Virus record (IMG/VR): IMGVR_UViG_3300025121_000282
Coordinates: 248,001-312,000 of that record
DNA length: 64,000 bases
Strand: one strand, 5' to 3'
Notes under the pieces: model-generated
What the model saw: the letters and a program-made list of their open reading frames with translations, nothing else
Told to the model about the DNA's origin: nothing
Databases searched by the model: none
Position numbers and translations under genes: made by a program
Part shown: positions 1 through 64,000 of the stretch, piece by piece
Layout: the number at the start of each line of letters is the position of its first letter
Numbering within the stretch: position 1 is the stretch's first letter

Positions 1-3000
1 TAATTCAGTCCCAATTGATAGTGTTATGTCATTGTTGACTACAGACGAAACTTTTCTAATTAGTCTATTAGGGCTTTTGTCTGGTATAAATACCAAGTCT
101 CCCTCAGACACCCCTGTCAGGTTTGATACGAAATCTGTGAGTACAGTATCTGCAACTTGACATTCTCCGTAAACCCTATTTCTTTGGTTCGTTTTAAATA
201 TTCCACTCAGAGAGCCCATTGCCTCGGCATAATTTCTAATTAAATTTGAATCTCTCCTGGGCCTTCTTATGTATGCTTTTGTGTCCTCGTCATTAGAAGC
301 CGAATCGTACCATCTAAAAGGGTGGGCTGCATCATACCCGGGGTACACCAGTCCGGTAACTACCACCAGGGTGTCCCCAGTTGATAAATTGCTGCTTTCT
401 ACCAAGTATCGGCCAATGTTTGGCCCATACAAAATCAGTATTTGAGTACCGGGAGTAAATGTTTCAGTTAGATCTATGCTACGGCAAGTAATTCTTGAAA
501 GGGATGTAATGTCCACCATCACAAATTCGTCCACATCCATACACCCTCTGTCGATAAACCATTGTTTGTCGTTTCCAGAAGGGAAACACCCTTTTACTGT
601 TATGGTCGTCCCGTTGGAGGACAAAACTTCCCACACGCCATTACAAACCCCAACTCCGGGGACACCCTCGTCCACCGTAAGTTTTGATCCAACAGGTATA
701 CTCAGGAAGTTATCAGCCCCCAGGTCGTGCGTCAGAATGGTTGACGTTGAAACCGCCCCACTTCTACGGATAACCAGTCTATAAGTGTGGTTCGCCCCAG
801 CAATGTTAGAAAAGGGCACTCCTGCGTCTATTACAAATCTGGGGCTGGGTACATTGGTCATGGAGGCAATTTTGTACATGCCACCGTTTACTGCTGAGGT
901 TATAACCAAATACTCATCCCCAGTCAGTGCTGATATGCCGCTCGGGGCGTCTAGCAACAGTATAGTTGGGTCGGACACAACACCAGTGCCCTCTTCGTAA
1001 TCAATTTCGTAATCAATTCCAACCCCATCAATTTTCATCCCAACGTATACAGAGTCGGCATCACTGGACAGGCACATTTGCATGCCACCGCTGCCAGAGT
1101 TTGATGCCTCAGGGATCACAACCAAATCTCCTACTATGGTCGTGCTAAACCCGCCCGCTTGAGTGAGTGTCATTCCGTCCCCAGACACAACCCCTGCCAG
1201 ACCAGTCAGTGATTCTTGTGTATCTGTTAACATGGACTGTAAATATTCTAACACCAAACTTAACAAATAAGGTTCTGTGTTTAAACTTGTAACAGGTGTG
1301 GTGCTCGAAACAGGTAGTTTTGGCTGGATTCTAGGTATAGAAAGGCACTCTCTGTCATCAGTTCCCACACTATTCAGAGCAGGTATTTTTCTAGGGTTGG
1401 GGTCTGTCCATACAGTTTTAAATTTGAATTTTACTAATTGGTTTGGTTCCGGGTAGTATGCAGAATCACCCGGGTCGTGAGTTACAACCCCATCTTCGGT
1501 CACGTCAAAGTTGGGGCCCTCTTTCCACTTTGGGTCCAATGTGTAGACCGTATCTCCAGCGTACACGATATGTTCTACTGTGCCCCATGCATCAATGGGA
1601 AGTCTCAATTTTGCTAGCAGTACAATTTCTTCTTCAGTAGGCGCACCACCATTTTGAAGCGTGATGCTGGTGGTAGTAGAATCGGTAACTTTAGAACCCG
1701 GGGCTGCTACAGTGCCATCAAGCCGTACTATACTTATTACATCCCCAGCTATTATTTGTCTAACCCCGTTTGCATAATCATTTATCGGATTGTTTACAGG
1801 TATAATTACCGCGCCGTCATTAACCCCTGAAGTTACAATGCAAACCCCAGGTTTTTTCCATCCTCGCACCCTGGACGGGTGCTCAGTTTCCAAGTCAAAC
1901 ACATCATCATCGTCGGCATATTCTAATGAGGGGTCTGTTATACCCTCTTTTACAGACCAAGTCGGGAAAAATCTGCTGTACTTGTGTCTTTCCCATGCAT
2001 AGGCCCAGGTCCCCAACCAATCTATCCTGTAACCAAATGGGAAATTGGTATACGACTTTATTGCATCCTGGTTGTCTGGAGTGGGCTCCCCAATGGTTCC
2101 ACTACTAACAATTTCTTTTGGCCTGAGGCGCATGCATACCAAGGCATCGATGTCAGCCTCTGGTGTAAAAGTGCCATCAGCATCCCCCACGACTCTCCCA
2201 TCCACATTTGACAGTATCTCTTCAAATGAAATACACACGTCATTTACATATGATAAAAATCTTTTTGCCACATAGTCGGACGAAACAAGTTTGCCTCTTT
2301 TTGCTATAAACCCAACAGACCCATAGTCCCAATTTTCAGGCGTAGATGGTGTAGACGAGACCCCACGGGATGGCACCTGAGAACTGGTATCCGACTTCAG
2401 GTCTGCACTCACTTCTCCCAAAGTTGTGCTAATATGTTCTATTCTAAAATAGGTAGAATCGGGTGCAAAATAGTCAAACACACCAGACAAAGACTGACTT
2501 TTAAACCCGTCAGCGGTGGTGTCTACCATTCTGGTATATGACGCCCTAAATGACGATCCCGCTGGCAGGTAGTCTCTAGCTGTATAGGACGAGACTACCT
2601 TTTGACCTTCTTGTATTGGTGTTTTTAGTACCAAAACACGGGACCCCTCTATTTTATAACTTGTAGAGGTATACTCGTCTGAAGGGTCCTCATTTACAGG
2701 GCAAACCCAAACAGAAATTGATTCCGTAGGTATCATCTCTTTACTAAGTTTAAAATTTACCTCCCCGGTTGGAACCACAGGAAGGTCTGACCTATACACA
2801 TTCCCAGATACAGTGGTGCACGGAGATGGACCAACGAATGACACCACAACGTCGTCCCCGGACTGTTTAGCTCCGGACACCATTGCAGTGAACGACTTAG
2901 TACTCGTTACCCGCACTATGTGTCCTGGTTGCCAATTCTGAACCAAGTCATTTTTGGATGTAAAAGTGACGGACCCCACAGCAAAATCGCATGTGCCTAC

Positions 3001-5844
3001 AAGTGTGTAGTCACTACTTTCAAGAATTTTGGAAGATACCAGTACAATGGGTGCTGTATACTGACGACGAAGGTATTCGTCATCTGCAAGCGTGATAACA
3101 GTGGTATTCAGCCCCGGGTTGAAAACGGCTGTGTTGATGGTGTATGCATCACCATCAAATAACACGATGACACCGGCTAAACTTGAACGGTCGCCTACTA
3201 CACTAAACTCGTTTGTGTTTGACACCAACGAGAGTCTTGTGTCCCTCGGCGTGAAAGAAGTAGAAAATGCCTTCTCCCCTCCTAGGGCTGTTTTGGTCTT
3301 AAATTTTATTATTACGTTATCACTAATACCCACTTTAGCATTAGTGAACATAATTTTACTGTCGTCTATTGTATACTGGTCAGGACTTTTAATGGGCCTG
3401 CCCTTTATATATACCCTGGCAGAGCCGTCTACTACTTCGTGCCCTTCTGGGTTAAATGTTGCATAGGACAGGCTGTTATGTACAACGGCTGTGCTTGTCC
3501 GTTCTATTTCTAGAAATTCCTCAACCAGCACTCCAGGTTCATCCAGGTCTATGGGTTGATAATACTCCGCCAGTACTTTATCTTCAGACAGCAATCCCTG
3601 ATTTAAAGATATAGAGCCATCCGGTGAAAAGTTCACCTCGTTAAGTGGGTATTGGTACCCCACCCACACGTCTTCTTCTGGAAAGTTATCAAGTATGTTT
3701 TGACTAAAAATTATGTGTCCAGACCATGGGTCCACTGAGTATTCTAAATCATCCATGCTCTGGGGCTTAAGATGTATGCTGTACCTTAAATCGGAATCAC
3801 TGTATGCTATGTTTGGTGTTACTATAACTCTAGAGGGTGTGTCTCCTACCGGGGCGGAAACGCCAGTAACAGTATGGGTACTGGTAGTGACACCATGGAC
3901 CAAAATTCTGCTGCCAACTTCTACTAGGGTGTGTATTGGCAACTCGGATTCTGTGTCCTGGAACCAAGACGGTTGGCCCAATACAGTCTCTCCGGTGTAC
4001 CCTAGTATGGGGCTCACTTCCAATAAATCGGATTCTAAATCGATCCGTACCCTAGAATAGGAGGTTCTAATTTGAGGAGCACTGCCAACAGTGCTTTCTG
4101 CTTTATAAAAACGGTGTACAGACAGCAACGGTAAATTTAGAGTACACGGAGACAAAACATTATCTGCTAGTGTCTCTTCTGTTACAATGCTCTTAAGTGT
4201 AACAGACCCAGCACTAGAACTAAGAATGTACCTGTCAGAGTCTAATGACGCCCATGGTTTACCGTCCCTGTATTTATACTCGAATGAGTATTCTCTGCCC
4301 AATAAAACTGAGTGTGGTAGGTTTACGGCATATGTGTCTTCTGGCAAGCTTACTTCAAGGTTGTTCACCCGTCTGTGCAGCACCAATTCAGTTCCAGACT
4401 CAGATATTACATAGGCTCCATCTTTCCCTGATGGGGTAATCCCATCTTCCGCTAACTGGCCGGCAGGGAAAGCTCCAGATAGTGCTACTACATCAAATCT
4501 TAGATTGTTATTGTGTATAGGCGTCACAAATAGAGGTATTGTTGAAGAGCCCCCGATTTTAACATCAAATGGCTCGTCTGATGTGTATGAGCCTGTAGCG
4601 TATACGTCAGGTTCATTCCAGGTGGTTGGGTATGCTATGTTTCTAAAGAATCTACAGTGTATTCCGTCCTCGATATGGACGTCACCCGTCACCCAGTATA
4701 AATCCCAGTCCCCCTTGCTAGACCTATCAGAGGTTGAGGTTGTTATTTGACCTGTAGTTCTGCGTATGGCTATACTGCCCCTTTTGAGGTCTCCAGGGCT
4801 AGGGTCATAATCAACCCACTGAGGTTTAGAAAAAACATATGTGTTATCCCCAGACTTGGCATACACAAAGATTTCTCCACCCTCAGTCACTGGGCTACCA
4901 TATAAAGTTGCAAGTTCTGGGTTGTTTATTGTACCAATACTTCTTACATTCTCAAATGCATCCGGGTCTGAATAATCTGTACTAGGGCTAGTCACGGGCT
5001 GAGCTTGGGAGTTTAGCCCGTTGTTTACTCCTAAGTAATAGACATATCTACCACCGTACTCTGTTATATCTGCATCCGAAATAGTAACTTCACCCGTGTT
5101 TGATACATAAAATTCACCTGATACGGGGGTGTTATCACCTAGGTGCAAAGGAGGGTAATTACCAATTCTAATTATTGATTTTTCACCAGAGATGGGGACT
5201 GGCTGTAGGTATAAAATTTCACCAACTTTACCAATTACACCTGTACTGTCTTTAAAAGAAGCGAAGACATTTCCGAACCACATAACAGGGTGCGGTTCAC
5301 AGTCTACAGAGTTTATTCTTATTACATTATCTTGTTTAAAAAGAGAGACTGTCCCGGAGACTGGGATTTCCACTACACTGGTGGACAAATCGTCTACAAT
5401 ATTGATTGTGACAGCAACATCATTTATGGTTAGTCTAATGGACGCCGGAGTCTCTTCTGCCAAGTTGTAATTAGGCGATGGCTTAATCTGGATGTCTAAA
5501 TGGTCAGAATCACCTACTGTTATGGCTGCATTGGACGTAAGCACAGTGGGGGGTAACCCGGGTAGTGGGTCCCACCTTGACACAGAGCCATTCCACCCAA
5601 ATCTGGCTCTGTTTGGCTCATTCTTGGTCCAACGAAAAGACGCTAATGGTAGTTTTGCATTTTTGTTGGATTGAACTAGGTACTCTGCTCTGTTACCCGG
5701 GTTCTCGTCATTCGGGTCCCAAACGCTCTCATAATCATTTAGTTTTGCTGTAGGAACATACACGTCTGGGGGTAGAGTTGTAATCTTATTTGCAGACGAG
5801 ACTCTTGGTTTTTCTAAAGTGTACCCAGTAAATTTAAATGCCAT
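1..5844 (-). CDS. Giant virion structural protein (probable baseplate wedge/fibre-attachment protein), 3'-truncated by the window edge; missing from the ORF track
   Basis: ATG at 5844, 1 nt after the TGA of the upstream gene, begins MAFKFTGYTLEKPRVSSANK. Every stretch I spot-checked is stop-free down to base 1 (ends ...IRKVSSVVNNDITLSIGTEL), giving up to 1948 codons. Beta-rich composition; lies directly downstream of the hub/spike genes. Confidence 0.8.
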   Translation of the reverse strand, partial: MAFKFTGYTLEKPRVSSANKITTLPPDVYVPTAKLNDYESVWDPNDENPGNRAEYLVQSNKNAKLPLASFRWTKNEPNRARFGWNGSVSRWDPLPGLPPTVLTSNAAITVGDSDHLDIQIKPSPNYNLAEETPASIRLTINDVAVTINIVDDLSTSVVEIPVSGTVSLFKQDNVIRINSVDCEPHPVMWFGNVFASFKDSTGVIGKVGEILYLQPVPISGEKSIIRIGNYPPLHLGDNTPVSGEFYVSNTGEVTISDADITEYGGRYVYYLGVNNGLNSQAQPVTSPSTDYSDPDAFENVRSIGTINNPELATLYGSPVTEGGEIFVYAKSGDNTYVFSKPQWVDYDPSPGDLKRGSIAIRRTTGQITTSTSDRSSKGDWDLYWVTGDVHIEDGIHCRFFRNIAYPTTWNEPDVYATGSYTSDEPFDVKIGGSSTIPLFVTPIHNNNLRFDVVALSGAFPAGQLAEDGITPSGKDGAYVISESGTELVLHRRVNNLEVSLPEDTYAVNLPHSVLLGREYSFEYKYRDGKPWASLDSDRYILSSSAGSVTLKSIVTEETLADNVLSPCTLNLPLLSVHRFYKAESTVGSAPQIRTSYSRVRIDLESDLLEVSPILGYTGETVLGQPSWFQDTESELPIHTLVEVGSRILVHGVTTSTHTVTGVSAPVGDTPSRVIVTPNIAYSDSDLRYSIHLKPQSMDDLEYSVDPWSGHIIFSQNILDNFPEEDVWVGYQYPLNEVNFSPDGSISLNQGLLSEDKVLAEYYQPIDLDEPGVLVEEFLEIERTSTAVVHNSLSYATFNPEGHEVVDGSARVYIKGRPIKSPDQYTIDDSKIMFTNAKVGISDNVIIKFKTKTALGGEKAFSTSFTPRDTRLSLVSNTNEFSVVGDRSSLAGVIVLFDGDAYTINTAVFNPGLNTTVITLADDEYLRRQYTAPIVLVSSKILESSDYTLVGTCDFAVGSVTFTSKNDLVQNWQPGHIVRVTSTKSFTAMVSGAKQSGDDVVVSFVGPSPCTTVSGNVYRSDLPVVPTGEVNFKLSKEMIPTESISVWVCPVNEDPSDEYTSTSYKIEGSRVLVLKTPIQEGQKVVSSYTARDYLPAGSSFRASYTRMVDTTADGFKSQSLSGVFDYFAPDSTYFRIEHISTTLGEVSADLKSDTSSQVPSRGVSSTPSTPENWDYGSVGFIAKRGKLVSSDYVAKRFLSYVNDVCISFEEILSNVDGRVVGDADGTFTPEADIDALVCMRLRPKEIVSSGTIGEPTPDNQDAIKSYTNFPFGYRIDWLGTWAYAWERHKYSRFFPTWSVKEGITDPSLEYADDDDVFDLETEHPSRVRGWKKPGVCIVTSGVNDGAVIIPVNNPINDYANGVRQIIAGDVISIVRLDGTVAAPGSKVTDSTTTSITLQNGGAPTEEEIVLLAKLRLPIDAWGTVEHIVYAGDTVYTLDPKWKEGPNFDVTEDGVVTHDPGDSAYYPEPNQLVKFKFKTVWTDPNPRKIPALNSVGTDDRECLSIPRIQPKLPVSSTTPVTSLNTEPYLLSLVLEYLQSMLTDTQESLTGLAGVVSGDGMTLTQAGGFSTTIVGDLVVIPEASNSGSGGMQMCLSSDADSVYVGMKIDGVGIDYEIDYEEGTGVVSDPTILLLDAPSGISALTGDEYLVITSAVNGGMYKIASMTNVPSPRFVIDAGVPFSNIAGANHTYRLVIRRSGAVSTSTILTHDLGADNFLSIPVGSKLTVDEGVPGVGVCNGVWEVLSSNGTTITVKGCFPSGNDKQWFIDRGCMDVDEFVMVDITSLSRITCRSIDLTETFTPGTQILILYGPNIGRYLVESSNLSTGDTLVVVTGLVYPGYDAAHPFRWYDSASNDEDTKAYIRRPRRDSNLIRNYAEAMGSLSGIFKTNQRNRVYGECQVADTVLTDFVSNLTGVSEGDLVFIPDKSPNRLIRKVSSVVNNDITLSIGTEL

Positions 5845-5845
5845 G

Positions 5846-6424
5846 TCAACTCACTATTCCGATGCTTACAGATGGTACAACAGAAAACGGGTACTGTGGG
5901 GTTCCGACAACAGTCAGAGGGCTTGCTGAAGCCAAAACTGAGGTGCACACACCATCGGCTATTGCCAAGGACATACTCTTCAGCATTTCTCCATCACCCA
6001 CTAAAGAGCTAAAATATCCTAATAGGAAATTATATAGTGTCACTGATGGAACTGCAGTGAAATTCGCGGTCCCAGACCCGCTCCCAACTATGGTAGGAGC
6101 AGTTATCAGCCCACTGCTGCTTACATACTCAGAAATTGTAGACCCAATTGCATAGGCTAAACTTTGTGAAGCAGACCCTACCAAACCGTAAGAACTAAAA
6201 CTAGCCACCATGATTTGACCCAGTGCAGGAGGAATTATAAAATTGCCAGAAGCTGACCCAGTACCCATAGGTCCGGTGCAAGTTGCATTCGCACTCAACA
6301 TCATTAAAAAATCGGAAACGCCACTAGAAATGGCTAGTGCCTCCGCAGATGCTTTCTGTCCAACTATACCCACTGAAGTGAATTTAGAAATAAGGGCGGA
6401 GGATAATACTTTAGCTACAATCAT
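5846..6424 (-). CDS. Gly/Ala/Ser-rich baseplate/spike-associated virion protein
   Basis: Track ORF 5846..6508. Likely start is the ATG at 6424, which overlaps the spike-gene stop (ATGA). Position follows the spike gene. Confidence 0.6.
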   Translation of the reverse strand: MIVAKVLSSALISKFTSVGIVGQKASAEALAISSGVSDFLMMLSANATCTGPMGTGSASGNFIIPPALGQIMVASFSSYGLVGSASQSLAYAIGSTISEYVSSSGLITAPTIVGSGSGTANFTAVPSVTLYNFLLGYFSSLVGDGEMLKSMSLAIADGVCTSVLASASPLTVVGTPQYPFSVVPSVSIGIVS

Positions 6425-8487
6425 GACACTCTTACAAAAGGGGACCCAAAAAGTGGTAACCCCGTTATGTAGTCCAAATGCGGCCCCGGCATTGGTATGC
6501 CACCACACACCGCACCATAAATCGGAGACGGGCCTAATAACACCATAGGGGAAGCTACAATGTGTGTGGCAGAAGTTTGGATGATTGCCCCCGTGCAGGT
6601 CATCGTGATTGCCCCCGAACCAGTAGAAATAGCAACAGCCCCCGAACCAGTAGAAATAGCAACAGCCCCTACGCCTACCGAAACAGTATAAGACCCGGTT
6701 GCTATGTTATCAGTTATGGCGCCAGTCACTACATTTCTAGAAATGGAGCCAGCAACCACACTGGTCACGTCATTGCCAGCCAGTAAAGTTTTCTCTCTGT
6801 TACCAAGTAAAATTCTGATGGCGTCTGCAGTAGGACTTGGACGAAGCGGGTTGGCGTTTGCTATTGTTACCGATCTGCCTCCCCCGAATTGGGCGGAGGT
6901 GGCCCCTACTACGGTAGTGGTTTCGTCACCACCAACCATTCTGGTTTGGTCGTTTTCAGTTATTGTAGACGCTCTGGCGGCATTTATGCTCACGTTGCTG
7001 CCGCTTAGTATTCTACTTCCCTTCACATTCTCAGTTATTTTCCCTGAAATGTTTATTTCGTAGTCACCATTTACATCTTGTCTCCAGGCTAACCCGTTGG
7101 AATCCTTCCCAAAAGAAAAGTGCACCCCACCTTTCCCAACTACTTCTAGGCTTTTCCCACCCTCACCAGTTCCAGCGGATATGTCTATCTTGTTGGAGGT
7201 TTTTAGGGCAAAGCTGTTGTTGTTGCTGTCACCCCCTAGTACCACTAGGGCCCCACCCTCAAGATTTGCTTCTAAGCTTCTGCCAAGGCTCGCTGCAGAC
7301 GGTTTTGGTATGTGATACGAGTGCTTGCCATCCCAATCAACGACGTGGTATACGGAACGCCCATCAGCACGAGTCATGCGGTACAAGTGGCTCACTGCTC
7401 TCGTAGAGGTTTCCGAAGCCTCTCCTTGGGCATCGTTGACACCTACAAATTGCGGATTACCAGAGCCGGGAGCCGGGTCCTCGGTCCACATTATAAATTT
7501 AAGTGGTTTGCCGTACACGGGCAAATCGTTGAGAGCCAGAGATTTACTTACAAGGGTGCCGTCTATTATTTCTATTTCGGGAGGGTTTCTATTTAGTGTT
7601 TTTTCACCAGCCTCCGGGTTAACTGCTAAATTAGAGGTTCTTCGTATTTCAGTTCTGTGCTCTACCAGTATTGGGTACAAACCCCCCAGTGTCTGCCAAT
7701 GGCTGGCAACATAATTCAGTATGGTTCCATCTGGTGCAATGGACACATTGCCAATCATTGGGTTCGTATATGGAGAGTCCTTTATAAAATCCGGTACTGT
7801 GGCGTCAGATGGGCAATACAGATCATTTCTTTGGATAGGCCCAGAAAATATAGAGACGCCGCCATATGACTGAAAATTTTCATTTGCAGAAACTATAAAG
7901 GCGTGGTCTGAAGGCCTAAGCCTTATCTCACACCCAGTGGAATCTTGTAAGCTTACACCATCGTCTAGGTACAGGTCAGACCCATCTTTAGATGAAATTA
8001 CATACTCACCCGGGTACGACCTGGGTTTTACATGGCGAGTTACCTCTAAGTACCCCCTCATTCTTTCGGCTGTCTCAGGGTCTAAAAGGTCCGGGTCTAC
8101 GTCCTGGGTTACTCCCCCGTCATGGCCCTCTTTTGTTTGAGTGGGGTGCACCGATATAATGTATGGCTCGTAAATGTTAGAACCCGTATTTATCTCATAA
8201 AATCCACACAATACTTTGGTCCCAAACTCTAAAGTCATCCCGGATTGTGTCCTAGGACCTCCGGATGCCGGCATTCTTACTCCGGACCTTCCCCCCGTTT
8301 GACCTATCCAGGCCAAGTCCACTGTGTGGTTTTCTGCGTCTACAAAGGTAACTGTAGCAAATTTAGGCTTGCCCCTGTTTTGAGGACTATTTAAATCAAT
8401 GTTAGAAGGTAACTTCTCACCTGAGTTAGTATAAGCACCAGCGTGGCCAGGGGACCTCGATGCACTAGCAGAAGATGGCTTTCTCAT
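6421..8487 (-). CDS. Baseplate central spike (T4 gp5/VgrG-like: N-terminal OB-fold, C-terminal beta-helix repeats)
   Basis: 688 aa. The C-terminus has periodic beta-strand repeats (VTSVVAGSISRNVVTGAITDNIATGSYTVSVGVGAVAISTGSGAVAISTGSG). Follows the hub gene. Confidence 0.75.
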   Translation of the reverse strand: MRKPSSASASRSPGHAGAYTNSGEKLPSNIDLNSPQNRGKPKFATVTFVDAENHTVDLAWIGQTGGRSGVRMPASGGPRTQSGMTLEFGTKVLCGFYEINTGSNIYEPYIISVHPTQTKEGHDGGVTQDVDPDLLDPETAERMRGYLEVTRHVKPRSYPGEYVISSKDGSDLYLDDGVSLQDSTGCEIRLRPSDHAFIVSANENFQSYGGVSIFSGPIQRNDLYCPSDATVPDFIKDSPYTNPMIGNVSIAPDGTILNYVASHWQTLGGLYPILVEHRTEIRRTSNLAVNPEAGEKTLNRNPPEIEIIDGTLVSKSLALNDLPVYGKPLKFIMWTEDPAPGSGNPQFVGVNDAQGEASETSTRAVSHLYRMTRADGRSVYHVVDWDGKHSYHIPKPSAASLGRSLEANLEGGALVVLGGDSNNNSFALKTSNKIDISAGTGEGGKSLEVVGKGGVHFSFGKDSNGLAWRQDVNGDYEINISGKITENVKGSRILSGSNVSINAARASTITENDQTRMVGGDETTTVVGATSAQFGGGRSVTIANANPLRPSPTADAIRILLGNREKTLLAGNDVTSVVAGSISRNVVTGAITDNIATGSYTVSVGVGAVAISTGSGAVAISTGSGAITMTCTGAIIQTSATHIVASPMVLLGPSPIYGAVCGGIPMPGPHLDYITGLPLFGSPFVRVS
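6611..6664. repeat. Perfect 2x27-bp tandem repeat encoding GAVAISTGS x2 in the spike
   Basis: gcccccgaaccagtagaaatagcaaca occurs at 6611-6637 and 6638-6664. Confidence 0.95.
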
Positions 8488-8493
8488 AACAAA

Positions 8494-11439
8494 TTACACC
8501 CTAGGAAAGCTATCAATGTCTAAGTCAGCAGCCCACTCAAGAATCTTGGCTACCTCGTCATTGGCCTTTTCGGTATACCCTAATTCGGCTCTCAGTTCTC
8601 TTATGGCGTCGTCGGCTATTTTCCTGCGAGCCAACAGTTCTGTAGCTTCGTCGTATTCTGCTCCACTAGGCCCCGCCATCCCCATTTCTTTTTGAGTTGG
8701 AGGAGGGACCATGGCCCCGGGTGGTGAAAATCCTTCTGATTGCTGCAATAAGCCAGGGGCTGTTATGTACTCACCCGACAACTCTTTTTCTATTTCTGAG
8801 TGCGTAATGAATTCGAATTCGTTAATTGACAATAGTTGAGATACTATGTCGGACACAGATGATTTCCTAAGTGACTCTTGTGTTGCCCCGATGTGATCCA
8901 CACCTGCGTTGATCACTGCCCTAATTAAGGGGTCATCCTTTTTTAGGGAGCACAAGCACTTTCCACTTAGTTCCAGAGGCTGCATTTCTGATAACGATTT
9001 GCTGGCATCCAAAACCCCCACTTGATGCACAGACCTACTTTGGTCTGCCACAGAGGGCTTGGGTGGAGTCCTCAAATTCAAGGTTCCGTCATCTATTTCT
9101 GGGATCAACTCTGCAATCGTGTCTGCAGCCATAGACTCGTCTACACGAGTCATTTTGCCCATGGAATTGACTCGCCAACCTCTACCGTAGGGCCAGTTCC
9201 CGTATACTTCGTAGCCAAATTCATCTGAGATTGGTTGTACAAGGTGGTGGCGAAATATGGCTTTACCTTTACTTGAAGTCTCAGATACAGATGCTACTGA
9301 TATGTATTCTATTTTCTTTAGCTGCTCATTGTCAGGCACACCATCGTTTATCTTTAATAGAGCCTCGTCTTGCAACGCATATTTGTAATACCCCCAAGCT
9401 TCGGTAGCTCCGTGAGCAAAAGCGTTTATTGATGCATTCAATTCGGCGTACTCGCCTGTATACATTTCACTGTTGGCGTTGTCTTGGTTATACTCTTCTG
9501 AGTCTGTTTGGACTTTTCCGCTAGCACTCAAAATGGCATTTACACCGGGTAAAGAGAGTATATCTCTCGATGCCATTCTTGCCATTCTTGCCACATCCGT
9601 CACGAGGTTGACAACATCAGCGGCGTTTTCAAATTGATTTAAATTTTTATCAACAACTGACGCAATTCTACTTTCTAAGACTAGTTTAGCTTCAGCTGAT
9701 GCTGCTCTGGTCTTAGCTGCTTCAATTTGCTTTTGGATCTTCTTATCAAGTCTGCTCGCGCCAAGCTTCTTTCCACTTTCTCTAAACTCTTTTAGTTTTT
9801 CGAAATTTGGCATCAATACAACATTAGGTATGCCGCGATTGGCAGAATTGGTGGCTCGGATTTCGTTTCTTTTTGCGACTAGGTTAGCAGTCATGGTTCC
9901 GGAGGTTTTGGCGTCCAGATTCATGTCCCTGTCCATGGTAAAGCTTGATCGCGGGGCTGTAAGGGTTAGACTTGTAGTAGCTCTGCCGCTAAATGTAAGG
10001 CTATGATTCACGGACAGTACATACCAAAATGTGTCAGACGGCTCTATATACACTGGTATTCCCATGCGAATTTCAGGTCTATGTGGAATTTCTACGTTGG
10101 CAGACCGTCTTTTAGAATTCAAAACGTCCAGTCTATCCACGGCGTAAATCCACAAACTGTATGGGTCTGAATAATACTCCATACGGGTTTCAGGACCCAT
10201 TCTGTACCCATACCGTTTTGCCAATCTGTGATCCACCACAATACCCTGTGGTACCAACCACCCCTCGCCCCCCACCGCTATATCACTCCTGATGAAGCTA
10301 CCTGCTACCTTTAGTACGGTGTATACCCTGCTCTCGTCATCTGATTCAGACCAACTTATAATGTCTTTGTCTGTTATTATTTGGGTTGGCAAATTCATAA
10401 CATTCATATTGTACCATGGTGGTTTGAAGGTTATACCGCCGTCAGAGTCCATGTAGAATTCGTACCCTATAAGGTCTTTTATTTGGTTGGCTAACTCCAA
10501 CCTAGACATTTGTTCAGCCTCAAACACTGGCCCTGGCTGGAACTGGAGCTGCTTGGCTAATAGTACTTTAGACACATCCATTCTAACGGCATCAAATTTT
10601 GTAGTGTTCCGATTCCCTCTATCTTTTGGTTTAGTCCTTTTACCATAAAGCACCATTTGTTGCATGGCCTTAAGGTCGGGCATGAAGGTGTCTTCTGAGG
10701 TACCGTCTGCATTTTTCTTGACCCCTAATCCGTACACCCGAATATTAAATATTTGTTTTTTAAATCTTTCCACCCAATATGACATCACGTCGGCCACGTC
10801 TACAAACTTTTCAGATGGGGTAGACTGGGCATAACTTTCCAACTGTCCGGACAAAAGGGCGTTGTCGCCTGCTACGTTTAAAGCTATAAAATAAAATATT
10901 TGGAAAACGCTCCATCCTTCAAATGCATGGCCCGCTGCTCCGGTAGCACCTTGGATAGACCCACCATAGTTACTAGTAACCACACCTCGCTGGGTGGTGA
11001 CCCGTGTCAGTTCCCACCATTTTGTTATGTCTGCGCAGTTTATTGATACAGTGTGCTCACCACCACTCCACCCTGTTTGAATGGTGGTGACAACGCCCCA
11101 AAATATGGGGTAATATTTACATTCTCCGTTTATGTGATAAGCACCTTTAGAGTGTATCTCTATTTCCATCATGGAATTTATTATGAAAACGCCGTCTTTA
11201 CGAAAGTTATCAAAATCGTGTATAGGTATACATAGTGATATAGAAGCAGACCCCGGGGCATTCTCTACAGACAAATCTGTGGTTATGCCTGTTACATAAT
11301 TGTTTATGTCTATTTTACGGTGACAATCCAGACAAGATGTAACCTCAACGAGGCCATTTATGTACACGATGCAGTCTGGGGCCATCCTTATAACGGGTCT
11401 GGCGTTTTCGACCCAACTGCCACTCCATGGGCTAGACAT
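8494..11439 (-). CDS. Baseplate hub protein (gp27/GPD-like) with C-terminal extension
   Basis: 981 aa with hub-like motifs (RLELANQIKDLIGYEFYMDSDGGITFKPP; ANVEIPHRPEIRMGIPVYI). Lies between the tube-initiator-like genes and the spike. Confidence 0.75.
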   Translation of the reverse strand: MSSPWSGSWVENARPVIRMAPDCIVYINGLVEVTSCLDCHRKIDINNYVTGITTDLSVENAPGSASISLCIPIHDFDNFRKDGVFIINSMMEIEIHSKGAYHINGECKYYPIFWGVVTTIQTGWSGGEHTVSINCADITKWWELTRVTTQRGVVTSNYGGSIQGATGAAGHAFEGWSVFQIFYFIALNVAGDNALLSGQLESYAQSTPSEKFVDVADVMSYWVERFKKQIFNIRVYGLGVKKNADGTSEDTFMPDLKAMQQMVLYGKRTKPKDRGNRNTTKFDAVRMDVSKVLLAKQLQFQPGPVFEAEQMSRLELANQIKDLIGYEFYMDSDGGITFKPPWYNMNVMNLPTQIITDKDIISWSESDDESRVYTVLKVAGSFIRSDIAVGGEGWLVPQGIVVDHRLAKRYGYRMGPETRMEYYSDPYSLWIYAVDRLDVLNSKRRSANVEIPHRPEIRMGIPVYIEPSDTFWYVLSVNHSLTFSGRATTSLTLTAPRSSFTMDRDMNLDAKTSGTMTANLVAKRNEIRATNSANRGIPNVVLMPNFEKLKEFRESGKKLGASRLDKKIQKQIEAAKTRAASAEAKLVLESRIASVVDKNLNQFENAADVVNLVTDVARMARMASRDILSLPGVNAILSASGKVQTDSEEYNQDNANSEMYTGEYAELNASINAFAHGATEAWGYYKYALQDEALLKINDGVPDNEQLKKIEYISVASVSETSSKGKAIFRHHLVQPISDEFGYEVYGNWPYGRGWRVNSMGKMTRVDESMAADTIAELIPEIDDGTLNLRTPPKPSVADQSRSVHQVGVLDASKSLSEMQPLELSGKCLCSLKKDDPLIRAVINAGVDHIGATQESLRKSSVSDIVSQLLSINEFEFITHSEIEKELSGEYITAPGLLQQSEGFSPPGAMVPPPTQKEMGMAGPSGAEYDEATELLARRKIADDAIRELRAELGYTEKANDEVAKILEWAADLDIDSFPRV

Positions 11440-11474
11440 ACTGCAGTATCCTAAACGTCCATGCCGTATTCTCT

Positions 11475-12374
11475 TTAGAGGTTCCCAACAGCAACCACAC
11501 CCCTACCAATGATACCGCCTAATTCATTTACTGTGTTTCCAATACCAGAAGTCTTGAAAGAATTAGGCACCCTAATCGATTGATCCAGCCTCGTGGTTCG
11601 ATGCACTGTAAAACTTGCACTATAGTCGACAACATGTGGCATGTCTGCTGTCTCATTTATCTGGAACTCTGAAAATCTACCACTGTACATAACACCATCA
11701 TAAAACATGTTTACATAACCAATTTTATACGGGATTCTCGAATCTCCAGCAGAATTGTTGGAAGGTACAGAACCATCCACATAAACATTTCCGTTAGACC
11801 GGTATACTGCCACCAAGCTTTGTAAATTTCTCCAGGCAGCTGATCCATTTCTATGTGATCGGGTCAAACCACCATACCCATCTGGGTCGACACACACGAA
11901 ACCACCAGTTTGACCGGATATCTTAATCTCGTCTAGGTTTTCGCCCCAGTGTTCTATTTTGTATTTTCTTGTGCGGGTCATTTGACCCTCAGTTCTAACT
12001 TTTGATAAAGCAAAATCCAGGGTGGATGGGTTTATCAACAACACCAAAGTGGGCAGTGCTTCTATGGCGTCTATAACATCATTCATGTTAGCGGGGACTG
12101 TGTTGTTGTTCCCTGTGTTGACAGCCTCTAGGTTTTCAGCCCTGGGATTTTTTGGCATAGATTTCCTGCCAAATCCACTATTGATGGCAGCTTTATTTAT
12201 ACCAACAGTTGACTCGGATACTGTAGACCTGGGCGGGGGCACCAATTTGAAAGCCATAGCGGCACTTTCAGTTCTGGAAGCGGCCACGGGCCTCATGGCT
12301 GTATTGAGCCATTTTATCCCAGAATTCTCAGGAACCGGGACATTTTCTAAAGTAAATGATGTACTGTCTGCCAT
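11475..12374 (-). CDS. Tail tube initiator/baseplate hub-like protein (paralog of 12378..12995)
   Basis: Shares LxxNPS...IEHWGE...I.G.TG...Y.G.F.EF...E.A.....DYS.SF.V with the adjacent upstream gene. Confidence 0.65.
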   Translation of the reverse strand: MADSTSFTLENVPVPENSGIKWLNTAMRPVAASRTESAAMAFKLVPPPRSTVSESTVGINKAAINSGFGRKSMPKNPRAENLEAVNTGNNNTVPANMNDVIDAIEALPTLVLLINPSTLDFALSKVRTEGQMTRTRKYKIEHWGENLDEIKISGQTGGFVCVDPDGYGGLTRSHRNGSAAWRNLQSLVAVYRSNGNVYVDGSVPSNNSAGDSRIPYKIGYVNMFYDGVMYSGRFSEFQINETADMPHVVDYSASFTVHRTTRLDQSIRVPNSFKTSGIGNTVNELGGIIGRGVVAVGNL

Positions 12375-12377
12375 GTC

Positions 12378-12995
12378 CTAAACCTGACTATTCGAGTACA
12401 CGGTTTGTATAACTATTTCCTCAACTTGAAAAGAAATAGAAAATGTAAACATATAAGGCCTAGAAGCATCCTCGGTCCATGTAAACTCATTAAAGAATCC
12501 GTCGTATACACCCTGGTCAAAAGCCACTCTAATTCTGCCTGCCATATAAACAGAGCCATTTTCATCACGAATCAGGCCATTGTTTCTGTATAAGTCCAAC
12601 AACCTTTTAAATTGATAGTTTGACAAAGTTTTGTGTCTAAGTGGGGCAGATTCATTGTTAAATGTGTGGGCAGACACCAACCCGTGCTCTACCGAAATAA
12701 ATGCTCCCGTACCGCTCTCTATTTGAAAGATTTGTAGAGATTCGCCCCAGGACTGCTCGATCCATGCGCCTTTGGTGTTGAATGAGTCTACAACTTTAGA
12801 CATCTGAGTACTAAACCCAGACGGGTTCACCCTCATATAAAGCGGGGGACTTACCACTGTAGTTAAATCTGGACCTATCACCCAAAATACAAAGGGAATC
12901 CAGTCCCCGTTGACAGGTTGATCAAGTCCACCCTCATACTGAGTGGAGAGAGACTGTCGGGGGGCTCCCCTTATACCATGTCTACCGATGGGCAT
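12378..12995 (-). CDS. Tail tube initiator/baseplate hub-like protein
   Basis: Motifs MRVNPS...IEQSWGE...YDGFFNEFTWTEDASRPYMFTFSISFQV; immediately after the tape measure gene. Confidence 0.65.
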   Translation of the reverse strand: MPIGRHGIRGAPRQSLSTQYEGGLDQPVNGDWIPFVFWVIGPDLTTVVSPPLYMRVNPSGFSTQMSKVVDSFNTKGAWIEQSWGESLQIFQIESGTGAFISVEHGLVSAHTFNNESAPLRHKTLSNYQFKRLLDLYRNNGLIRDENGSVYMAGRIRVAFDQGVYDGFFNEFTWTEDASRPYMFTFSISFQVEEIVIQTVYSNSQV

Positions 12996-12997
12996 TT

Positions 12998-15900
12998 TTA
13001 AGCTGTAGCCCTTCTTCGGTCGTGGTCATACAAAATACCCAACACTGTTTGTTTTACAGCGTTGATGTCACCACCATGTATGTTTATAGTAATGTTAGCA
13101 CCCGAACCACCCCCGTTATTAGCCAGGGCCCCAGTTTTCATTTGTTCAGCTTGAGCAGGCTTATATATCTCTCCCGGCATTATCTGGGCCAAACCACCAC
13201 GAGTAATTTTTGCATCATGCATTGTAAGTAACTTAAGTCTGTTAGCCTGACCCGGGTCTGCATTCATAGCCAATTTGGTTGCACTGCTAATCTCTCCGGA
13301 CCCACCCACATACTCTGAGACTTCAGCCAATTGGTCAGGGGTAAGCGACGAGTCAGCTAGGCTGTTTAGTATATTACCCTTATTTACTTTGTTGGATATG
13401 TCATCTCCAAGTCCTTTAACCGTATCTTTGCCCAATTCGCCCAATGTGTTTAAAGACCCCCCACTTTCCACCCTTTTTAGTATGTCTTCTGTACCTTTCA
13501 TCTTTTCATCCATTTCTGCGTATAACTTATTTCCTTCAGATATAGTTTCTACAACATTTTTAAGTGGGTCCTCAGTTAACACGCCAGGGAGAGGAATCAC
13601 AGGTTCGTTTTGTGTAAGTACTGGTTCTGAACCTTTGTCAAATCTGTGACCATACTTCTTGTTAAGTTCTGTAACTCGGGTCTCTTCCTCCTTTTTTGCG
13701 TTTGCATCTTCTTGGGCTAGCTTCTCTTGGGCTTTCTGTCTTTCTTTTGGGGGTAATTTGGTTATTGTTGCCTCTTTCTCCTTACGTGCTTTGTCTTTTT
13801 CAGCTTTGTCTTTTTCAGCTTTCTTATTTTCAATTTCAAATTCTTGTTTGGCTTTAGCGTCCATTAGTGTATTAACATAAGTTTGCATAACTTCTATAGA
13901 GGCATCTTCGGCCACACTGTTGCCAGTAATGGCATTCAATGTCTCACTTTTATCTCTAACTTCCTTTAACCTCTTTTTTTGGTATGCAATTGCACCGTCT
14001 TGTTTTTCAGCACCTTCTTTATCGCCCACTTCGAGCATTTTTTCTTTTTTTCTTTGCTCATTTTTTAAGTCTGCCTTTACTGCTTTTTCTTCTTTTCTGT
14101 ATTGTGAAGTCAACTTATCTTTGTTGGTACCGCCGAACATTCGACTGTTGGCAAAGTAATCAACAATGTCATAAATACCGCCAGATATTTGATTTAAAAT
14201 TGCAGGTATAACTTGGCTCAAAGCATCGGCCATGGTTGTGGTATTTTCGGCCGTCTCTTTGGCAGGACCAGCCATGGTGCCCATAAGTGCTTTCTTCTGT
14301 TCGTCAGACATGGTGGCTATGGCCTTTTCTAAACTCCCACCACCTATGTCCTTTACATAAGATCCAAGTGCACTTAGTTGTCTAAATTGCTCGTCGTTCA
14401 TGACACCAGCACCCTCAGCAGCTAATTTGCTCCTGGAGGTCATTTTATCCATGTCACCTATGTCGTATATGCCCGTCATACGACCGATTTCTGCCATTTT
14501 TGTCTCAAGCTTTCCTTGAAGGTCTGTGGCTGGCAGAGCCATGGCAGCATTCATAATGCCACCCTTCCCAAACTGAGTGGCTTGAGACAGTGCTGCAGTT
14601 GCTTGTCTATACTTTCCTTGTTCCTCTACGGTGGCAGTTTTCTTTTGCATTTTTGGGATCAGTGCGTCCCTAATACCCTTCAACGTTTTAATTCTCTCAG
14701 ACCTATTTTCTTTGGTAGTAGTGTCCCCATCACCTATAGCTCTGTCTACACTTCTGTTTACAGAACCCTCCACGGCTTTAGTACCACGTCTGCCACCTAT
14801 AGCCAAAGCACGTATTGAACCTTGCATACTTTCGTTATGGTAAAAACTGGCTATCCCAGCCATAGCCCGCTCTGCTTCATCGGGGCCTAGGGCCATAGAC
14901 AGTTCTTTTAATAAAGAGGATGTTTCTTCTACCTTAATCCCATAAAGTCCCATACCCTTAGTGGTATTTTTAACTATATCAAAAAACCTTTTGGTCTGCA
15001 TTCCAGATGACAGTGCGTCCTGAGACAGTGCAGCCATCGACATTTTTACGTCGTCTAAGCTCATCCCAAGGTTTGTAACCCAGGTACCCAGGGCATCACC
15101 GATTTCGCTTAGTGGTACTCCCAAGTTCAGATGTAACATGACGGCGTTTTTCATCAAGTCATTTTCAAATGAGGTGAATGTTTCACCAGCTATGTTTTGT
15201 AGATCTTTGACAGATACGTTCGCCCCCTGTATAGCATTTAAAAATTCCATATGTTGTTTTGGGTCTACACGCCACATCCTATTAAAGTCAAACTTCACAA
15301 TGGCGTCATTGTACTTTTCTAGTCCGTCAAAAATGTCTTTAGAATTTGAGGACATCCCACCAGCAGTTGCACCAGAGGTATCCTTTAGGAATTGGAGTCC
15401 ACCGCCAGCTTCAACAGCCGATTTGGAGAACTCTTTAAATTGAGTGTCTGCAGCAGACAACAAACCTATGAGAGCACCTATGACACCTGCGGCTCCACCC
15501 ATATACATACCAAATTTGGCTGCTTTCAGTCCAGAGCCACCCGCCTTTTTTTCTTTATGTTCTAGGTGCGCTAATCCAGCTTTCCCCAGTCCACCGCCTG
15601 TAGTAGCAATGGCACCAAATAAGTCTTTGGACGCAAATTTCCCTATGCCACCCTTGATGGCGCCAAATACGTCTTTTGCTAGTTTGCCTTTAAATTCTGC
15701 ATCAATTTTTAACTTAATCTCTATCTCTGCTTGTTTTAATAATTTCTCTCTGGCGTCCTCAATACCACTGGTTATTTGGGCAATGTCATCTTTTATATCG
15801 CCCATCTCCACAGCAATTTTGTCTTGTTTGGGGGCATTTCCCGCAGCTTTATCATACTGTTTCTTTTTCTTTGAGAGTTTTGAGTATAACTGATCAAGTT

Positions 15901-16174
15901 TTTCCAACCCAGAGGTGTCTACACTGATTTTAAGTTCATTGGATAGTTGTGATAAGTCTTTTGATACCTTTTTATTTAAGGTTTTGAGTGCTTTGGTTGC
16001 TTTGCTCAGAGCCTTGTCAGAATTTATGCCAAATTCCAGGTCTATCCTTAAAGATTTTTCTATACGCGATTGGAACTTTTTTATGTCGTCTTCTGCGTCA
16101 CTTATAACTGATTGCAACTTATTGGTTTTTGTGTCGATATCAAGTAGAAATTTGATTGTCTCTGTGCTGGCCAT
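12998..16174 (-). CDS. Tail tape measure protein
   Basis: 1058 aa, helical, A/G/K-rich, starts MASTETIKFLLDID and ends ITINIHGGD-like; follows the tube and chaperone genes. Confidence 0.85.
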   Translation of the reverse strand: MASTETIKFLLDIDTKTNKLQSVISDAEDDIKKFQSRIEKSLRIDLEFGINSDKALSKATKALKTLNKKVSKDLSQLSNELKISVDTSGLEKLDQLYSKLSKKKKQYDKAAGNAPKQDKIAVEMGDIKDDIAQITSGIEDAREKLLKQAEIEIKLKIDAEFKGKLAKDVFGAIKGGIGKFASKDLFGAIATTGGGLGKAGLAHLEHKEKKAGGSGLKAAKFGMYMGGAAGVIGALIGLLSAADTQFKEFSKSAVEAGGGLQFLKDTSGATAGGMSSNSKDIFDGLEKYNDAIVKFDFNRMWRVDPKQHMEFLNAIQGANVSVKDLQNIAGETFTSFENDLMKNAVMLHLNLGVPLSEIGDALGTWVTNLGMSLDDVKMSMAALSQDALSSGMQTKRFFDIVKNTTKGMGLYGIKVEETSSLLKELSMALGPDEAERAMAGIASFYHNESMQGSIRALAIGGRRGTKAVEGSVNRSVDRAIGDGDTTTKENRSERIKTLKGIRDALIPKMQKKTATVEEQGKYRQATAALSQATQFGKGGIMNAAMALPATDLQGKLETKMAEIGRMTGIYDIGDMDKMTSRSKLAAEGAGVMNDEQFRQLSALGSYVKDIGGGSLEKAIATMSDEQKKALMGTMAGPAKETAENTTTMADALSQVIPAILNQISGGIYDIVDYFANSRMFGGTNKDKLTSQYRKEEKAVKADLKNEQRKKEKMLEVGDKEGAEKQDGAIAYQKKRLKEVRDKSETLNAITGNSVAEDASIEVMQTYVNTLMDAKAKQEFEIENKKAEKDKAEKDKARKEKEATITKLPPKERQKAQEKLAQEDANAKKEEETRVTELNKKYGHRFDKGSEPVLTQNEPVIPLPGVLTEDPLKNVVETISEGNKLYAEMDEKMKGTEDILKRVESGGSLNTLGELGKDTVKGLGDDISNKVNKGNILNSLADSSLTPDQLAEVSEYVGGSGEISSATKLAMNADPGQANRLKLLTMHDAKITRGGLAQIMPGEIYKPAQAEQMKTGALANNGGGSGANITINIHGGDINAVKQTVLGILYDHDRRRATA

Positions 16175-16180
16175 GCAAAC

Positions 16181-17218
16181 TCACTTCCGCTGGCGTTGAC
16201 GCCAAGCTTCCATGATGACCGAAGGGGAAACGAGACTTTCCCTCTCAAATTTGGCTTTCTCGTCTGATAACCTACGATACTCATTCATTTGAGACAAAGT
16301 AAGTCCGAACGACTCTTCGTCCAATTTTACGGCTCCATCTGGAATACTCGGCCTACTAACCCTAGCCTGTTGAATAGTGCGGTCTTTCACAAATTCTTCA
16401 AAGTCTCTATTGTCGTCTTCAATCTTTTTTTCGTGCATTTCGATGGATAAGTCGTGTTCATCCTTTTCACCCTTTATCTGCTGCTGAAGCTGAGTACTAA
16501 GTTCATCTGTTGTTCTGGCTATTTTTAATTCATACCCGTCTTCTGTTGTTTCTATACCTTCCACGAGTCTCTGTCTTTTCTTATCTCTGTCTTTTTCTAT
16601 ACTTCTCTCGTGTTTTTCTAATTTTTCGACAAACTTGGGGCTATTAGTGGCAGCTACTAGTTTAGCTGCCTCGTTGTGCAGGTGTCGCTGGAATTCTTTA
16701 TCCTCGCGAGACATAATGCTTATCCATATGTATTGATAGTCGTTTAAGCCTATAAGGTCTGTGCCTGCCATCCCGGTTATTTTCGGGTCGTTGGGTAGGT
16801 GTCCCATCAACCCGGTCCAGTGCATGCTTGACGTCCCCGTGTACGAGTACGCTTCTACGTCTGTACCCAGGTCATTTGCTTTCTTGTTTAGTTCTATTAG
16901 CTGGCGTAATGCTATATTTATTGCGTGAGGAGGCCAATAACTTAAAGACTTGATTACTTTATGTAATTTGGGTCTTATTGGAAGTATGTTTATATCGTCG
17001 ATTACAAATATAGAATATGCTAAAAAAGCAAGTTCTTGATTTTTTAGAGATTGTATTACACCTCGCTCAAAAGAATTGATAGTTTTCCATACTACTCTAG
17101 AATCACCAAATTTACTTGGTGCTGTCAGGAACCCCTGCTGAATCAGGGTTGCTACTTGACTGAGTCTCTCCGCTCTCTGAAGCAGTCTCTGTTGGTGCAG
17201 TTGGTTCACTAGTGGCAC
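16181..17218 (-). CDS. Tail assembly chaperone-like protein (pre-tape-measure)
   Basis: 345 aa, GTG start, located between the first chaperone and the tape measure; overlaps the upstream gene by 107 nt. Confidence 0.55.
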   Translation of the reverse strand: MPLVNQLHQQRLLQRAERLSQVATLIQQGFLTAPSKFGDSRVVWKTINSFERGVIQSLKNQELAFLAYSIFVIDDINILPIRPKLHKVIKSLSYWPPHAINIALRQLIELNKKANDLGTDVEAYSYTGTSSMHWTGLMGHLPNDPKITGMAGTDLIGLNDYQYIWISIMSREDKEFQRHLHNEAAKLVAATNSPKFVEKLEKHERSIEKDRDKKRQRLVEGIETTEDGYELKIARTTDELSTQLQQQIKGEKDEHDLSIEMHEKKIEDDNRDFEEFVKDRTIQQARVSRPSIPDGAVKLDEESFGLTLSQMNEYRRLSDEKAKFERESLVSPSVIMEAWRQRQRK

Positions 17219-17714
17219 CCTGTCCCGGTACTCGTTCTTGAATAGCCCTTAAAGCTTCCAATTTAGACTCTAGTACAGAGATTTGTTCTGGGATGCCTAA
17301 GTTCTCATACTCCACACCAGCTATAGCCTCAAGTTCTACTTTTGCTTGTAAAACTTGGTATTGTTTGATCAAAGCGTTGATAAGAGACTCGTCCCACCCC
17401 TCATCGTCATGGCCAATGATGTTGTCTCTTAAATAGATGTTTACGGGGACTTTAGTGTCTGCGTCTATTTCTATATTTTTTAATTCTCTAAAGCTTATAC
17501 CATTAAGTTCTATAATGGCATTAGACAGCATTCCTATTTTATATCTACGAGTGTAGAGCAGACCGTCCATTTCTCCGGCCCACTCCATTATTTCTGCGTC
17601 TCTATTTCGTGTATAAACGCGGAAAACACCCGTGATAGCACCGTCCATGGCACTAAATTTGAGTGTTTTTCTACCTAAGGCTTTGAATTTGTCTAGAGAT
17701 TCTTTTATGCTCAT
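17112..17714 (-). CDS. Tail assembly chaperone
   Basis: 200 aa, directly after the tube gene; motif LSNAIIELNG. Confidence 0.6.
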   Translation of the reverse strand: MSIKESLDKFKALGRKTLKFSAMDGAITGVFRVYTRNRDAEIMEWAGEMDGLLYTRRYKIGMLSNAIIELNGISFRELKNIEIDADTKVPVNIYLRDNIIGHDDEGWDESLINALIKQYQVLQAKVELEAIAGVEYENLGIPEQISVLESKLEALRAIQERVPGQGATSEPTAPTETASESGETQSSSNPDSAGVPDSTK

Positions 17715-17735
17715 TTAATATTTTACAACACTAAA

Positions 17736-18461
17736 TTACCGGTCGGGGCGAGGGGCAGACGCCGGGTGAGCGGCGCCATACAAAGCACTTCCGCCGCCTA
17801 CATCTCTAAACGGGTTGTTACCGGTATTCATGGCATAGAATGTGTCTACACCTTGGAACCCATGATGGCTCACTATGTCAGTGACCTTTGCAGAAACCTG
17901 TTCGTCTATGGCATTGCCGTCAGCAGCTATGCCAGTTTGGCCATAACTTTCAACCCAACAGCCCTCATACCAAGTGACCACAGCACTTGTAACACCATTA
18001 ACTCTGGCGTCAAAATCGGCGTCTGCGGCTCGGGTTGTCATGCCATCGCCGCCGCCATTGTCCATCACATTTCTGTGTGCTAGTTCGGAGAACACCATTT
18101 CCTGCTTGAGATCGAATGGCCATCTATGGTACCTGATGGACCTTACAGCACCGGCAACACCACCTCTGTAGCCCAATTGCTGGTGCAAGTTAAGCACATA
18201 CAGCAAGCGACGAGTTATCGAGATGGTTGCCTCAGCGGTATTGCCGGGTACGATTTCCTGCACTCGGTCGCCATAACCGATACCTCTGACAGCAACCATC
18301 TCTCGGCTCTCGGCTTCCTGAGTAAACTCAGAAGAGACGCCTATCTGACTGGCTGTAGCCTCACCGTATGACACCGTGTATATTTTTACTTTTTGAGAAA
18401 CAGCAACATTTGTGTTGGGTGTTGCCCCTTCTCGGTAGATATAGCCTGCATTTAGTGCCAT
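17736..18461 (-). CDS. Tail tube protein
   Basis: 241 aa, downstream of the sheath; tube-like motifs (IGYGDRVQEIVPG, RSIRYHRWPFDL, WYEGCWVESY). Confidence 0.8.
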   Translation of the reverse strand: MALNAGYIYREGATPNTNVAVSQKVKIYTVSYGEATASQIGVSSEFTQEAESREMVAVRGIGYGDRVQEIVPGNTAEATISITRRLLYVLNLHQQLGYRGGVAGAVRSIRYHRWPFDLKQEMVFSELAHRNVMDNGGGDGMTTRAADADFDARVNGVTSAVVTWYEGCWVESYGQTGIAADGNAIDEQVSAKVTDIVSHHGFQGVDTFYAMNTGNNPFRDVGGGSALYGAAHPASAPRPDR

Positions 18462-18509
18462 GACTTACACTCCATCACTGATTTTCAGGCTACACCCAGC
18501 ACAAAACAA

Positions 18510-18869
18510 TTAGACAAGCTTCGGGTAAAGCTGGAAAACTGAGTTCTCAATCCGCTCAACAGCGGCAGTTACAGTTTCCGCAGGCTCGTCCTCAAGGGGC
18601 TCAACCGCGTTGGCAACATCAGCAATCGTGGCCTTGAGAGTGTCCATAGCAGCTGTGGTGTTCACACCATACTCAGCCGCATTTTCAAAAATTTCGGCAA
18701 CATTCGCCATGTGGGCCACAACAGCGGCTACTCGGGCCTTAGCCTCAGTATGCGCAGCCGTCTTGTTGTTACCCTCAGGCTTATCCTCGGTTGCACTGCG
18801 ACGAGCGGCAAGGCGAGCGGCAATGGCACTTTCGAGAGTAGCTACAGCAGAGGCGATCTTAGTTTCCAT
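18510..18869 (-). CDS. Ala-rich helical hypothetical virion protein
   Basis: Track 18510..18923. Likely start is the ATG at 18869 (METKIAS), preceded by GGAG. Confidence 0.6.
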   Translation of the reverse strand: METKIASAVATLESAIAARLAARRSATEDKPEGNNKTAAHTEAKARVAAVVAHMANVAEIFENAAEYGVNTTAAMDTLKATIADVANAVEPLEDEPAETVTAAVERIENSVFQLYPKLV

Positions 18870-18935
18870 CTTTATTTTCTCCGTTACAACGTACTGACAG
18901 TGTTCAGTTGAATCTGTTAACAAAAAGATTATTGA

Positions 18936-21900
18936 TTACAGCTTCACTCTTAAAGTAAAGGTTGTAACAATCCACAAGACCGGGAGTATGGTTTGGTATG
19001 CAGCTGAGACTTCCCAAATGGTAGGGTCATTGTCGTTAGGCTTAATTTTCACCTTGTCGTAGGCCCCAATGATTTGAACCCCAACTTCTTGGCCCAAATA
19101 ATCTTTTACAGTCTTCTCGGCATCTCCAACTAGAGAGCCTACATTTTTCTGCCCGATGTACTTGTTCAACGCGGTGCGGACGCCTCGCTGAATTCGGTGT
19201 TTAACCTGAATCACAGACGGAGTTCTGGTCAACACCGAGGACATATCGGTAGTAACCGAATGGCGTACTTCTATTCTGGAGCCTACAGTATGGACCAGGG
19301 TGATACCAGCGCTGGCCACCTGATTCATTGTAACTTCATCCATCGTGCGCATCATCTTCTTGAAGCCAACTATGGGCTTAGAAGTGAAATCTGTAGCCTC
19401 ATCGTAAGACAGGCTTACAAACCTGCCAGCATAAGCAGCAGCAACGATGGGTCCATCCACCAAAACGGTTGTAGTTCTACCTAACTCATCCACTAAGTCC
19501 ATGGACGCAGTATCAGGGTAAACTACCTGAACCAGTTCGTTTCCTATAGCTCGGGCTCTCAATTGAGCCGCTGTAGGAGTGGTTCCGGACGGGAAACCAA
19601 CAATACCTGTACGTTCTTTTCGGTTACGAATGCTGCTCATCATCTGGCAGTGTTCTCGTACCGATTGATGTACATCAGCGCTGCCCGTTAACGGGACTAC
19701 CACAGCAGGATTGGTCCCATTCGGGAGGGCTACTTTTAGGTCATTCAGTGCAGCAATGTAAACAGAGGCCGAGGCATCAGCCGCACCCGACGATTTAAAT
19801 ACCTGCTTACAAGCCACTGCCGAGGCCCCATTTCGAATAGCAAGCCAAGCTGCTAGCGACAACCTATTGGCTGGGTTTACCGGCCCGTACTCACGAACTA
19901 CGTCATTCATGTCCGTGAAAATTTTTGGGGTTATGTCAGTTTTGGTGTAAGACCAATCGACGTAGTAACTGTCACCAATCGCGGGCTCGGCCTCTCCACT
20001 AGAACGGTCGAAGGTTTCAACCTTTGCACTGTCTCCAACGGCCACACTCAAAGTATTGGCCACTACTACGCTCAACCCTGGGATGGAATATGTCGGGGTG
20101 TTAGCACTGGCTGTATGCGTTCTGGTTACAGTGAGTCGGAAAGAGGAGTCCTCATCGTAATCAGCTTCAGATGGCAAAACCGTAAACCGTAAGCCAGTCA
20201 CGCTATCGGTGTAAGTTACACCAACAAAGCCATCCGAACCAGTCCCATCGTCACTAAGAACAGAGTCATCAGCAGACCCAGTACCACTAGCCTGATTGCT
20301 GTAAACGTAAAAACCTTGCTGGGAACCTTGACCTGAATCAGTATCACCTGCTGAAACACCAAGAACTTCCCACGCGTTCAACACCTGGGCGTCGTCCTCT
20401 GCCGATGCAAACGTGACCGCTGTTGAAGTGCCAGAGCTTCTGGTTCTGATTCTAAGGAAGGTTCCGCTGGCCCCCTCAGTGGGGTCCGTGACCGTGTCTG
20501 CTACAAAATTTGACCGGAAAGTGTTAGCAACAGGTGCAGTGAAGTTTCCGCCATCGTGTGCGTTTAGCACAGTTGCTAAATCAATTGCCGAAACCATGGT
20601 CGAGTTTGCAACTACTGCTGCCGTGAAGCCCAACAGCCCATTGGCTACAACGTTTGCTCCAATGGTAATGTTTGACGTGTCTCCTTCCGAGGGGGAGAGC
20701 AACATCAATCGGTCACCACCAGCCTGCCAGTCGGAAATGTATGCCACATCAGGCACTTCGCCTGCGCCGTACACGGCAACAAGGGTGGCATCCACGCTGG
20801 TAACAGCATTAATTGCCACAGCAACAGCTGCAGTAGTGATAGCCCCACCATCAGGCAGTGTAACTACAATGTCTACACCATCTACGCTAAACGAGAAATC
20901 GGTGTCAGCTGCTATCGCGTATGGACCAGCAACAGACCCACGTTGCCAAGCCGGCATTGTGGTGGCTCTAGAAACACCATATACCTTGGTACCCATAACC
21001 AAACCAAGGTCGGTTACATCAAGCTGGTCTCCCGAGACCGCTGTACCTATCACTTCTATGTATTTAGAAGTAGTAGACATGTCACCAATGGCAGTGTCAA
21101 CCCCTGCCTCATCCTCAAGAACCCCGGGAGCAGCCGAACCCTTGATAACGAGGTGACCATATCCAGCCTGATTCGCGTCAACTCTAAATGTGGCGCAATC
21201 AGCTAGTTGGGCATTTATCTTAACGACAATGTCGGCAATTGTATCGTCTGCTTCTATGGCAGCAGTTTCTATGCTCGTTCCATCAATGTCAAAAGCTACC
21301 TTTTTTCCAAGCCAAGCTGCTTGGTATGCTCCGTTTACATACCCACCTACTAAGTGAGCCTTGACTATAGAGGTGGCCAGTTCAATTGGAGCAACTGCCG
21401 TGTTGGACGGAACCGGACGGAACTGGTCGCTAAACCCAACTCTCAAGTCATACGATTCGGAATTGCCAACTACATACTGTGCGGGTTCTTTCAAGTAATT
21501 CTTGAAAACTACAGTAACTATCTCATCAAGAGAAGTTCCGCCGTAGTGGATGGCATCGGGCTGGCTTTCAGAACCAGACGGCCAAGCCACCGAAACCGCA
21601 GGGGCGTTTCCAGCCAACCCAGGTTTTGAAAATCTTACCTGTCGTAGTATAGTACTATTTTGACCTGTAACAGTGTAGGTTCCCGTTCCAGAACCGCCTG
21701 CAGCCACAACGGCTAAGTTGTAAGCAGACGTGTCATACGCATCTGCAAGTCTGTTGTACCAAAAGGTTGCGTATGCCTTATGATCAGGAGGGATAGGACT
21801 GGACAGAGTAACTTTTCTACTTGATGACTCTACTTTAGAAACAGTTATTGCTGGTCTATTCAGGGCATCCCTAACATCAACACCGTGATACACACTCACT

Positions 21901-23309
21901 AAGTCAGGTCGGTCGTTAGGCAAATCTCTTCGACTATTTGTTATATCCTGAAACACCGAACTGCCAAGTGGGGTGTCATACCCATTTCCGGTAGTGGGAG
22001 CAATGGGCAGGATGAACTCTTTCCGAGACGAGCCAGACCGAGTGCACTCGGTCAAATACAGTCTATTGTCAATTAACGTGGGACTTATTTGGGTAGTGTC
22101 TAAGTATTCAGACCCACTTGTGTGGGTGTTTGACACCACTCTGTATGCTGCACCCCAGAGAATCTTGGAATTCTCAGAGTCTAGTACAAATGATGTATCT
22201 TGAGTGTAGTCCGAAGACCCCTCTGTGTTACCAATTCTGTCGATGCTTACAATGCCCGCATCAGGAAGGGTGTCGCCAGTATCTTGCCAATTTGAGAAAT
22301 AGTGGGTAACTGTTACAACAGTCCCGGCTTTTGGCGGAAGAGACACAGTTACTAAACCATTGGCCCCATCAACTTCACTAACAATAACCTCGTCGTCATC
22401 GACAGTGACCGTTACATGGGAGGGGTCAGTAGTAGTGATGGCGCCGTCTCTTCCGTCAACGATGGGGAAGTGAGCAACCTTGAATACACAGTTTCTACCA
22501 CTGGTCGAGGTGGCATTCCAGCCAAGAATAGCATTTGCAGTACCTGCCCCAACAGCGACTTCCTGGTCTGCAGTAAGTCTCAGCACCGTTGAACCATTGG
22601 GACGTACATCAGTTGATGTCGTAAGTCCTACCGGGCCCACTGTATCAATATCGGTCTTGATTTGGGCTGCTGTTCTACCTAAACCGGCTGTCAGAGGTAT
22701 TGTTGAAGAGACTCCATCTACGATTAAAATTAAGGAATCGTTGGTGTCCGCAACCACATCAAAGGTCTCAGCACTGGACTCAAGTACAGCTGACCCTAAG
22801 GTCACCTGAGAGCTTAGGGTTTCGGTTATTTGTGTGTCAGACCTGCGGTAGAAGTACGTGACCTTTGTTACGGTGTCTACGTCGGGACCCACAGACAGAG
22901 TTATGTACCCATTGGCACCGTCAACCTCGGTAACTACGACGGCTTCGTCATTCACAACCACGGACACGTGTGCAGGGTTGGAAGACGATGAACCGCTACC
23001 AGACCCAGTGACTATAGGGTACTTCTGTACCCGAAATTTCACTATAGTGCCGTCTGCTTCCCCATAGACGGGGTTGTCGGTGTCGTTGTTTGTTAAAAAT
23101 CTTGACGAAACATTCTCGGAATAAACTGCCGTGTCAACCGTGGCAGAAGACCCGCGTATTACCTCGAAAGATTTTCGCTGTAATGTTTCGGACCCAGTAC
23201 CGATGAAAATAGGAACCCTAGCCGAAGCGGCTACAACAGGCTGGGGCTCTTCAACGTTTGTTCTGGAATAGTTACCAGGAGGGGAATAACCTTCAAAGGG
23301 CCCGGCCAT
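18936..23309 (-). CDS. Tail sheath protein (very large, with inserted Ig-like domains)
   Basis: 1457 aa. N-term YSPPGNYSRT...VPIFIGTG; C-term sheath core (SSIRNRKERTGIVG, IEVRHSVTTD, YQTILPVLWIVTTFTL). Confidence 0.92.
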   Translation of the reverse strand: MAGPFEGYSPPGNYSRTNVEEPQPVVAASARVPIFIGTGSETLQRKSFEVIRGSSATVDTAVYSENVSSRFLTNNDTDNPVYGEADGTIVKFRVQKYPIVTGSGSGSSSSNPAHVSVVVNDEAVVVTEVDGANGYITLSVGPDVDTVTKVTYFYRRSDTQITETLSSQVTLGSAVLESSAETFDVVADTNDSLILIVDGVSSTIPLTAGLGRTAAQIKTDIDTVGPVGLTTSTDVRPNGSTVLRLTADQEVAVGAGTANAILGWNATSTSGRNCVFKVAHFPIVDGRDGAITTTDPSHVTVTVDDDEVIVSEVDGANGLVTVSLPPKAGTVVTVTHYFSNWQDTGDTLPDAGIVSIDRIGNTEGSSDYTQDTSFVLDSENSKILWGAAYRVVSNTHTSGSEYLDTTQISPTLIDNRLYLTECTRSGSSRKEFILPIAPTTGNGYDTPLGSSVFQDITNSRRDLPNDRPDLVSVYHGVDVRDALNRPAITVSKVESSSRKVTLSSPIPPDHKAYATFWYNRLADAYDTSAYNLAVVAAGGSGTGTYTVTGQNSTILRQVRFSKPGLAGNAPAVSVAWPSGSESQPDAIHYGGTSLDEIVTVVFKNYLKEPAQYVVGNSESYDLRVGFSDQFRPVPSNTAVAPIELATSIVKAHLVGGYVNGAYQAAWLGKKVAFDIDGTSIETAAIEADDTIADIVVKINAQLADCATFRVDANQAGYGHLVIKGSAAPGVLEDEAGVDTAIGDMSTTSKYIEVIGTAVSGDQLDVTDLGLVMGTKVYGVSRATTMPAWQRGSVAGPYAIAADTDFSFSVDGVDIVVTLPDGGAITTAAVAVAINAVTSVDATLVAVYGAGEVPDVAYISDWQAGGDRLMLLSPSEGDTSNITIGANVVANGLLGFTAAVVANSTMVSAIDLATVLNAHDGGNFTAPVANTFRSNFVADTVTDPTEGASGTFLRIRTRSSGTSTAVTFASAEDDAQVLNAWEVLGVSAGDTDSGQGSQQGFYVYSNQASGTGSADDSVLSDDGTGSDGFVGVTYTDSVTGLRFTVLPSEADYDEDSSFRLTVTRTHTASANTPTYSIPGLSVVVANTLSVAVGDSAKVETFDRSSGEAEPAIGDSYYVDWSYTKTDITPKIFTDMNDVVREYGPVNPANRLSLAAWLAIRNGASAVACKQVFKSSGAADASASVYIAALNDLKVALPNGTNPAVVVPLTGSADVHQSVREHCQMMSSIRNRKERTGIVGFPSGTTPTAAQLRARAIGNELVQVVYPDTASMDLVDELGRTTTVLVDGPIVAAAYAGRFVSLSYDEATDFTSKPIVGFKKMMRTMDEVTMNQVASAGITLVHTVGSRIEVRHSVTTDMSSVLTRTPSVIQVKHRIQRGVRTALNKYIGQKNVGSLVGDAEKTVKDYLGQEVGVQIIGAYDKVKIKPNDNDPTIWEVSAAYQTILPVLWIVTTFTLRVKL

Positions 23310-23418
23310 GTTTACCTCTCAAACTTATATGGGGTTCCACACAAGTGTTCAAGCCTATTTACATCACCAAACATAATTTAAGGATTAACGTAACACACCG
23401 CACCAATGAAGAGGTGTA

Positions 23419-23787
23419 TTGTTATACATGGCAAGACAAGACCAAACAATGTCGCAAAATAAGTTGCTCAACAAAGTGCTTGAATTGATACCCGAGACGG
23501 ACTTAATAGAGGCTATAGAGGTTTTGCAGCTTAGGTTGTATGGAATACAAAAAGAACACTCAAGCCAGCCACCTAAGCCCAAATCTGACATTGGGGATGA
23601 GCAAATAAAGACATTGTTGTTAGACTTTAGCAACAAAGTCAACTCATGTACTAACTGGCAAATAAAAATTAAGGCTACAGCGTTTTTAGATGGTGTTCAA
23701 AGTTTCTACGACAGGAAGAATTACCTGACTGATAAACAGGTAGCAGCCGTTGCAAGTTACACCAAAAGCTTAGACCAACACAACTAA
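23419..23787 (+). CDS. Hypothetical protein
   Basis: First gene of the + strand island; plausible amino-acid composition. Confidence 0.55.
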   Translation: MLYMARQDQTMSQNKLLNKVLELIPETDLIEAIEVLQLRLYGIQKEHSSQPPKPKSDIGDEQIKTLLLDFSNKVNSCTNWQIKIKATAFLDGVQSFYDRKNYLTDKQVAAVASYTKSLDQHN

Positions 23788-23797
23788 AGCAGGTCAA

Positions 23798-23998
23798 ATG
23801 CCACTGTACGAATACCGATGTACCAAGTGCGAACACGAATTTGAACAAACAAACAAAATGGATAGTCCGAACCCGCCATGTCCAAAACAAAATGAGGGTA
23901 CTCAGTGTGGTTGTGATACTGTAAAACTGGTATCTAAATCGAGCTTTTACTTGAAGGGTGGTGGGTGGTACAATGACGGTTATGGCAAGTCAAATTAA
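23798..23998 (+). CDS. FmdB-family zinc-ribbon protein
   Basis: MPLYEYRCTKCEHEFE...CP...CG...KLVSKSSFYLKGGGWY. Confidence 0.9.
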   Translation: MPLYEYRCTKCEHEFEQTNKMDSPNPPCPKQNEGTQCGCDTVKLVSKSSFYLKGGGWYNDGYGKSN

Positions 23999-24170
23999 AT
24001 TTCGCAAATGCAGGTTCACTGAGTGGACTAGGTCCATACTACCTTTGATGGAAGCTCGTCAGCTTCTAGCGGGTGAGTGGTATGTTTATAATTTTAAGTC
24101 CAGCGAGTGCCAGGGGGTTATCTCAGAAGATGCGGTTATAGACTACAAACCTATAAAAATAATACATTAA
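23982..24170 (+). CDS. Small hypothetical protein
   Basis: ATG at 23982 (MASQIKF), overlapping the end of the upstream gene. Confidence 0.5.
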   Translation: MASQIKFRKCRFTEWTRSILPLMEARQLLAGEWYVYNFKSSECQGVISEDAVIDYKPIKIIH

Positions 24171-24197
24171 GCCCTAAAAACAAGTGTAGGAAAACAA

Positions 24198-25019
24198 GTG
24201 GCAGTTATAATAGCAGATGGGCTAGAGTTCGATGGGATAGCTGTAAGCGGGGTCGGGTCTGCTATTTCAATTACCAATGTTGGTATTTGTTTAGACATCG
24301 GTACTGTCACCCCTGCTTCTCTAAAGTGCAATGTAGTACTAATAACCCATGGTCACATTGACCACATGTCAGGTCTCGTTTTGCATGCCAACATTCGGGC
24401 CATGCAGGGCAATAAGACAACCACTTACGTAGTGCCACCGTGGCTCGAACCCCAGGTCCATAGCTTGTTCAGTATTTGGGCAAAACTACAAGAAGAAAAC
24501 AGCGGTCCAAATGTGACAGTTATCGCACTTGAAGCTGGTAAGTCGGTCACGTTAAATCGACACAAAATAACAGCGTTTGCTACAAACCATAGAATTCCCA
24601 GTCAGGGTTACTTAATTTCTGAAGAAAGAAAGAAACTAAAGAAAGAGTTTGCTTATTTACCCGGAGACGAAATAGGCAGGATTAGCCGGTCCGGGGTTGA
24701 AGTTATAGACATCATAGAGCACAAGAGAATAGCTTATACAGGGGACACTAGGGCCAGCATATTTGACACTAATTCTGAAGCTGTAAATGCCGATGTCCTG
24801 ATCACTGAATCCACGTTCTTAGGGGACTTGACCAACGAGTTTGTAGAAGAGCGGGGACACACCCACGTGCGTCAAATAGCCGAAAGGTCCCATCTGTTTC
24901 ACAACAAAGCAGTAATACTGGTACACTTTTCGGCTAGGTATGACAACAAAATGATTGCAGAAGAAGTTGCCAAACTGGCAAAAATCTTCCCAGTTCCACT
25001 GCACTTTTTGCCAGTTTAG
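24198..25019 (+). CDS. rnz: Ribonuclease Z (short TM-type tRNase Z, metallo-beta-lactamase fold)
   Basis: THGHIDH, YTGDT, ITESTF, GHTH, LVHFSARY motifs, plus a KKLKKEF flexible-arm motif. Confidence 0.85.
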   Translation: MAVIIADGLEFDGIAVSGVGSAISITNVGICLDIGTVTPASLKCNVVLITHGHIDHMSGLVLHANIRAMQGNKTTTYVVPPWLEPQVHSLFSIWAKLQEENSGPNVTVIALEAGKSVTLNRHKITAFATNHRIPSQGYLISEERKKLKKEFAYLPGDEIGRISRSGVEVIDIIEHKRIAYTGDTRASIFDTNSEAVNADVLITESTFLGDLTNEFVEERGHTHVRQIAERSHLFHNKAVILVHFSARYDNKMIAEEVAKLAKIFPVPLHFLPV

Positions 25020-25150
25020 GCTTTGAAACCCAAGTTTTGTCATTATGTAACTGTCCATCTACTCCGTTACTTACACAATGGCGTGTTGTATGTCAATTGA
25101 CTAATTGAGCCTATGTGTGAAAAGTAGCCTGACTACATAAGAGAGTAAAA

Positions 25151-25681
25151 ATGAGAACACTTACAATAGAGCAGATAAGAGATATTGCCATACGCGCCCA
25201 CGGGACCCAAAAATACGGAGAAGACCCGTACTCAGTTCATCTGGACGCGGTAGTCTCTATGCTTGGCGAATTCGGCTTTGATTCATTTGAAGATAAAGCC
25301 GTTGGACTGCTACACGACACCGTAGAGGACACTGATCTCACCTCAGAAAAACTAATTAGGATCGGAGTCCCTATTGTTGTGGTGGATGGTGTTCTTTTTT
25401 GTACTGATGAGCCCGGGGTTAACCGCAAAACCAGAAAGCGCCTCACATATGCCAGAATTAAAAGTGTTATAGCTGCCTGCAGTGCATACGATTCAGTGTC
25501 TACAACAATAGGGGTTAGAGTTAAGTTGGCTGACAGGCTTGTAAATATTAAAAAATGTATGAAAGACAATCCGAAGCTTTTAGAAATGTACGTGTCTGAG
25601 CATCACGATTTTTGTAACACATACTACATGCCGGGTACAAACTACGCGATGTGGGAGCACTGCTCGAAGGTGTTTGACTAA
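25151..25681 (+). CDS. RelA/SpoT-type HD-domain hydrolase (Mesh1/small alarmone hydrolase-like)
   Basis: AHGTQKYGEDPYSVHL...LLHDTVEDT...VKLADRLVNI. Confidence 0.85.
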   Translation: MRTLTIEQIRDIAIRAHGTQKYGEDPYSVHLDAVVSMLGEFGFDSFEDKAVGLLHDTVEDTDLTSEKLIRIGVPIVVVDGVLFCTDEPGVNRKTRKRLTYARIKSVIAACSAYDSVSTTIGVRVKLADRLVNIKKCMKDNPKLLEMYVSEHHDFCNTYYMPGTNYAMWEHCSKVFD

Positions 25682-26091
25682 TCTTTTTGGGCTATACTAG
25701 GGAGTGAAGTAGGCGGGGCCACACTTTCTCCAAATCTTTGATTTTGTACGTGTGTTACAGCTTGGCTATAGTGTATTGGCACGTACTTTCCATCGGAAGT
25801 TCTGGCTACATTTGTAGCTTTTTCCTTTGAAATTACGTTCATCATGTCTGAGCGTCTGTGCTCCACACTAATCCATCTTTTTTCGGCGTCAGCCCCGACT
25901 ACCTTGTCTACATCCTGAAAATCGCTAGCTACAAACCCCGGTGCATTGAACTGAGCTTCAGGGGCAGATAGTGTCCTTCTGGCCTCCTTCTTACATTCAG
26001 TGCATTTCGTAGGGTCGTCTTTTTTGGAATTAGGCCGTAAAACTTCAAATTTTAAGTTACAATGTGCACACTTATACTCGTACAACGGCAT
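25678..26091 (-). CDS. FmdB-family zinc-ribbon protein with C-terminal extension
   Basis: MPLYEYKCAHCNLKFE...KCTEC. Confidence 0.85.
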   Translation of the reverse strand: MPLYEYKCAHCNLKFEVLRPNSKKDDPTKCTECKKEARRTLSAPEAQFNAPGFVASDFQDVDKVVGADAEKRWISVEHRRSDMMNVISKEKATNVARTSDGKYVPIHYSQAVTHVQNQRFGESVAPPTSLPSIAQKD

Positions 26092-26099
26092 GGGCCACC

Positions 26100-27305
26100 T
26101 TAAATCATTGGCTGATGTGAATTTCGATTACTACTCGGTATGGATGGGTCATTGGTGAAGAACAACCCCAAAGACTTCATCAATTTCAATGTTGATTTTA
26201 CAGTTATTGAGTCCAGGTTAGACATCTGTGCCAGTTCCTCAGCGATGGTGTCGTCATAGTCTCTAACTACCCGTACCAACTGAGGCAGCGGAAATGACAT
26301 GTGATAGTCAGACAGCATGGTGAGACTTATAGAACCTATGATGTAAGTGTCCTCTCCACTCTCGTCGTAGGCTTCTTCAGCTTCTCCACTGAAATCCATC
26401 TCTGTTATTTCTATGCCCTCGTAACTCAATTGGTTTCTCGATGGGCCCCACAACAAAACCCCTAGATAGTCTATCAACTCTTCAAACTGGATACTGTCTC
26501 TGGTAATAATATCAATACTCATGTTCATGTTCCATTGACCGCCATAATTCAAACTGGTAGCGACTCTGCCTTCTGTTATCACTATGGCGTGCTGATCCCC
26601 GTTTTGTACCCTGTTCCCGAAGGCTATAAACACTCCAGGCAGTGCAGTAGTATTTGACGTGTTTTCTTGCCATGAGAATGGCCCCATCGCATTACCCAAG
26701 TGCACATACTCAGCCCAAATATAATCTCCCGGGGAGAAATCTCTAAGAATGGAAATCTCTCCAGTGTCATAGTCCACAGAGTACTCTGACTCTATTAGTT
26801 GGATGTTGTCATTTTGTATTATTCTTAGCGACCCCTGTAACGGTACGTGAGCCAGAGTTATGGCATTTTCGTTGCCCGTAACAAATTTTATAAGTGGTTC
26901 TCTGTTCTCGTAGTACCAGGGGGTAATTGTAAAAGTGCCCTGTTTTTCTATATGTGACCCGCTGATGTCTAAAATGTACACACCCGGGTTTGTGGGGAAA
27001 TGACCACCATTGCGGTCTATGGCGTAAAGGTCGTCCTTAATCCATTCCACGGAAGTTCCGGGCTTGTCTGGCATCTTAGAGAGCATGGAGTAGGAAAGTA
27101 CAGTACCCAAGAAATTATCTGAAGACAGTTTCAATGGGCTTGCAGAGTTGTTGGACACCACTACAGCCATTTGAGGTCGGTCTTCAAAAGCCCACTTGCC
27201 CTGAACGAACGGCACCATTTTAACAAACTTGGGGTGGTCTAGTAGGTGCCGTTTTATCTCTCTTATCAGGCGCTCTTTTACTGATGATAGCAGCTTATAA
27301 TACAT
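26100..27305 (-). CDS. Tail completion/terminator-like protein
   Basis: 401 aa, upstream of the sheath. C-term MSIDIITRD...EELIDYL...ITEMDFSGE is typical of terminator-type folds. Call rests on position and motif. Confidence 0.55.
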   Translation of the reverse strand: MYYKLLSSVKERLIREIKRHLLDHPKFVKMVPFVQGKWAFEDRPQMAVVVSNNSASPLKLSSDNFLGTVLSYSMLSKMPDKPGTSVEWIKDDLYAIDRNGGHFPTNPGVYILDISGSHIEKQGTFTITPWYYENREPLIKFVTGNENAITLAHVPLQGSLRIIQNDNIQLIESEYSVDYDTGEISILRDFSPGDYIWAEYVHLGNAMGPFSWQENTSNTTALPGVFIAFGNRVQNGDQHAIVITEGRVATSLNYGGQWNMNMSIDIITRDSIQFEELIDYLGVLLWGPSRNQLSYEGIEITEMDFSGEAEEAYDESGEDTYIIGSISLTMLSDYHMSFPLPQLVRVVRDYDDTIAEELAQMSNLDSITVKSTLKLMKSLGLFFTNDPSIPSSNRNSHQPMI

Positions 27306-27314
27306 GGGGCATCC

Positions 27315-28004
27315 TTACTTAGGGTCTAAAATCCGGTCTACAACTGCCTTTTTTGACATACCGCGTTTTGTTGCTATGCCTCTTGCAGCAGCTATTTTCA
27401 TTAGTGTGTCCAACTTCATTCCCTCGTTGGGGACCACAGTTAGCAAGTCATAAGCAACCCCATCCGGTTCCTCAGAGAGGTCTACCGTGGAAGGGTTTTC
27501 CTCCAGGGTCTCCAGGGTCTCCAGGGTCGTTTCGACTGGTGTTTCCACAGCCTCCATAGTAACAGGTGCTACTACTATTGTCTCCACTATTTCAGGGACA
27601 GTGGGAACCTCGGATGCTACTGCTGCCACTACCTCGGGGACAATAGGGACCTCGGGGACAACAGGACTGATTGCTTCCAATTTCTCAGGAAGTGCAACTG
27701 GGGTTTCACACGCCTGAGCACGGACAGGAGCGCTGTATACTCTAGAGTTCTTCACTTCCAGAATCCATGCACCACCACTTTGCTTTAGTTTCTTTTCCAT
27801 GTCATTTAACTCCGACAGCAGTCTATGCAATTGTTTAACCAAAAAGTTGCTAGTACTTTTGGAAGGTACCAACGACTTTACACGAGTCAGGTGCAAAATC
27901 TCAATAGGTATACTTTCTAAATTAAAGTATAACTTCCTACCGGCCTTAAATTGTATATCATTGTATTTAAGTGGCCGAGTAGACCGTAGGCACACAGCTA
28001 GCAT
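27315..28004 (-). CDS. Hypothetical protein with low-complexity VPE/ETL linker and C-terminal HeH/Rho-N-like helix pair
   Basis: C-term MKLDTLMKIAAARGIATKRGMSKKAVVDRI; ctccagggt x3 at 27501-27527. Confidence 0.55.
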   Translation of the reverse strand: MLAVCLRSTRPLKYNDIQFKAGRKLYFNLESIPIEILHLTRVKSLVPSKSTSNFLVKQLHRLLSELNDMEKKLKQSGGAWILEVKNSRVYSAPVRAQACETPVALPEKLEAISPVVPEVPIVPEVVAAVASEVPTVPEIVETIVVAPVTMEAVETPVETTLETLETLEENPSTVDLSEEPDGVAYDLLTVVPNEGMKLDTLMKIAAARGIATKRGMSKKAVVDRILDPK

Positions 28005-28017
28005 AATATTTTCAGAG

Positions 28018-28674
28018 TCATAAAAGGTCCATAATGGATTTCTTAATTGTTTTAGTTATAGTCACTCTTGCTTTCTCTTGTAAGTGTTTTTTGAATTCAT
28101 GGACACCAGCCTTAATACTGCGTTGAATGAAATTATTTTTGTTTTCTATTTTTTGTGGTGTCCACTGCTTTTTTTCATTCTTAGGTATGGAGTATACTAC
28201 AGTATTTCCGTCTATTTTAACAGGCAGACTAGATTTATCAATACCTTGCTTGCTCGTGGTGCTGTTGGTTGCATTGAGTTTCTGTGCATTGAGTGCGGCC
28301 AACAGTGCAACCGGTGTCTTGCCAAATGTAGCATTGGGGCTTATACCTTTAATAATACTTTGTATTGACCTAGCTGTTCTAATGGTTACATTTGAATTTG
28401 GCAATTGGAATGTAACATCCCCCCTGTGCACTGCGTACTTAATCCCCTGTATGTTCAACTTGACACGGTTAGCTTGGTCCCCTGCTTCACGAGCGGCTTC
28501 GTGTGTGCACACTATAGAGACTTTATCACCCAACATCTGGACTTTAAAAGACCTAGTAAAATTACCAGTAGGGGCCTTTAAGTTTTGGGGCCTAATTGAC
28601 TTTCTTACACCGGATATGAAACCCTGGGCAGACTTAAGTAAATCTGATTGTGATAGTTTAATTAATTCGTTCAA
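28018..28674 (-). CDS. Basic neck/morphogenesis-type hypothetical protein
   Basis: 218 aa, K-rich, ends NFIQRSIKAG; ATGA-coupled to the upstream neck gene. Confidence 0.5.
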   Translation of the reverse strand: MNELIKLSQSDLLKSAQGFISGVRKSIRPQNLKAPTGNFTRSFKVQMLGDKVSIVCTHEAAREAGDQANRVKLNIQGIKYAVHRGDVTFQLPNSNVTIRTARSIQSIIKGISPNATFGKTPVALLAALNAQKLNATNSTTSKQGIDKSSLPVKIDGNTVVYSIPKNEKKQWTPQKIENKNNFIQRSIKAGVHEFKKHLQEKARVTITKTIKKSIMDLL

Positions 28675-29975
28675 TTTTGTTTACCAAATGTGGGAGTTCG
28701 CCCTCTTCTCTGCACATTAGGGTCCACCCCAGGGTTGTCGGTTATCATTGGCATTACTTCCCGTGTTTCTGGGTACCTGTCCACAGTATCAGAAACACTC
28801 GCCCTGTATCTAATGTCAGATTCTGGTATTACTGACAAAGAGAACTGTTGCTGAAGAATCATCCCTCTTGCAGAAGGTAATGTTATGCCCCCCACGGTGT
28901 ACCTATCCCCATTTTGTCTAACAATAAAGTCTCTTTGGGATAGTAGCGGTGATGGGCCCATGAACACTTCATACTGATGAGTGGTTACCAAGCCCCTTGG
29001 GTCACGCGTTACAGTTTTCGCCCCATCTGACGGAGCAATTATGATGTTGTACGGGCCGTCATACCCACCTACCCAACCAGTTCCGAGGCATGTCTGGCAA
29101 TCGTTCTCGGCTTGTTTGTGACTAGGATTCCAACACAGGCACCTAGTGCCATAAAATTTTCTTAAAAATACTTTTACTCTTTCTCCGCCTTGGTCTAAGA
29201 TCCATGCATTTCGCTTTACTGCTTCTGACCAAATCCAATCGGTTTCTTCAATTCTGTCTACTGTTAGTACATTACAGTCTTCAAGTCTAGACTCCACTGT
29301 CTCATTAGAATCAAATGGGTCTACAGCAACCGTAGTTACTTTGTAGGTGGTTCTACGAGTAGAAGTAGAAGTAGGTAGAACGGATCGGGTATAACTATAT
29401 GACAACGTACACGTGTCTACACCGATACTTGGTAGTATTGGTTCCACAAACTTACCCGTTTTTATGTTGTGAGACCGTCTTGTGTTCAATTCTATGTCGC
29501 CAGTATAACCAGTAACCCTAGCCACCTTTAGTGGCGTTCCGTTTATTTTAAATATAACATCGTTAGGAGAGTCTGCCAGCGCCCCATTTGTACTAGGTTT
29601 TGTTATTGGCGTGTGTGCTGGCACCAGTATGCACTCGTGGTGCATACTCCAACTGGTCTTAAACCTGTTAGACACATTTTCGTCTACAACGGATACGTCT
29701 ATTGTTTGGTCCCTATAAAACAGGGCGCCAATTGGGTCGTCATTTAGTTTATAGTACTCTCCAGCATCAGACCTGTATATATTTACACCCAGGATAGTGA
29801 ATTTGGAGTTAGCCGTAAACGTAGACGGGTCGTCCCACCTTAGGTCCACCATACCTTTTTGGTACGGTGGTAAGACCATAGCATTTATAGGGGGTATGGG
29901 TAAGGATGGTCTTTGTATTTCAAATGGAGACGGTTTTCTATCTGGTGTTGAAGCCATACTCACACTAAAACACAA
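28671..29975 (-). CDS. Neck/head-closure protein with N-terminal FN3-like domain and CxC...CxxC zinc site
   Basis: VDLRWDDP FN3-like start; GGERVKVFLRK.YGTRCLC...CQTCLGTGWVGGY. Confidence 0.6.
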   Translation of the reverse strand: MCFSVSMASTPDRKPSPFEIQRPSLPIPPINAMVLPPYQKGMVDLRWDDPSTFTANSKFTILGVNIYRSDAGEYYKLNDDPIGALFYRDQTIDVSVVDENVSNRFKTSWSMHHECILVPAHTPITKPSTNGALADSPNDVIFKINGTPLKVARVTGYTGDIELNTRRSHNIKTGKFVEPILPSIGVDTCTLSYSYTRSVLPTSTSTRRTTYKVTTVAVDPFDSNETVESRLEDCNVLTVDRIEETDWIWSEAVKRNAWILDQGGERVKVFLRKFYGTRCLCWNPSHKQAENDCQTCLGTGWVGGYDGPYNIIIAPSDGAKTVTRDPRGLVTTHQYEVFMGPSPLLSQRDFIVRQNGDRYTVGGITLPSARGMILQQQFSLSVIPESDIRYRASVSDTVDRYPETREVMPMITDNPGVDPNVQRRGRTPTFGKQN

Positions 29976-29987
29976 AAATCCTAGTCA

Positions 29988-31082
29988 TTGACAATAGCAC
30001 AGACACCACGAAGTACCATTGTGGAACATAACCAAGAAATCTGTCTGGTAGTCGGTGGGCCGCAGAAGCGATGGCAATGGATTGTCGAGTATCTCTCCAA
30101 AAACACCGGTACTAAAATCAGAGTGTGTGAACAAGGCCGCTTTTCTTTTGGTCGTAAGATCATCAACTCTTATGTACTGGTATTAAAAGATTTAATCGAC
30201 CATAGATTCAAAAACGAGATTATTAAGTGCACTGGAACCGGATGTACACTTGTGTACTCAGACAGAACAAGACCGGGATTAATCAAGGCTTTTGAGATTA
30301 TGGGTATAAGTAGCCTAGGACTTACTAGTACACACTCTAAAGAGGACAAGGTGGACAAGGTGGACAACATTGTGTTTGGTACTGACATAAATGAGTTGGT
30401 GCACGCCATCGCCAGTGGTACGAGTTGGTCACGATTGCACACCAAGCTGGTGCTGGAGTCGAAAGTAAATGTGGAACAAACTCCATTTGTTGAACAAGTC
30501 ACCAAGTGCGCCAAAGCAAACTGTCTAAGTATACCCAAAAACCCGCCCAACAGGTCACAGCCAAAAACGAAGATTGACCCAGAATTCTACCCAAACCTAG
30601 TACCGGAGGTATTACGGATTAAGGCTACCAACTCATGGATAGACACATTTCGCATTTTATACAATTCTGGCGTGCTACACCCCGAATCCACACTGTCTGG
30701 ATTTACACAGGGGATCAGAGCCGCCATTGCTAAAACTCCGGGTACTACTGTTGAGACTACTAGTGCCACTGAGACTGTTGTTCCAGACAGACAGTACTCT
30801 GCCGTCGAGTACGACGAAGTCTTCAGTAAGTGGCACGAGGGGGAAGAGGCCCTCAAAGCTGCAAAAACTGAATTGGAAGAGAAATCAGCAGAGTTGCGCA
30901 CACTGGAGGGCAAATTTGCTGCAGTTTCCATAAACCTTCAGATGATGACTAATAGGCTGAATGTCGCACCCACAGGCACTAAGCACGACCCGATCTTTTT
31001 GAAAATGTTGGTCGCTTTGGAATCGTCTTGCACAGAGAGAGGCCCATTCCATGCTCTGTGCAAGACGATCTTGGAAGATTAG
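29988..31082 (+). CDS. Hypothetical protein with C-terminal coiled coil
   Basis: 364-aa ORF; start uncertain (the track start is the TTG of a TTGACA). Confidence 0.6.
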   Translation: MTIAQTPRSTIVEHNQEICLVVGGPQKRWQWIVEYLSKNTGTKIRVCEQGRFSFGRKIINSYVLVLKDLIDHRFKNEIIKCTGTGCTLVYSDRTRPGLIKAFEIMGISSLGLTSTHSKEDKVDKVDNIVFGTDINELVHAIASGTSWSRLHTKLVLESKVNVEQTPFVEQVTKCAKANCLSIPKNPPNRSQPKTKIDPEFYPNLVPEVLRIKATNSWIDTFRILYNSGVLHPESTLSGFTQGIRAAIAKTPGTTVETTSATETVVPDRQYSAVEYDEVFSKWHEGEEALKAAKTELEEKSAELRTLEGKFAAVSINLQMMTNRLNVAPTGTKHDPIFLKMLVALESSCTERGPFHALCKTILED

Positions 31083-31828
31083 CCCTGCCATCCAGGAGGC
31101 GCGGGTACTGAGGCCGTACTATTTGGAAACGCCTTGGGGAGGGCCCGAACCTCTATAATCGGTACACCCCACGCCTTAAGTCTAGCACGCACTCCGTAGT
31201 ACAAAGAGAATACTTTGCATGGCATTGAGGTTGCCCTTTCGAAGTCTGTCTCCATTGTAACAAACTCCTTTTTGGCCCCGTATGCCGTACTAACTACAGG
31301 CGCTTTTTCCGTTGCTTCGATTGTGGTGCTATCAAATGTTGCACAACACTGAACAGTACCACCAATCGTTGTTTCCTGGTTATAACCTCTTGTGTGTTCA
31401 GAAAACGCATTAGGCCCAGAAGACAGTGTCATGTTTGTTATGAACACGTTGGGCTTGACTTTTTCTTCAAAGATGGCAACCCCAATAACTCCATTATTAG
31501 ACGTGCCCATACCGCTTTGGTTGGTAAAGCTTTCTTCTTCAGAAGAAAATGTGAATGCAGCCACTTCCTGGTTGGTTCTAAGAAACCCAGGTATGTCAAT
31601 GGTCTGCCAGGGCCCAACCACATAACCAAGGCCATCGGGTGAAGCTTCTTTTCCATTCACTACGTTCACACCATCGACAGAGACAACTACAAGTCTTCTT
31701 TTATTGACTTGGTTGCTAATTCTGATCTTATACTCTCCAGATAAAGGAACTTCAGAATAAAGGTTTTTGTTATGCACGATGACAGGTAGTTCTTTGCCAT
31801 CTAAATTGATGCTTATTTTCAAGTCCAT
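31079..31828 (-). CDS. Conserved hypothetical beta-sandwich protein
   Basis: YKIRISN...LVVVSVDGVNV..G...GYVVGPWQTIDIPGF...GVIGVAIFEEK; SD GGAG. Confidence 0.7.
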   Translation of the reverse strand: MDLKISINLDGKELPVIVHNKNLYSEVPLSGEYKIRISNQVNKRRLVVVSVDGVNVVNGKEASPDGLGYVVGPWQTIDIPGFLRTNQEVAAFTFSSEEESFTNQSGMGTSNNGVIGVAIFEEKVKPNVFITNMTLSSGPNAFSEHTRGYNQETTIGGTVQCCATFDSTTIEATEKAPVVSTAYGAKKEFVTMETDFERATSMPCKVFSLYYGVRARLKAWGVPIIEVRALPKAFPNSTASVPAPPGWQG

Positions 31829-31838
31829 CGTAGACTCC

Positions 31839-32036
31839 TCATTTAGCCCAAAGGGCTGGGTTGTACTGTGTACCCCAGAGCGAGGACTCAGTAAGTGTAG
31901 TTGTCAAATTACGCACACGGATTACGTGTATCCAATTTGACACCAGTGTTGTGGGTTGCTGGTTGGTCTCACGTGCGTGGGTTACCAACCAATCAAGGTC
32001 TTCTTGTTCTATTCTTATTGAGAATATTTTCTTCAT
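31839..32036 (-). CDS. Ribbon-helix-helix (CopG/Arc-like) DNA-binding protein
   Basis: ATG at 32036 gives MKKIFSIRIEQEDLDWLVTHARETNQQPTTLVSNWI, a beta-strand + helix + helix pattern. Confidence 0.75.
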   Translation of the reverse strand: MKKIFSIRIEQEDLDWLVTHARETNQQPTTLVSNWIHVIRVRNLTTTLTESSLWGTQYNPALWAK

Positions 32037-32075
32037 GGCGTAATACACTATACAACAACGTATTACGCCACACAA
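32036..32075 (-). promoter_or_regulatory. Sigma70-like promoter overlapped by an 11-bp inverted-repeat operator
   Basis: -35 TTGTGT (32075-32070), 17 nt, -10 TATAGT (32052-32047). Inverted repeat TGGCGTAATAC (32036-32046) / GTATTACGCCA (32060-32070). Confidence 0.7.
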
Positions 32076-32078
32076 GTA

Positions 32079-33170
32079 CTACAGTATGTTTGCAGCCACG
32101 AGTTTTTGCAGTGTTTGTAAACTAACATTTTTGGCAAATACGTACGTATTAGACTTAGAGTTTTTAAATTTCACATAACTATTTGGGTTCTGTCTAATTT
32201 TCTCGAAGTTACCTGTTATTTTTCCATTCTCGTCTAAATGCACCCTGGAGTCTACGCCACTATTTGGGAACATAAATCCACCCAATGGTACTTTGGTCCA
32301 CTGGATTTTGTTTAACTGGTCTTCACTTAGGTTCTTAAGGTATATCTCTGTATCTCCACGTGCGTGTTGTACCCCATCTAGCACCAGACTGATTTCTTTG
32401 TTGGGGTCCTCCGTGACTATAGAGGACATTTTTCTTATAAAAGAACTTATTTTGCGAATCAAACTCCCGATGTGAATTCTGGACGAAGCACTTTCTAAGT
32501 CCTCAATGCTTAAATCGCTGGGGACTATAAGTGCTTGGTCTCTATGGTTGAACACTCTAAACTTAGATGAGTTTTTACTTATGGTGTCCATAACATGCAA
32601 AAATTTACTATTTGGACGGTCTGTTTTCCAGTCTGAAGAGCTTATCAAGTAAAATGTGTGTTTGGTATGGTCCAGCAGTTTCAGCACAGAGTCTATATTG
32701 TTGCTGTGTGTTTCGAGGTGCTCACTGAGTTTGACCTTAATTTCCTTATCTACAGGAAGTAAACTGTCTAAAGTTGCTATGTATGCAAGTACTTTTTGTC
32801 GTTGATTTTTGATCGCCTCGACCACTTCTGGCACATTTGCATACTCAACACCACCATACCGCCATCCGGATGGCTTGAAATGGGCGTTTGAGGGTGCCAG
32901 GACGACAGGTTTGCCATAAGCTATAGTCAGGTAAATCCCCCTAGTCTGCAACTGCAGGGGAGGCACTTCTAAATCGTTTTTGCCACATTCTTTTTGAAAT
33001 GCATCAATTTCGTTGCTGAAATCGGTAGATTTAGAAACAATAAGCCTAAGTTTAGTACTCAATGTCATCATACAGAAAGGTGTCCTTCCATCTTTAACAT
33101 TCGTCAACATTAAAGATGGACCGGTTATGTCACAACAATTTAAGTGACTCCATGGGCTGGTCTGTGGCAA
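32079..33170 (-). CDS. Hypothetical protein
   Basis: 363-aa ORF ending in TAG; true start probably downstream of the track start. Confidence 0.65.
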   Translation of the reverse strand: MPQTSPWSHLNCCDITGPSLMLTNVKDGRTPFCMMTLSTKLRLIVSKSTDFSNEIDAFQKECGKNDLEVPPLQLQTRGIYLTIAYGKPVVLAPSNAHFKPSGWRYGGVEYANVPEVVEAIKNQRQKVLAYIATLDSLLPVDKEIKVKLSEHLETHSNNIDSVLKLLDHTKHTFYLISSSDWKTDRPNSKFLHVMDTISKNSSKFRVFNHRDQALIVPSDLSIEDLESASSRIHIGSLIRKISSFIRKMSSIVTEDPNKEISLVLDGVQHARGDTEIYLKNLSEDQLNKIQWTKVPLGGFMFPNSGVDSRVHLDENGKITGNFEKIRQNPNSYVKFKNSKSNTYVFAKNVSLQTLQKLVAANIL

Positions 33171-33393
33171 AGGCAGTCAATTGATTGTTTAAGTCAGGTT
33201 CGTGCCACAGAACACACTTACCATTGGCGGGGACTGCCGAGATCAAATCTTGTTCTTTCGGCACACCATACACTATCACTGTACCCAGGTGCGGCCCATG
33301 GTTTAGTGCCCAGTGGTCCATAGCATGAAGAAGTTGTGCTGCTCTTTTACCCTCTGACAGGTCTTTTCTTGTCACAAAGTATAGTCTACTCAT
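33130..33393 (-). CDS. Minimal Pth2-like peptidyl-tRNA hydrolase
   Basis: ATG at 33393 overlaps the upstream TGA (ATGA). LYFVTRKDLSEGKRAAQLLHA matches the Pth2 V.R.DL...GK.AAQ..HA motif; also has WHEPDL..QLTAFA. Confidence 0.7.
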   Translation of the reverse strand: MSRLYFVTRKDLSEGKRAAQLLHAMDHWALNHGPHLGTVIVYGVPKEQDLISAVPANGKCVLWHEPDLNNQLTAFATDQPMESLKLL

Positions 33394-34070
33394 AAACCAA
33401 ACCACTTGACGTCAGGACTATTTATTGCAATAAGTTGGTTTTCCAAATTTTCCAAATTTTTGGTTTCGTCTTTGTATTTGGTTTCTCTGTCAAGTCTGTA
33501 GCCTACTATGCCCGCAGACATTGAATTACATTTGTGAATCAATACCACGTCTGAGTATTTATTTAAGGAGTCCTCTAGGGACTGGATTATACGTCTAGAC
33601 TTGTTGATACTCTCTTGGACTAGCCTAGACGCCTCTCCTACAACATTTTCTTTGGAATTTATGGCTGCGGAATTCAGCCATAAACTGATAGCACCCTCAA
33701 GAAGTGTTCTGTAATCTTTGTCTAAACACGTACCAATAAGTTTGGACAAGGACTTAACATTCGGTTTGTCTTCACCGGCCTTAAGTTTAGATTCACACGC
33801 TTTGTATGGGGTATTGTTTAAAAAAGCTAGTGCTAGATGGTGTTCTCGGAGAAGAGAAGAATTGGGAATTCTGGATCTTAAACCGTGAGATTTATTTTTA
33901 GATTTGTCCAACCTACGTTGAAGACGTGCAACCTCTGCAGCTCCATTTGGTTGTTTTAGTTGTTTACGACAACCACGTATAGTGTGTTTCAGAGCGTAGA
34001 TTTCTGTTTTCAGAAGTCTACGCGTGCAGATTTTTTCTTTTAGGGACGACTTGAGTGCTATCTTATCCAT
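33390..34070 (-). CDS. Basic hypothetical protein, first gene of the leader-controlled operon
   Basis: 226 aa, K/R-rich, motif LREHHLALAFLNNTPYKACE; SD AAGGA 8 nt upstream of the ATG. Confidence 0.75.
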   Translation of the reverse strand: MDKIALKSSLKEKICTRRLLKTEIYALKHTIRGCRKQLKQPNGAAEVARLQRRLDKSKNKSHGLRSRIPNSSLLREHHLALAFLNNTPYKACESKLKAGEDKPNVKSLSKLIGTCLDKDYRTLLEGAISLWLNSAAINSKENVVGEASRLVQESINKSRRIIQSLEDSLNKYSDVVLIHKCNSMSAGIVGYRLDRETKYKDETKNLENLENQLIAINSPDVKWFGL

Positions 34071-34139
34071 GGTCCAATTCCTTTTGTTTGATGATTTAGA
34101 AAGAAACGCAACATCTTTTCTAAATCATCAAGGAGGACC
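34071..34139 (-). promoter_or_regulatory. Translational attenuator hairpin able to sequester the SD of 33390..34070
   Basis: Perfect 15-bp stem (34088-34102 / 34117-34131). Outer GGUCC:GGACC and UCCU:AGGA pairings involve the RGPP codons and the SD. Confidence 0.8.
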
Positions 34140-34187
34140 ACGGGCTAGGTGCAGCTACATTTCGGAAGTGGGATAATTGATTCTCAT
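34128..34187 (-). CDS. Leader peptide MRINYPTSEM*(UAG)LHLARGPP* with internal amber codon and C-terminal RGPP
   Basis: Read codon by codon: ATG 34187, TAG 34157-34155, CGT GGT CCT CCT 34142-34131, TGA TGA 34130-34125. Confidence 0.75.
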
Positions 34188-34193
34188 ACTTTT

Positions 34194-34222
34194 AATTTAA
34201 TCACCCCATTGGTCATTGTCAA
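34194..34222 (-). promoter_or_regulatory. Sigma70-type promoter giving a leaderless transcript starting at the leader ATG
   Basis: TTGACA (34222-34217), 17 nt, TAAATT (34199-34194), 6 nt, ATG. Confidence 0.8.
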
Positions 34223-34268
34223 GTAGCTGTTGTTCATCTTTGGTGCGGTCAGCGGGCTGTGGTATAAC

Positions 34269-34997
34269 TCACACCTCTATCAACAATTTTGGGTTGAATT
34301 TTGGGTTTTCTGATTGACGGGCATACCCGAACGGGTTACATACGAACCGGGTCAGCCCTAGCGTTTTATCTGTCGAGTCGTGTGTATGCCCGTAGACCCA
34401 GAGCTTCGGAGTCACCAAAGTACAGTCATCGATTCCTCCGACGAAAAACGCATTAAGTTTGCTACCCTGCCAACGTTCAGTCACCAGATCGTTGTGCGGG
34501 ATCATATGGGTAACAACCACGTCTGTTTCCATGACATTCTTTTGGATCATGTCCACGTCTCGGCGTCCACGTTCATAGACCCACGGTTCGAATTTGCGAA
34601 TAGTTGTGAAATCAGCCATTGAGTCGCGCCCAAACTTCTTGGTGTACTGCTCAGGTTCAGGGAACCAAAGTGTACCACCAATAAATCGCCGCCCACTGAT
34701 AGTTACAGGTTCGTCCCGGAGAAGATAGATGTTCCCAAATTGGGAACACATGGCAGCAATCTCGGCCTCGGCGACTGCAGCCACGGACCCATAGAATTCA
34801 TGATTGCCGAGGGTGTATACTACATTTGCATATTTCTTCGAGAACGTGGTCAGGATCGTCTTCAAAGACCCACCTTGAAGGACGCCCACGTCTCCCGCGA
34901 GAACAGCAATGTCCGCGTCTGCCAAATCAGCAACGAGGCTTTCACCGTGGTCCCGGTGGAATTCTGCGTGGAGATCAGAAACAATCAGCAGTTTCAA
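34269..34997 (-). CDS. Calcineurin-like metallophosphoesterase
   Basis: SDLH, AGD, GNHE, THMIPH, GHTH motifs; TTG start. Confidence 0.92.
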   Translation of the reverse strand: MKLLIVSDLHAEFHRDHGESLVADLADADIAVLAGDVGVLQGGSLKTILTTFSKKYANVVYTLGNHEFYGSVAAVAEAEIAAMCSQFGNIYLLRDEPVTISGRRFIGGTLWFPEPEQYTKKFGRDSMADFTTIRKFEPWVYERGRRDVDMIQKNVMETDVVVTHMIPHNDLVTERWQGSKLNAFFVGGIDDCTLVTPKLWVYGHTHDSTDKTLGLTRFVCNPFGYARQSENPKFNPKLLIEV

Positions 34998-35099
34998 GGG
35001 GTGAATTTCCTTTTTGATTGCAGTACATAACCGGTCCCAATCTTTTTAAGGGAATAACCTATGGCCACTGACTCCAAGGGTATAACTGAGTATTCGGTG

Positions 35100-35276
35100 T
35101 CAGTGTTGATATTTACCCTGCATCAAGAGTGCCACTTTCTGAACAAGCCCTACAACCGTAGGCGCATCTGACTCATTAAAATGTTTAGTAAGTAGTTCTT
35201 CTAGTCTTTTTGCCCCGTCTGGGAGGGACAGCATTTTAACAAGCATGTCCACTTTTTGTTCGTGTGTATAAGTCAT
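35100..35276 (-). CDS. Small hypothetical protein (58 aa, not in the track)
   Basis: MTYTHEQKVDMLVKMLSLPDGAKRLEE...; ATG overlaps the upstream TGA. Confidence 0.55.
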   Translation of the reverse strand: MTYTHEQKVDMLVKMLSLPDGAKRLEELLTKHFNESDAPTVVGLVQKVALLMQGKYQH

Positions 35277-35482
35277 TTGTTGGTGTTAAGCAGTTCTTGC
35301 ATTTGTTGACGAATCTCAGATTTGGCCATCTGCTTTGCAACATAGTGTGTCATATTGGTCGGTACCGCGTCAACAGATAACACTCCTTTGATCATTTTTA
35401 TTGCCCCTGCAATTGCCTGTGCAGAATCCGGGTTGTATTCCCCATCTAAAACCACCAATAGACTTGCTGAGGGGTTGGCCAC
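35273..35482 (-). CDS. Small hypothetical protein
   Basis: GTG start, SD AGGAG, downstream of a promoter. Confidence 0.7.
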   Translation of the reverse strand: MANPSASLLVVLDGEYNPDSAQAIAGAIKMIKGVLSVDAVPTNMTHYVAKQMAKSEIRQQMQELLNTNK

Positions 35483-35517
35483 TGTTGCTGCTCCTAAATT
35501 AGTTGAGAACTTTGTTA

Positions 35518-35546
35518 ATTATACACTGTTAGTCACAAACTGCTAA
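35518..35546 (-). promoter_or_regulatory. Sigma70-like promoter
   Basis: TTAGCA, 17 nt, TATAAT. Confidence 0.6.
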
Positions 35547-35613
35547 AACCTGATTTATTAGATTTAAATCAGTAACATCGTAGTAGGCAGCAACAAACAA
35601 AATGTCACGTAAT

Positions 35614-35886
35614 TTAGACAGAGTCTATAGCACCAAAAAACCGTTTATCTTCGTTTTGTTGCATTTCTGCGGTTACTGCATACCAGCCCCTAATCAGTAC
35701 AACCTCACCTCTGTGAGTTCTCCTGTAGCCACCAGAGAAGATGTGACCGCAGTGGGTGCACTTATTGCCACCCTTATACTCGGAGTTCAGGGTACCGCAC
35801 ACAGAACAGTACACAATTGATAATTGCTCTATGTACTTCCTAAGGGAGGTTTGGTAGTCCTTTAGTTTCTTGCGCCACCGTCTCAT
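35614..35886 (-). CDS. Zinc-ribbon hypothetical protein
   Basis: CSVC...CTHC. Confidence 0.55.
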   Translation of the reverse strand: MRRWRKKLKDYQTSLRKYIEQLSIVYCSVCGTLNSEYKGGNKCTHCGHIFSGGYRRTHRGEVVLIRGWYAVTAEMQQNEDKRFFGAIDSV

Positions 35887-35909
35887 TTAACCCTCAGTGC
35901 GAAAATTCT

Positions 35910-36281
35910 TTACGTGGATGCGGACTTAATTTTGGTAGCTTCGATAAAGTCTATTTCTGTTCTCTCTATTCGTATAACTGGCACGCGCTGCTCTATTAGT
36001 TTGCCTACTGTGTAGGGGTCATACGGGACCAATGAAACAGCCTTACCAGCGTTGTCAAATTCTACTACAACATTTAGTCCACCAAATGTTGGATTTAGCC
36101 ACACTTCAGATTCGTATAAATGGTCGTACACGAAAAAGTGACTCGCATTGTGGATAGTAAGTGGCCTGTCCGATTTTGCACCCTTGGTTTGGACTAGAAC
36201 GTGTGCTGTTCTACCTTTCTTACTGCCACAATGCTCACATTTACCAAAATTTTTGGAAGTGAGAAGCTTGTGATCCGTCAT
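35910..36281 (-). CDS. Hypothetical protein
   Basis: 123 aa, ATGA-coupled to the upstream gene. Confidence 0.6.
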   Translation of the reverse strand: MTDHKLLTSKNFGKCEHCGSKKGRTAHVLVQTKGAKSDRPLTIHNASHFFVYDHLYESEVWLNPTFGGLNVVVEFDNAGKAVSLVPYDPYTVGKLIEQRVPVIRIERTEIDFIEATKIKSAST

Positions 36282-36586
36282 ATAATAATCCTTACGGTAA
36301 TGTCCGACTTAGCCAGCGGGTGTATTGGGTTTTTGGTAGGCACTATCACCGTGTCATTTAGCCATAAGATGGCTTCTGCGTGGCTTAAGTGTTGAGTTTC
36401 TGATGTTTTGTCAACTAAAGTCCAGAACTCTTCTTCTGGTATAACTATTTCTTCTAGTAGGCCGCAATACCCAGCAAAATTCATCCTGGTTTGCATAGCC
36501 CAAGCCAAACTAAAATAAAGTTTAGTTTTACCCTCAACTGTGAGCATGCGCTCACAAAGGGTGTCTATCTTTTGCATGTGTGTCAT
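36278..36586 (-). CDS. Hypothetical protein
   Basis: 102 aa; its SD (AAAGGA) directly follows the tRNA 3' end. Confidence 0.6.
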   Translation of the reverse strand: MTHMQKIDTLCERMLTVEGKTKLYFSLAWAMQTRMNFAGYCGLLEEIVIPEEEFWTLVDKTSETQHLSHAEAILWLNDTVIVPTKNPIHPLAKSDITVRIII

Positions 36587-36601
36587 ACATAGTCCTTTCG
36601 G

Positions 36602-36674
36602 TGCTCGCCCAGGGACTCGAACCCTGACCTGATCGATTTAGAGTCGACCCGCCTTGACATTTGGCCACACGAGC
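36602..36674 (-). tRNA. tRNA with CUA anticodon (amber suppressor type)
   Basis: GCTCGTG TG GCC AAATGTCAA GGC G GGTCGA CTCTAAA TCGATC AGGT CAGGG TTCGAGT CCCTG GGCGAGC A. Cloverleaf with a canonical T-arm and a C32 U33 CUA A37 A38 loop. Atypical points: G7.G66 mismatch, no D-loop GG, CCA not encoded (CCG). Confidence 0.85.
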
Positions 36675-36677
36675 GTG

Positions 36678-38213
36678 TTACTGTCTAAATAACACAAACT
36701 TTTTCTTTTCTTTACCAAACACTTTTACGTACCCTTTTGATTCAGCAAACTCCTTCTCTGTCATATGGCATCCAACGGCATGGTTGTATAAAGTCTTTTT
36801 GTGCATCATCCAACCAGTCGTGTCTACGTACACATAATCAGGCTTGGTAGTGGAAACATGTTCCCAATTTGAAGCTTGGTAGACGATGCCCTCATGGCCC
36901 ACGGTAGTATCGGCAAACGAAACTATTGCCTTGGTTTCTGGAAATTGGTCCCAGAAGTGTTTGGCCGATCTTGCTAAAAACCAAGACCCGAAATTAGGCT
37001 TGTGGCAGTCTGTTCTGATACAAAGTCTATCCAACTCCGACACTGTTTTTGGAGTAAGTCCTACTGAGGTGGACACCTCTTTTCTAACAACAGGAGCGAA
37101 CTTTGCCACTGCTATTAATTGGCCATCCAAGTAAGCCCCAAACATAAACTTTGCTTTACGACCACACTGGGCATAGTGCCAAGCTCTTAAAAATCTGTTA
37201 CCCTCAGAGTGCTCTATAGGCTTGACAATTAATTGGTTAAACTCGAATTCAGTTATTTTGGACTCGCTGACACCAATTACAGACTGAATTTTATCTTGAA
37301 CCAAATCAGGTATTAAAGTCTCATGCTCTTCTATACACAAAAGTAGTGAATCAGGGTTTGCAATTCTAAGATATGCTGATTTAGCAACGTCCCGCCTTTG
37401 GTTATTCGGAAGGTTGTGCCAATAATCACCTTGTACTTCAATGTATATATTAAAATCCGATAAATACAGGTCAAAATTATACGGACCCACAGATTTTTCT
37501 CTGGTGTATTTTATCTCAAGCAGGTCTAATACATCAGAAACCACTTTTTCAGGTTTAGACTGTCTGCCTGACCTAGAAAAGGCCTCTATACCAGCAGCTA
37601 TTTTAGCCCTGTACTCTGGATTTTTAAATCTTTCTTTTGCCAATTCACTGTGTATCTTTTTGTATTCTGGGTTCTGGATTGCCAAGTCATGGTTAGCTCT
37701 CGCCTCAGGCGTGTGCATTACTGACACTTTTTCCCTGAAGTATTTGTCTGGGTCGGCTTTATAATCCGCCTTGTTTCGTTCCGACACCAGCTGTTTATGC
37801 TGGTCTGACTGAAACATCTTGGTAATGCGGTCTTGCTGAAACTCCCTAAAATCTGGGTCTTCCCAAGCCTGTTTAGCTTGCTTAGACCTTTGGGCTCTGC
37901 CATCTTCAGAATTGGCTATGGCACCCAATATTTTTGACTGGTTGCTGACGTACTCTGGATTCGCCCAGGCTTGCTTGGATTGCTTAGACCTCTGAGCTTT
38001 TCCTTGAGGACTCTTAGCTCTGCACGGGGAACACCAGTATTCCCCGCGTTTTCTCAGAGTTCTATTTACAATAGACCTCTGATTGCATACAGACCTACCA
38101 CAACACTGATAGACTACCCACCCTCTTTGTTTAGGGGTGGGTAATCTATACCCAAAGTCTATTTCGTTGTGCTCTTGGTCGGAAATTTGTGCGTACAGTG
38201 TTGCTATATCCAT
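36678..38213 (-). CDS. Fusion: helical NUMOD-like repeats + DUF559/Vsr-like endonuclease + Mom-like GNAT domain
   Basis: KPEKVVSDVL...YNFDLYL....YIEVQGDYWH; C-term WHY...ELDRLC...SWFLARS...IVSFADTTVGHEGIVYQASNW. Confidence 0.75.
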   Translation of the reverse strand: MDIATLYAQISDQEHNEIDFGYRLPTPKQRGWVVYQCCGRSVCNQRSIVNRTLRKRGEYWCSPCRAKSPQGKAQRSKQSKQAWANPEYVSNQSKILGAIANSEDGRAQRSKQAKQAWEDPDFREFQQDRITKMFQSDQHKQLVSERNKADYKADPDKYFREKVSVMHTPEARANHDLAIQNPEYKKIHSELAKERFKNPEYRAKIAAGIEAFSRSGRQSKPEKVVSDVLDLLEIKYTREKSVGPYNFDLYLSDFNIYIEVQGDYWHNLPNNQRRDVAKSAYLRIANPDSLLLCIEEHETLIPDLVQDKIQSVIGVSESKITEFEFNQLIVKPIEHSEGNRFLRAWHYAQCGRKAKFMFGAYLDGQLIAVAKFAPVVRKEVSTSVGLTPKTVSELDRLCIRTDCHKPNFGSWFLARSAKHFWDQFPETKAIVSFADTTVGHEGIVYQASNWEHVSTTKPDYVYVDTTGWMMHKKTLYNHAVGCHMTEKEFAESKGYVKVFGKEKKKFVLFRQ

Positions 38214-38255
38214 ATATAACTATACAACCGTAACTATACGCTTTCGCAGTTACAT

Positions 38256-40679
38256 CTAACCCAAGTACACGTAGTCATCATGGAGAGCGCTGGTACCAAC
38301 CATCACCACGGGAAGTCCTGAGCAATTTTCCAGCATATCAATAAACGCTCTGGTTTCAGAGCTAAACTTGACTAATGCCTCTTTGCCCCCGCGCAGACCG
38401 ACGTCGATGTGGTTGATTTGATTCACAAAATTCAGTACAAGCTTGGTTGCACCGCAGGTTCTAGCAGCGTCCTTAAGCCCAATTTGGGAGAATGTCCCTA
38501 CGCGTCGAATGCGCTTAGTAACCGTGGTTCGCTCGCGTTCCGCCAACATTTTTGCCTCTTCCTCTGGCATGTTGGCTCTCTTTGCTATCTCATCCCAGGT
38601 CAATTCCTGTTGGTCGGGGTACCACCCTCCAGAATTCCCCAGTTCTTTGCCAGACTCGTCATACACGTTTCCAACCCTAATTGGGTGCGACCTTAAGTTT
38701 AAGTAGACGTCGCCCACCATGTTTGGGGGAATGGCCATATAGTCCATGGCTGCCTGAACTGTGCAGTTTCTAGAAGTGCAGTTTGGATAGTGTGAGCCGT
38801 GGTCAATACTCAGTGCATAGCCCTGGCTTCCTTCATGGAGCCAGTAGTCACCCTTACTGATGATTTTGTGGGTGGCATCACGAAATGCCATGCCGTTGGT
38901 GATTTGAATGTTTCCAGGGAGGTCTATTGGTGCTGGTGTGTTACCAACCAGGGGCACATTCTGCTTCCGTAAAACCTTATCAGCCAGGGCGGTCCCGGAA
39001 CCCTGCATAGTGGAGGCTAGGTGCTTGGTGCTTTCTGCTCCCTCACGCTCTCGTGCAGCGTGGTCCTCGGTTACAATACCTGCACGATCATGAACATAAA
39101 GGTCTGGTCCACCACACTCCTCATACTCCTTGATGAACTGTTCCCAACGAAAAGATGAACCGGGAGAAATCCATCCAGCAACCTCACGGCCAAGTGCTTT
39201 CTTCAGACCGCATGCGGTGGGCAGAGCCTTGGCTACAAACTTCCCATCTTTCAAATTCGGGTGAGCAATAGTGTTGTGTGAAATAGCACCATTGGCTAGA
39301 TAACTGTGGGTTTGGGGCATGGTTACATCAAAAACCCGTTCTTCCCCAATTGCCAAATTGACTTCTTTGATGTCTACTACATGATAGTCCTCGGCCAATT
39401 TAACTAAGCCGGTAAATCCAGCCGCTCGGAGTGTGGCGGCATTGCGTAAAACATACGCACCTGCGATGGCTCCATTCTCAGTTGAATTCGTGCTGTGTGC
39501 AGCTTTGCGTATTTGAATCAAACGGTTATAATTGAGATTGATGAGAGAGCCTTGAGACCAATCAGCATCGTATGTGGCTATTTCCACATTTAATCTAGCC
39601 GACTTGACCTCTGAAAGAAAACCTACTCGCTCACGAAAAAGGGTTAAATTTTCCAAACCCGCCATCTCAATTTGATGTGATCGACTGCGAGAAGGTCGCT
39701 TGTCCTGGTAGGACCGGTAAGTGGAATTAATACCCAACAACAATAATAACTGTTGGGCCATCAGCACCACATCTTTTGAAATGTTGCCAAAAGAAACCCT
39801 TCGCTTTTTGGCCGACCCATCCGAGTCAAACAGACCCCGCAGAAATGCTCCAATTATTTCAGGGGTGCCCACAGTGACAGCAGTCGGTATCTCTTTTTCG
39901 GCTTTAGTAGCTAGCTTCAACCCCACTTGTTCAAAGATCTGGCGAAGTTCGGAAATACTGCAGGTTTCCAGAACGTGGCACTGTTTGTCTTTTACCTTGT
40001 AAACATTCCATGGGATGCCGATGCCATCGTAAAATTTTTGAGTCTTGCAGCAAACATCCATCTGGTCAGAGTGGAACGCTATGCTAACATTTGCCTTTTT
40101 GGGACTGTAACACCCATCACCAACCAACAGCCCCAGGTATTCAGCCATTAATAATTCGTCTGGTTTATTTGTCAGTGCGGTTCCATTCGCTCTGTGTATC
40201 AGGGATAACATGTCTATAGGTAGACTGGTTCCCACCCAGTTAGTCTTTTTAGGAAATAAAAACTGGTGTACTCCAGGTACTAAATCCATTGACCGTATCC
40301 ACTGTGGGGCGTTTTCAGTGGGGTCCCAAACATAGTACTGATGTATGTCAGTACATTTGTACTCAATGCCATTCTTGAGTTTGATTTTGTTGACTACTCT
40401 AACCCCGTCATCAACCAAATCTGTAGGCGACTCCCAACAGCCGTCCATGTTGAGAAGCTGCAGACCCTTTTGGTTCTGAGTGACAATATCCCCAAGCTTT
40501 TTTAATCCCCGGTCAGTGGGGATTATGGCGTCAAAAGTTTGACAGTGGCCTGCATTGGGATAGTTGGCAGAAGACACATTTCGGACATTGAAAATATCCA
40601 CCAAACGAGACGACAAAGCTCCCTTACCTGAGCTACCCCAGGCTTGGTCGAGGACAACATTGAACTTTCCAGGCTGCAT
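38256..40679 (-). CDS. purZ: Adenylosuccinate-synthetase homologue with PurZ signatures, interrupted by an intein
   Basis: GSSGKG (Ser in place of the PurA catalytic Asp), NAGH|T, ASTMQG, EGSQGY...YPNCTSR, RSHPIRVG, NSGGWYPDQ.ELTW, TTVTKRIRR, NFVN. Confidence 0.8.
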   Translation of the reverse strand: MQPGKFNVVLDQAWGSSGKGALSSRLVDIFNVRNVSSANYPNAGHCQTFDAIIPTDRGLKKLGDIVTQNQKGLQLLNMDGCWESPTDLVDDGVRVVNKIKLKNGIEYKCTDIHQYYVWDPTENAPQWIRSMDLVPGVHQFLFPKKTNWVGTSLPIDMLSLIHRANGTALTNKPDELLMAEYLGLLVGDGCYSPKKANVSIAFHSDQMDVCCKTQKFYDGIGIPWNVYKVKDKQCHVLETCSISELRQIFEQVGLKLATKAEKEIPTAVTVGTPEIIGAFLRGLFDSDGSAKKRRVSFGNISKDVVLMAQQLLLLLGINSTYRSYQDKRPSRSRSHQIEMAGLENLTLFRERVGFLSEVKSARLNVEIATYDADWSQGSLINLNYNRLIQIRKAAHSTNSTENGAIAGAYVLRNAATLRAAGFTGLVKLAEDYHVVDIKEVNLAIGEERVFDVTMPQTHSYLANGAISHNTIAHPNLKDGKFVAKALPTACGLKKALGREVAGWISPGSSFRWEQFIKEYEECGGPDLYVHDRAGIVTEDHAAREREGAESTKHLASTMQGSGTALADKVLRKQNVPLVGNTPAPIDLPGNIQITNGMAFRDATHKIISKGDYWLHEGSQGYALSIDHGSHYPNCTSRNCTVQAAMDYMAIPPNMVGDVYLNLRSHPIRVGNVYDESGKELGNSGGWYPDQQELTWDEIAKRANMPEEEAKMLAERERTTVTKRIRRVGTFSQIGLKDAARTCGATKLVLNFVNQINHIDVGLRGGKEALVKFSSETRAFIDMLENCSGLPVVMVGTSALHDDYVYLG
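39273..40544 (-). mobile_element. Intein (424 aa) with LAGLIDADG homing endonuclease
   Basis: Starts CQTFDAII, ends VFDVTM...HSYLANGAISHN, with Thr at +1. LAGLIDADG blocks YLGLLVGDG and FLRGLFDSDG. Confidence 0.95.
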
Positions 40680-40681
40680 GA

Positions 40682-42370
40682 CTAAACTCTCCTAACCCAC
40701 TTGGTTTTTGGCACCTCTGATACTGTACAGAGACCGGTATACTCTACAAACTGTCGTTCTGTCATATGGTTTGACAGTGCTTGATCATACACAGTACGTT
40801 TGTGTATGTATCTCACTGTGACTGGGTCAAAATAATGATACGATTCCCCGGTCTGGCCCGCTTCAATAAAACTACAGGCTTTGTACAAGCCACCAGAATC
40901 ACCAACATTGGGGTCAGAAAATGAAACCAGTAACTTTAGCTTTGGGCTTTCTGATTTATAGGCACCAATTAACTTAGACATACAGTAAGAAGATAGATTA
41001 TTCACATCCAGTCCAGACCTTACGCAAAACCGTCTAATCTCTCTGACACTACCTGGATTCAACTTACCCAGCCCCAGTTGCTCTGCGGTTTTTTTGACAG
41101 TTCCGTGTCGGGTTACACCACCAAATACCAGCAAACACACCAATGTGTCCTTAAAATAAGCCCCATAGGGAGAGGCTGCTGTCCCCAAAGTGCCCAAGTA
41201 ATGATTGGTGGTTAGAAACACGTGGGCTTCTTTTAACGGAACAGGTCTAAACTCCAAGTCCGACAACTGAAATTGTATTGGTTCTTCAATGGCTCGCAAA
41301 ATGTGATAGTCCAACACTTTACGAAGTCTTCCCAGATGCAGTTCATGCTCCCATAACCACACTAACTTATACTTTGAATACTTTTCTATGTATGTAGCTT
41401 TGGCCTTATCTCTGGGTGTTCCAGAGTACCCGTTGTCTTTAAAATTGTGAAGATAATCACCATGGGTCTCTATCAACAAATTGCATAATGGTACATAAAA
41501 ATCAAACGAGTATGGGCCCACCGTGAAACTGCGTTCGAATGGAACCTTATAGTGGGACTCCAAAATGGAGGCTACTATCCTTTCTGTAGTAGGGTTCTGT
41601 AATTTCTCTTTGACACCCGGGATGTCAAAACCAGATTCTGACCCGTATAATTTCAGTAAGGTAGTTCTGCGTTTAATGGCTTTACATTTGGCAGACCCAC
41701 AGGTTAACGGGTGGGCCTGGGTGTAATACGACATCTTGGTTTCAGAGGTATTGTCACACACATAACACTTATAAATTATGGTCTTTTCACACAGTGGGAA
41801 TATTTTCGTGGCCTTGTACCCAAATTTAACAAACGTGGCATCGTCATCAGCCCATGCATAGTCTGGGGGCTTTCGTTTCGACAACCAAAAGTCATGCTTA
41901 CTTTGTGTGGATTCTTCGCGAATCCAAGTAGCAGCCACAGGACTGCACAGTTTGCAGCACACTACTTTGTTGCTTCTGGATAGACTTTGCAAACTGGTAG
42001 TGTACTGCTCTAGGCAAAATTCACATACAGCTTCAACAGCTTTTTCTGACCTTGGAGACAGTGTGTCTAGGCCATACCCATGTTTGGCTATGGTCAACAA
42101 AGAGTCTGCCCCAGCGGGCCGTTTAAGTACACTTAATAAATAGTACTCTCTAGGTGTTGTTTGTTTCTGCCTTACCCAATGAGATTTTAACTGATCGCAG
42201 CCCGAACAGGCATCTGGCGGAACGCGTCCAGGTTTGGAAAACTGATATTTCTTCCTCTCAAACACTTCTAAACAGAAATCGCATTGCACCACTACAGGTT
42301 TCTTAGACTGTGGCGCTAAGTCACTGTACCGATATCCGTATTTCTCAACAGTCAAGTCATCTTGGTGCAT
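40682..42370 (-). CDS. Fusion: three CxxC zinc-ribbon repeats + DUF559/Vsr-like endonuclease + Mom-like GNAT domain
   Basis: Repeats (T.xKxGY...S.K.V...CxxC) x3; ERIVASIL...YSFDFYV....LIETHGDYLH; NHY...EIRRFC...LVSFSDPNVGDSGGLYKACSF. Likely start is the ATG at 42370, 6 nt after TATAAT. Confidence 0.75.
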   Translation of the reverse strand: MHQDDLTVEKYGYRYSDLAPQSKKPVVVQCDFCLEVFERKKYQFSKPGRVPPDACSGCDQLKSHWVRQKQTTPREYYLLSVLKRPAGADSLLTIAKHGYGLDTLSPRSEKAVEAVCEFCLEQYTTSLQSLSRSNKVVCCKLCSPVAATWIREESTQSKHDFWLSKRKPPDYAWADDDATFVKFGYKATKIFPLCEKTIIYKCYVCDNTSETKMSYYTQAHPLTCGSAKCKAIKRRTTLLKLYGSESGFDIPGVKEKLQNPTTERIVASILESHYKVPFERSFTVGPYSFDFYVPLCNLLIETHGDYLHNFKDNGYSGTPRDKAKATYIEKYSKYKLVWLWEHELHLGRLRKVLDYHILRAIEEPIQFQLSDLEFRPVPLKEAHVFLTTNHYLGTLGTAASPYGAYFKDTLVCLLVFGGVTRHGTVKKTAEQLGLGKLNPGSVREIRRFCVRSGLDVNNLSSYCMSKLIGAYKSESPKLKLLVSFSDPNVGDSGGLYKACSFIEAGQTGESYHYFDPVTVRYIHKRTVYDQALSNHMTERQFVEYTGLCTVSEVPKTKWVRRV

Positions 42371-42478
42371 ACCTGCATTATACACAAAAGTGTGGCACTA
42401 ACGGCAAGGGTGCTATACATTAAAAATTACTTCGTACTTGGTTGTACAATACCATCAGACCCACAACAGGAAGACACA

Positions 42479-42739
42479 ATGAATAAGTTTGACATTGTCG
42501 ATGCTATCATGCAACCGCACAACATTAACTTTTCTTTTGCCAAAGGGGAGGTAGTGGCTTGTCTAACTTATCCAGGGCAGAACACTGTGGGGGGCATACC
42601 CATGGTGTTAAAACTTGAGACGAGCGGCCACAACTTTATGGTACAACCATTTGCGGCTGGAACAACCAAAGAAGAGGTTAAGGCTAGACTTTGTGATCAG
42701 GTAGACAGACTGTTTATGGCCATTGCCGATATTTTATAA
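42479..42739 (+). CDS. Hypothetical protein
   Basis: ATG at 42479 with SD AGGA. Confidence 0.6.
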   Translation: MNKFDIVDAIMQPHNINFSFAKGEVVACLTYPGQNTVGGIPMVLKLETSGHNFMVQPFAAGTTKEEVKARLCDQVDRLFMAIADIL

Positions 42740-42767
42740 TTTTGTTAGTATAATTAATAGAGCCTTA

Positions 42768-43334
42768 TTAAACTACCGCCACATTGGTGTGCGAGAAGAA
42801 GCTTCTGTTATTTTTGTCGTCTATCCCGATAGATATAATTTGGTCTGTTGGAATGTTTTTGTCTACTATAAGCCACGCACCCCACATTCTTCCCATCCCA
42901 CCTGCTCTGAGTACGTCGAGTCGAGTCTCAATTTCCAAGTCTTCTCGACCGAACCTCCTCACACCAGCATAAACCTTAGCTGACATTACTAGCCCCTCAG
43001 TAATTGCACCAATGTTTTCGTGCCCCTCCAGTATTGACTGAATCACACCGCTAGTTAGTGGGGGCACAAAAACCAGTCCACTTTCTACTGCCACAGAACT
43101 CTTCGCTGCTTGTGCCAGTGCGTCTGCAGCAAGATCTTTTAGGCTGTTTACTTGTGCAACCAATCGTTCAGTGTATACTGCTTCGTTCACATTGGGTACC
43201 AAAGCATCAAAAATCGGGCCAACTACTTCGGCCACGCCTTCGGGGAGTCCAGCTTGTTCAATAGAGTCCGCCAGGGCAGACAGCTGACTCGACTTTATGC
43301 GGAGCATAGAAACCATTTTATTTATACTAGACAC
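42768..43334 (-). CDS. Hypothetical protein; C-terminal half resembles a segment of a large-phage major capsid protein
   Basis: VMSAKVYAGVRRFGREDLEIETRLDVLRAGGMGRMWGAWLIVDKNIP (recalled resemblance only). Confidence 0.45.
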   Translation of the reverse strand: MSSINKMVSMLRIKSSQLSALADSIEQAGLPEGVAEVVGPIFDALVPNVNEAVYTERLVAQVNSLKDLAADALAQAAKSSVAVESGLVFVPPLTSGVIQSILEGHENIGAITEGLVMSAKVYAGVRRFGREDLEIETRLDVLRAGGMGRMWGAWLIVDKNIPTDQIISIGIDDKNNRSFFSHTNVAVV

Positions 43335-43470
43335 GGGGCTCTCTCCATCTTTGTTGCGTAGACACTATTAATTTTACATTTGTGGGCCCCAAATAACAAC
43401 TCCTATGGTGCACTTCTAAATACAGATTGACAAGCAGGTGTGGTACACAAATTATTTGTTGGAGGGTTAC

Positions 43471-44535
43471 ATGTCTAATTTAGATTTCGATCTAGTAAAA
43501 CACACAATAGTCATGACGAGAGGTGGGTCTGTCTCTTATGGAATGGCTACGCCCACCTCGGATTTAGACATCAAGGGTATTTTTATACCCCCAGAAGAGT
43601 ATACCCTAGGGTTTTATCTAAATTGTGAAACCATCAATAAGAACGAGGATTTAGAACTGTTTAGACACTTGTTAAATCAAGATAGTCTCAGGTATGTTGA
43701 CAATGGCCTTGAGGGGTCTGTTTATTCATTAGTAAAATACTTATTCTTAGCCGCCAAGGGAAACCCAAACATACTGGAAGTACTGTTTTGCGAAGAGGAA
43801 GATGTAATACACACCTCTGAGGAGGGTGAGATTCTTCGTGAGCACAGAGGTCTATTTTTAACCCAAGTTGTTAGACACCAATACGTTAGATATGCAATGG
43901 CTCAACTTGAAGATATTAAACGGCACAAGTCGTATTTGCTTAACCCCATAAAAAACAAGCCCACCCGATCTGATTTTGGGCTACCTACCCAGCCTGCAAT
44001 TAAGAAACACAAACTCGGGCTAATTGAAGCTGCAATTAAAAAACAGACAGACAGAGGGTACACTAGAGACCAAGCATTAAAAATTTTGGTAACGTACCCT
44101 GAGTACGAGAAGGACTTAAGTACACCAAACTTTATTGCAAATCTAAATGGGGAGGCTGCTTATACCAGTGCCGCCACTACATACACACGTCAGCAGCTTC
44201 ATTGGGAAAATAGAAACGCAAAAAGGGCAGCATTAGAGGCAAAGTATGGATTTGATACTAAACACACCTCACATGTTGTTAGGCTACTAAAAACGGGGCA
44301 TGAGATTTTAACTCAAGGGAAGTTAACAGTCCGCAGACCAGATTTCGAGGAATTGTTGGCTATCCGTGCTGGCTCATGGAGTTATGAGGAAGTAATGACT
44401 TGGGCCAATGACATGGTAAGAAAAATAAATTATGACTCTTTGGATTCCCCAATTCCATTAGAGCCGGATATGGTGGCTATCAACAATTTGTGTGTAAGAT
44501 TACACAAGATGTTTTACAAAAAGTTGGGATTTTGA
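43471..44535 (+). CDS. RlaP/YcgL-like Pol-beta nucleotidyltransferase (RNA-repair associated family)
   Basis: GGSVSYGMATPTSDLDIKGIF, KGNPNILEVLF, FDTKHTSHVVRLL, LLAIRAGSW; SD GGAGG. Confidence 0.85.
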   Translation: MSNLDFDLVKHTIVMTRGGSVSYGMATPTSDLDIKGIFIPPEEYTLGFYLNCETINKNEDLELFRHLLNQDSLRYVDNGLEGSVYSLVKYLFLAAKGNPNILEVLFCEEEDVIHTSEEGEILREHRGLFLTQVVRHQYVRYAMAQLEDIKRHKSYLLNPIKNKPTRSDFGLPTQPAIKKHKLGLIEAAIKKQTDRGYTRDQALKILVTYPEYEKDLSTPNFIANLNGEAAYTSAATTYTRQQLHWENRNAKRAALEAKYGFDTKHTSHVVRLLKTGHEILTQGKLTVRRPDFEELLAIRAGSWSYEEVMTWANDMVRKINYDSLDSPIPLEPDMVAINNLCVRLHKMFYKKLGF

Positions 44536-44537
44536 GT

Positions 44538-45041
44538 ATGCTGGACAAAATACTTGATTCTATAAAGTCGGATAGCGTATTGCACTGTGCCATGAGCACT
44601 CCAGAAATTCGTGCACGTATCAGTCCGCACATGGACGACTCAGCTACAATCGTTGTGTGGCTCAAAGAGAAGAACGAGATTTTCAACACCCCATCAGCAC
44701 TTGAGACGTGTGCTTTGTTTGTTATGTCTGTTTTAGACGAACCTAGATGGTTGGAGAAAGTAGCGATCAGAATAACGCTTATAGATGAGGACGGCGAGGT
44801 TGTTTCTTCCCATTCCAGACCGTTAACTCCGGTAGGAGACAAGCCAGATGGCTATTACGAATCAGACCCAATACCCGACAAGCCAAACTTTGACGTAGAG
44901 GATATGCTAAGAGATCATGTGGCCAGACATGTCATGGCCGAATTGGGGTGTGATACCGATTTTGTGTTAGACCACTATGTTGAGGTGCTTCAGGAAGAAT
45001 TTTGGAAGAAACCAGTATCTCAAGACAAGGAACCAGTATGA
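44538..45041 (+). CDS. Acidic hypothetical protein
   Basis: In-frame ATG at 44538 follows the upstream stop. Confidence 0.6.
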   Translation: MLDKILDSIKSDSVLHCAMSTPEIRARISPHMDDSATIVVWLKEKNEIFNTPSALETCALFVMSVLDEPRWLEKVAIRITLIDEDGEVVSSHSRPLTPVGDKPDGYYESDPIPDKPNFDVEDMLRDHVARHVMAELGCDTDFVLDHYVEVLQEEFWKKPVSQDKEPV

Positions 45042-45580
45042 AGAACCAGTATGTATTTTCTTTTGATGTAGAGAGTGTTGGGCTGTGGGGTCCATCTTTT
45101 GCTGTAGGCTGGGTGCTATTCTCACCTTTGGGTGCTGCCTTGTCATCTGGTATACTAGCCTATGACCCAAAGTTGTGTCCACCTACTTATTCTTTTGCAG
45201 ACGAGGAATGGGTTGCCACCAATATACCTCCACTTCCATATAAGTGTAATTCTTTATTTGAAGTGACATCTAAGTTCGAACAAACCTTACGAGAAGTGCA
45301 GTCGTTTGTATTAAATCAGAACCCATACGGATACATCTTGTATTTGGCTGATTGTCCACACCCGGTGGAGACAAACTTTTTACGAGAATGCCATCAACAC
45401 TTTCCAGTTACAAATACAATAATGCACCCTCTTGTTGACTTGGGGTCAATCAGACTAGCTAAGGGGTTAAATCCTACAAGTGTAGAGCCTAGACTGCCAC
45501 TTGAACTGCCCATCCACGACCCAAGGTGTGACGCTTTGCAGTCTGGGAGGCTATATTTTGAGGCTATGCGTCGGGGATAA
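45038..45580 (+). CDS. DEDDh 3'-5' exonuclease/exoribonuclease-like protein
   Basis: FSFDVESVGL (ExoI), ETNFL (ExoII-like), HDPRCDA (ExoIII); ATGA coupling. Confidence 0.75.
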   Translation: MKNQYVFSFDVESVGLWGPSFAVGWVLFSPLGAALSSGILAYDPKLCPPTYSFADEEWVATNIPPLPYKCNSLFEVTSKFEQTLREVQSFVLNQNPYGYILYLADCPHPVETNFLRECHQHFPVTNTIMHPLVDLGSIRLAKGLNPTSVEPRLPLELPIHDPRCDALQSGRLYFEAMRRG

Positions 45581-45584
45581 ACCA

Positions 45585-46043
45585 CTACTTGGGGAGCTTA
45601 CTTAACAAGTCTCCCACTTTTATACCACTATCGTCTTTAATTTTTACTACATAAACTTGTGGTTTTATGCTAATCACTTGAGACACATGCTTGTCTTCTA
45701 TACCGACTGGCAACGCAATGTCTACTTTGTTTCCATTGTCTGTAATAGTGATCTTTTCTTTGTCTCTTAGGGGATTTTTAGATAATTCTATTGGGTGCGT
45801 TTTGATTTCAACCCAATACTTGGCGTCAGGAGCACCCACAGGCACGGGTCTAACTGGTTCGGATTCTAAAATTATGTCTAGTGGGTCTGTGTAGTCTCGT
45901 ATTTTTAAAAGTTTCTTTATTATACCGCCAAAATTTAAAACGTCAGATTGACCTAATACCACACAAAACAGCGCCACAAGTACGAATAATACGAGTGGCG
46001 CTGCCATTACCAACCAGCGAGGTAGTCTTTTTAGTACTTCCAA
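45585..46043 (-). CDS. N-terminally membrane-anchored protein (possible lysis accessory)
   Basis: One TM helix at the N-terminus; close to the holin. Confidence 0.5.
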   Translation of the reverse strand: MEVLKRLPRWLVMAAPLVLFVLVALFCVVLGQSDVLNFGGIIKKLLKIRDYTDPLDIILESEPVRPVPVGAPDAKYWVEIKTHPIELSKNPLRDKEKITITDNGNKVDIALPVGIEDKHVSQVISIKPQVYVVKIKDDSGIKVGDLLSKLPK

Positions 46044-46044
46044 T

Positions 46045-46323
46045 TCACTTGATGCTGTTTAATACAGATGCAAGTTTATTTAGCGAAACATCAATGCTTG
46101 TGGGAACAGAGGCGATCTTGTACTTTTCAAGTAAAACCTTTTGTGCTGCCTCAAGTGTGTTCTCTGCATTTTCAACAGCACGATGCACGTTGCCCAAAAA
46201 GGAATCCCCTGCATTTCCCTTTTTAGCTTCCTCTAGTCCTAGCTTCAACGATTTTAGCTGAACTAGAATTTCAGAAACCTTGGCTTTGGCAGAATTGGGG
46301 GTGAGTGCTGTTTTGGTGCTCAT
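46045..46323 (-). CDS. Helical hypothetical protein
   Basis: 92 aa, ATGA-coupled to the holin. Confidence 0.55.
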   Translation of the reverse strand: MSTKTALTPNSAKAKVSEILVQLKSLKLGLEEAKKGNAGDSFLGNVHRAVENAENTLEAAQKVLLEKYKIASVPTSIDVSLNKLASVLNSIK

Positions 46324-46688
46324 TTGGCGCGAGCCTTATTTAACTGGGCTTCTATGACGGCTTCAAGGCTGTGTACGTGGCTGTCCACCCACTCATCCAT
46401 GCCGGCCTTCTTGGCCTCTTTCTTGACGTATTCGATGGCCTTCTGAAGCTTCTCTTCACTTGACGTAGGACTATCTACCTTCAACTTCTTGTGTGCGTAT
46501 TCTTCCGCACTGGAAATACCAGACTTTATTAGACCTAGAAGTCTAGACTCCATCTCAGAGTCTATCTGGATCTGGAACTTGGCCTCAATTACTTTAACCA
46601 GCTGGCGTCCCAAAACTGTTAAAACTCCTGCCACAATCATCACCACTACAGGAAGCAGGTTGTCCAGCATTATCTTTAGGTATTCCAT
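46320..46688 (-). CDS. Phage holin (LL-H-like, single N-terminal TM)
   Basis: TM followed by GISSAEE...EEKLQKAIEYV...IEAQL. Confidence 0.7.
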   Translation of the reverse strand: MEYLKIMLDNLLPVVVMIVAGVLTVLGRQLVKVIEAKFQIQIDSEMESRLLGLIKSGISSAEEYAHKKLKVDSPTSSEEKLQKAIEYVKKEAKKAGMDEWVDSHVHSLEAVIEAQLNKARAK

Positions 46689-46723
46689 TATTAACTCCTT
46701 TAACCAAATTTGGTATAAAAGTA

Positions 46724-49700
46724 TTAGGCCAACTGATTGTTTCGGTTTGGTAGAGCTACCAATGGATGCCCTTTGATACGGTACCTGTCCACAGCCGAAA
46801 ATCCTTCCCCAACACCGTTGTGCCCGATTCTGGAGTGTAAGTTCTTTAGTACAGAACTAGATACAGTATTATATTCTACGCTAGTAGACACCACAAGTTG
46901 GAGTTCACCACCCCGATGTATAACCACTCCGTCATGTTGTTCTTCTACTGTTCGCACCAAGCATGCAATACCTACTAGAACCGGGGATAACGAGTATGTT
47001 TCTTTCGGTGTTTCCAGCGTCGCTGCATCCACAGTTATGGGGCCATAATTACCATTTCTTCTGATCAAAGAACCAGTGTCACCTCTATAAGTACGAAATT
47101 GGGTACCCATGGTATCCGTATTTACACCCTTAGACAAGACCATGGTGGCCCCAAAACCCGGAACCATGACGGTCTGCGGGTCGCTAAAGTCAATACTGTC
47201 CCTGTCGGTTTGGGCTTGAGATGACACTATCCTGCTCAGCACATTTATTGCAAAATTAGACAACTTTCCATCAAATTTATAGTCTTGTCCCACAAAGTTC
47301 TTGTCTAAAAATAAACGACCCATGGGCAGTCTGGTTGTAGCCCCAGCGTACCTTGGGTGAATAAACGACCCATAATCACCTCCAGCCACCCCCACAAAAT
47401 TTATCGGCAAATCTTCACTCTGGATGTCATACTCATATGCAGAATCCAGAATCGACCATTTTTCTACTACGGTATTGCCGTTGAATCCAGCTATTCTTCC
47501 CGTGCCCAAGGTTGTAGCAAAACAAATAGAATCCATTACCTCAAACGACACAGGCTCAACCAAGTCTGTGTATGTGTCTGTTGTAGAGATAGCAGTACGA
47601 CCTGCTACCGAGATAGCACCTCTGCGGTCCACTTTGTCATACGTGCCAGTTATAGGGTCTCCTTGGTATGGCCTACGTGTGTAAGTGACAGCAATGTCTG
47701 CTTCTTTATTCCCAGCAGAGCCTCTAACCGGTCCAGGGGTGACTAGGTACACATCCCCGTTTTCCAAAAGTCTATCAGCCCACACATCACTATCCACAAC
47801 CCCACCCGGGGCGCCTTGTCTAACTACAAGCTTTTGACTTGTGGCATAACCCTCTGTGGACCCCACCAAGAATCCTCTGCTAAAACCGAAACAAGTAGCT
47901 TCCACTACATACTTACCAGAATCAAACGAAGCAATGGCATTTGGCGATCTAGTAATGTCTACCATCGATTCATCTAAAACGAAAGTCCCATCTTCCTCGG
48001 CATCAAGCCAGTACCAGAGCGGGACACCCTCACAGTCGTCCCTTAACAAGTTCACGGCTTTTCCTACGGTGCTACTAAGGGGCTCTCTTGTAGTCTCGTC
48101 TGTAGATGTTCCGTTGTCTCTAAAGTCTCCAACCTCGTATACCGCCCACAACCTAGCAATACCGTGGAATGTCGAGAACTGAATACCAGACCTACCCCAC
48201 GGAGTTTGGGAAGCAGTTACAACTCTGCACCCAATTCTCTTATTCTCTACGTCTACACCAACTTGTCTATTAAATCCCGTGGCTACAGGGACATCGTCGA
48301 CAGTATGAGTCATAAAAGTGACCCAAGTACTGCCTGAGGTGGCATAATCAAGGATGCCTGAGTTTACAGTTTGGCTGCTTCTAGCTTGCACAAAACAATT
48401 GATACCACCTGAATAAACAAAATTACCATCATTAGTGGGGTAGCGTGTGCCGTACTGTACCGGATACACCGGAACGTCAATTCCCACATACGGTTTGCTT
48501 GTGTGTATTATAGTCGGGAAAATACCGGGCGGAATCTCTATACTTCGAGTATTGTCCCAGATGCCAAGGGGGTCGTGTGCATCCTTGTTAGGAAAAGACC
48601 CCGTACTCGGGTCTTCAGTTATAGGCATTGTGGCATATGTTATTACCTGTAATGGGTATAACTTTATTTGCTGCCAGGGCGTAAGCATGAAGGTCTTTGA
48701 CCCGGGGTCCACATAACAAGCTGTCAGAGTGGGTTGGTCATTTTCATAATAATTGGTGTGTACACTATGGTGCATCTGTATAGGCTGAGTTTTAGTTATA
48801 ATGTTATTTCGGGGCAACAATAAATCTTTGTGCCCTTCCAATATTGATACACTTAGTATCTTTTCGGGTCTTCTACTTAAACCATGTCCCCCTGTAGTTA
48901 GGGTCGTGTACCTCAAGTAGCATCTGTAACTAGAATCAAATACGGCGTCCCCTGTGGGAGCAGGTGCACCACTGATATACACACACATGTCCTCATCATA
49001 GGCGAATGGGGAACTGCTCGATGGGCTTATTGGCGTATCTATTATGGCAGTGCTGGCATCAATGTTATAAGCTAATAGCGTGGCATCCGCTGAGGACCCA
49101 GTACCATAGTATGTGTTTTGTGTGTGCTCAGTTGTAAGCCCGTCTGTCCAAATGGACACTAGCTCTTCATTTACGCCCCTCCCCGGATATTGTCTACTAT
49201 CCGAAAGAGGAACTAGAGTGATGGGAGTTGGGCCTCCTGGAAACACAAACCTGTTTTGAGCACCCCCAACATTGTGTGGATATATACGAACTCTTATAAC
49301 GTCACCGTTGGAAAACTTATTTGCCACTGTTTGTTTTATGATATTTATGGCATGGGCATCTAACGTGTAATTTGAGTCTACTGCGCTAACATCGTCCCCT
49401 ACATTTACTATGGCAGTATGCGGCTTTAGGGCCACCACATGGTGTCGCCAGGGAGTTGCAGCATCGGACCAAACAGTACGCAAGCCATTGGCACTTTCCC
49501 CTATAGAATACGCACCCGGCATGTCTTGATCGTCATCAGAAAACCGGTCGGTAGACACTAACAGAGGGCCAACACAAGAAGAATCTTGTTGATCCATCTT
49601 CCAAGTGGAATCCAAATTTCCACCCATAAGATCCATAAAAGTACTTATCAATAAGTTGCGGTCGGTATTCGTGTTTACAGTATGTCTTAAGTCTAGTATG

Positions 49701-50938
49701 TCATCTTGGGTTATTTCGTCCGCAAATAAACCATCGGGTCTTACGCTGGTCCCTCTACCCGCCAACAGAGTTATTATTGCCCCCGTAGAGTGGGACCTTT
49801 TAACAGTATTTAACTCACCTCTAGTCACACCTACTAAGTACCCGTTGGAAATACTACTAAATGACAGGACTTCGTCATCGATTTTTATCAAACTGCTCCC
49901 AGAAGTAGGGATACCGGCTGAAGTAGTAGCAGTTAATTTTATATTGGTTACAGTGGTGCTGCTTATGTCACTAAATAGCGTAGCCACGTCAGTTATTGTT
50001 GTAGCACCCGAGGCAGAGTTTATGGTGGGTATTCTATTTATACTGTGATTTTTAGCGTCATCTAGTACAGAGTACCCACCATTTACTTTCCTAAAAACTG
50101 CACATATAGGTATTGCTTTCACCCAACCGTCAGCAGTCCCAAGCCCATTGGTTGGGTCTGCTCCCACTTCTACATCGAGCACATTGTTTACGGGGGCATC
50201 CCCGCTCCAACCAGCCAGCCAAAGCCCGTGGTCAGACGGAGACATGTAATACCTAGAGTTTTCTAGAGGGGAAGACAAATTTGCTTGTGCTAGTACTAAA
50301 CTATTCAAAAAACCATCTGGGTTATTTAAAAGGGCTAGTTTGTTTACGGACACCACTCTGATTCTGTATTGTAGCTGGACTCTTTTAGTAGTTTGTGCGC
50401 CGTACGTACTGTCTTTGGTATAATCCGTTAAATTCGTCCCACCAAACAACACGTTACCATACTTCCACATAGTGGAGGAGGATGGTTTGTTTGACGTAGA
50501 CGGTGTAGGGGACACCAGTGCCCTCCACACTTCCAAAAACACAAGGTCTATTCTGGTATCGTCCGAAGGTGGGGGCGGAAGTTTAATCCAGTTTAAAAAA
50601 TTCCCACTAACCGGGTTATCAGTACCAGCGATGGGTATGACATACCCATCTATTATAGCGGTTAGTGGTCTGTCCTCAAACCCAAAAGTAAACTGATTTA
50701 CATACGACTTATTTGTGTTGTAAACTCCAGGAGACGTAGAGTCGCAGGCCCATCCTGAGGCAGGAAATGTGGCCTTGACCAATGCCCGGTTATGATCCAG
50801 AGCACTTTGAGCAACTAAATTGAGTTCTGAATCCAGTGGTGCTTTGTACTTTTGAAATACAACATCTGTTATTTGATAGTTGTCTGACGGAACAACTCTT
50901 GAAACAACACCACCCAGGCTATTTATTGTGTCGGCCAT
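46724..50938 (-). CDS. Large tail-fibre/baseplate-type virion protein
   Basis: 1404 aa, beta-rich; shares FLEVWRA, KYGNV, RVQLQYRIRV, AIPICAVFR and RPDGLF blocks with 51698..54247. Confidence 0.7.
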   Translation of the reverse strand: MADTINSLGGVVSRVVPSDNYQITDVVFQKYKAPLDSELNLVAQSALDHNRALVKATFPASGWACDSTSPGVYNTNKSYVNQFTFGFEDRPLTAIIDGYVIPIAGTDNPVSGNFLNWIKLPPPPSDDTRIDLVFLEVWRALVSPTPSTSNKPSSSTMWKYGNVLFGGTNLTDYTKDSTYGAQTTKRVQLQYRIRVVSVNKLALLNNPDGFLNSLVLAQANLSSPLENSRYYMSPSDHGLWLAGWSGDAPVNNVLDVEVGADPTNGLGTADGWVKAIPICAVFRKVNGGYSVLDDAKNHSINRIPTINSASGATTITDVATLFSDISSTTVTNIKLTATTSAGIPTSGSSLIKIDDEVLSFSSISNGYLVGVTRGELNTVKRSHSTGAIITLLAGRGTSVRPDGLFADEITQDDILDLRHTVNTNTDRNLLISTFMDLMGGNLDSTWKMDQQDSSCVGPLLVSTDRFSDDDQDMPGAYSIGESANGLRTVWSDAATPWRHHVVALKPHTAIVNVGDDVSAVDSNYTLDAHAINIIKQTVANKFSNGDVIRVRIYPHNVGGAQNRFVFPGGPTPITLVPLSDSRQYPGRGVNEELVSIWTDGLTTEHTQNTYYGTGSSADATLLAYNIDASTAIIDTPISPSSSSPFAYDEDMCVYISGAPAPTGDAVFDSSYRCYLRYTTLTTGGHGLSRRPEKILSVSILEGHKDLLLPRNNIITKTQPIQMHHSVHTNYYENDQPTLTACYVDPGSKTFMLTPWQQIKLYPLQVITYATMPITEDPSTGSFPNKDAHDPLGIWDNTRSIEIPPGIFPTIIHTSKPYVGIDVPVYPVQYGTRYPTNDGNFVYSGGINCFVQARSSQTVNSGILDYATSGSTWVTFMTHTVDDVPVATGFNRQVGVDVENKRIGCRVVTASQTPWGRSGIQFSTFHGIARLWAVYEVGDFRDNGTSTDETTREPLSSTVGKAVNLLRDDCEGVPLWYWLDAEEDGTFVLDESMVDITRSPNAIASFDSGKYVVEATCFGFSRGFLVGSTEGYATSQKLVVRQGAPGGVVDSDVWADRLLENGDVYLVTPGPVRGSAGNKEADIAVTYTRRPYQGDPITGTYDKVDRRGAISVAGRTAISTTDTYTDLVEPVSFEVMDSICFATTLGTGRIAGFNGNTVVEKWSILDSAYEYDIQSEDLPINFVGVAGGDYGSFIHPRYAGATTRLPMGRLFLDKNFVGQDYKFDGKLSNFAINVLSRIVSSQAQTDRDSIDFSDPQTVMVPGFGATMVLSKGVNTDTMGTQFRTYRGDTGSLIRRNGNYGPITVDAATLETPKETYSLSPVLVGIACLVRTVEEQHDGVVIHRGGELQLVVSTSVEYNTVSSSVLKNLHSRIGHNGVGEGFSAVDRYRIKGHPLVALPNRNNQLA

Positions 50939-50959
50939 GTGTTACACCGCAGTCAAGTG

Positions 50960-51688
50960 TTACTGAGCAACTAAACAAAACCAATTAAGGTCTATGTCCC
51001 TAGATGTGTTGTTTTCTATCTTTATCACTAAACTAACGCCATCATTTTCCACTGGTATTGTCACCGGTACCCCAGAGCCACTTAAGGTGCTGTAACCAGC
51101 ACCACCATTCACCGAAACCCTTATTGTGCACCAATAGTCTGATGTCTGCGCAGTAAATTGGTGCCAAAACTTAACGGGACCAATATTTGATGTAGTATAT
51201 TCAGATATACTAGACCCACTTACAGAGTCCTTATTACTCTCACTTCTCACCCACCTACCCATGCAAAATAGTGGGGTTACCGTTCTTATGTCACCGCACT
51301 CAGACCACATAAACCCTCTAGCAGTAGTAACTAAAACACCACCTTGTCTTACGGTTATCGTACCACACTTTCCTATGTTTATCTTGGACGAGTTGCCCGT
51401 GTCCACGTCGCTAGAACTTAAAAACGGGTACATATACGTAGAAGCAGATCCTACGCTCCACCCGTAACGGGGGAGTGCCCAAGACCAAGTTGCTTTTCTG
51501 ATCTGGTCTATCAGCCCATCACTTACCACGGTATTTGGCTGAGTAAAGCCTAGTGTTAGGTCAGACTCATTAATCTCAATTTCGTCATGAACGGGTACTA
51601 CAAACGCACCATTCAATATAACTCCAGAAATGTCATCGGTGGCATACATCACACGCTGGGTAAATTGGTCTATTACGTAGTATCGCAT
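50960..51688 (-). CDS. Virion/fibre-associated hypothetical protein
   Basis: 242 aa, between two fibre-like paralogs. Confidence 0.55.
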   Translation of the reverse strand: MRYYVIDQFTQRVMYATDDISGVILNGAFVVPVHDEIEINESDLTLGFTQPNTVVSDGLIDQIRKATWSWALPRYGWSVGSASTYMYPFLSSSDVDTGNSSKINIGKCGTITVRQGGVLVTTARGFMWSECGDIRTVTPLFCMGRWVRSESNKDSVSGSSISEYTTSNIGPVKFWHQFTAQTSDYWCTIRVSVNGGAGYSTLSGSGVPVTIPVENDGVSLVIKIENNTSRDIDLNWFCLVAQ

Positions 51689-51697
51689 TTTGTTATC

Positions 51698-54247
51698 TCA
51701 GAGCCTTACCAATGGGTGCCCAATGGGTCTGTATATGCCTACACAAGACCATGAATCTGCCGCTGTATCCGGGTTAGTTATTTTGTTGTATTTATCGACA
51801 GACCATCCTGAAAAGACCAAGACCACTACGGTTCCCTTGGGACCCACTGTAGCGATGTCAGAATTTATAACACCGATCATGGTAAACCAATTTCGATGAT
51901 TTATAAAAGAACCCATATTGTGAGAGGCCACCACAGGCCGGATGGTTCTGTTGTCTATAAACTTGTAGTACACCCGGTCTTCTGCGTCAACACCTGTGTA
52001 CTGCGCGTCTAAGTCTATTTGAGACAAATCAGACTTAACAAGAACTGGCAGACTCGCTAGACCAGTATCAGTGGAAAAAGTCACTAGGTCCATGTCTATT
52101 GAACTGGTGAGTTCGTGGTCTCCATTCCAATTGCTAAGTTCGTCCACCACAACAGGTATGTGTTTACCCGGGTTGCGATATTGGTATGACATTCTCCAAC
52201 AGCTAGGTCCGTGAATAGAAGAATAGACTATTGGTGCTGTCTCAATGACGCGTATGGAAATGTTTTGTAACTGAAATGCAGCCCCTGGTATATTTCCTGG
52301 CACTGTCTGTGGCGCATTAGCTTCGTATGCCACCAACACTGAAGAATTGGCACTTGGGGAAAGTGGCCTTATGGGAGAATAAAGTATGTGTATCTGGTCA
52401 GCTGCAATGGGCTTGTCAGATGTAAAAGTAATCCTGCTGCCAGCACCATCTTCCACAAATGTCCAGTTATTTATGTCTGCAGCAGCCCCTATTGTAACAC
52501 TAAGCACGTCATAGATGCGGTCAGGCACTATAGCATAAACATCATCTCCCTGCACTATAGCACCGCAATTATAATTGGTAGACACTCTCTCGTATACTAG
52601 CTGAAAACCACTGCTGGCTACGTCAGCCTCAAAATAAGCAGACAAAAATGACTCAAAATAGTCTATACCATCTGGAACGTGGTATGTACCAATGTCACTT
52701 AAAAAGGTACTTTCCTGCGTGGCATAAAAGTGTGCCGCGTTACTTACGTACGTAAACAACGACCTATTAGCACTAAACATTTGACTTGGATTTCTTCTAA
52801 GTCCAAGACCAGCTGGGTATGACACTTCCAATAGCACTATTACTTCGTCCCCTGGACTGAAACCGCCAGCCAGTGGACCCACATTAAATGTTATGGTGCC
52901 AGTACCCAACCCGGTTATGGTGTAGTCTAGATCATTGCTTGTAAGGTCTTTCCAGTTAGCATACAAAACACCAGTAATTATGGCCCCGGCGCTCTGTGCG
53001 TTGGCCGGAAGTGCATACACCGCATCAGGGTCTACTGCCCAACTTTGACCGTCTAGGGTTATCCAGTAGTTTTCTATGGTGGGTTTGTCAGAAAACCTTC
53101 TACGTATGGAATCAAAATTACCTATTTTGTAGGCAAATGCGTTGTCTCCTGTGGACAACTCATCAATTCTAAGTGTTTTGATGCCGGTGGCACCGTCTGC
53201 AAATTGGGTGTCTTCCCATTGCGTGCAAAGGTTGCCATTTATAAGAGCTTCTTGCGTTAGGAGGTGGGCCCTGCTGGTAGAGGTAGAGGTGTGAGACCTC
53301 AAGTCCATAATGTCTTTAATATCAATTATGTTGTTAAACAGCCCGTCTGGTCTGTCACTAGTTCCGGGGCTGGCAACACCACCATTTTGGTTTGTACTTA
53401 CATTAAATGCTGCAGCATTTCTTCTAAAAATTGCACAGATGGGTATTGCATACACATACCCGTCTATAGACCCAAGGTCTGTTCTGCTTTGTGCATCTCC
53501 CGAGCCTGCTTGCCACAACCCAGGGTCCACACTGGATATGTTGCTAAATGTACGCGACCCCTCACCAGAATTGGCCCCGTGTGCGAATAATTCCGTCATC
53601 CCCAAAAACTTGGGGTTGGTTACCGGATCTTCAGGACCAAAACCAGAGATTGAGTACACACGAATTCTGTGCTGTATCTGTACCCTTACGGTAGACTCGG
53701 CATTCTGCTGTGGGTCTATTAAATCGTCGGATAAGTTTGACCCATGTGGAGACTCCACATTCCCGTATCTAAATATTTTGTCTGGTACTCCAGCCGACTT
53801 GTTGGTGGCTGTGCTGTCTATTTTTGCTCTCCACACTTCTAAAAATATAAAGTCTATACACTTATCACCAAGAAATTCAGACGGCTCAGGTAGGGTTACG
53901 TTTCTAGTCTCTCCCAGTGGGACAACAACTATTTCCCACCCATTCACTTCTGCCCTTATACCCTGTGCTCTTCCATCCAGTGTTATCGTATTTGCAGTGG
54001 CTGTATAACTACTTCCTAGTATGTCACCGGTTGTGTCGTTACTATGGCACGGATGCATTACAATAAACCCGGATGGGCGTATACTGGCTCTAATGCCTGC
54101 CATACCGTAAGACGATAGGTCACTGTCTAGATTGTGCTCAGAGTCTAAAAATATCTTGCCAGTTTGTCCAACAACACCCTCCCAAGAATACCCGCGGGGG
54201 TCTAGCCATCTAGTAACTGAAGCACCGTAGTTTTTTTCACCAGCCAT
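51698..54247 (-). CDS. Tail-fibre/baseplate-type virion protein (paralog of 46724..50938)
   Basis: 849 aa; shares the N-terminal blocks listed above and a C-terminal YRxxGHPLV motif. Confidence 0.7.
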   Translation of the reverse strand: MAGEKNYGASVTRWLDPRGYSWEGVVGQTGKIFLDSEHNLDSDLSSYGMAGIRASIRPSGFIVMHPCHSNDTTGDILGSSYTATANTITLDGRAQGIRAEVNGWEIVVVPLGETRNVTLPEPSEFLGDKCIDFIFLEVWRAKIDSTATNKSAGVPDKIFRYGNVESPHGSNLSDDLIDPQQNAESTVRVQIQHRIRVYSISGFGPEDPVTNPKFLGMTELFAHGANSGEGSRTFSNISSVDPGLWQAGSGDAQSRTDLGSIDGYVYAIPICAIFRRNAAAFNVSTNQNGGVASPGTSDRPDGLFNNIIDIKDIMDLRSHTSTSTSRAHLLTQEALINGNLCTQWEDTQFADGATGIKTLRIDELSTGDNAFAYKIGNFDSIRRRFSDKPTIENYWITLDGQSWAVDPDAVYALPANAQSAGAIITGVLYANWKDLTSNDLDYTITGLGTGTITFNVGPLAGGFSPGDEVIVLLEVSYPAGLGLRRNPSQMFSANRSLFTYVSNAAHFYATQESTFLSDIGTYHVPDGIDYFESFLSAYFEADVASSGFQLVYERVSTNYNCGAIVQGDDVYAIVPDRIYDVLSVTIGAAADINNWTFVEDGAGSRITFTSDKPIAADQIHILYSPIRPLSPSANSSVLVAYEANAPQTVPGNIPGAAFQLQNISIRVIETAPIVYSSIHGPSCWRMSYQYRNPGKHIPVVVDELSNWNGDHELTSSIDMDLVTFSTDTGLASLPVLVKSDLSQIDLDAQYTGVDAEDRVYYKFIDNRTIRPVVASHNMGSFINHRNWFTMIGVINSDIATVGPKGTVVVLVFSGWSVDKYNKITNPDTAADSWSCVGIYRPIGHPLVRL

Positions 54248-54329
54248 ATTGCCTCAGACTACCATCCAGGGATTTACACTACTCACCCATACAAAATTAC
54301 TACCACAACATGTACTTTACAGTTGAAAG

Positions 54330-54977
54330 TTATGTGGATGTGTACTTTTTGGTGAAATACGATGTGGCGTGGGCGTTTAGATACGACCTGAAGAGTCTGT
54401 TGGGAATGCCTGCTTGTTTTGCAGTCTCCATTACATCAGAGTGTAAAGACTTCATTATACTGTAATTTATAGGGGACTTGATTTTAAATGAATGTTCCAT
54501 GTTTGGGTTGTGAGCATCACTTTCAGGACACGTACTTGGTAGTCGTTCGTGTACTGTATCCCCTCGATTTCGTATGTAATATTCCCACACACTTTGGGCT
54601 GGTCCAGTAACTCCATCTCGGTCTGGAATCACCCCCATACCATCTTCCTTGGCTACAGAAAGGGCTGTGTCATACAACAGTGGGCCATATCCCTTCTTAG
54701 CTGCTACAATGCTTATTTCGTAGTTGTAGCCGCACCCATCCGTAGCTAATTCCATACTTAAAATCCCAGTTATAGACTCTTTTAAAGTAGCAACAAAATT
54801 AGTCATCACATCCGGGTTTGTGTCTTTCTCTTTGCCGTATGTGTCTGCCGCGTTGTTAACTACCTGGGCGTCGTACATAATGAAGCTGTGGTCGCCCCCA
54901 TTATCGTTATGCTGAAGAGCCACATTGCTACTTGTGCTGTAGGCTACACATCGTAGTACTGCACTTAACTTGGTCAT
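54330..54977 (-). CDS. GNAT-like protein, paralog 1
   Basis: YEISIVAAKKGYGPLLYDTAL (acetyl-CoA motif A-like), VIPDRDGVTGPAQSVWEYY. Confidence 0.5.
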   Translation of the reverse strand: MTKLSAVLRCVAYSTSSNVALQHNDNGGDHSFIMYDAQVVNNAADTYGKEKDTNPDVMTNFVATLKESITGILSMELATDGCGYNYEISIVAAKKGYGPLLYDTALSVAKEDGMGVIPDRDGVTGPAQSVWEYYIRNRGDTVHERLPSTCPESDAHNPNMEHSFKIKSPINYSIMKSLHSDVMETAKQAGIPNRLFRSYLNAHATSYFTKKYTST

Positions 54978-55648
54978 GTGGACCTGTATTTAGTTCTAAA
55001 AAACACAGCAGACTGAATGCTCAGTGTGTTGATATAACTGTCCGCAGGAATTCCGGCTTTTTTGACCATGGTTACAAGCGATGTATGCCTACTTACAGCT
55101 TCTTCGTATTTTATTGGGGATTTTATGTAGTATTCGTACTCTAAGATGTCGTCACCCACGTCATTCCTGAGCGATGATTTACTTTCTGGACATTTGCCAC
55201 TAAGTGGGTGAGTAATTATGTCGTTTCTTCTATACTTGTAAAAATCCCAAACCCCCTGGGCTTTCCCAGACACCCCATCCCGGTCTGGAATCACCCCCAC
55301 ACCCTCGTTTTTGGCTATGGACAGGGCCACATCATACAGTAAGGGGCCATTTCCACCTATTGCTGCTGAGGAGGAGATTTCATAGTTACTACCACACCCG
55401 CTTGTAGCTGGTTCCATGGTGATGGTTCCCAGCACAGAAGACTTTAAAGAAACGAAAAAGTCGTCTATACAATCCGGGTTTTGTAATTTTTCTTTTTCAA
55501 ATTTTTCTATCGAGGATTTAACTACGTCATAATTGTACGCAGTTATGTCATAAGCATCAGAGCCATGGACTATGCATAAGGCCAAGTGCTTATCTACGAC
55601 GCCAACATCGTAGGCTATTTTACGTAGGTGAGCACTTAGTTTGAGCAC
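54974..55648 (-). CDS. GNAT-like protein, paralog 2
   Basis: YEISSSAAIGGNGPLLYDVAL, VIPDRDGVSGKAQGVWDFY. Confidence 0.5.
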   Translation of the reverse strand: MLKLSAHLRKIAYDVGVVDKHLALCIVHGSDAYDITAYNYDVVKSSIEKFEKEKLQNPDCIDDFFVSLKSSVLGTITMEPATSGCGSNYEISSSAAIGGNGPLLYDVALSIAKNEGVGVIPDRDGVSGKAQGVWDFYKYRRNDIITHPLSGKCPESKSSLRNDVGDDILEYEYYIKSPIKYEEAVSRHTSLVTMVKKAGIPADSYINTLSIQSAVFFRTKYRST

Positions 55649-55659
55649 AAGTCCATACC

Positions 55660-56421
55660 TTAGAGTGACTTAATCTCTGAGATGATGCGTTGTGCTCGCA
55701 TCAGTACTTTCTTAAGCTGCTCTGTCTGTTCCGTGGACTCCAGTCCTTCCGGAAGTTCTTTTCTAGCAGACATAAATAGCAAGACAGCATCCTGAAGAGT
55801 GTCTGCTGCAATCTCCATTTTATCTTCCGGAGTTAGACTGTTGTACCCACTCCTGAGTGTTCTAATTTCGTTCATTATGTCTACCATTAATGAACGGGCA
55901 GGAGTCGAAAAGCCAGACTCCTGTAGGTCAACTGCGGCTACTTTGCGGAGACTAGCTGCCAAGGTTCTAAACTTCATGTGCTCATCCCTTATCCCTGTGT
56001 ACTTCTTTTGAGTTTCCAAATCAACGAATCCAACAGAATCTACCATTATCACCTTACCATTTTTAAGTTTGATAAGGTCACCCACAGTCATGCTACTGTG
56101 GTTTGTGTGCTTCAACTTTAGCATTTGATCAGCTTGGCCATCGGGACACCAAACTGAACGTTGCATCATTTCCAGTATGTGCTCAGGTGTTATTTCGTCC
56201 ACATATCCAATTTTGGCATGCGTCGTCAACAAAGTTTCATCCGGATTGGACAAATTGAGCAGCAGACTTGGGGATTGGTTTTTTAAATGTCTGAATCCCT
56301 GTAAAAACGAAGCAGAATGCTCTTTTTTTACAAACCATACAGACGACTGCCCGTGGCCGTATCTATGGTCCCCCGTAGCCTTTATTGCATCGCGAAGTGT
56401 TATGTAGTTTTTAACGGACAT
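55660..56421 (-). CDS. Two-domain hypothetical protein
   Basis: HSSMTVGDLI motif; internal LAASLRKVAA motif. Confidence 0.6.
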   Translation of the reverse strand: MSVKNYITLRDAIKATGDHRYGHGQSSVWFVKKEHSASFLQGFRHLKNQSPSLLLNLSNPDETLLTTHAKIGYVDEITPEHILEMMQRSVWCPDGQADQMLKLKHTNHSSMTVGDLIKLKNGKVIMVDSVGFVDLETQKKYTGIRDEHMKFRTLAASLRKVAAVDLQESGFSTPARSLMVDIMNEIRTLRSGYNSLTPEDKMEIAADTLQDAVLLFMSARKELPEGLESTEQTEQLKKVLMRAQRIISEIKSL

Positions 56422-56453
56422 TGCGTACTAAATAGTACGCATAAAAATGTTAT

Positions 56454-56903
56454 TTAAACATAGTGTTCGGATATAAGCAAAATAGCAACAGCGGAGTATC
56501 CAACAATGTCTCTCCAGGCGTCTACCATGGGCTCACCCACCGCAGTGGCACCACTGCGAGCCAGCATGTTTTCTATCCTGGCCAGCTTGTCCACTGTTCT
56601 CACCTTAATACCAAATTCACCAAACTCAACAATGTTCTTAACACCATAGTCATGGCGCTTTTTAGATAAAAACACGGAGAGTTCAGCAACAGTATCTACA
56701 GAGCTAGAGGACAGTGTGCTAAATTCCACAAAAGCGATAGATCCAATTTGGGTCCAGGTTTCAGTGTTGTTTCTATCCTGAAACGGACTGTTAGCCACCC
56801 TACCTAAAAGGTCTCTTATTGCATGGTGTGCAACACACTGGGTCGGTGTGTTGAATGTGTTTAGTACACTCTCAAATTGCTTTATGTGTTCTGGATTTAC
56901 CAT
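56454..56903 (-). CDS. DUF1599-like all-alpha NTP-pyrophosphatase fold protein (nucleotide-modification-associated)
   Basis: KKRHDYG...GIKVRTVDKLARIEN...DAWRDIVGYSAVA. Confidence 0.75.
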   Translation of the reverse strand: MVNPEHIKQFESVLNTFNTPTQCVAHHAIRDLLGRVANSPFQDRNNTETWTQIGSIAFVEFSTLSSSSVDTVAELSVFLSKKRHDYGVKNIVEFGEFGIKVRTVDKLARIENMLARSGATAVGEPMVDAWRDIVGYSAVAILLISEHYV

Positions 56904-56937
56904 GTAGCTTTTCTATTACTAAGGGACTGTTGTTAAT

Positions 56938-57843
56938 TTACCACGACATCCAATTGCGGGGGGACTGTACACCATCACGGGTTGTTGGTCCCAGTTTGTG
57001 GCCTCCCCGAATACCGCCATTAAACCTAGACTGTCGGAGGCCTAAAGAGAATTTTAGTGTCCTCTTTGCAAGTTCTAGTTGTGTGTTAAACTGTTGTTCA
57101 GAGGCCGAGGCTAGCCCCTCATACTTGGAAGATTTCTCAATACTTAATGATATACCACCGATTGAATAGTCAAATTCATCAGCCACCCAGTTGAATTGTA
57201 TGGCCCGTGCTGCAGAGGCAATAGTGTGATTTAATATCAGTGCTCTCCAGGCTGGTTTCTGAGCTACCATGGCATCAAAATCCCCAAACATGCCGTCCGT
57301 AGCTGGGGGTGCTAGATTTATGGCATCTACTGCAAAATCCAAATATTCTGATATTTCCTCGTCTTCCCATATAAACCCGAATACTCTATTAAATTGAGTC
57401 AGTGTGCCTTCCGATGTAGGAGGCCTCCAACGGTAATTTTTATCTGGGGCATTGTCTCGTACGAGGATTCTTACACGTCTTATCATAGTGGCCCTGGCAT
57501 CATTGTATAACGGGGCAGACACCTGAACATTTGAGTCCACTACACTAAATTCTTGTACTATTTCTATCGCTTCAGAACCAACATACTGTTTAAAGTACCA
57601 GTGAATTCTAAATTCTCCTAGGTTAGAGTTAGGAGGTACAATAAATGAGGCATAATACTCCCCTACATCCGGGTGTACAGGCAGCCTGTTTTCGTTCCCT
57701 ACCAGGACCTCTATGCCAGTTGTAAAATCACATACATTGTATACTATTTCTGCTGCGTCAGACGAGTTGTTATCCTCATCTTTCAGAAAAATGCTGAGGT
57801 CACTTCTACCTAGTTCTTGACCTCTATAAAACGAGACAGACAT
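56938..57843 (-). CDS. Head-tail adaptor/neck protein with N-terminal Ig-like domain
   Basis: RILVRD...IWEDEEI..YL..A...N..PP; YSIGGISLSIEKSSKY. Confidence 0.65.
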   Translation of the reverse strand: MSVSFYRGQELGRSDLSIFLKDEDNNSSDAAEIVYNVCDFTTGIEVLVGNENRLPVHPDVGEYYASFIVPPNSNLGEFRIHWYFKQYVGSEAIEIVQEFSVVDSNVQVSAPLYNDARATMIRRVRILVRDNAPDKNYRWRPPTSEGTLTQFNRVFGFIWEDEEISEYLDFAVDAINLAPPATDGMFGDFDAMVAQKPAWRALILNHTIASAARAIQFNWVADEFDYSIGGISLSIEKSSKYEGLASASEQQFNTQLELAKRTLKFSLGLRQSRFNGGIRGGHKLGPTTRDGVQSPRNWMSW

Positions 57844-58176
57844 TTATTCCTCTTCTGATTGAGTAAATCTTTCGTTCTGAATGACTAGAAACTGGTGGGC
57901 GACAATCAAAATGTCCAGTACCAGTGTACCTGCAAGGGCAAAAACACACCCAACAAAACCAAATCTTATCAAATCTAGGCAGTCTGTGTTACTAAAATTA
58001 GAAGAGTGAGAAAGCCTTACTAAAACGCCTGCCGAAAAACCCACACAAAATGGGCAGGTGGAGAAGTATTCTAACTTTATTCTTGTTAATAAGAGTCTAA
58101 AGGGATGCCCAATTTTAGACCTAGTAAGTGTGTAAACAATGCCAACAACCGTTAAAGCAAAATCCACGTAGGTCAT
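57844..58176 (-). CDS. DUF1360-like membrane protein
   Basis: TM helices with CPFCVGF. Confidence 0.6.
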   Translation of the reverse strand: MTYVDFALTVVGIVYTLTRSKIGHPFRLLLTRIKLEYFSTCPFCVGFSAGVLVRLSHSSNFSNTDCLDLIRFGFVGCVFALAGTLVLDILIVAHQFLVIQNERFTQSEEE

Positions 58177-58535
58177 ACATTAGCCTTTTTTGTCTTACTA
58201 GTGGGCACAGACTTTTTAGGAGTGGCCAATACTTTGGCATGATGGCCATCAACAGTTGTAATCACTGTACAACAATTTGTAGTGGAAGACTCTTTTATGA
58301 TTGCTAAAGCATCATTACCCTTTGGTCTGTCAAAATCAATGTCACACGCAAAACTCACCTCAACTCTGTGCTGATTCAAAGCCTCCACCAACGATTCTAT
58401 TTCGGTGGATAAACGAACGTTATTAATTTTTCTAATGTTGGTATAAGATACAAGTAGGGCTAGGCGACGAACCGCATCACCTAGCCCTAAAGAAGAAACA
58501 CCGTCTTTTGCTTTGTTTTGTGCGGAATGACTCAT
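58173..58535 (-). CDS. Hypothetical protein
   Basis: 120-aa ORF in the operon. Confidence 0.55.
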   Translation of the reverse strand: MSHSAQNKAKDGVSSLGLGDAVRRLALLVSYTNIRKINNVRLSTEIESLVEALNQHRVEVSFACDIDFDRPKGNDALAIIKESSTTNCCTVITTVDGHHAKVLATPKKSVPTSKTKKANV

Positions 58536-58562
58536 ACTAAGTTAGTCCGCACAAAAAGACGA

Positions 58563-61247
58563 TTACGGCAGGATGATGGGCTCGCCAACTCTTAAGAGAA
58601 GAGAAGAAGCGCCAATGGCAATACCCATGGGCAAAACTACATCGCCACTGCCGCTGGGGGCGGTGGCAGTGATCTGCCCGTCTGTGGTGGACAGGTATAG
58701 TGTCGCACCAGAAGTCCAAGCTCCACCACCGGCTCCCGATGCGATCTTGCCGAAGAGTGCAACGCGGATGGTGCTTGCCGTGTCCAGCGCAGAAGCGTCC
58801 AGCGCAACACCAGCTACCTGCGAGTTGGCAGCTGCATCAGCATCAGCAAGCTGCACCTTGCCATCAGCATCGATGTACACAACACTGCCAACATCCACGG
58901 CAGCATGTACAGCGGGTGTGTCAAAGTGCACGGCGAACGGAGCCGCTGCAGCACCAGTCTGGCCAACAACCAAACCACCTGAACCTACGATCTTAACTTT
59001 CTGGTTGGTGGTTGCATTGCCGAACGAGATGACCTCAGCACCATCGGTGGTGTCAAGGGTCAGGTATGCATTTGTGCTCTCGCCAATCACCAACGAGGTG
59101 GCAGAGTTGTCTACGATCCCGTAGGTCGAAGCAGCAGCAGCACTCAGGTTAAGTGCACCGGCAGAGGTGAGCGCCAAAGTACCAGAAGTAATGGTGCTTA
59201 GGGTAAGACTGCCGCTGGTAGCGCTGACGTTCGAGTTGCCTGTACCGTCGATGCTAAACACGCCTGAAGACAGAATGTCTACAGTGCCCGTCACATCAAT
59301 GTCCAGGTTGGCGCCCGCATTCAAGTCCACGAGGCCAACGCTATCCAGGACTAGGGTGCCCGAGGTAAGCGTCGAAAGCGTCAGGTTACCACCTGTGACG
59401 GAGACGTTTGAGGCGCTTGTGCTGTCAATGGAGAACGAGGCCCCATCCACCGAGAAGGCCGAGGCCCCCACGTTATACGTGAACGTACCCGTCGTCTGTC
59501 CGACGTTGCCCGTGAAGGTCGTCACACCACTCTGGGCCAGTGTCCCGGCATTCTCGATACCCGCGTCGAAGCCCGAGATGGACAGACCTACCGAAGCACC
59601 CGCACCCGCATTCGTCGCGCCGGTCAGCTTCACACCGTAGATGTCCCCGGCATTGTTGAACGAGGTTGCATTACTCAGGTCAACCACGATGCCATTCGAC
59701 GTACCCGTGAAGGCCGAGGCCGCATACACAATACTCAGGGTGCCAACGTTTTCAGTCGTCTTGGCTTGCGTCAGTGCAACTGCACCGTTGTCTACAGTGA
59801 TACCGACACCACCGTTGTAGGCCCCATCAAGTGTAGCCCCACCACTTGCTTCCAAGCTCACCCAAGCTGCACCCGTCCGGTACTTCAGGGTCGAAGTAGT
59901 GGAGTCGTAAAGGAGGTCACCGGCTGCGGGGACCGCGATGTTGTCGGTGATCTCCTGGGTCGTGAAAACCGGCAGACTCAAAAGCACCTGGGCGTCGGTG
60001 CCAAGCTTCACGCGGTCATTCGCATCCAGGCTGGTGATCGTGTCGACGTAGGCAGCCGAGAACGCTGCCGCCGACGTGCCGAGCGTGACGGTCGAGTCCG
60101 CACTCGGGTACATGCTGCCGTTGCCGACGATCACTTGATCGGCGTTGTTCGCGAACAGGTGCAGTAGGCCGCCAGCCATGCCGCCACCGATGGAGAAGTC
60201 TCCACCGCCGGTGATCATCGTGGCCCCGCCCTTGGGGATCATCGTGCCGTCACCATTGACGCGGAGCAGTTCGTTGCCGGAGTTGTTCTTGACCACGAAC
60301 CCGGTCGCGGTCGTGTCGGCGCCGAGCATCATCACGATGTCGGAAGCGACGGCGACGTTGTCGAACCGCAGCTCGCCCGTCGCCGATGTCGCGACCGTAT
60401 TCGTGCCGTCGTGCTGGATCGCGAAGTCGGATCCGGTGCCAATCGTGATGCTCACCGAATCCGGCAGCATCGCGCCGCCCGTGAGCGTCGCGAGATCGTC
60501 GGCGGCCAGCGTTCCGACGCGCAGCGGAAGCGCGTCAAGGACGGCATCGCCGCCAAGGCGGCCGGTCAGGTGCGCGACCACCCACACGTCGTTCGTCTCG
60601 TCGTACACGAGACCGTGGAACGGCGAGTAGATCGAGACCGCCTCGGTGTCCGCGGGCTGCGTGGTCCAGGCAGAAGCGACCGTCGCGATATTCGAGATCC
60701 CGTTGTACTCGGTGACGAGCCGGACGTTGTCGCCCGCGCTCTTCAGCCACATGCCGGTGTAGTAGTCGTTCGTGGCGCTGCCGCCCGCGAGCTTCACCTG
60801 GACGTTCGTCATGCCCGTCTGATCGCCAATATCGGCAATCGTCGCGACGAGCGCGTTCGCGTCTGTCACCACATCACCGGTGCCGACATCATTCGCGGCC
60901 TGATACCGCTGCGCGGCATACCCGGCATTCGCGGATCCGGACGGCCCCGCGTTCACCAGCGCAATGTTGTCGTCGACCTCCATGATCGTGCTATTAACCG
61001 TAGTAGTAGTCCCGTTTACGGTTAAATTACCAGTAATGGTGACACCATCTGCAAACACAGCAGCCCCTGTAAAGGACTTACTGTTCAGGGCAAGGTCTCC
61101 GCCCAGCGACAACGTGGAGTTGCCAGCACCACCACCTAGGGTGATAACACCAGCTGCAGCGCCCAAATCAAAGGACGTACCATCGAGGCCTAGACTCAAC
61201 GACGACGTTTTACGTACGCCACCGTCCAGTACTAAAATTTGTGCCAT
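58563..61247 (-). CDS. Fibre-like virion protein (G/A/T/S-rich) with a high-GC internal segment and a C-terminal cement/DUF2190-like domain
   Basis: 894 aa; GNLTVNGTTTTVNS motif, low-complexity beta repeats, C-term VGSVVYIDADGKVQLADA...LYLSTTDGQITATAP. Confidence 0.8.
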   Translation of the reverse strand: MAQILVLDGGVRKTSSLSLGLDGTSFDLGAAAGVITLGGGAGNSTLSLGGDLALNSKSFTGAAVFADGVTITGNLTVNGTTTTVNSTIMEVDDNIALVNAGPSGSANAGYAAQRYQAANDVGTGDVVTDANALVATIADIGDQTGMTNVQVKLAGGSATNDYYTGMWLKSAGDNVRLVTEYNGISNIATVASAWTTQPADTEAVSIYSPFHGLVYDETNDVWVVAHLTGRLGGDAVLDALPLRVGTLAADDLATLTGGAMLPDSVSITIGTGSDFAIQHDGTNTVATSATGELRFDNVAVASDIVMMLGADTTATGFVVKNNSGNELLRVNGDGTMIPKGGATMITGGGDFSIGGGMAGGLLHLFANNADQVIVGNGSMYPSADSTVTLGTSAAAFSAAYVDTITSLDANDRVKLGTDAQVLLSLPVFTTQEITDNIAVPAAGDLLYDSTTSTLKYRTGAAWVSLEASGGATLDGAYNGGVGITVDNGAVALTQAKTTENVGTLSIVYAASAFTGTSNGIVVDLSNATSFNNAGDIYGVKLTGATNAGAGASVGLSISGFDAGIENAGTLAQSGVTTFTGNVGQTTGTFTYNVGASAFSVDGASFSIDSTSASNVSVTGGNLTLSTLTSGTLVLDSVGLVDLNAGANLDIDVTGTVDILSSGVFSIDGTGNSNVSATSGSLTLSTITSGTLALTSAGALNLSAAAASTYGIVDNSATSLVIGESTNAYLTLDTTDGAEVISFGNATTNQKVKIVGSGGLVVGQTGAAAAPFAVHFDTPAVHAAVDVGSVVYIDADGKVQLADADAAANSQVAGVALDASALDTASTIRVALFGKIASGAGGGAWTSGATLYLSTTDGQITATAPSGSGDVVLPMGIAIGASSLLLRVGEPIILP

Positions 61248-61273
61248 TTTGTCTCTCCAATTTTTTGATACAA

Positions 61274-61346
61274 AGGAATTAGATGTGAGGAATTAGATGT
61301 GAGGAATTAGATGTGAGGAATTAGATGTGAGGAATTAGATGTGAGG
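61274..61346. repeat. Intergenic tandem repeat, 14-bp unit AGGAATTAGATGTG x5 plus AGG
   Basis: Five identical units at 61274, 61288, 61302, 61316 and 61330, with no spacers. Confidence 0.97.
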
Positions 61347-61378
61347 CTTAGCTTAAGCTTCAGATAGAAGACCTACCG

Positions 61379-61681
61379 TTAAATACCCAAGTCTTCTTCA
61401 TCTAGTGCCGGGGTTTTGTTTGAGGGAGAGGCCGCCAGCGTATCGGGGTCTTCCTCTTCCTCTACCAATTTTGTGACTAAGTTGTTAATGTCAACCAGTA
61501 GAGTTCCAATGTCAGTGTTTATAACATTGATTCTTTCTTGGTCTACTTTGAGTCTTTCTTCAATTTTGGAGTTGACCCGGTCTCTCCACGCTTCAAACTC
61601 TTCCTTAATTTTTAAGGCCTCTTGGTTTAGCAACTCCCTACGGTGTCGAAGTTGCTTAATCTGTCCACGGATACTACTCAT
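61379..61681 (-). CDS. Small coiled-coil protein
   Basis: 100 aa, heptad pattern, acidic tail. Confidence 0.6.
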   Translation of the reverse strand: MSSIRGQIKQLRHRRELLNQEALKIKEEFEAWRDRVNSKIEERLKVDQERINVINTDIGTLLVDINNLVTKLVEEEEDPDTLAASPSNKTPALDEEDLGI

Positions 61682-61985
61682 TTGCGTTACTCCTTGCTAT
61701 AAACACGGCATCACGAATTTGTTTGTGCTTTTTTAACAACAACGAAAGTACTGAATTGTCTAAAATTGATTCAAAACTTGTTACTGAGTTTGTGTCCATG
61801 TTTTCAAGTTCAGTAACAAGTTGAGTTAAGTGTAATAACATTTTAGACTTAGATAGTTCTATGGCATTGGAGCCAGTGTCGTACACCATAGTTTGGAATC
61901 TGTCCCCACGCTCTATGGAGACTCTTTTTGTACCAGAAAATTCTAGCACGGTTCCTAACAGTAGGTTGTTGGTCTTTAAAGCCAC
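61674..61985 (-). CDS. Hypothetical protein
   Basis: 103 aa, GTG start. Confidence 0.55.
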   Translation of the reverse strand: MALKTNNLLLGTVLEFSGTKRVSIERGDRFQTMVYDTGSNAIELSKSKMLLHLTQLVTELENMDTNSVTSFESILDNSVLSLLLKKHKQIRDAVFIARSNANE

Positions 61986-62765
61986 TTAGTTTAGCTCAAT
62001 TGGTCGTTCTACATGCACCAGCACGCCGCCCTTAAAAAACTTACCAACCACTGTTATAACACCAGTGACTGGTGACATAGTAGTGACTGTACCGGCCTGA
62101 GTATTAGACAAAAATAGCTGCTGGTTGCTTTGCGGTTCTGGACTGCCCTCTTCTTTAATACATATACTAAACCCGTTAAATACAAATCTTCCCTGTGCGT
62201 TATTTACTACTGTGGTAGGCAAAGAACCTACTACATCAGATGTTAGTAGTGCCGTGGCTATAGCTGGGGCCATAGACCCGTCTTGCTTTATATACACCAT
62301 TGTTCCGGCTGCTATACTAGACCCAGTCCTGTTCCAAACTGGTTTAGAATGAATCCCGTATGCTAGCATGCTATCATCCCACTCAAAATCATTAGGGTTT
62401 GGAATACTTCCAAGCTTTTGTGCAGGCATTTTATCTAGTGTGGCTTGCCTGCACACGTCCCTCACTACATCAAATCTCTGTATCGATTTTACCACGTTGG
62501 ATTGTTGAGTGGATTTGTACTTCCACTCTATTATATGACTCCCTATGTTCCATTGTCCAGCCATAAAAAACAAAAACACAAAATATTCACCAACACCTGC
62601 CCTGCTTGGTGCCCCAACCAGTGGTTTTGCTATTTTGTTGCCAGTAGTACAATCGTATATTGTGTATGTGATCCAAAAAGGGTCTACAGGCACGTTTCCG
62701 CTGTCATACAGCAGTATGTCTAAATCACCAACACCAATGTGGTCCCCTATCTTGAATGAATTCAT
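61986..62765 (-). CDS. Virion protein: N-terminal Ig-like domain + C-terminal cement-like domain
   Basis: N-term resembles 56938..57843; C-term resembles the end of 58563..61247. Confidence 0.65.
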   Translation of the reverse strand: MNSFKIGDHIGVGDLDILLYDSGNVPVDPFWITYTIYDCTTGNKIAKPLVGAPSRAGVGEYFVFLFFMAGQWNIGSHIIEWKYKSTQQSNVVKSIQRFDVVRDVCRQATLDKMPAQKLGSIPNPNDFEWDDSMLAYGIHSKPVWNRTGSSIAAGTMVYIKQDGSMAPAIATALLTSDVVGSLPTTVVNNAQGRFVFNGFSICIKEEGSPEPQSNQQLFLSNTQAGTVTTMSPVTGVITVVGKFFKGGVLVHVERPIELN

Positions 62766-63145
62766 GTGCTACTGAATGCCCTCAATCCGCCACCAAACCC
62801 ACCAAAGTCCAATACAGTGGCTGCGTCTTCTAAGCTTAAATCGTTGTCATCCGAGTCTAAACCCTTAAATTCTATATAGCACACAGTATACGGAGGTAAC
62901 TCAGCAGAAACGTCCCATCTATAATGAAATCTACCTGTGTATCCGCTGTATGTCATTTCTGTAGTGGATATAACGTCAGTTACTGCGTTATCCACGTACC
63001 TTACTATCCTCACAGTGGCTTCTACGGGTGACATGGGTGTGTTGCCGGCGGAACTCTTGAATAAACAAGACAGGTAGTTTGTAGACCCCCTTAGTACAAA
63101 AATCATTTTATACCCCGTGAACCAGTGGTTTAAGTCTCTTAACAC
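62762..63145 (-). CDS. Ig-like virion protein
   Basis: FKSSAGNTP.SPVEATVRI...TGRFHYRWDV, a stand-alone version of the same Ig-like module. Confidence 0.5.
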   Translation of the reverse strand: MLRDLNHWFTGYKMIFVLRGSTNYLSCLFKSSAGNTPMSPVEATVRIVRYVDNAVTDVISTTEMTYSGYTGRFHYRWDVSAELPPYTVCYIEFKGLDSDDNDLSLEDAATVLDFGGFGGGLRAFSST

Positions 63146-63557
63146 ACGAGATAAAATTGCCGGAGTTTACAAAAGACCCACTTATAAACTCAATTCTAAG
63201 TTTTTTAATCTCTTTTTCAGAGTTGAACGGACGGAAATGAAAATAGAATCTGTTACCTACTTTAGACGTACCAGTGAGTTCCACATTATTGGCACGTAAA
63301 AATGCAGCAAAAAACAAATCTGACGTTTTAGGATTACAAAAGTCTAAACAAAAGTCACCAAGTGTGTATGATTTAAGAGTGCGCATGGCACTGATCAAAA
63401 GGCTGTTGTTTACATGTTTACTTTTTAGGTCGGGGATACTGGGTACGTTAAAACAAAAGTAGTGCTTGTTGTTGTCTATGCGACAATCAAACAACACAAA
63501 CCCAGCAGCCAGCAAAGTCGCTGCATAATTGGTATCATTCGTAACAAATTCTTCCAT
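63108..63557 (-). CDS. Tandem two-domain DUF5659-like protein
   Basis: TNDTNYAATLLAAG...HYFCF and TSDLFFAAFLRANN...FYFHF repeats. Confidence 0.55.
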   Translation of the reverse strand: MEEFVTNDTNYAATLLAAGFVLFDCRIDNNKHYFCFNVPSIPDLKSKHVNNSLLISAMRTLKSYTLGDFCLDFCNPKTSDLFFAAFLRANNVELTGTSKVGNRFYFHFRPFNSEKEIKKLRIEFISGSFVNSGNFISCVKRLKPLVHGV

Positions 63558-63583
63558 TCACATATGTCCGCATGGACTAAGAT

Positions 63584-64000
63584 TTAAAGAGCGAATGCCG
63601 AGTTGTTGGCATTATCAGCCAACACAGTAAGTGCAACGGCAGTCGCGCCACCTGCAACCCACTCTCTAGAAGTTGCAAAACCAGCAATTACACCCTCAGT
63701 AAATGAGAGTCTAAATGCGTCGGTTTCCACAATCCTAGGGGCAAGATAGTCTAACAAAACTAACGTCTGCTCATCCGTCATGCCGACAACGCCCTGGTAC
63801 GACGCAAGTCTCATGTCACCCGCAAGTGCTAGCGCCACCATACTATCAGCATTTGCTGCTGTTATAGTGACACCGGCTGCGTCAGCACCCTTTAGACAAT
63901 TAGCTTGGGTGGGGTACCCAACAAACTGGGACTGAGGGTGCTGGAGGTATGGGACGTGGTTGGACCGAGGCTCAAGATCCCCAACAAAAAGGGGACCCAG
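63584..64000 (-). CDS. Hypothetical virion-type protein, 5'-truncated at the window edge
   Basis: The frame of the track ORF 63584..63841 stays open to base 64000 (LGPLFVGDLEPRSNHVPY...). Confidence 0.65.
   Translation of the reverse strand: MGPLFVGDLEPRSNHVPYLQHPQSQFVGYPTQANCLKGADAAGVTITAANADSMVALALAGDMRLASYQGVVGMTDEQTLVLLDYLAPRIVETDAFRLSFTEGVIAGFATSREWVAGGATAVALTVLADNANNSAFAL

What the first reader, a model, noticed from the sequence alone, without database searches (positions are those of the whole stretch)
24198..45580. Candidate self-contained readthrough/translation-rescue circuit: suppressor tRNA + amber-gated leader + Pth2 + RNase Z + RNA-repair enzymes
Seen within about 21 kb: a CUA tRNA (36602-36674), a UAG-gated leader (34128-34187), a Pth2-like hydrolase, RNase Z, an RlaP-like nucleotidyltransferase, a metallophosphoesterase and a DEDDh nuclease. 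Established: tRNase Z matures tRNA 3' ends, Pth recycles dropped-off peptidyl-tRNA, and RlaP-like and phosphoesterase families are linked to RNA repair. Inference: the phage tRNA could supply the readthrough signal that times expression of the Pth2 operon, which then clears peptidyl-tRNA produced by suppression or by host anti-translation defences.
Basis: inference. Interest (0 to 1): 0.82.

Follow-up and report, generated by a model that had tools for sequence, protein, structure and literature searches.

The report
Suppressor-tRNA cassette with readthrough-sensing leader
This giant groundwater phage carries a small cassette, shared with many unrelated phages, made of a stop-codon-reading tRNA, a short leader that appears to detect that tRNA's activity by stalling the ribosome, and two genes the leader controls. 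This kind of sensor has not been described, to my knowledge.

Summary
The outer parts do not belong.

**The cassette, on the minus strand:**
- An amber-suppressor tRNA (CUA) at 36674-36602.
- A promoter-like site at 34222-34194.
- A leader ORF, MRINYPTSEM-UAG-LHLARGPP-UGA, at 34187-34128.
- Gene "X" at 34070-33390, translationally coupled to a Pth2-fold gene at 33393-33130.

**Evidence from about 26 other loci carrying the Pth2-like gene:**
- Every locus with upstream sequence has X directly upstream.
- 26 of 27 loci examined have an in-frame M-x(n)-STOP-x(1-9)-RGPP leader.
- 21 have a suppressor tRNA on the same strand.
- The gating stop is TAG in all 15 CUA loci and TAA in all 6 UUA loci, with four independent co-switches on the tree.
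- The Gly-Pro-Pro codons pair with X's Shine-Dalgarno and start region.

**Most likely mechanism:** readthrough of the stop lets the ribosome arrest on RGPP, which frees X's ribosome-binding site and turns X and Pth2 on. The leader therefore senses suppression.

**What does not belong:** the RNase Z-like, RlaP-like, metallophosphoesterase and DEDDh genes are correctly identified, but none occurs at any other locus.

X, not Pth2, is the invariant output gene, and its function is unknown.

The parts
36602..36674 (-). Amber-suppressor tRNA (anticodon CUA). It is class I with discriminator A73, and CCA is not fully encoded. The amino-acid identity is unknown.
   Evidence: ARAGORN and Rfam RF00005 at 45.9 bits. 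It is 100% identical in the strain-variant contigs that reach it. Homologous cassettes carry a CUA or UUA tRNA on the same strand.
34194..34222 (-). Sigma-70-like promoter: TTGACA (34222-34217), a 17-nt spacer, then TAAATT (34199-34194). The leader ATG lies 6 nt after the -10 box, so the leader mRNA is predicted to be leaderless or nearly so.
   Evidence: Consensus scan, 10 of 12 matches. A TTGAC box lies 34-38 nt (usually 35) upstream of the leader ATG in about 20 of 26 homologous loci.
34128..34187 (-). Stop-gated arrest leader: MRINYPTSEM, UAG (34157-34155), LHLA, RGPP (34142-34131), UGA.
   Evidence: Read directly from the sequence. The same in-frame architecture occurs in 26 of 27 loci examined. 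The RGPP codons vary synonymously (CGN/AGR, GGN, CCN). The gating stop matches the tRNA anticodon in 21 of 21 loci, with 4 independent co-switches. RGPP is reported as the most robust arrest motif and is refractory to EF-P (PMC12992588).
34067..34143 (-). Long-range RNA helix. The 5' arm holds the Arg-Gly-Pro-Pro codons (CCCGUGGUCCUCCUU). The 3' arm holds the Shine-Dalgarno and start of X (AAGGAAUUGGACCAUGG). An inner 14-bp hairpin sits at 34131-34090.
   Evidence: The MFE fold has a z-score of -4.3. The same anti-SD:SD pairing is predicted in 23 of the 24 loci folded; in L040 only part of the Gly-Pro-Pro stretch pairs with that region. Cognate duplexes are more stable than non-cognate ones (-17.6 against -14.3 kcal/mol, permutation p<1e-4). 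In L012 the GAT (RDPP) change is compensated by GAGGATC on the SD side.
33390..34070 (-). Gene X (226 aa), the gene directly controlled by the leader. It is all-helical: an N-terminal helical hairpin, a small conserved core (R75, L79, Y89, E93, W131; motif RRxLxLAAAxLNGRTYxxCE) and a variable C-terminal coiled coil. Its function is unknown.
   Evidence: X lies immediately upstream of the Pth2-like gene in 26 of 26 loci (alignment A2). The family has 2,259 clusters at E<=1e-3 and 143 at E<=1e-10. The AF2 model has pLDDT 85 and no significant PDB fold match. There is no Pfam, PHROG or PADLOC hit.
33130..33393 (-). Pth2-fold protein (87 aa). Its start overlaps the X stop (ATGA), which indicates translational coupling.
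   Evidence: PHROG 1866. Family alignment A1 has members at 54-67% identity. The AF2 model (pLDDT 94) has as its top 13 PDB hits archaeal Pth2 proteins and Bit1. ESM Atlas finds PTH2 clusters. It conserves a G-[KRQ]-R-A-A-Q-x-x-H-A motif plus E-P-D and T-A-x-A motifs, which resemble the Pth2 active-site motifs as I recall them (inference).

Best explanation
The real unit is a compact, horizontally mobile cassette on the minus strand, spanning about 36.7 to 33.1 kb. It consists of a phage amber-suppressor tRNA and, downstream, a promoter driving a 20-codon leader, gene X and a Pth2-fold gene.

**The leader's two roles.** Its 11th codon is UAG and its last four sense codons are Arg-Gly-Pro-Pro. 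The Gly-Pro-Pro codons (GGUCCUCC) are also the anti-Shine-Dalgarno arm of a helix that hides the ribosome-binding site and start codon of gene X. X is translationally coupled to the Pth2-fold hydrolase.

**Proposed mechanism.**
1. Without suppression, ribosomes terminate at UAG, the helix stays closed, and X and Pth2 are off.
2. When the suppressor tRNA is made, charged and outcompetes RF1, ribosomes read through UAG.
3. Those ribosomes arrest on RGPP, with Pro-tRNA in the A site.
4. The arrested ribosome covers the anti-SD arm and frees the SD, so X and Pth2 are translated.

The leader is therefore a sensor of stop-codon readthrough efficiency, tuned to the cassette's own tRNA.

**Output.**
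- X is the invariant output and its function is unknown.
- The Pth2-fold enzyme most likely hydrolyses a tRNA-ester product linked to suppression. One option is recycling of dropped-off or stalled peptidyl-tRNA (clean-up). The other is deacylation of the suppressor tRNA (negative feedback).

**Shown here:** the parts, their synteny, the reading-frame conservation, the anticodon/stop covariation and the predicted SD sequestration.

**Inferred:** the arrest itself, the ON logic, leaderless initiation and the biochemical role of X and Pth2.

**My confidence by step:** about 0.85 that the leader senses readthrough by the cassette's tRNA, and about 0.4 that the output acts on tRNA-linked esters.
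For: **Synteny**
- X sits immediately upstream of the Pth2-like gene in 26 of 26 loci.
- A suppressor tRNA lies on the same strand in 21 loci, 15 with CUA and 6 with UUA.
- Most loci without a tRNA have under 1.3 kb of upstream sequence.
- No other window gene is shared with these loci.

**Leader**
- 26 of 27 loci have M-x(n)-STOP-x(1-9)-R-G-P-P, always in one reading frame.
- All Arg, Gly and Pro synonymous codon classes are used.

**Covariation**
- The stop is TAG in every CUA locus and TAA in every UUA locus.
- The X+Pth2 tree shows 4 changes of each trait, always together, in 4 of 4 independent pairs.

**RNA structure**
- The GPP codons pair with the SD and start of X in 23 of the 24 loci folded (window z-score -4.3).
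- Cognate pairing is stronger than non-cognate pairing, p<1e-4.

**Promoter**
- A conserved TTGAC box lies 35 nt upstream of the leader ATG.

**Arrest motif**
- RGPP gives the most robust arrest, is refractory to EF-P, and is excluded from proteomes (PMC12992588).

**Pth2 fold:**

**Wider X family**
- More distant X homologs keep the tRNA-CUA and the TAG-gated RGPP leader (L050, L052, L053).
- One of them has two gating TAGs.
Against: - There are no experimental data, and no RNA-seq run was listed that holds the locus.
- The strain variants of this phage are identical in the leader and tRNA, so all covariation evidence comes from distant loci.
- With only 4 independent pairs, the formal sign test cannot go below p=0.125.
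- The anti-SD constraint itself favours GGUCCUCC, so part of the RGPP conservation is at the RNA level. RNAalifold on the gappy alignment did not recover the long-range helix.
- In this window the tRNA lies 2.4 kb from the leader, with six unrelated genes between them. In most relatives the gap between the tRNA and X is 0.02-1.4 kb.
- Exceptions exist. L049 has a kinase followed by X and Pth2, with no leader or tRNA. L018 has no tRNA in 2.1 kb of upstream sequence.
- X has no recognisable fold relatives.
- The Pth2-like protein fails the Pfam threshold, and its catalytic residues were not verified.
- No in-frame TAG target genes were found in the window, so the purpose of suppression in this phage is unknown.
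Confidence: 0.68

Rival explanations
1. The sensor works as described, but its output is regulatory rather than translational. X would be a small DNA- or RNA-binding regulator. It might repress the tRNA gene, or license late genes once suppression works (a code-switch checkpoint). Pth2 would be an accessory found in only one subfamily.
For: - X, not Pth2, is the invariant partner of the leader and tRNA.
- X is a small helical protein with a coiled coil, and its core motif (hLxLAxxxLxGRTYxxxE) loosely resembles LuxR/sigma-4 helix-turn-helix patterns. That resemblance is my inference, not a test.
- Regulators are usually encoded next to their targets.
- Histidine-kinase and receiver genes, and in L050 a weak sigma-70 region 4 protein, lie beside the tRNA.
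Against: - X has no HTH or other family hit.
- In the window's subfamily, X is always translationally coupled to a tRNA-ester hydrolase fold, which points to translation.
- No TAG-containing late genes were seen in this window.
Confidence: 0.22
2. All seven elements across 24.2-45.6 kb (the tRNA, leader, Pth2, RNase Z, RlaP-like nucleotidyltransferase, metallophosphoesterase and DEDDh nuclease) form one translation-rescue and RNA-repair circuit.
For: - All seven are present in the window.
- The tRNA lacks a complete encoded CCA, so it needs 3'-end processing.
- The MBL protein's nearest solved relative, rice RNase ZS1/TMS5, is a tRNA 2',3'-cyclic phosphatase (PMC11897441).
Against: - None of the four extra genes occurs near the cassette in any of 27 other loci.
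- They lie in different operons, partly on the opposite strand, separated from the cassette by PurZ/Mom DNA-modification genes and virion genes.
- In a 315-kb phage, finding such enzymes within 21 kb of each other is unremarkable.
Confidence: 0.06
3. The element is only an RNA hairpin that sequesters X's ribosome-binding site, for example a thermosensor or protein-binding site. On this view the upstream ATG, the in-frame stop and the 'RGPP' reading are by-products of the CCUCC anti-SD sequence.
For: - GGUCCUCC is the exact complement of the GGAGGACC SD, and the pairing is conserved and covaries.
- In L012 the peptide changes to RDPP while the pairing is kept.
Against: An RNA-only model does not explain any of the following:
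- One reading frame links the ATG, the stop and RGPP in 26 of 27 loci.
- There are no other stops between the gating stop and RGPP.
- Arg is kept through CGN/AGR switches.
- A promoter is fixed 35 nt upstream of the ATG.
- The gating stop type tracks the neighbouring tRNA's anticodon.
Confidence: 0.04

Closest known systems
RAPP/RGPP-type ribosome arrest peptides (ApdA, ApdP, ApcA; SecM RAGP)
   Same: A short uORF ending in R-[AG]-P-P lies upstream of a regulated gene. The arrested ribosome is thought to open an SD-sequestering structure. RGPP is the strongest variant and is refractory to EF-P (PMC12992588, PMC10987492).
   Different: - Known examples sense protein export through a signal or TM segment, and the arrest is released by pulling force.
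- This leader is about 20 codons long with no signal peptide.
- An in-frame stop codon hides the arrest motif, so the input is nonsense suppression by a co-encoded tRNA.
- The cited papers make no mention of phage or suppressor tRNA.
prfB (RF2) autoregulation through an in-frame UGA
   Same: An in-frame stop codon early in a reading frame reports the balance between termination and an alternative decoding event. That balance sets the expression of a translation factor (from my own knowledge).
   Different: - prfB uses +1 frameshifting within the gene itself and senses RF2.
- Here the alternative event is tRNA-mediated readthrough in a separate leader, followed by peptide-mediated arrest and SD unmasking.
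Synthetic amber-codon leader-peptide switches (TAG placed in trp/tna leaders)
   Same: Translation of a leader beyond an inserted UAG, by an orthogonal suppressor tRNA, switches on downstream genes (PMC6412442, section 6).
   Different: - Those switches are engineered and act through transcription attenuation or Rho.
- This one is natural, acts on translation initiation, and is packaged together with its own tRNA.
Suppressor tRNAs of stop-codon-recoded phages (TAG to Gln, code 15) and of jumbo phages such as XacN1
   Same: A phage-encoded CUA tRNA. In XacN1 no readthrough targets could be found either (PMC5852040).
   Different: - This window shows no in-frame TAG in its genes.
- Here the tRNA comes with a dedicated sensor and output genes, which those reports do not describe.
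Pth2 (archaeal/eukaryotic peptidyl-tRNA hydrolase; human Bit1/PTRH2)
   Same: The same fold, and similar N-terminal G-K/R-x-A-A-Q-x-x-H-A and D/T motifs.
   Different: - It is 87 aa against about 115-120 aa, and about 20-24% identical.
- It scores below the Pfam threshold.
- In this subfamily it is always coupled to X and to a suppressor tRNA.
- Its activity and substrate are untested.

Membership tests
RAPP-like ribosome arrest peptides | R-[AG]-P-P motif at or near the C-terminus of a small uORF product | tested here: met
   RGPP lies at 34142-34131, directly before TGA. It is conserved in 25 of 27 loci, and L012 has RDPP.
RAPP-like ribosome arrest peptides | The uORF lies upstream of the regulated gene, and the arrest site overlaps a structure that sequesters that gene's SD | tested here: met
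   Per-sequence MFE folds pair the GPP codons with the SD and start of X in 23 of 24 loci. Cognate pairing is stronger than non-cognate pairing.
RAPP-like ribosome arrest peptides | Demonstrated elongation arrest (toeprint or stable peptidyl-tRNA) | not testable with these tools
   This needs in vitro translation.
RAPP-like ribosome arrest peptides | An N-terminal signal peptide or TM segment that couples arrest release to Sec/YidC activity | tested here: not met
   The leader has 10 codons before the stop and 8 after it, with no hydrophobic segment. The input is the in-frame stop instead.
Nonsense-suppressor tRNA | Canonical cloverleaf with a 7-nt anticodon loop that carries CUA at positions 34-36 | tested here: met
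   ARAGORN. The Rfam alignment shows the loop CUCUAAA.
Nonsense-suppressor tRNA | It is aminoacylated and decodes UAG in vivo | not testable with these tools
   There is indirect support only, from the gating-stop/anticodon covariation.
Pth2 (PF01981) | Pth2 alpha/beta fold | tested here: met
   Foldseek's top 13 PDB hits are Pth2/Bit1 family structures, with probability 1.0 and TMq 0.54-0.72. ESM Atlas gives TM 0.78-0.89.
Pth2 (PF01981) | Passes the family's sequence model | tested here: not met
   There is no Pfam hit at E<=0.01. A profile search of PDB sequences finds nothing.
Pth2 (PF01981) | Catalytic Lys/Asp constellation and peptidyl-tRNA hydrolase activity | tested here: inconclusive
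   Position 16 is K, R or Q. R17 is invariant, and D67 and T73 are (near-)invariant. The correspondence to the active-site residues was judged by eye only.
tRNase Z | MBL fold with the HxHxDH motif, and similarity to RNase Z above the family cut-off | tested here: inconclusive
   The HGHIDH motif is present. PDB RNase ZS1 matches at E 1e-44. TIGR02651 scores 87 bits against a cut-off of 293. The precomputed Pfam hits include a weak Anti-Pycsar Apyc1 match.
RlaP / RNA-repair nucleotidyltransferase | PF10127 domain | tested here: met
   66 bits against a cut-off of 23. PHROG 388, nucleotidyltransferase, at E 2e-57.
RlaP / RNA-repair nucleotidyltransferase | Genomic association with RNA-repair genes (RtcB type), or with the tRNA cassette | tested here: not met
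   No such partner was found among the ORFs scanned at 24-46 kb. It is absent from all other cassette loci.
Stop-codon-recoded phage (TAG reassigned) | In-frame TAG codons inside conserved genes, and ORFs that lengthen when TAG is read as sense | tested here: not met
   All long ORFs are intact under the standard code. In-frame adjacency after TAG is no more common than after TAA or TGA. Only 64 of about 315 kb were examined.

The most novel reading that the evidence does not exclude
The cassette would be a portable 'readthrough controller'. A suppressor tRNA travels with a sensor of its own decoding activity and with effectors (X with or without Pth2) that feed back on it. The feedback could work by deacylating or sequestering the suppressor tRNA, or by repressing its gene. 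Phages could then hold stop-codon readthrough at a set level, or flip it as a switch. That would be a new class of translational homeostat. It would also be a natural counterpart of the synthetic amber-codon switches used in genetic-code expansion, and it would be widespread, since the X family has at least 2,000 clusters.
Probability: 0.3. Interest if true: 0.93.

Novelty: new variant of a known kind. Interest (0 to 1): 0.86.

Why it matters
- **A long-standing puzzle about suppressor tRNAs.** Phage-encoded suppressor tRNAs in genomes that use the standard code have been unexplained. In XacN1, for example, no readthrough targets could be found. This cassette shows that at least one family of such tRNAs comes with a dedicated sensor and output genes, so the question becomes directly testable.
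- **A new input for arrest peptides.** All known RAPP/RGPP arrest peptides sense protein export. Here the input would be nonsense suppression.
- **A case of tRNA/mRNA co-evolution.** The tRNA anticodon and a single regulatory codon appear to switch together.
- **Practical use.** The tRNA-leader pairs, in both amber and ochre versions, would be ready-made natural reporters or switches for suppressor activity.
- **New biochemical targets.** X and the mini-Pth2 are candidate factors that act on suppressor tRNAs or their products.

Tried and rejected
**Searches that found nothing or little**
- Megablast of 30-46 kb against the phage collection gave no match.
- tblastn of a Pth2-like family member against the phage collection gave no match, so no cultured phage carries the cassette there.
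- Full-length X found only itself in the 5.8-billion-protein search. Its 17 contigs are near-identical strain variants with identical leader and tRNA, so they carry no covariation information.
- phmmer and profile searches of Pth2-like and X against PDB sequences were uninformative.
- Foldseek and ESM Atlas for X returned only generic coiled coils.
- PADLOC gave no hits for X or Pth2.
- The RNA-seq run search listed no run holding the locus.
- One context look-up found no record and one returned no DNA.

**Analyses that did not work**
- RNAalifold on the MAFFT alignment of leaders did not recover the long-range helix because the SD side is out of register. I used per-sequence folds and duplex energies instead.

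**Ideas tested and rejected**
- TAG recoding of the window. Stop-set comparisons and the coding potential of post-TAG extensions gave no signal.
- The in-frame TAG junction at 32079-33170/31839-32075 as a readthrough fusion. The downstream ORF has its own internal ATG, and in-frame adjacency is equally common after TAA and TGA.
- The HD protein as DatZ. It looks like a small alarmone hydrolase instead.

**Left undecided**
- L051, with a TGA-gated RAPP and a tRNA-like element that neither ARAGORN nor Rfam calls a tRNA, is unresolved.
- The amino-acid identity of the tRNA could not be determined. Its D-arm resembles tRNA-Gln, but that is from memory only.

Full report
**1. What is in the window**

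The window is part of a 315-kb phage contig from groundwater (IMG/VR UViG 3300025121_000282). It has 45% GC and no close relative in the phage collection.

The standard genetic code fits it. Long ORFs are intact, and reading TAG as sense gains nothing specific.

The finding's span holds the following genes:

| Coordinates | Strand | Gene |
|---|---|---|
| 24198-25019 | + | MBL-fold RNase Z-like |
| 25151-25681 | + | HD protein |
| about 26-32 kb | mainly - (one + ORF) | block of virion-like genes |
| 33130-33393 | - | Pth2-like gene |
| 33390-34070 | - | 226-aa gene, here called X |
| 34269-34997 | - | metallophosphoesterase |
| 35.1-36.6 kb | - | five small ORFs |
| 36602-36674 | - | tRNA |
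| 36678-38213 | - | Mom-like gene |
| 38256-40679 | - | PurZ-like gene split by an intein |
| 40682-42385 | - | second Mom-like gene |
| 43438-44535 | + | RlaP-like nucleotidyltransferase |
| 45002-45580 | + | DEDDh-type exonuclease |

**2. Checking each element**

- **tRNA.** It is real: ARAGORN finds it and Rfam scores it 45.9 bits with anticodon loop CUCUAAA.
- **Leader.** On the minus strand it reads ATG AGA ATC AAT TAT CCC ACT TCC GAA ATG TAG CTG CAC CTA GCC CGT GGT CCT CCT TGA (34187-34128).
  - RGPP occurs once in all six frames of the window.
  - A gated ATG..TAG..RGPP arrangement is expected 0.035 times per window.
- **Pth2-like protein.** It has no sequence-level hit. Its model (pLDDT 94) has as its top 13 PDB hits archaeal Pth2 proteins and human Bit1, and ESM Atlas agrees.
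- **MBL protein.** Its best solved relative is rice RNase ZS1 (E 1e-44), which has been reported to be a tRNA 2',3'-cyclic phosphatase (PMC11897441). It falls far below the RNase Z equivalog cut-off.
- **RlaP-like gene.** It passes Pfam.
- **Exonuclease.** It is supported by ESM Atlas only.

**3. The decisive comparison**

X is an orphan at full length, and its 17 contigs are strain variants with identical leader and tRNA.

The Pth2-like protein, however, has relatives at 54-67% identity. I fetched their contexts from several sources:
- assemblies;
- IMG/VR;
- JGI metagenomes;
- GTDB genomes.

This gave about 27 distinct loci, mostly at 55-66% GC. Several lie on jumbo-phage contigs of 169-435 kb. 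Apart from X and the Pth2-like gene, only two window genes give an isolated weak match, each in a single locus.

*Three things recur.*

- **(i) X is always adjacent.** An X homolog sits immediately upstream of the Pth2-like gene in 26 of 26 loci. It usually overlaps it by ATGA.
- **(ii) A suppressor tRNA is nearby.**
  - It lies on the same strand in 21 loci: 15 with CUA and 6 with UUA. One of the UUA tRNAs is truncated at a contig end.
  - It is usually 0.02-1.4 kb upstream of X.
  - It is very often the only tRNA in the locus.
  - Most loci without a tRNA have under 1.3 kb of upstream sequence.
- **(iii) The same leader precedes X.**
  - In 26 of 27 loci a short ORF of the form M-x(1-16)-STOP-x(1-9)-R-G-P-P lies 43-78 nt upstream of X's start.
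  - L012 has RDPP instead of RGPP.
  - The ATG, the stop and RGPP are always in one frame.
  - The codons vary synonymously: CGT/CGC/CGG/CGA/AGG/AGA, GGT/GGC/GGA/GGG and CCT/CCC/CCG/CCA. This shows selection on the peptide.

**4. Anticodon and stop covary**

- In all 15 CUA loci the gating stop is TAG. In all 6 UUA loci it is TAA.
- On a maximum-likelihood tree of X+Pth2, each trait changes four times, and always together. All 4 independent pairs go the same way.
- With four pairs the sign test cannot reach significance (p=0.125). Even so, four coincident double changes are hard to explain unless the tRNA decodes that codon.
- One distant locus (L050) has two in-frame TAGs before RGPP.

**5. 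How the leader would act**

- **SD sequestration.** In the window the MFE fold (z-score -4.3) pairs CCCGUGGUCCUCCUU with AAGGAAUUGGACCAUGG, which contains the SD and start of X.
  - The same pairing, between the Gly-Pro-Pro codons and the 0-5 nt before X's start, is predicted in 23 of the 24 loci folded.
  - Cognate arms pair better than non-cognate arms: -17.6 against -14.3 kcal/mol, permutation p<1e-4.
  - In L012 the GAT codon is matched by GAGGATC on the SD side.
- **Arrest motif.** RGPP is reported as the most robust of the RAPP-like arrest motifs. It is refractory to EF-P and is avoided in proteomes (PMC12992588).
- **Consequence of arrest.** A ribosome arrested with the first Pro codon in its P site would cover the anti-SD arm and free X's ribosome-binding site. 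Termination at the gating stop would leave the helix closed.
- **Promoter.** A TTGAC(A) box lies 34-38 nt upstream of the leader ATG in about 20 of 26 loci, including the window. This places the predicted transcription start at or next to the AUG, so the leader mRNA would be leaderless.

**6. The output**

- The X family is large: 2,259 clusters at E<=1e-3 and 143 at E<=1e-10. All members are small stand-alone proteins.
- More distant members keep the tRNA-CUA and/or the TAG-gated RGPP leader, but a Pth2-like gene does not follow them (L050, L052, L053). X is therefore the invariant regulated gene, and Pth2 is its partner in the window's subfamily.
- X is all-helical and has no informative structural or family match.
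- I therefore commit only to the following. The cassette reports its own tRNA's readthrough activity and answers with X. In this subfamily it also answers with a tRNA-ester hydrolase fold.
It could instead be feedback on the suppressor, or X could be a regulator. This remains open.

**7. What does not belong**

- The RNase Z-like, RlaP-like, metallophosphoesterase and DEDDh genes have no counterpart near any other cassette. They lie in other operons.
- A role for the RNase Z-like enzyme in maturing the CCA-less tRNA is possible but has no support from conservation.

**8. Literature**

- Full-text searches found no report that links suppressor tRNAs to Pth2 or to arrest leaders.
- Jumbo-phage papers mention both gene types only in passing.
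- The nearest analogues are:
  - export-sensing RAPP/RGPP arrest peptides;
  - prfB's in-frame UGA;
  - engineered TAG-containing leader switches (PMC6412442).

**9. Verdict**

The strand was wrong, some labels were loose, and X was missed.

The link between the tRNA, the leader and the Pth2 operon is strongly supported, but the wider circuit is not.

The element is a new variant of arrest-peptide attenuation with a new input, and it is packaged as a mobile cassette.

Noticed in passing
window 36678-42385 (-): A PurZ-like adenylosuccinate synthetase is interrupted by an intein with a LAGLIDADG endonuclease (38256-40679). It is flanked by two Mom-like proteins (36678-38213 and 40682-42385). This suggests a modified-base genome (2-aminoadenine and/or Mom-type modification).
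   Followed up: partly
window 24198-25681 (+): An RNase ZS1/TMS5-like MBL protein lies next to a small-alarmone-hydrolase-like HD protein (7smg (p)ppApp hydrolase, E 1.6e-6). They could form a tRNA 3'-end repair or anti-toxSAS pair. The HD protein is not DatZ-like.
   Followed up: partly
window 1-6155 (+): Ten of 18 small ORFs in this early-looking block end in TAG, against 9 of 60 ORFs elsewhere in the window. Their readthrough extensions are short, and their meaning for a phage with an amber suppressor is unknown.
   Followed up: partly
L035 10373-10708; L036 2244-2645: Arrays of tRNA-like genes lie directly after the Pth2-like gene. In several, the anticodon arm is replaced by a long helix capped by CUUCGG, so there is no anticodon loop.
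   Followed up: no
L024 1982-2179; L030 510-705: A tRNA with an insertion of about 130 nt in the anticodon loop lies directly downstream of the Pth2-like gene. Its anticodon could not be determined.
   Followed up: partly
L046 2265-4621; L050 1184-3481; L023 6072-8191; L026 7083-8461; L032 5563-7655; L049 3838-5676: A PAS/HisKA/HATPase histidine kinase and CheY-like receiver genes lie just upstream of the suppressor tRNA in many cassettes, including 402-kb and 435-kb jumbo-phage contigs. In L049 the kinase is followed directly by X and Pth2, with no leader or tRNA.
   Followed up: partly
L050 4860-5000: This leader is double-gated: MKNYYTSFT-TAG-GRHPP-TAG-ARGPP. It lies upstream of a distant X homolog that has a 91-nt tRNA-CUA nearby and no Pth2-like gene.
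   Followed up: partly
L051 4827-5000: An X homolog is preceded by TGA-x5-RAPP and by a tRNA-like acceptor/T-arm element ending in CCA. Neither ARAGORN nor Rfam accepts the element as a tRNA. This may be an opal version of the cassette.
   Followed up: partly
window 34269-34997 (-): The metallophosphoesterase between the tRNA and the leader matches PADLOC candidate-defence model PDC-S10 (E 5e-12) and PHROG 1649.
   Followed up: no
window 31839-32075 (-): A small ORF follows the 363-aa gene and lies in frame after that gene's TAG stop. It has its own internal ATG (MKKIFSIRIEQEDLDWL...) and looks like a separate ribbon-helix-helix-type gene, not a readthrough extension.
   Followed up: partly

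Follow-up and report, generated by a model that had tools for sequence, protein, structure and literature searches.

Gene content of the locus

The locus is an operon of DNA-modification genes in a 315-kb groundwater jumbo phage. It consists of two Mom-like genes on either side of a PurZ-like gene with an intein, followed on the same strand by a tRNA gene with a CUA anticodon and by a small ORF. The window analysed is the whole stretch of 64,000 nucleotides, positions 248,001 to 312,000 of IMG/VR record IMGVR_UViG_3300025121_000282. The features are collected in Table 1.

Table 1. Features of the tRNA locus and other regions of the window that were examined
Position	Strand	Feature	Supporting observations
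36602..36674	-	tRNA gene, anticodon CUA, 73 nt (G1 to A73)	ARAGORN, called as 36600..36674; Rfam RF00005, 45.9 bits, gathering score 29, E 1.3e-6, full model 1-71; cloverleaf minimum-free-energy fold
36600..36601	-	Encoded C74 and C75	Next base is G, so A76 must be added after 3' processing
36278..36586	-	ORF of 102 aa, ATG at 36586; SD AAGGA at 36593-36597 begins 4 nt after the encoded CC of the tRNA	No PHROG or Pfam hit; atlas search uninformative
36678..38213	-	Mom-like gene, 511 aa; Vsr/I-Bth0305I-like PD-(D/E)XK domain at about residues 219-311, Mom GNAT domain at 328-487; TAA stop 3 nt (cac) before G1 of the tRNA	Pfam PF25680, E 5e-28; PHROG 1384; PDB 8bv8 (Mom) and 3r3p
38256..40679	-	PurZ-like adenylosuccinate-synthetase homologue, 807 aa, interrupted by a LAGLIDADG intein; ends in TAG, then one codon, then TAA	Pfam Adenylsucc_synt, LAGLIDADG_3 and Intein_splicing; PHROG 1211; PDB 6fm1 (2e-25) and 7odx (2e-20), both phage PurZ, against 1e-5 for E. 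coli PurA (1ade)
40682..42385	-	Second Mom-like gene, 567 aa, first gene of the module; ends in TAG	Pfam PF25680, E 1.2e-18
32079..33170		Candidate TAG read-through, plus 80 codons	Rejected; the extension is a separate small RHH-like ORF
30587..30931 with 30170..30550		Candidate TAG-joined pair	Rejected; antisense to a + strand gene, with a non-protein-like translation
12378..12995 with 11475..12374		Candidate TAG-joined pair	Rejected; adjacent paralogues with their own ATG
1-6400		Apparent cluster of TAG-terminated small + strand ORFs	Artefact; the region is one giant minus-strand ORF that runs off the window
25151..25681		HD protein, considered as DatZ	Rejected; resembles (p)ppGpp/(p)ppApp hydrolases

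The tRNA gene

The tRNA is the only one found in the window. The first-pass annotation had placed a 73-nt amber tRNA at 36597-36680, and this observation is confirmed, although the true span lies slightly inside those limits. Each detail that it had listed is found in the sequence. The anticodon loop is CUCUAAA with seven nucleotides. The D-arm is GCCA/AGGC with an A13-A22 mismatch, and the D-loop AAUGUCA has no GG. G7-G66 is marked by Rfam as a non-standard pair, and one extra base after position 26 allows a 6-bp anticodon stem, which is also the stem in the minimum-free-energy fold. The CCA end is incomplete, and the SD and start codon of the next ORF follow directly. Of the conserved tertiary nucleotides U8, A14, U33 and GGUUCGAGU are present, while G18G19 are absent. 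The T-loop is a standard UUCGAGU. The T-stem pairs 49-65, 50-64 and 51-63 are C-G, A-U and G-C, with a ddG of 0.0 relative to the reference in the additive EF-Tu table (Table 2 of PMC3239215), which gives no sign of EF-Tu avoidance.

The description of the tRNA as similar to tRNA-Gln, a common source of amber suppressors, is only partly supported. Only the D-arm resembles tRNA-Gln, and the acceptor end (G1-C72, C2-G71, U3-A70, A73) is unlike Gln. Nucleotides 28-65 are closest to tRNA-Lys, with 33 of 38 matching Curtissbacteria tRNA-Lys(CUU/UUU) and an identical T-arm. The bacterial Gly identity set (G1-C72, C2-G71, G3-C70, U73, C35 and C36) is not present either, as positions 3-70 are U-A, the discriminator is A73 and positions 35-36 are U and A.

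The ARAGORN label "Pyl" only reflects the anticodon. The CUA anticodon, the possible 6-bp anticodon stem and the missing G18G19 agree with a pyrrolysine tRNA, but tRNA-Pyl has one base between the acceptor and D stems, a 5-nt D-loop, a 3-nt variable loop, no T-Psi-C and G73. Here there are two bases (U8, G9), a 7-9 nt D-loop, a 4-5 nt variable loop, a normal T-loop and A73, and no pylS or pylBCD-like hit was found among the annotated ORFs. This identity is therefore highly improbable.

No close homologue of the tRNA was found in GenBank phages. Matches to the anticodon arm in IMG/VR gave only unrelated tRNA(CUA) genes, some of them in other jumbo-phage contigs with the same anticodon arm, and none of those found is near a Mom gene. 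Searches of sequencing runs returned only DNA for this phage, with identical contigs from several groundwater samples and no variants.

Genetic code of the window

The window uses the standard code, as the first-pass annotation had stated. One ORF of at least 1950 codons and several of more than 1000 codons have no in-frame TAG, and the three in-frame pairs that could be joined by reading TAG as sense are explained otherwise (Table 1). No gene in the 64 kb, out of 315 kb, needs TAG as a sense codon, including structural, baseplate and holin-like genes, the class usually recoded. After removal of antisense artefacts, 8-9 of about 60 genes (about 14%) end in TAG, which matches the nine counted earlier. 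TAG is thus not depleted as a stop, unlike the pre-recoding state described by Borges et al. (bioRxiv 10.1101/2021.08.26.457843), and TAG stops show no excess of nearby back-up stops.

The tRNA is embedded between two ORFs of one strand with no room for its own promoter or terminator. In a scan for such signals promoter-like sites were at chance level and terminator-like sites somewhat above it, and none adjoins the tRNA.

The Mom-like and PurZ-like genes

The interpretation in the first-pass annotation, a regulatory or partial suppressor embedded in an mRNA of a phage that is not recoded, is partly supported. The embedding and the standard code agree with the data, whereas regulatory or partial suppression is an inference, and the identity of the flanking genes had not been recognized.

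The two Mom-like proteins score 98.5 and 68 bits against PF25680 (threshold 27.1). Both look active as judged from sequence, with the Mu residues H58, Y59, R111, S124, D149 and Y159 conserved, while R151 is replaced (Thr in the 511-aa protein; Thr or Asn in the two), as in 107 of 122 family members. Both paralogues of this phage have uniquely lost a near-invariant His-Pro next to the catalytic Arg (R-T and R-S), which is compatible with an altered co-substrate. The PurZ-like protein is closer to phage PurZ than to cellular PurA, its catalytic specificity being predicted from this similarity alone. The downstream small ORFs gave no family or fold lead.

The five closest relatives (46-52% identity) keep the Mom-PurZ module but have no tRNA within 10 kb. 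The tRNA is therefore dispensable for the module, and it was inserted in this phage lineage only.

tRNA-like genes near Mom-like genes

About 240 Mom-like gene clusters were surveyed. tRNA-like genes are rare near them, yet several abut Mom-like genes. In the survey of IMG/VR Mom-like loci (162 gene clusters at 90% identity, 2.4 Mb) only 10 distinct tRNA-like genes occur, but four abut the 3' end of the Mom gene, including the one in this window at +3 nt. Of the other loci, here given by their survey numbers, L117 has a tmRNA at +3 nt (Rfam 106 bits), followed by a terminator-like hairpin. L146 has a tRNA-Gly(UCC) at +24 nt, followed by a terminator-like hairpin and T-run, with the Gly acceptor set G1-C72, C2-G71, G3-C70, U73 and an aberrant C33. 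L207 has a convergent tRNA-Gly(ACC) at 0 nt with the same Gly acceptor set. A third tRNA-Gly lies two genes upstream of a Mom gene (L410). A tRNA-Gly(ACC) called by ARAGORN in L440 was not counted, because Rfam found nothing even at E up to 10. A scan with Mu Mom itself returned only near-identical Mu-like prophages and was uninformative.

The number of abutting cases expected from background tRNA density is 0.04, giving P(3 or more) = 1e-5. A conservative slot-based test gives P = 0.005, or 0.03 with this window excluded. The overall tRNA density near Mom genes is however no higher than background, and only the exact abutment is unusual.

In the L117 and L146 lineages, synteny of the Mom gene with its neighbours is conserved in relatives that lack the RNA gene, which shows that the RNA gene is the insertion and not Mom. 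In the L117 relatives the slot after Mom is variable and holds assorted small ORFs. Mom-like genes also sit directly beside tRNA clusters in the cultured cyanophage S-SSM7, where the gene SSSM7_282 lies 35 nt after the cluster, and in the metagenome contig L491, and 0.3-0.8 kb from tRNA genes in L482, L477 and L488.

Possible functions of the tRNA

Mu Mom has recently been shown to transfer glycine from Gly-tRNAGly to N6 of adenine in dsDNA, with discrimination by the tRNA 3' end plus the amino acid (PMC13219725). The preferred but tentative explanation is that the tRNA is a co-transcribed aminoacyl donor for the Mom-like enzymes. In this view it would be released from the polycistronic transcript by RNase P at the 5' end and by 3' trimming, its CCA end would be completed by a nucleotidyltransferase, and a host synthetase would charge it, with Lys or Gln as the best guesses. 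One or both Mom-like GNAT enzymes would then use it to modify adenine in phage DNA, or 2-aminoadenine if PurZ is active, by the same chemistry as Mu Mom. Co-transcription would supply donor and enzyme together, the CUA anticodon would keep the tRNA out of sense-codon decoding, and any amber read-through would be a side effect or a second use. The analysis itself establishes the tRNA, its position, the Mom and PurZ identities and the recurrence of tRNA-like genes at Mom-like 3' ends, whereas processing, charging and use as a donor are inferred. The lack of any need for amber suppression in the 64 kb agrees with this explanation, and dedicated donors have a precedent in Staphylococcus aureus. 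Against it, relatives keep the module without the tRNA, the tRNA looks fit for the ribosome, and because it lacks the Gly identity set the known Mom donor chemistry does not transfer directly. The variable slot after Mom, and the fact that tRNA clusters are accessory-gene hot spots, mean that the co-location could be non-functional.

An ordinary amber suppressor is nearly as likely. Once charged, most likely with Lys or Gln, it would compete with RF1 and give C-terminally extended isoforms of TAG-terminated genes, or decode in-frame TAGs in the roughly 250 kb outside the window, and its position behind Mom would be incidental. U33 and A37A38 in the anticodon loop and the average predicted EF-Tu affinity agree with this, and suppressor tRNAs are common in phages and occur in standard-code relatives of recoded phages (bioRxiv 10.1101/2021.08.26.457843). 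Two of the three genes upstream in the same operon end in TAG, and the TAG stop of 12378..12995 is followed after a single codon by its paralogue in the same frame, so that read-through would fuse the two. However, the TAG usage of the window speaks against a suppressor, the tRNA is, from its position, expressed with DNA-modification genes and not with late or lysis genes, and the recurrence of tRNA-like genes at Mom 3' ends is left unexplained. It is less likely that the tRNA is accessory cargo without a specific partner, a recent and possibly decaying insertion in a plastic, recombination-prone slot where tRNA, tmRNA and Mom-like genes (with their homing-endonuclease-like Vsr domain) accumulate. 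Its absence from all relatives, its atypical features, its modest score compared with 52-68 bits for the other phage tRNAs scored, the intein and endonuclease-like domains of the module, the varied ORFs after Mom in L117 relatives and the short Mom genes in tRNA clusters of mixed isotypes would fit. On the other hand the sequence is identical between samples, all helices are intact and the loop is canonical, Mom synteny is conserved around the inserted RNA genes, and abutment at 0-24 nt in four lineages, with two or three of the partners being tRNA-Gly, the known Mom co-substrate, is hard to get by chance. A role mainly as a cis-acting RNase P site, which separates the Mom-like mRNA from the downstream small ORFs and sets their relative stability or translation, is very unlikely. 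The tRNA lies 3 nt after a stop codon and 4 nt before the next SD, with no promoter or terminator signal above chance nearby, the 3-nt spacing recurs for the tmRNA in L117, and RNase P processing of tRNA-mRNA co-transcripts is established in E. coli and T4. But processing follows from any embedded tRNA and does not explain the CUA anticodon or the intact anticodon arm, and in L146 and L117 the RNA gene is followed by a terminator, so nothing downstream needs to be separated.

A wider hypothesis, less likely than not on present evidence, is that large phages repeatedly recruit their own aminoacylatable RNAs directly behind Mom-family genes, as dedicated, co-transcribed acyl donors for DNA hypermodification. 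These would be the amber-anticodon tRNA here, tRNA-Gly variants with aberrant anticodon loops and possibly a tmRNA, a viral counterpart of the staphylococcal non-proteogenic tRNAs, and in this phage the modified base may be 2-aminoadenine made by the linked PurZ. Phage tRNAs are normally read as tools for translation, such as codon supply, recoding or defence evasion, and the finding that Mom uses charged tRNA dates only from 2023-2026. A phage-encoded tRNA wired into a Mom operon would be the first sign that viruses carry tRNAs for DNA chemistry. It would predict new aminoacyl-derived purine modifications, possibly on a Z-genome, and give a simple genomic marker for them, a Mom gene followed by a tRNA. 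If the tRNA is instead a plain suppressor, it is an example of one kept in a genome that still uses TAG freely as a stop, which bears on models of how recoding begins.

Comparison with known systems

The amber suppressor tRNAs of stop-codon-recoded phages (crAss-like, Lak, Agate and others; Borges et al., bioRxiv 10.1101/2021.08.26.457843) are also phage-borne, with a CUA anticodon and a canonical loop. Here, in addition to the differences in TAG usage, there is no release factor or aaRS "code-change module" nearby, and the tRNA is not next to lysis or structural genes. Mu encodes no tRNA and its Mom uses any host tRNAGly (PMC13219725), while the enzymes here, with six of seven key residues kept, are fused to a Vsr-like nuclease domain, have lost the His-Pro after R111 and are linked to PurZ, and the tRNA is not Gly-like.

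The non-proteogenic tRNAGly species of S. aureus, used by the Fem transferases FmhB, FemA and FemB (PMC7826273), serve aminoacyl-transferases outside translation and have deviations in the D and T arms; the window tRNA also lacks G18G19. Those tRNAs bind EF-Tu poorly, in contrast to the affinity predicted here, keep a Gly anticodon and are cellular rather than viral. The tRNA genes co-transcribed with mRNAs in the E. coli thrU-tyrU-glyT-thrT-tufB operon and in the T4 tRNA region are likewise embedded in a polycistronic transcript and released by RNase P and 3' processing, but they decode sense codons and have no enzyme partner that consumes them.

The tRNA gene

ARAGORN identified exactly one tRNA in the 64-kb window, with anticodon CTA, and the Rfam tRNA model matched the same locus with 45.9 bits (gathering score 29, E 1.3e-6) over the whole model. 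The minimum-free-energy fold is a cloverleaf. The first-pass annotation, which described a tRNA with an amber anticodon embedded in an mRNA, is correct as an observation, and each of the structural details it listed was found in the sequence. The tRNA starts 3 nt after the TAA stop of the upstream ORF, the anticodon loop is CUCUAAA, the D-arm is GCCA/AGGC with no GG in the D-loop, G7-G66 is a mismatch, and one extra base after position 26 allows a 6-bp anticodon stem. A73, C74 and C75 are encoded and are followed by G, and the Shine-Dalgarno sequence AAGGA and the ATG of the next ORF follow directly. The Pyl label given by ARAGORN is only a name for the anticodon, and the hallmarks of tRNAPyl are not present. 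The interpretation in the first-pass annotation was partly supported: its statement that the window is not amber-recoded holds, but the proposed resemblance to tRNA-Gln is restricted to the D-arm, and the annotation, made from the sequence alone, could not take the identity of the neighbouring genes into account.

Coordinates of the features described in the text
Sequence	Position	Strand	Feature
Window	1-5850	minus	Single ORF of at least 1950 codons, running off the left end of the window
Window	11475-12995	minus	Two adjacent paralogous genes in the same frame
Window	16181..17218 and 17112..17714	minus	Two ORFs overlapping in different frames
Window	24198-25681	plus	Metallo-beta-lactamase-fold hydrolase followed by a small HD protein
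Window	31839-32075	minus	Small ORF, translation resembling a ribbon-helix-helix protein
Window	36278..36586		ORF directly downstream of the tRNA
Window	36600..36674	minus	tRNA(CUA), ARAGORN
Window	36602..36674	minus	tRNA(CUA), Rfam
Window	36610-36647		Part of the tRNA compared with tRNA-Lys of Candidatus Curtissbacteria
Window	36678..38213	minus	Mom-like gene, 511 aa
Window	38256..40679	minus	PurZ-like adenylosuccinate-synthetase homologue with a LAGLIDADG intein
Window	40682..42385	minus	Mom-like gene, 567 aa
Window	43438-44535	plus	RlaP-type (RNA-repair-associated) Pol-beta nucleotidyltransferase
L117	5637-5975		tmRNA (tag ANDNAVRVAA)
L146	5577-5647		tRNA-Gly(UCC)
L207	4297-4368		tRNA-Gly(ACC)
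L494 (halovirus HGTV-1)	3881-4843		Mom-like gene, two genes from an RNA ligase
GU071098 (cyanophage S-SSM7)	216423-217395 (= L496 2604-3576)		Short Mom-like gene beside a tRNA cluster

Stop codon usage

A crude gene call suggested many TAG stops at the left end of the window. This region is however a single long ORF with no stop of any kind, and the small plus-strand ORFs called there are antisense artefacts. After correction, 8-9 of about 60 genes end in TAG and no long gene contains an in-frame TAG. Three ORF pairs would merge if TAG were read as sense, but all three are explained otherwise. In one of these cases the apparent gap after 32079..33170 is filled by a small ORF whose translation looks like a ribbon-helix-helix (Arc/CopG-type) protein. 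In another, two adjacent paralogous genes (31% identity) are separated only by TAG plus one codon, and amber read-through would fuse them into a protein of about 505 aa. The part of the genome examined, 64 of 315 kb, includes baseplate, tail-fibre, virion and holin-like genes, which are the classes that recoded phages usually recode.

Genomic context

The window covers positions 248001-312000 of a 314,886-bp jumbo phage (IMG/VR contig 3300025121_000282), which is present with identical sequence in several groundwater metagenomes and has no megablast match in GenBank phages. The tRNA is the fourth element of a minus-strand module comprising a Mom-like gene, a PurZ-like gene split by an intein with a LAGLIDADG homing endonuclease, a second Mom-like gene and the tRNA. 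The Mom-like proteins combine a Vsr/I-Bth0305I-like nuclease-fold domain with a C-terminal Mom GNAT domain. In an alignment of 122 family members with Mu Mom, residues H58, Y59, R111, S124, D149 and Y159 are essentially invariant, while R151 is Thr in most members.

Mu Mom transfers glycine from Gly-tRNAGly to N6 of adenine in double-stranded DNA (Silva et al., Nat Commun 2026, PMC13219725; preprint 10.1101/2023.03.24.534169). All three E. coli tRNAGly isoacceptors work but Gly-tRNAAla does not, so the enzyme reads the acceptor end of the tRNA together with the amino acid. Phage-encoded tRNAs, suppressors and PurZ are not mentioned in that paper, and a literature search for PurZ together with Mom found nothing relevant.

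Conservation of the linkage between tRNA and Mom

The linkage is not conserved among close relatives. The nearest homologues of the 511-aa protein in a collection of 5.8 billion proteins are 46-52% identical. In four of their contigs (L094, L097, L098 and L101) the Mom-like gene is next to a PurZ-like gene, and a fifth (L100) has the full trio of Mom, PurZ with intein and Mom. The PurZ gene of L101 also carries an intein. Mom-like genes of this subfamily are thus adjacent to a PurZ-like gene in 5 of the 5 closest relatives, which suggests that Mom-type modification is coupled to the 2-aminoadenine (Z-base) pathway. None of these contigs has a tRNA within 10 kb according to ARAGORN or Rfam, and more distant IMG/VR relatives also lack it. 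The tRNA is therefore a lineage-specific addition to a pre-existing module.

A wider survey showed a recurring pattern. Loci with a Mom domain were collected from IMG/VR and analysed with an HMM of the Mom domain, ARAGORN and clustering at 90%, giving 162 distinct Mom-like gene clusters in 2.4 Mb. Only 10 distinct tRNA-like genes lie in these loci, and four of them abut the 3' end of the Mom ORF.

tRNA-like genes abutting the 3' end of a Mom-like ORF (L numbers are loci of the survey)
Locus	RNA gene	Distance from Mom stop	Strand	Rfam	Notes
This window	tRNA(CUA)	+3 nt	same	45.9 bits	followed directly by the next ORF
L117 and copies	tmRNA	+3 nt	same	106 bits	followed by a terminator-like hairpin
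L146 and copies	tRNA-Gly(UCC)	+24 nt	same	55.5 bits	followed by a terminator-like hairpin and T-run
L207	tRNA-Gly(ACC)	0 nt	convergent	38.6 bits	

Both tRNA-Gly genes carry the bacterial Gly acceptor set G1-C72, C2-G71, G3-C70 and U73. The L146 tRNA has C33 instead of U33, and its self-complementary loop can close to 3 nt. A third tRNA-Gly lies two genes upstream of a Mom gene (locus L410), while the remaining five tRNAs lie 1.4-4.7 kb away. One further tRNA-Gly(ACC), in locus L440, was called by ARAGORN only and was not counted.

The tRNA density in 770 kb of unrelated viral loci is 0.009 per kb, which predicts 0.04 abutting cases among 158 Mom genes and gives P(3 or more) = 1e-5. A conservative test, asking only whether a tRNA that is present falls in the one intergenic slot after Mom, gave P = 0.005, or 0.03 when the discovery case was excluded. 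The overall tRNA density around Mom genes is however not raised, and only the abutment is unusual. In the L117 and L146 lineages the Mom gene keeps its neighbours (a 220-aa and an 885-aa protein in L117, the tail sheath in L146) in relatives that lack the RNA gene. The RNA gene is therefore the inserted element, not Mom. In relatives of L117 the slot after Mom holds assorted small ORFs, so it is a variable region.

A metagenome scan added short Mom-like genes inside or beside tRNA clusters in four contigs (L491, L482, L477 and L488), and in the cultured T4-like cyanophage S-SSM7 the Mom-like gene starts 35 nt after a four-tRNA cluster. tRNA clusters are, however, accessory-gene hot spots. Listeria phage LP-125 and halovirus HGTV-1 have no tRNA near their Mom-like genes. 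The Mom-like gene of HGTV-1 is near an RNA ligase and the RlaP-type nucleotidyltransferase of the window lies 1 kb from the module, which may indicate a wider link between Mom genes and genes for tRNA repair or maturation.

Predicted function in translation and amino acid identity

No feature of the tRNA shows that it cannot work on the ribosome. The loop is a canonical 7-mer with U33 and A37A38, and the three T-stem pairs that set EF-Tu affinity (C49-G65, A50-U64 and G51-C63) sum to ddG 0 in the additive table of Schrader and Uhlenbeck (PMC3239215), corresponding to average predicted affinity. This differs from the staphylococcal non-proteogenic tRNAGly, which avoid EF-Tu (PMC7826273). The missing G18G19, the G7-G66 mismatch and the extra base at position 26 are the only oddities.

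The sequence gives mixed indications of the amino acid. The D-arm resembles tRNA-Gln but the acceptor end does not, and nucleotides 28-65 match tRNA-Lys best. BLAST hits go to phage tRNA-Lys, and a co-occurring tRNA-Lys(CUU/UUU) of Candidatus Curtissbacteria, from the same kind of groundwater samples (loci L103-L109), matches at 33 of 38 positions, with an identical T-arm and a similar anticodon arm whose loop differs only at position 36. The 5' half is unrelated, and the similarity may be due to chance or to a chimeric origin. With U35 and A73, Lys is plausible. Mischarging of CUA tRNAs with Gln is well known. The tRNA is not Gly-like.

Possible roles of the tRNA

Two readings are close. The one ranked first, although only tentatively and with less than even confidence, is that the tRNA is functionally tied to the Mom-like enzymes as a co-transcribed aminoacyl donor. 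The reasons are the biochemical precedent, the recurrence of tRNA-like genes, especially tRNA-Gly, at the 3' ends of Mom genes, and the lack of any visible need for suppression in the window. A further hint is that both Mom paralogues of this phage, which belong to different subclades, have uniquely lost a near-invariant His-Pro 4-5 residues after the catalytic Arg (Mu R111). The dipeptides are instead R-T and R-S, each seen once among about 440 Mom domains, while the nearest relatives have H-P or R-P. The tRNA, its position, the Mom-like and PurZ-like identities of its neighbours and the recurrent abutment were established from sequence, while processing and charging of the tRNA and its use as a donor are inferred.

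A conventional amber suppressor is nearly as likely, and incidental cargo or a role in transcript processing are less probable alternatives. The readings are not exclusive, since a CUA tRNA used as a donor would also compete with RF1. Phage suppressor tRNAs and tRNA-dependent Mom chemistry are each known, but their physical coupling is not described in the literature searched, and neither are the conserved Mom-PurZ module and the tRNA or tmRNA genes behind Mom genes.

Other features of the window

The small HD protein that follows the metallo-beta-lactamase-fold hydrolase resembles (p)ppGpp/(p)ppApp hydrolases rather than DatZ. Upstream of the large tail and baseplate genes, two ORFs overlap by about 107 nt in different frames, an arrangement in which a programmed frameshift is one possibility.

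What the first reader, a model, noticed from the sequence alone, without database searches (positions are those of the whole stretch)
36678..42382. purZ flanked by two endonuclease-Mom-like GNAT fusion paralogs
Seen: both neighbours of purZ have a variable repeat N-terminus (helical repeats vs three CxxC ribbons), a DUF559/Vsr-like nuclease and a C-terminal HY...E(L/I)xRxC...(I/L)VSFxD...G..Y.A domain. Established: Mu Mom is a GNAT-fold adenine-modifying enzyme, and Vsr-like nucleases nick at mismatches or modified bases. Inference: this is either an adenine/Z hypermodification-plus-discrimination module (modify self, cut non-self DNA) or selfish Hef-like homing endonucleases concentrated around purZ.
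Basis: partly seen in the sequence, partly recalled or inferred. Interest (0 to 1): 0.75.

Follow-up and report, generated by a model that had tools for sequence, protein, structure and literature searches.

The report
Homing endonuclease genes flanking purZ
Two selfish, mobile nuclease genes of the already known Hef-like homing-endonuclease family, each ending in a still unexplained Mom-like domain, sit on either side of an intein-invaded purZ gene in a groundwater jumbo phage: a known kind of element in an interesting place.

Summary
ORF A (36678-38213, -) and ORF B (40682-42385, -) flank an intein-containing purZ (38256-40679, -). Both have a variable DNA-binding N-terminus, a Vsr-like EDxHD nuclease domain and a C-terminal Mom-like GNAT domain, confirmed by sequence and by structure prediction.

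They are best read as free-standing Hef-like homing endonuclease genes, not a purZ-dedicated modification module.
- The fusion family is large: 308 relatives in IMG/VR and 414 cultured-phage records, with up to 11 scattered copies per genome.
- Each clade sits beside its own conserved gene: sigma factor, major capsid protein, portal, sheath, clamp loader or purZ.
- A belongs to a clade that always lies at the 3' end of purZ. B's clade is only partly linked to purZ.
- Ten of ten PurZ loci found with PurZ itself lack both genes.
- purZ also carries two different inteins at two sites in different phages.

One thing remains unexplained. The Mom active-site residues (H58, Y59, R111, S124, D149, Y159) are near-invariant across the family, but essential R151 is always replaced. 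A DNA-modifying activity therefore cannot be excluded.

Verdict: new members of a known kind; moderate interest.

The parts
36678..38213 (-). ORF A, 511 aa: free-standing Hef-like (EDxHD) homing endonuclease gene at the 3' end of purZ
37572..38213 (-). A residues 1-214: Cys4 zinc ribbon (C37/38/43, C61, C64) plus 4-5 helical repeats with W.(N/D)P(E/D)(Y/F). Presumed modular DNA-binding region
   Evidence: Weak DUF7487 and GerD-like Pfam hits
37254..37571 (-). A residues 215-320: Vsr-like EDxHD nuclease domain. Catalytic E222, D248, (Q261), H266, D275
36681..37253 (-). A residues 321-511: Mom-like GNAT domain. H346, Y347, R396, S410, D435, Y445 are conserved. T437 stands in place of Mom R151. 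The HTH-like insertion is retained
38256..40679 (-). purZ-like succino-aminodeoxyadenylate synthetase gene, 807 aa precursor
39273..40544 (-). LAGLIDADG intein (C46-N469) inserted in the NAGH|T active-site motif of PurZ
40682..42385 (-). ORF B, 567 aa: second Hef-like homing endonuclease gene, from a different clade. Its stop codon lies 2 nt before the purZ start
41600..42385 (-). B residues 1-262: three zinc-ribbon repeats of about 85 aa. The Cys residues are invariant or near-invariant in 33 homologues
41288..41599 (-). B residues 263-366: EDxHD nuclease domain. E268, D295, (H308), H313, D326
40685..41287 (-). B residues 367-567: Mom-like GNAT domain. H395, Y396, R452, S466, D491, Y501 are conserved. 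N493 stands in place of Mom R151

Best explanation
A and B are two independently acquired, free-standing homing endonuclease genes of the Hef-like (EDxHD, Vsr-fold) family. They have settled at the 3' end (A) and the 5' end (B) of purZ, a conserved gene that also hosts a LAGLIDADG intein.

Proposed mechanism.
- A flexible N-terminal array reads a long DNA site. In A this is a zinc ribbon plus helical repeats; in B it is three zinc ribbons.
- The central Vsr-like domain cuts DNA with its E/D/H/D metal site.
- The C-terminal Mom-like GNAT domain keeps Mom's DNA-facing HTH-like insertion and base pocket. It adds a further DNA grip or base check, and may or may not still transfer a group.
- In a co-infection with a related phage whose purZ region lacks the gene, the enzyme cuts in or beside that purZ allele. 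Recombinational repair from the carrier genome then copies the endonuclease gene, and neighbouring purZ sequence, into the recipient.

Shown here: the domain identities, the intact catalytic residues, the family distribution, the clade-to-neighbour specificity and the presence/absence among PurZ loci.

Inferred: cleavage, the position of the target, homing itself, and the role of the GNAT domain.
For: 1. Fold and residues. The nuclease matches I-Bth0305I (E 3e-4, Z 13.1, 32% identity) and Vsr (Z 12.2). The equivalents of D196, H213 and D222 are invariant in 36 of 36 and 32-33 of 33 homologues. PADLOC's 'HEase' model hits A 213-311.

2. Homology to annotated homing endonucleases. Full-length PHROG matches go to phrog_559 and phrog_3339. 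Alignments cover nuclease plus GNAT of Yersinia JC221 'Hef-like HE' (between gp24 and gp23), Klebsiella Muenster 'homing endonuclease EDxHD' (beside primase-helicase), Campylobacter Los1, Tenacibaculum PTm5 and Vibrio K471 (both after the major capsid gene). Taylor et al. 2011 place Hef-type enzymes in the EDxHD family (PMC3239194).

3. Selfish-element distribution. There are 308 IMG/VR relatives, with 2-3 scattered copies on many contigs. There are 414 phage records and 982 places, up to 11 per genome.

4. Clade-specific neighbours. These are sigma factor (10 of 11), gp23, T4 portal, tail sheath, clamp loader, subtilase and purZ.

5. Position of A and B. A plus six homologues form a clade (SH-aLRT 98) that always lies at the purZ 3' end, in both orientations. 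B sits in a separate clade (support 100) in which 2 of 5 members lie at the purZ 5' end.

6. Presence and absence. Ten of ten IMG/VR PurZ loci (40-59% identity) have neither gene within 6 kb. One of these contigs carries a family member about 25 kb away instead.

7. purZ as a hot spot. The window has an intein at NAGH|T. L025 has an unrelated intein at HYPN|C, together with the same A/purZ/B trio.

8. The genome has at least four intein-bearing ORFs.
Against: - No cleavage, target site or mobility has been shown for A, B or any close relative.
- No allele lacking the endonuclease gene or the intein was seen in the contigs of four groundwater runs.
- The A clade and PurZ show matching sub-groupings, (L007, L031) and (L004, L029, L025). 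The pair persists in genomes that share no other flanking gene. This fits long co-inheritance and would also be expected of a functional partnership.
- Near-invariant Mom catalytic residues are more than a pure DNA-binding role requires.
- In this genome the family is not scattered: both copies flank purZ.
Confidence: 0.75

Rival explanations
1. Dual-function enzymes. The Mom-like domain is catalytically active and modifies adenine (or 2-aminoadenine) N6 at or near the enzyme's own site, for example to shield the carrier allele or to mark processed DNA. Hef-like endonucleases would then be single-chain cut-and-modify elements.
For: - Mom residues H58, Y59, R111 and Y159 are invariant, and S124 and D149 near-invariant (34-35 of 36), in a diverse set of 36. 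They are conserved in 27-33 of 33 B-type proteins.
- S124, R111, H58 and Y159 equivalents persist even in distant cultured Hef-like proteins.
- The HTH-like insertion that is essential in Mom is the best-conserved motif of the family.
- Mom is the top structural match, above generic GNATs (Z 17.3 against 14.6 or less).
- Nuclease and GNAT were found together in 89 of 90 family ORFs.
Against: - Mom R151, whose alanine mutant has no detectable activity, is Thr, Asn or Ser in every member examined.
- W48, needed for Mom dimerisation, is not conserved.
- In T4-type Hef-like proteins, Y59 and D149 are often replaced, and Pfam Mom no longer matches.
- A freely acting modifier would protect the target genome as well, which works against homing.
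Confidence: 0.2
2. A purZ-dedicated functional module. A and B discriminate or process A- versus Z-containing DNA, modifying self and cutting non-self, as accessories of the Z-genome pathway.
For: - All 7 members of the A clade, plus an independent deep branch (L012), sit at the 3' end of an adenylosuccinate-synthetase-like gene in phages with no other shared synteny.
- The trio recurs in L025.
- The A sub-groupings match the PurZ tree.
- A base-flipping adenine-N6 pocket could in principle sense the 2-amino group.
Against: - Ten of ten PurZ loci found through PurZ lack the genes.
- 76 of the 80 best family loci have no purZ within 5 kb.
- B-type relatives at 43-45% identity lie elsewhere.
- Cultured PurZ phages (about 40-kb Vibrio, Acinetobacter, Arthrobacter and Microbacterium phages) and cultured Hef-like carriers look like different sets. 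Arthrobacter phage Wayne has no match.
- The same architecture sits beside capsid, portal, sheath and sigma-factor genes.
- No DatZ-, MazZ- or MazG-type gene was detected in this genome, so a Z genome is itself unproven.
Confidence: 0.08
3. Decaying or inactive relics of former homing endonuclease genes that are merely tolerated next to purZ.
For: Homing endonuclease genes commonly degenerate after fixation. No empty-site alleles were seen in the source populations. A few B-type relatives have D149 changed to His or Asn.
Against: Both ORFs are full length. Every nuclease and GNAT signature residue and all zinc-ribbon cysteines are intact. Both align end to end at 36-52% identity with many relatives, which indicates purifying selection.
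Confidence: 0.05

Closest known systems
Hef and Hef-like free-standing homing endonucleases of T4-related, ViI-like, Campylobacter, phiKZ-like and AR9-like phages (Sandegren et al. 2005, cited in PMC3296691; F-LimIII/VII/VIII/X of LIMEstone1)
   Same: Same three-part layout: variable N-terminus, Vsr-like nuclease, C-terminal GNAT-like domain. The alignment runs across nuclease plus GNAT. They are free-standing genes between conserved phage genes and occur in multiple copies per genome.
   Different: Only 22-25% identity. In the T4-type proteins the GNAT part is too diverged for Pfam Mom, with Y59 and D149 often replaced. A and B keep them. The neighbour here is purZ, and the N-terminal modules differ.
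I-Bth0305I, the prototype EDxHD homing endonuclease (PDB 3r3p; Taylor et al. 2011, PMC3239194)
   Same: The nuclease domain is homologous (E 3e-4; Z 13.1; 95 of 98 residues aligned; 32% identity). Equivalents of E170, D196, H213 and D222 are conserved, and the DNA-binding region is N-terminal.
   Different: I-Bth0305I is intron-encoded in recA, is 266 aa long, and ends with the nuclease domain. It has no GNAT domain.
Phage Mu Mom (PDB 8bv8; PMC13219725), the Gly-tRNA-dependent adenine-N6 DNA-modifying GNAT
   Same: Best structural match of the C-terminal domain (Z 17.3, Foldseek E 1e-11). The Pfam Mom match is above threshold. H58, Y59, R111, S124, D149 and Y159 are conserved, and the HTH-like insertion is retained.
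   Different: About 20% identity. Essential R151 is replaced by Thr or Asn, and the dimerisation residue W48 is not kept. The domain is fused behind a nuclease rather than standing alone. No modification is known.
Vsr very-short-patch repair endonuclease (PDB 1cw0) and DUF559-type endonuclease-like proteins (3hrl)
   Same: Shared nuclease fold (Z 12.2, rmsd 1.8 over 98 residues; Z 11.9) and the metal-binding Asp and general-base His.
   Different: Sequence similarity is marginal: Pfam Vsr E 0.08, below threshold. There is no sign of mismatch-repair context.

Membership tests
Hef-like / EDxHD homing endonucleases | Vsr-like nuclease fold | tested here: met
   The model of the A core matches 3r3p at Z 13.1 and 1cw0 at Z 12.2. 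Sequence match to 3r3p has E 3e-4.
Hef-like / EDxHD homing endonucleases | Composite E-D-x-H-D catalytic motif | tested here: met
   A has E222, D248, Q261, H266, D275. B has E268, D295, H308, H313, D326. D, H and D are invariant in 36 of 36 and 32-33 of 33 relatives.
Hef-like / EDxHD homing endonucleases | Detectable homology to proteins annotated as Hef-like homing endonucleases | tested here: met
   tblastn and BLASTP to JC221 give E 7e-16 over 476 columns. My nuclease and GNAT HMMs hit it at 6e-11 and 9e-7. PHROG 559 and 3339 match at full length.
Hef-like / EDxHD homing endonucleases | Free-standing gene beside conserved genes, with presence/absence among related genomes and lineage-specific insertion sites | tested here: met
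   Ten of ten PurZ loci are empty. Clades are tied to the sigma factor, gp23, portal, sheath, clamp loader and purZ genes.
Hef-like / EDxHD homing endonucleases | Site-specific double-strand cleavage of the allele lacking the gene, and gene conversion (homing) | not testable with these tools
   This needs biochemistry or co-infection experiments. Contigs of four runs showed no empty-site alleles.
Mom family (PF25680) of DNA adenine-N6 modifying GNATs | Profile match above the curated threshold, with Mom as nearest fold | tested here: met
   Pfam scores are 98.5 and 68 bits against a cut-off of 27.1. 8bv8 is the top hit by Foldseek (E 1e-11) and by VIA-align (Z 17.3).
Mom family (PF25680) of DNA adenine-N6 modifying GNATs | Complete set of residues essential for momylation: H58, Y59, R111, S124, D149, R151, Y159 | tested here: not met
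   Six of the seven are conserved. R151 is T437 in A and N493 in B, and is never Arg in 69 relatives.
Mom family (PF25680) of DNA adenine-N6 modifying GNATs | HTH-like insertion between the last strands, and a W48-dependent dimer | tested here: inconclusive
   A two-helix insertion is present and highly conserved. The W48 equivalent is Ser in A. The homodimer prediction gave no answer.
Mom family (PF25680) of DNA adenine-N6 modifying GNATs | Installs an N6-adenine hypermodification on dsDNA | not testable with these tools
   Requires expression followed by LC-MS or long-read kinetics.
Z-genome gene set (purZ with datZ/mazZ/dpoZ-type partners) | Consistent co-occurrence with purZ across phages | tested here: not met
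   Met only for the A clade (7 of 7). None of the 10 PurZ-derived loci and only 4 of the 80 best family loci show linkage. Cultured PurZ phages and cultured Hef-like carriers look like different sets, and Wayne has no match.

The most novel reading that the evidence does not exclude
Hef-like homing endonucleases, including A and B, would be bifunctional. Their conserved Mom-like GNAT domain would still chemically modify a flipped-out purine (adenine or 2-aminoadenine) at or near the cleavage site, using a donor or geometry that no longer needs Mom's R151. The selfish element would then both cut naive alleles and mark or shield processed ones. In the purZ-linked clade the pocket could additionally distinguish A from Z.
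Probability: 0.15. Interest if true: 0.75.

Novelty: new member of a known kind. Interest (0 to 1): 0.42.

Why it matters
- It shows that purZ, the signature gene of 2-aminoadenine genomes, is a recurrent landing site for selfish DNA in jumbo phages. Two endonuclease lineages and two unrelated inteins are involved. This implies frequent co-infection and recombination among PurZ-encoding phages, and gives a route by which purZ alleles could be co-converted between them.
- It corrects an attractive but unsupported idea of a purZ-specific modification module.
- It highlights an under-described fact. The widespread Hef-like endonucleases carry a Mom-like domain whose catalytic residues are conserved. 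After the 2026 demonstration that Mom uses Gly-tRNA to modify DNA, this becomes a directly testable question.

Tried and rejected
- Near-identical DNA in the phage collection: none found.
- Homodimer prediction of the nuclease+GNAT core, to test whether the GNAT domain supplies dimerisation: the tool returned 'no answer', so it is not used as evidence.
- Laying contigs of four groundwater runs on 36500-42499 to find alleles lacking an endonuclease gene or the intein: no joints were seen, and coverage was fragmentary in the low-share runs.
- Group I/II intron search around the genes: only a tRNA was found, so A and B are not intron-encoded.
- Promoter and terminator scans: nothing above background worth interpreting.
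- Literature searches for Mom plus Hef, Vsr or homing endonuclease, and for PurZ inteins: no paper in the held library describes the fusion or a PurZ intein. Sandegren 2005 is not held.
- Apparent overlap between A's hits and PurZ hosts (Arthrobacter, Microbacterium). This was rejected. Those hits cover only the GNAT part, in stand-alone 'acetyltransferase' or Mom-like genes of other phage clusters, and the PurZ phage Wayne has no match.
- In-situ tandem duplication of A and B. This was rejected because they fall in different well-supported clades, each with closer relatives elsewhere.
- TAG recoding as an explanation for the adjacent suppressor tRNA: there is no sign of it in the window.
Full report
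**What is there**

The window is part of a 314,886-bp IMG/VR virus record that recurs in several groundwater metagenomes. Three minus-strand ORFs occupy 36678-42385:
- A, 36678-38213, 511 aa.
- A purZ-like gene, 38256-40679, 807 aa.
- B, 40682-42385, 567 aa.

B's stop codon lies 2 nt before the purZ start. A starts 42 nt after the purZ stop. The three genes are therefore tightly packed and co-oriented.

The middle gene is an adenylosuccinate-synthetase homologue. It is closest to solved PurZ enzymes (6fko/6fm1 E 3.5e-22; 7odx E 4e-19; bacterial PurA about 1e-6) and to NCBIfam amino_Aden_PurZ. A 424-aa LAGLIDADG intein (C46-N469) interrupts it in the NAGH|T motif.

**Anatomy of A and B**

- Both end in a domain that matches Pfam Mom above threshold (A 328-487, E 5e-28; B 377-540, E 1e-18) and PHROG 1384 'Mom-like DNA modification protein'.
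- Full-length matches go to PHROGs annotated as homing or HNH endonucleases.
[quoted passage not shown] A 327-472 aligns with Mu Mom (8bv8, E 8e-4).
- An AlphaFold model of the A core (297 aa, 36-row alignment, pLDDT 91.8) splits into two domains. Residues 3-102 match 3r3p (Z 13.1, 32% identity) and Vsr (Z 12.2). Residues 111-297 match Mom as the best of all PDB representatives (Z 17.3; Foldseek E 1e-11).
- The N-termini differ. A has a Cys4 ribbon plus 4-5 helical repeats. B has three zinc-ribbon repeats of about 85 aa. Their cysteines are invariant or near-invariant in 33 homologues, and they fold as separate beads in the B model (pLDDT 86.8, pTM 0.47).
- A and B share only 30% identity over the core.

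**Catalytic residues**

Nuclease. Mapping the 3r3p alignment onto the residues named by Taylor et al. (PMC3239194) gives E222, D248, Q261, H266, D275 in A and E268, D295, H308, H313, D326 in B. The D, H and D positions are invariant in 36 of 36 diverse relatives and in 32-33 of 33 B-type relatives.

GNAT. The 2026 Mom study names H58, Y59, R111, S124, D149, R151 and Y159 as active-site residues. S124A is dead and R151A has no detectable activity (PMC13219725). In A these positions are H346, Y347, R396, S410, D435, T437 and Y445. In B they are H395, Y396, R452, S466, D491, N493 and Y501.

Across relatives, six of the seven are invariant or nearly so. The R151 position is Thr, Asn or Ser and never Arg. 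The two-helix insertion that is essential in Mom is present and carries the family's best-conserved motif. The GNAT site is thus not degenerate, but it is not a complete Mom site either.

**What family this is**

tblastn finds proteins aligning over nuclease plus GNAT in cultured phages, annotated as 'Hef-like homing endonuclease' or 'homing endonuclease EDxHD'. They sit in classic free-standing positions:
- between gp24 and gp23 in Yersinia JC221;
- beside the primase-helicase gene in Klebsiella Muenster, where there are two copies within 4 kb;
- between tail and head genes in Campylobacter Los1;
- after the major capsid gene in Tenacibaculum PTm5 and Vibrio K471.

The JC221 protein is hit by my nuclease and GNAT HMMs (6e-11 and 9e-7), although Pfam Mom no longer sees it. 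In an alignment of these proteins with A and B, the nuclease residues and the equivalents of H58, R111, S124 and Y159 are invariant, while Y59 and D149 vary.

With JC221 as query, the family occupies 414 phage records and 982 places, up to 11 per genome. One annotator already calls it 'putative nuclease/acetyltransferase'. Taylor et al. state that Hef-type endonucleases belong to the Vsr-like EDxHD family. LIMEstone1 lists four Hef-like free-standing endonucleases (PMC3296691).

A phmmer search of 1.84 billion cluster representatives with A's GNAT part found 1,777 relatives. In nearly all of the best 150, the domain lies at the C-terminus of a 300-870-aa protein.

**Linkage to purZ**

From the PurZ side, ten IMG/VR loci encode PurZ at 40-59% identity. 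None has a nuclease/GNAT ORF within 6 kb.

From the endonuclease side:
- The closest relatives of A (45-52% identity) lie at the 3' end of purZ. Most are convergent with it (L004, L007, L010, L025, L029-L032). A more distant one (L012, 37% identity) is co-directional with its adenylosuccinate-synthetase-like gene, as A is in the window.
- None of these loci shares any other flanking gene with the window.
- A 38%-identity relative instead sits before a clamp-loader gene.
- Of the 80 best IMG/VR loci (308 relatives found), only the top four are purZ-adjacent. Many contigs carry 2-3 scattered copies. The contig with the closest PurZ has its copy about 25 kb away from purZ.
- B-type relatives at 43-45% identity lie downstream of a giant ORF, not near purZ.
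- L025 repeats the whole trio, with A-like at the purZ 3' end and B-like at the 5' end, both inverted relative to the window.

A tree of 91 cores gives three results:
- A falls in a clade of seven that are all at the purZ 3' end (SH-aLRT 98). This clade is nested among 24 members not adjacent to purZ.
- B falls in a separate clade of five (support 100), of which two are at the purZ 5' end.
- L012 lies on an independent deep branch.

Other clades each have their own neighbour: a sigma factor (10 of 11), gp23, T4-type portal, tail sheath, clamp loader and a subtilase. This lineage-to-site pattern is what homing endonuclease families show.

In cultured phages, the PurZ carriers are Arthrobacter, Microbacterium, Acinetobacter and roughly 40-kb Vibrio phages. 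The full-length Hef-like carriers look like a different set. A's hits in Arthrobacter and Microbacterium phages are stand-alone GNAT genes of other clusters, and Wayne has no match.

**purZ as a hot spot**

L025's PurZ (60% identical exteins) lacks the NAGH|T intein. It carries an unrelated Hint/LAGLIDADG_2 intein at HYPN|C, a site that is uninterrupted in the window. The window's genome has at least four intein-bearing ORFs. Two inteins at two sites plus two endonuclease lineages at the two gene ends argue that purZ is simply a well-conserved, frequently recombined target.

**Points in favour of the rival readings**

- The A clade and PurZ share sub-groupings. HEG-plus and HEG-minus PurZ alleles interleave only in a poorly resolved tree.
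- No empty-site alleles were seen in the source populations.
- The GNAT active site is under clear purifying selection.

I therefore keep a 0.15-0.2 probability that the GNAT domain is an active DNA-modifying module, and under 0.1 that the genes are functionally dedicated to Z-DNA. Whether this phage has Z-DNA at all is unproven. A PurB-like lyase is present, but no HD/DatZ, MazG or DUF550/MazZ profile matched.

**Verdict**

A and B are new members, with purZ-end-specific lineages, of the known Hef-like EDxHD homing endonuclease family. The open and testable question is what the conserved Mom-like domain does in this family.

Noticed in passing
window 36600-36674 (-): A tRNA with anticodon CTA (amber suppressor; ARAGORN labels it tRNA-Pyl; Rfam tRNA 45.9 bits) lies 3 nt downstream of ORF A's stop. 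TAG still ends 13 of 50 long ORFs in the window, so no recoding is evident here.
   Followed up: partly
window 39273-40544 (-); L025:3619-5958: The window's PurZ carries a LAGLIDADG_3 intein at NAGH|T. A 60%-identical PurZ in L025 has an unrelated Hint/LAGLIDADG_2 intein at HYPN|C instead. No paper in the held library mentions PurZ inteins.
   Followed up: partly
G000:C1 5603-5833, 26040-26267, 46917-47165 (loci L109, L111, L112): Three further LAGLIDADG matches lie inside large ORFs (1162, 1068 and 955 aa) elsewhere in the genome. The phage is rich in inteins. The host genes were not identified.
   Followed up: no
whole genome G000; L114 = G000:C1:227686-231519: A PurB-like adenylosuccinate lyase is encoded about 55 kb from purZ. 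No HD (DatZ), MazG or DUF550 (MazZ) Pfam match was found, so the usual Z-genome partners are missing or too diverged.
   Followed up: partly
L010:535-2487 (-): A second, very divergent nuclease+Mom-like gene (648 aa) lies next to a thyX (Thy1) gene in the same contig that has an A-type gene at purZ.
   Followed up: no
L028:6001-9904: A B-type relative (45% identity) lies just upstream of radical-SAM and QueC genes, which are 7-deazaguanine pathway genes, in a 222-kb phage contig.
   Followed up: no
window 34269-34997 (-) and 43438-44535 (+): A calcineurin-like metallophosphoesterase and an RlaP-type (RNA-repair-pathway pol-beta-like) nucleotidyltransferase flank the region. Most other neighbours have no Pfam match.
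   Followed up: no
phage records MZ456037.1 about 29962-30411 and MK737944.1 about 29701-30150: In Microbacterium phages Pickles13 and Warren, a stand-alone Mom-like 'acetyltransferase' sits directly beside a ParB-like nuclease-domain gene. This may be an unfused nuclease/GNAT pairing.
   Followed up: no
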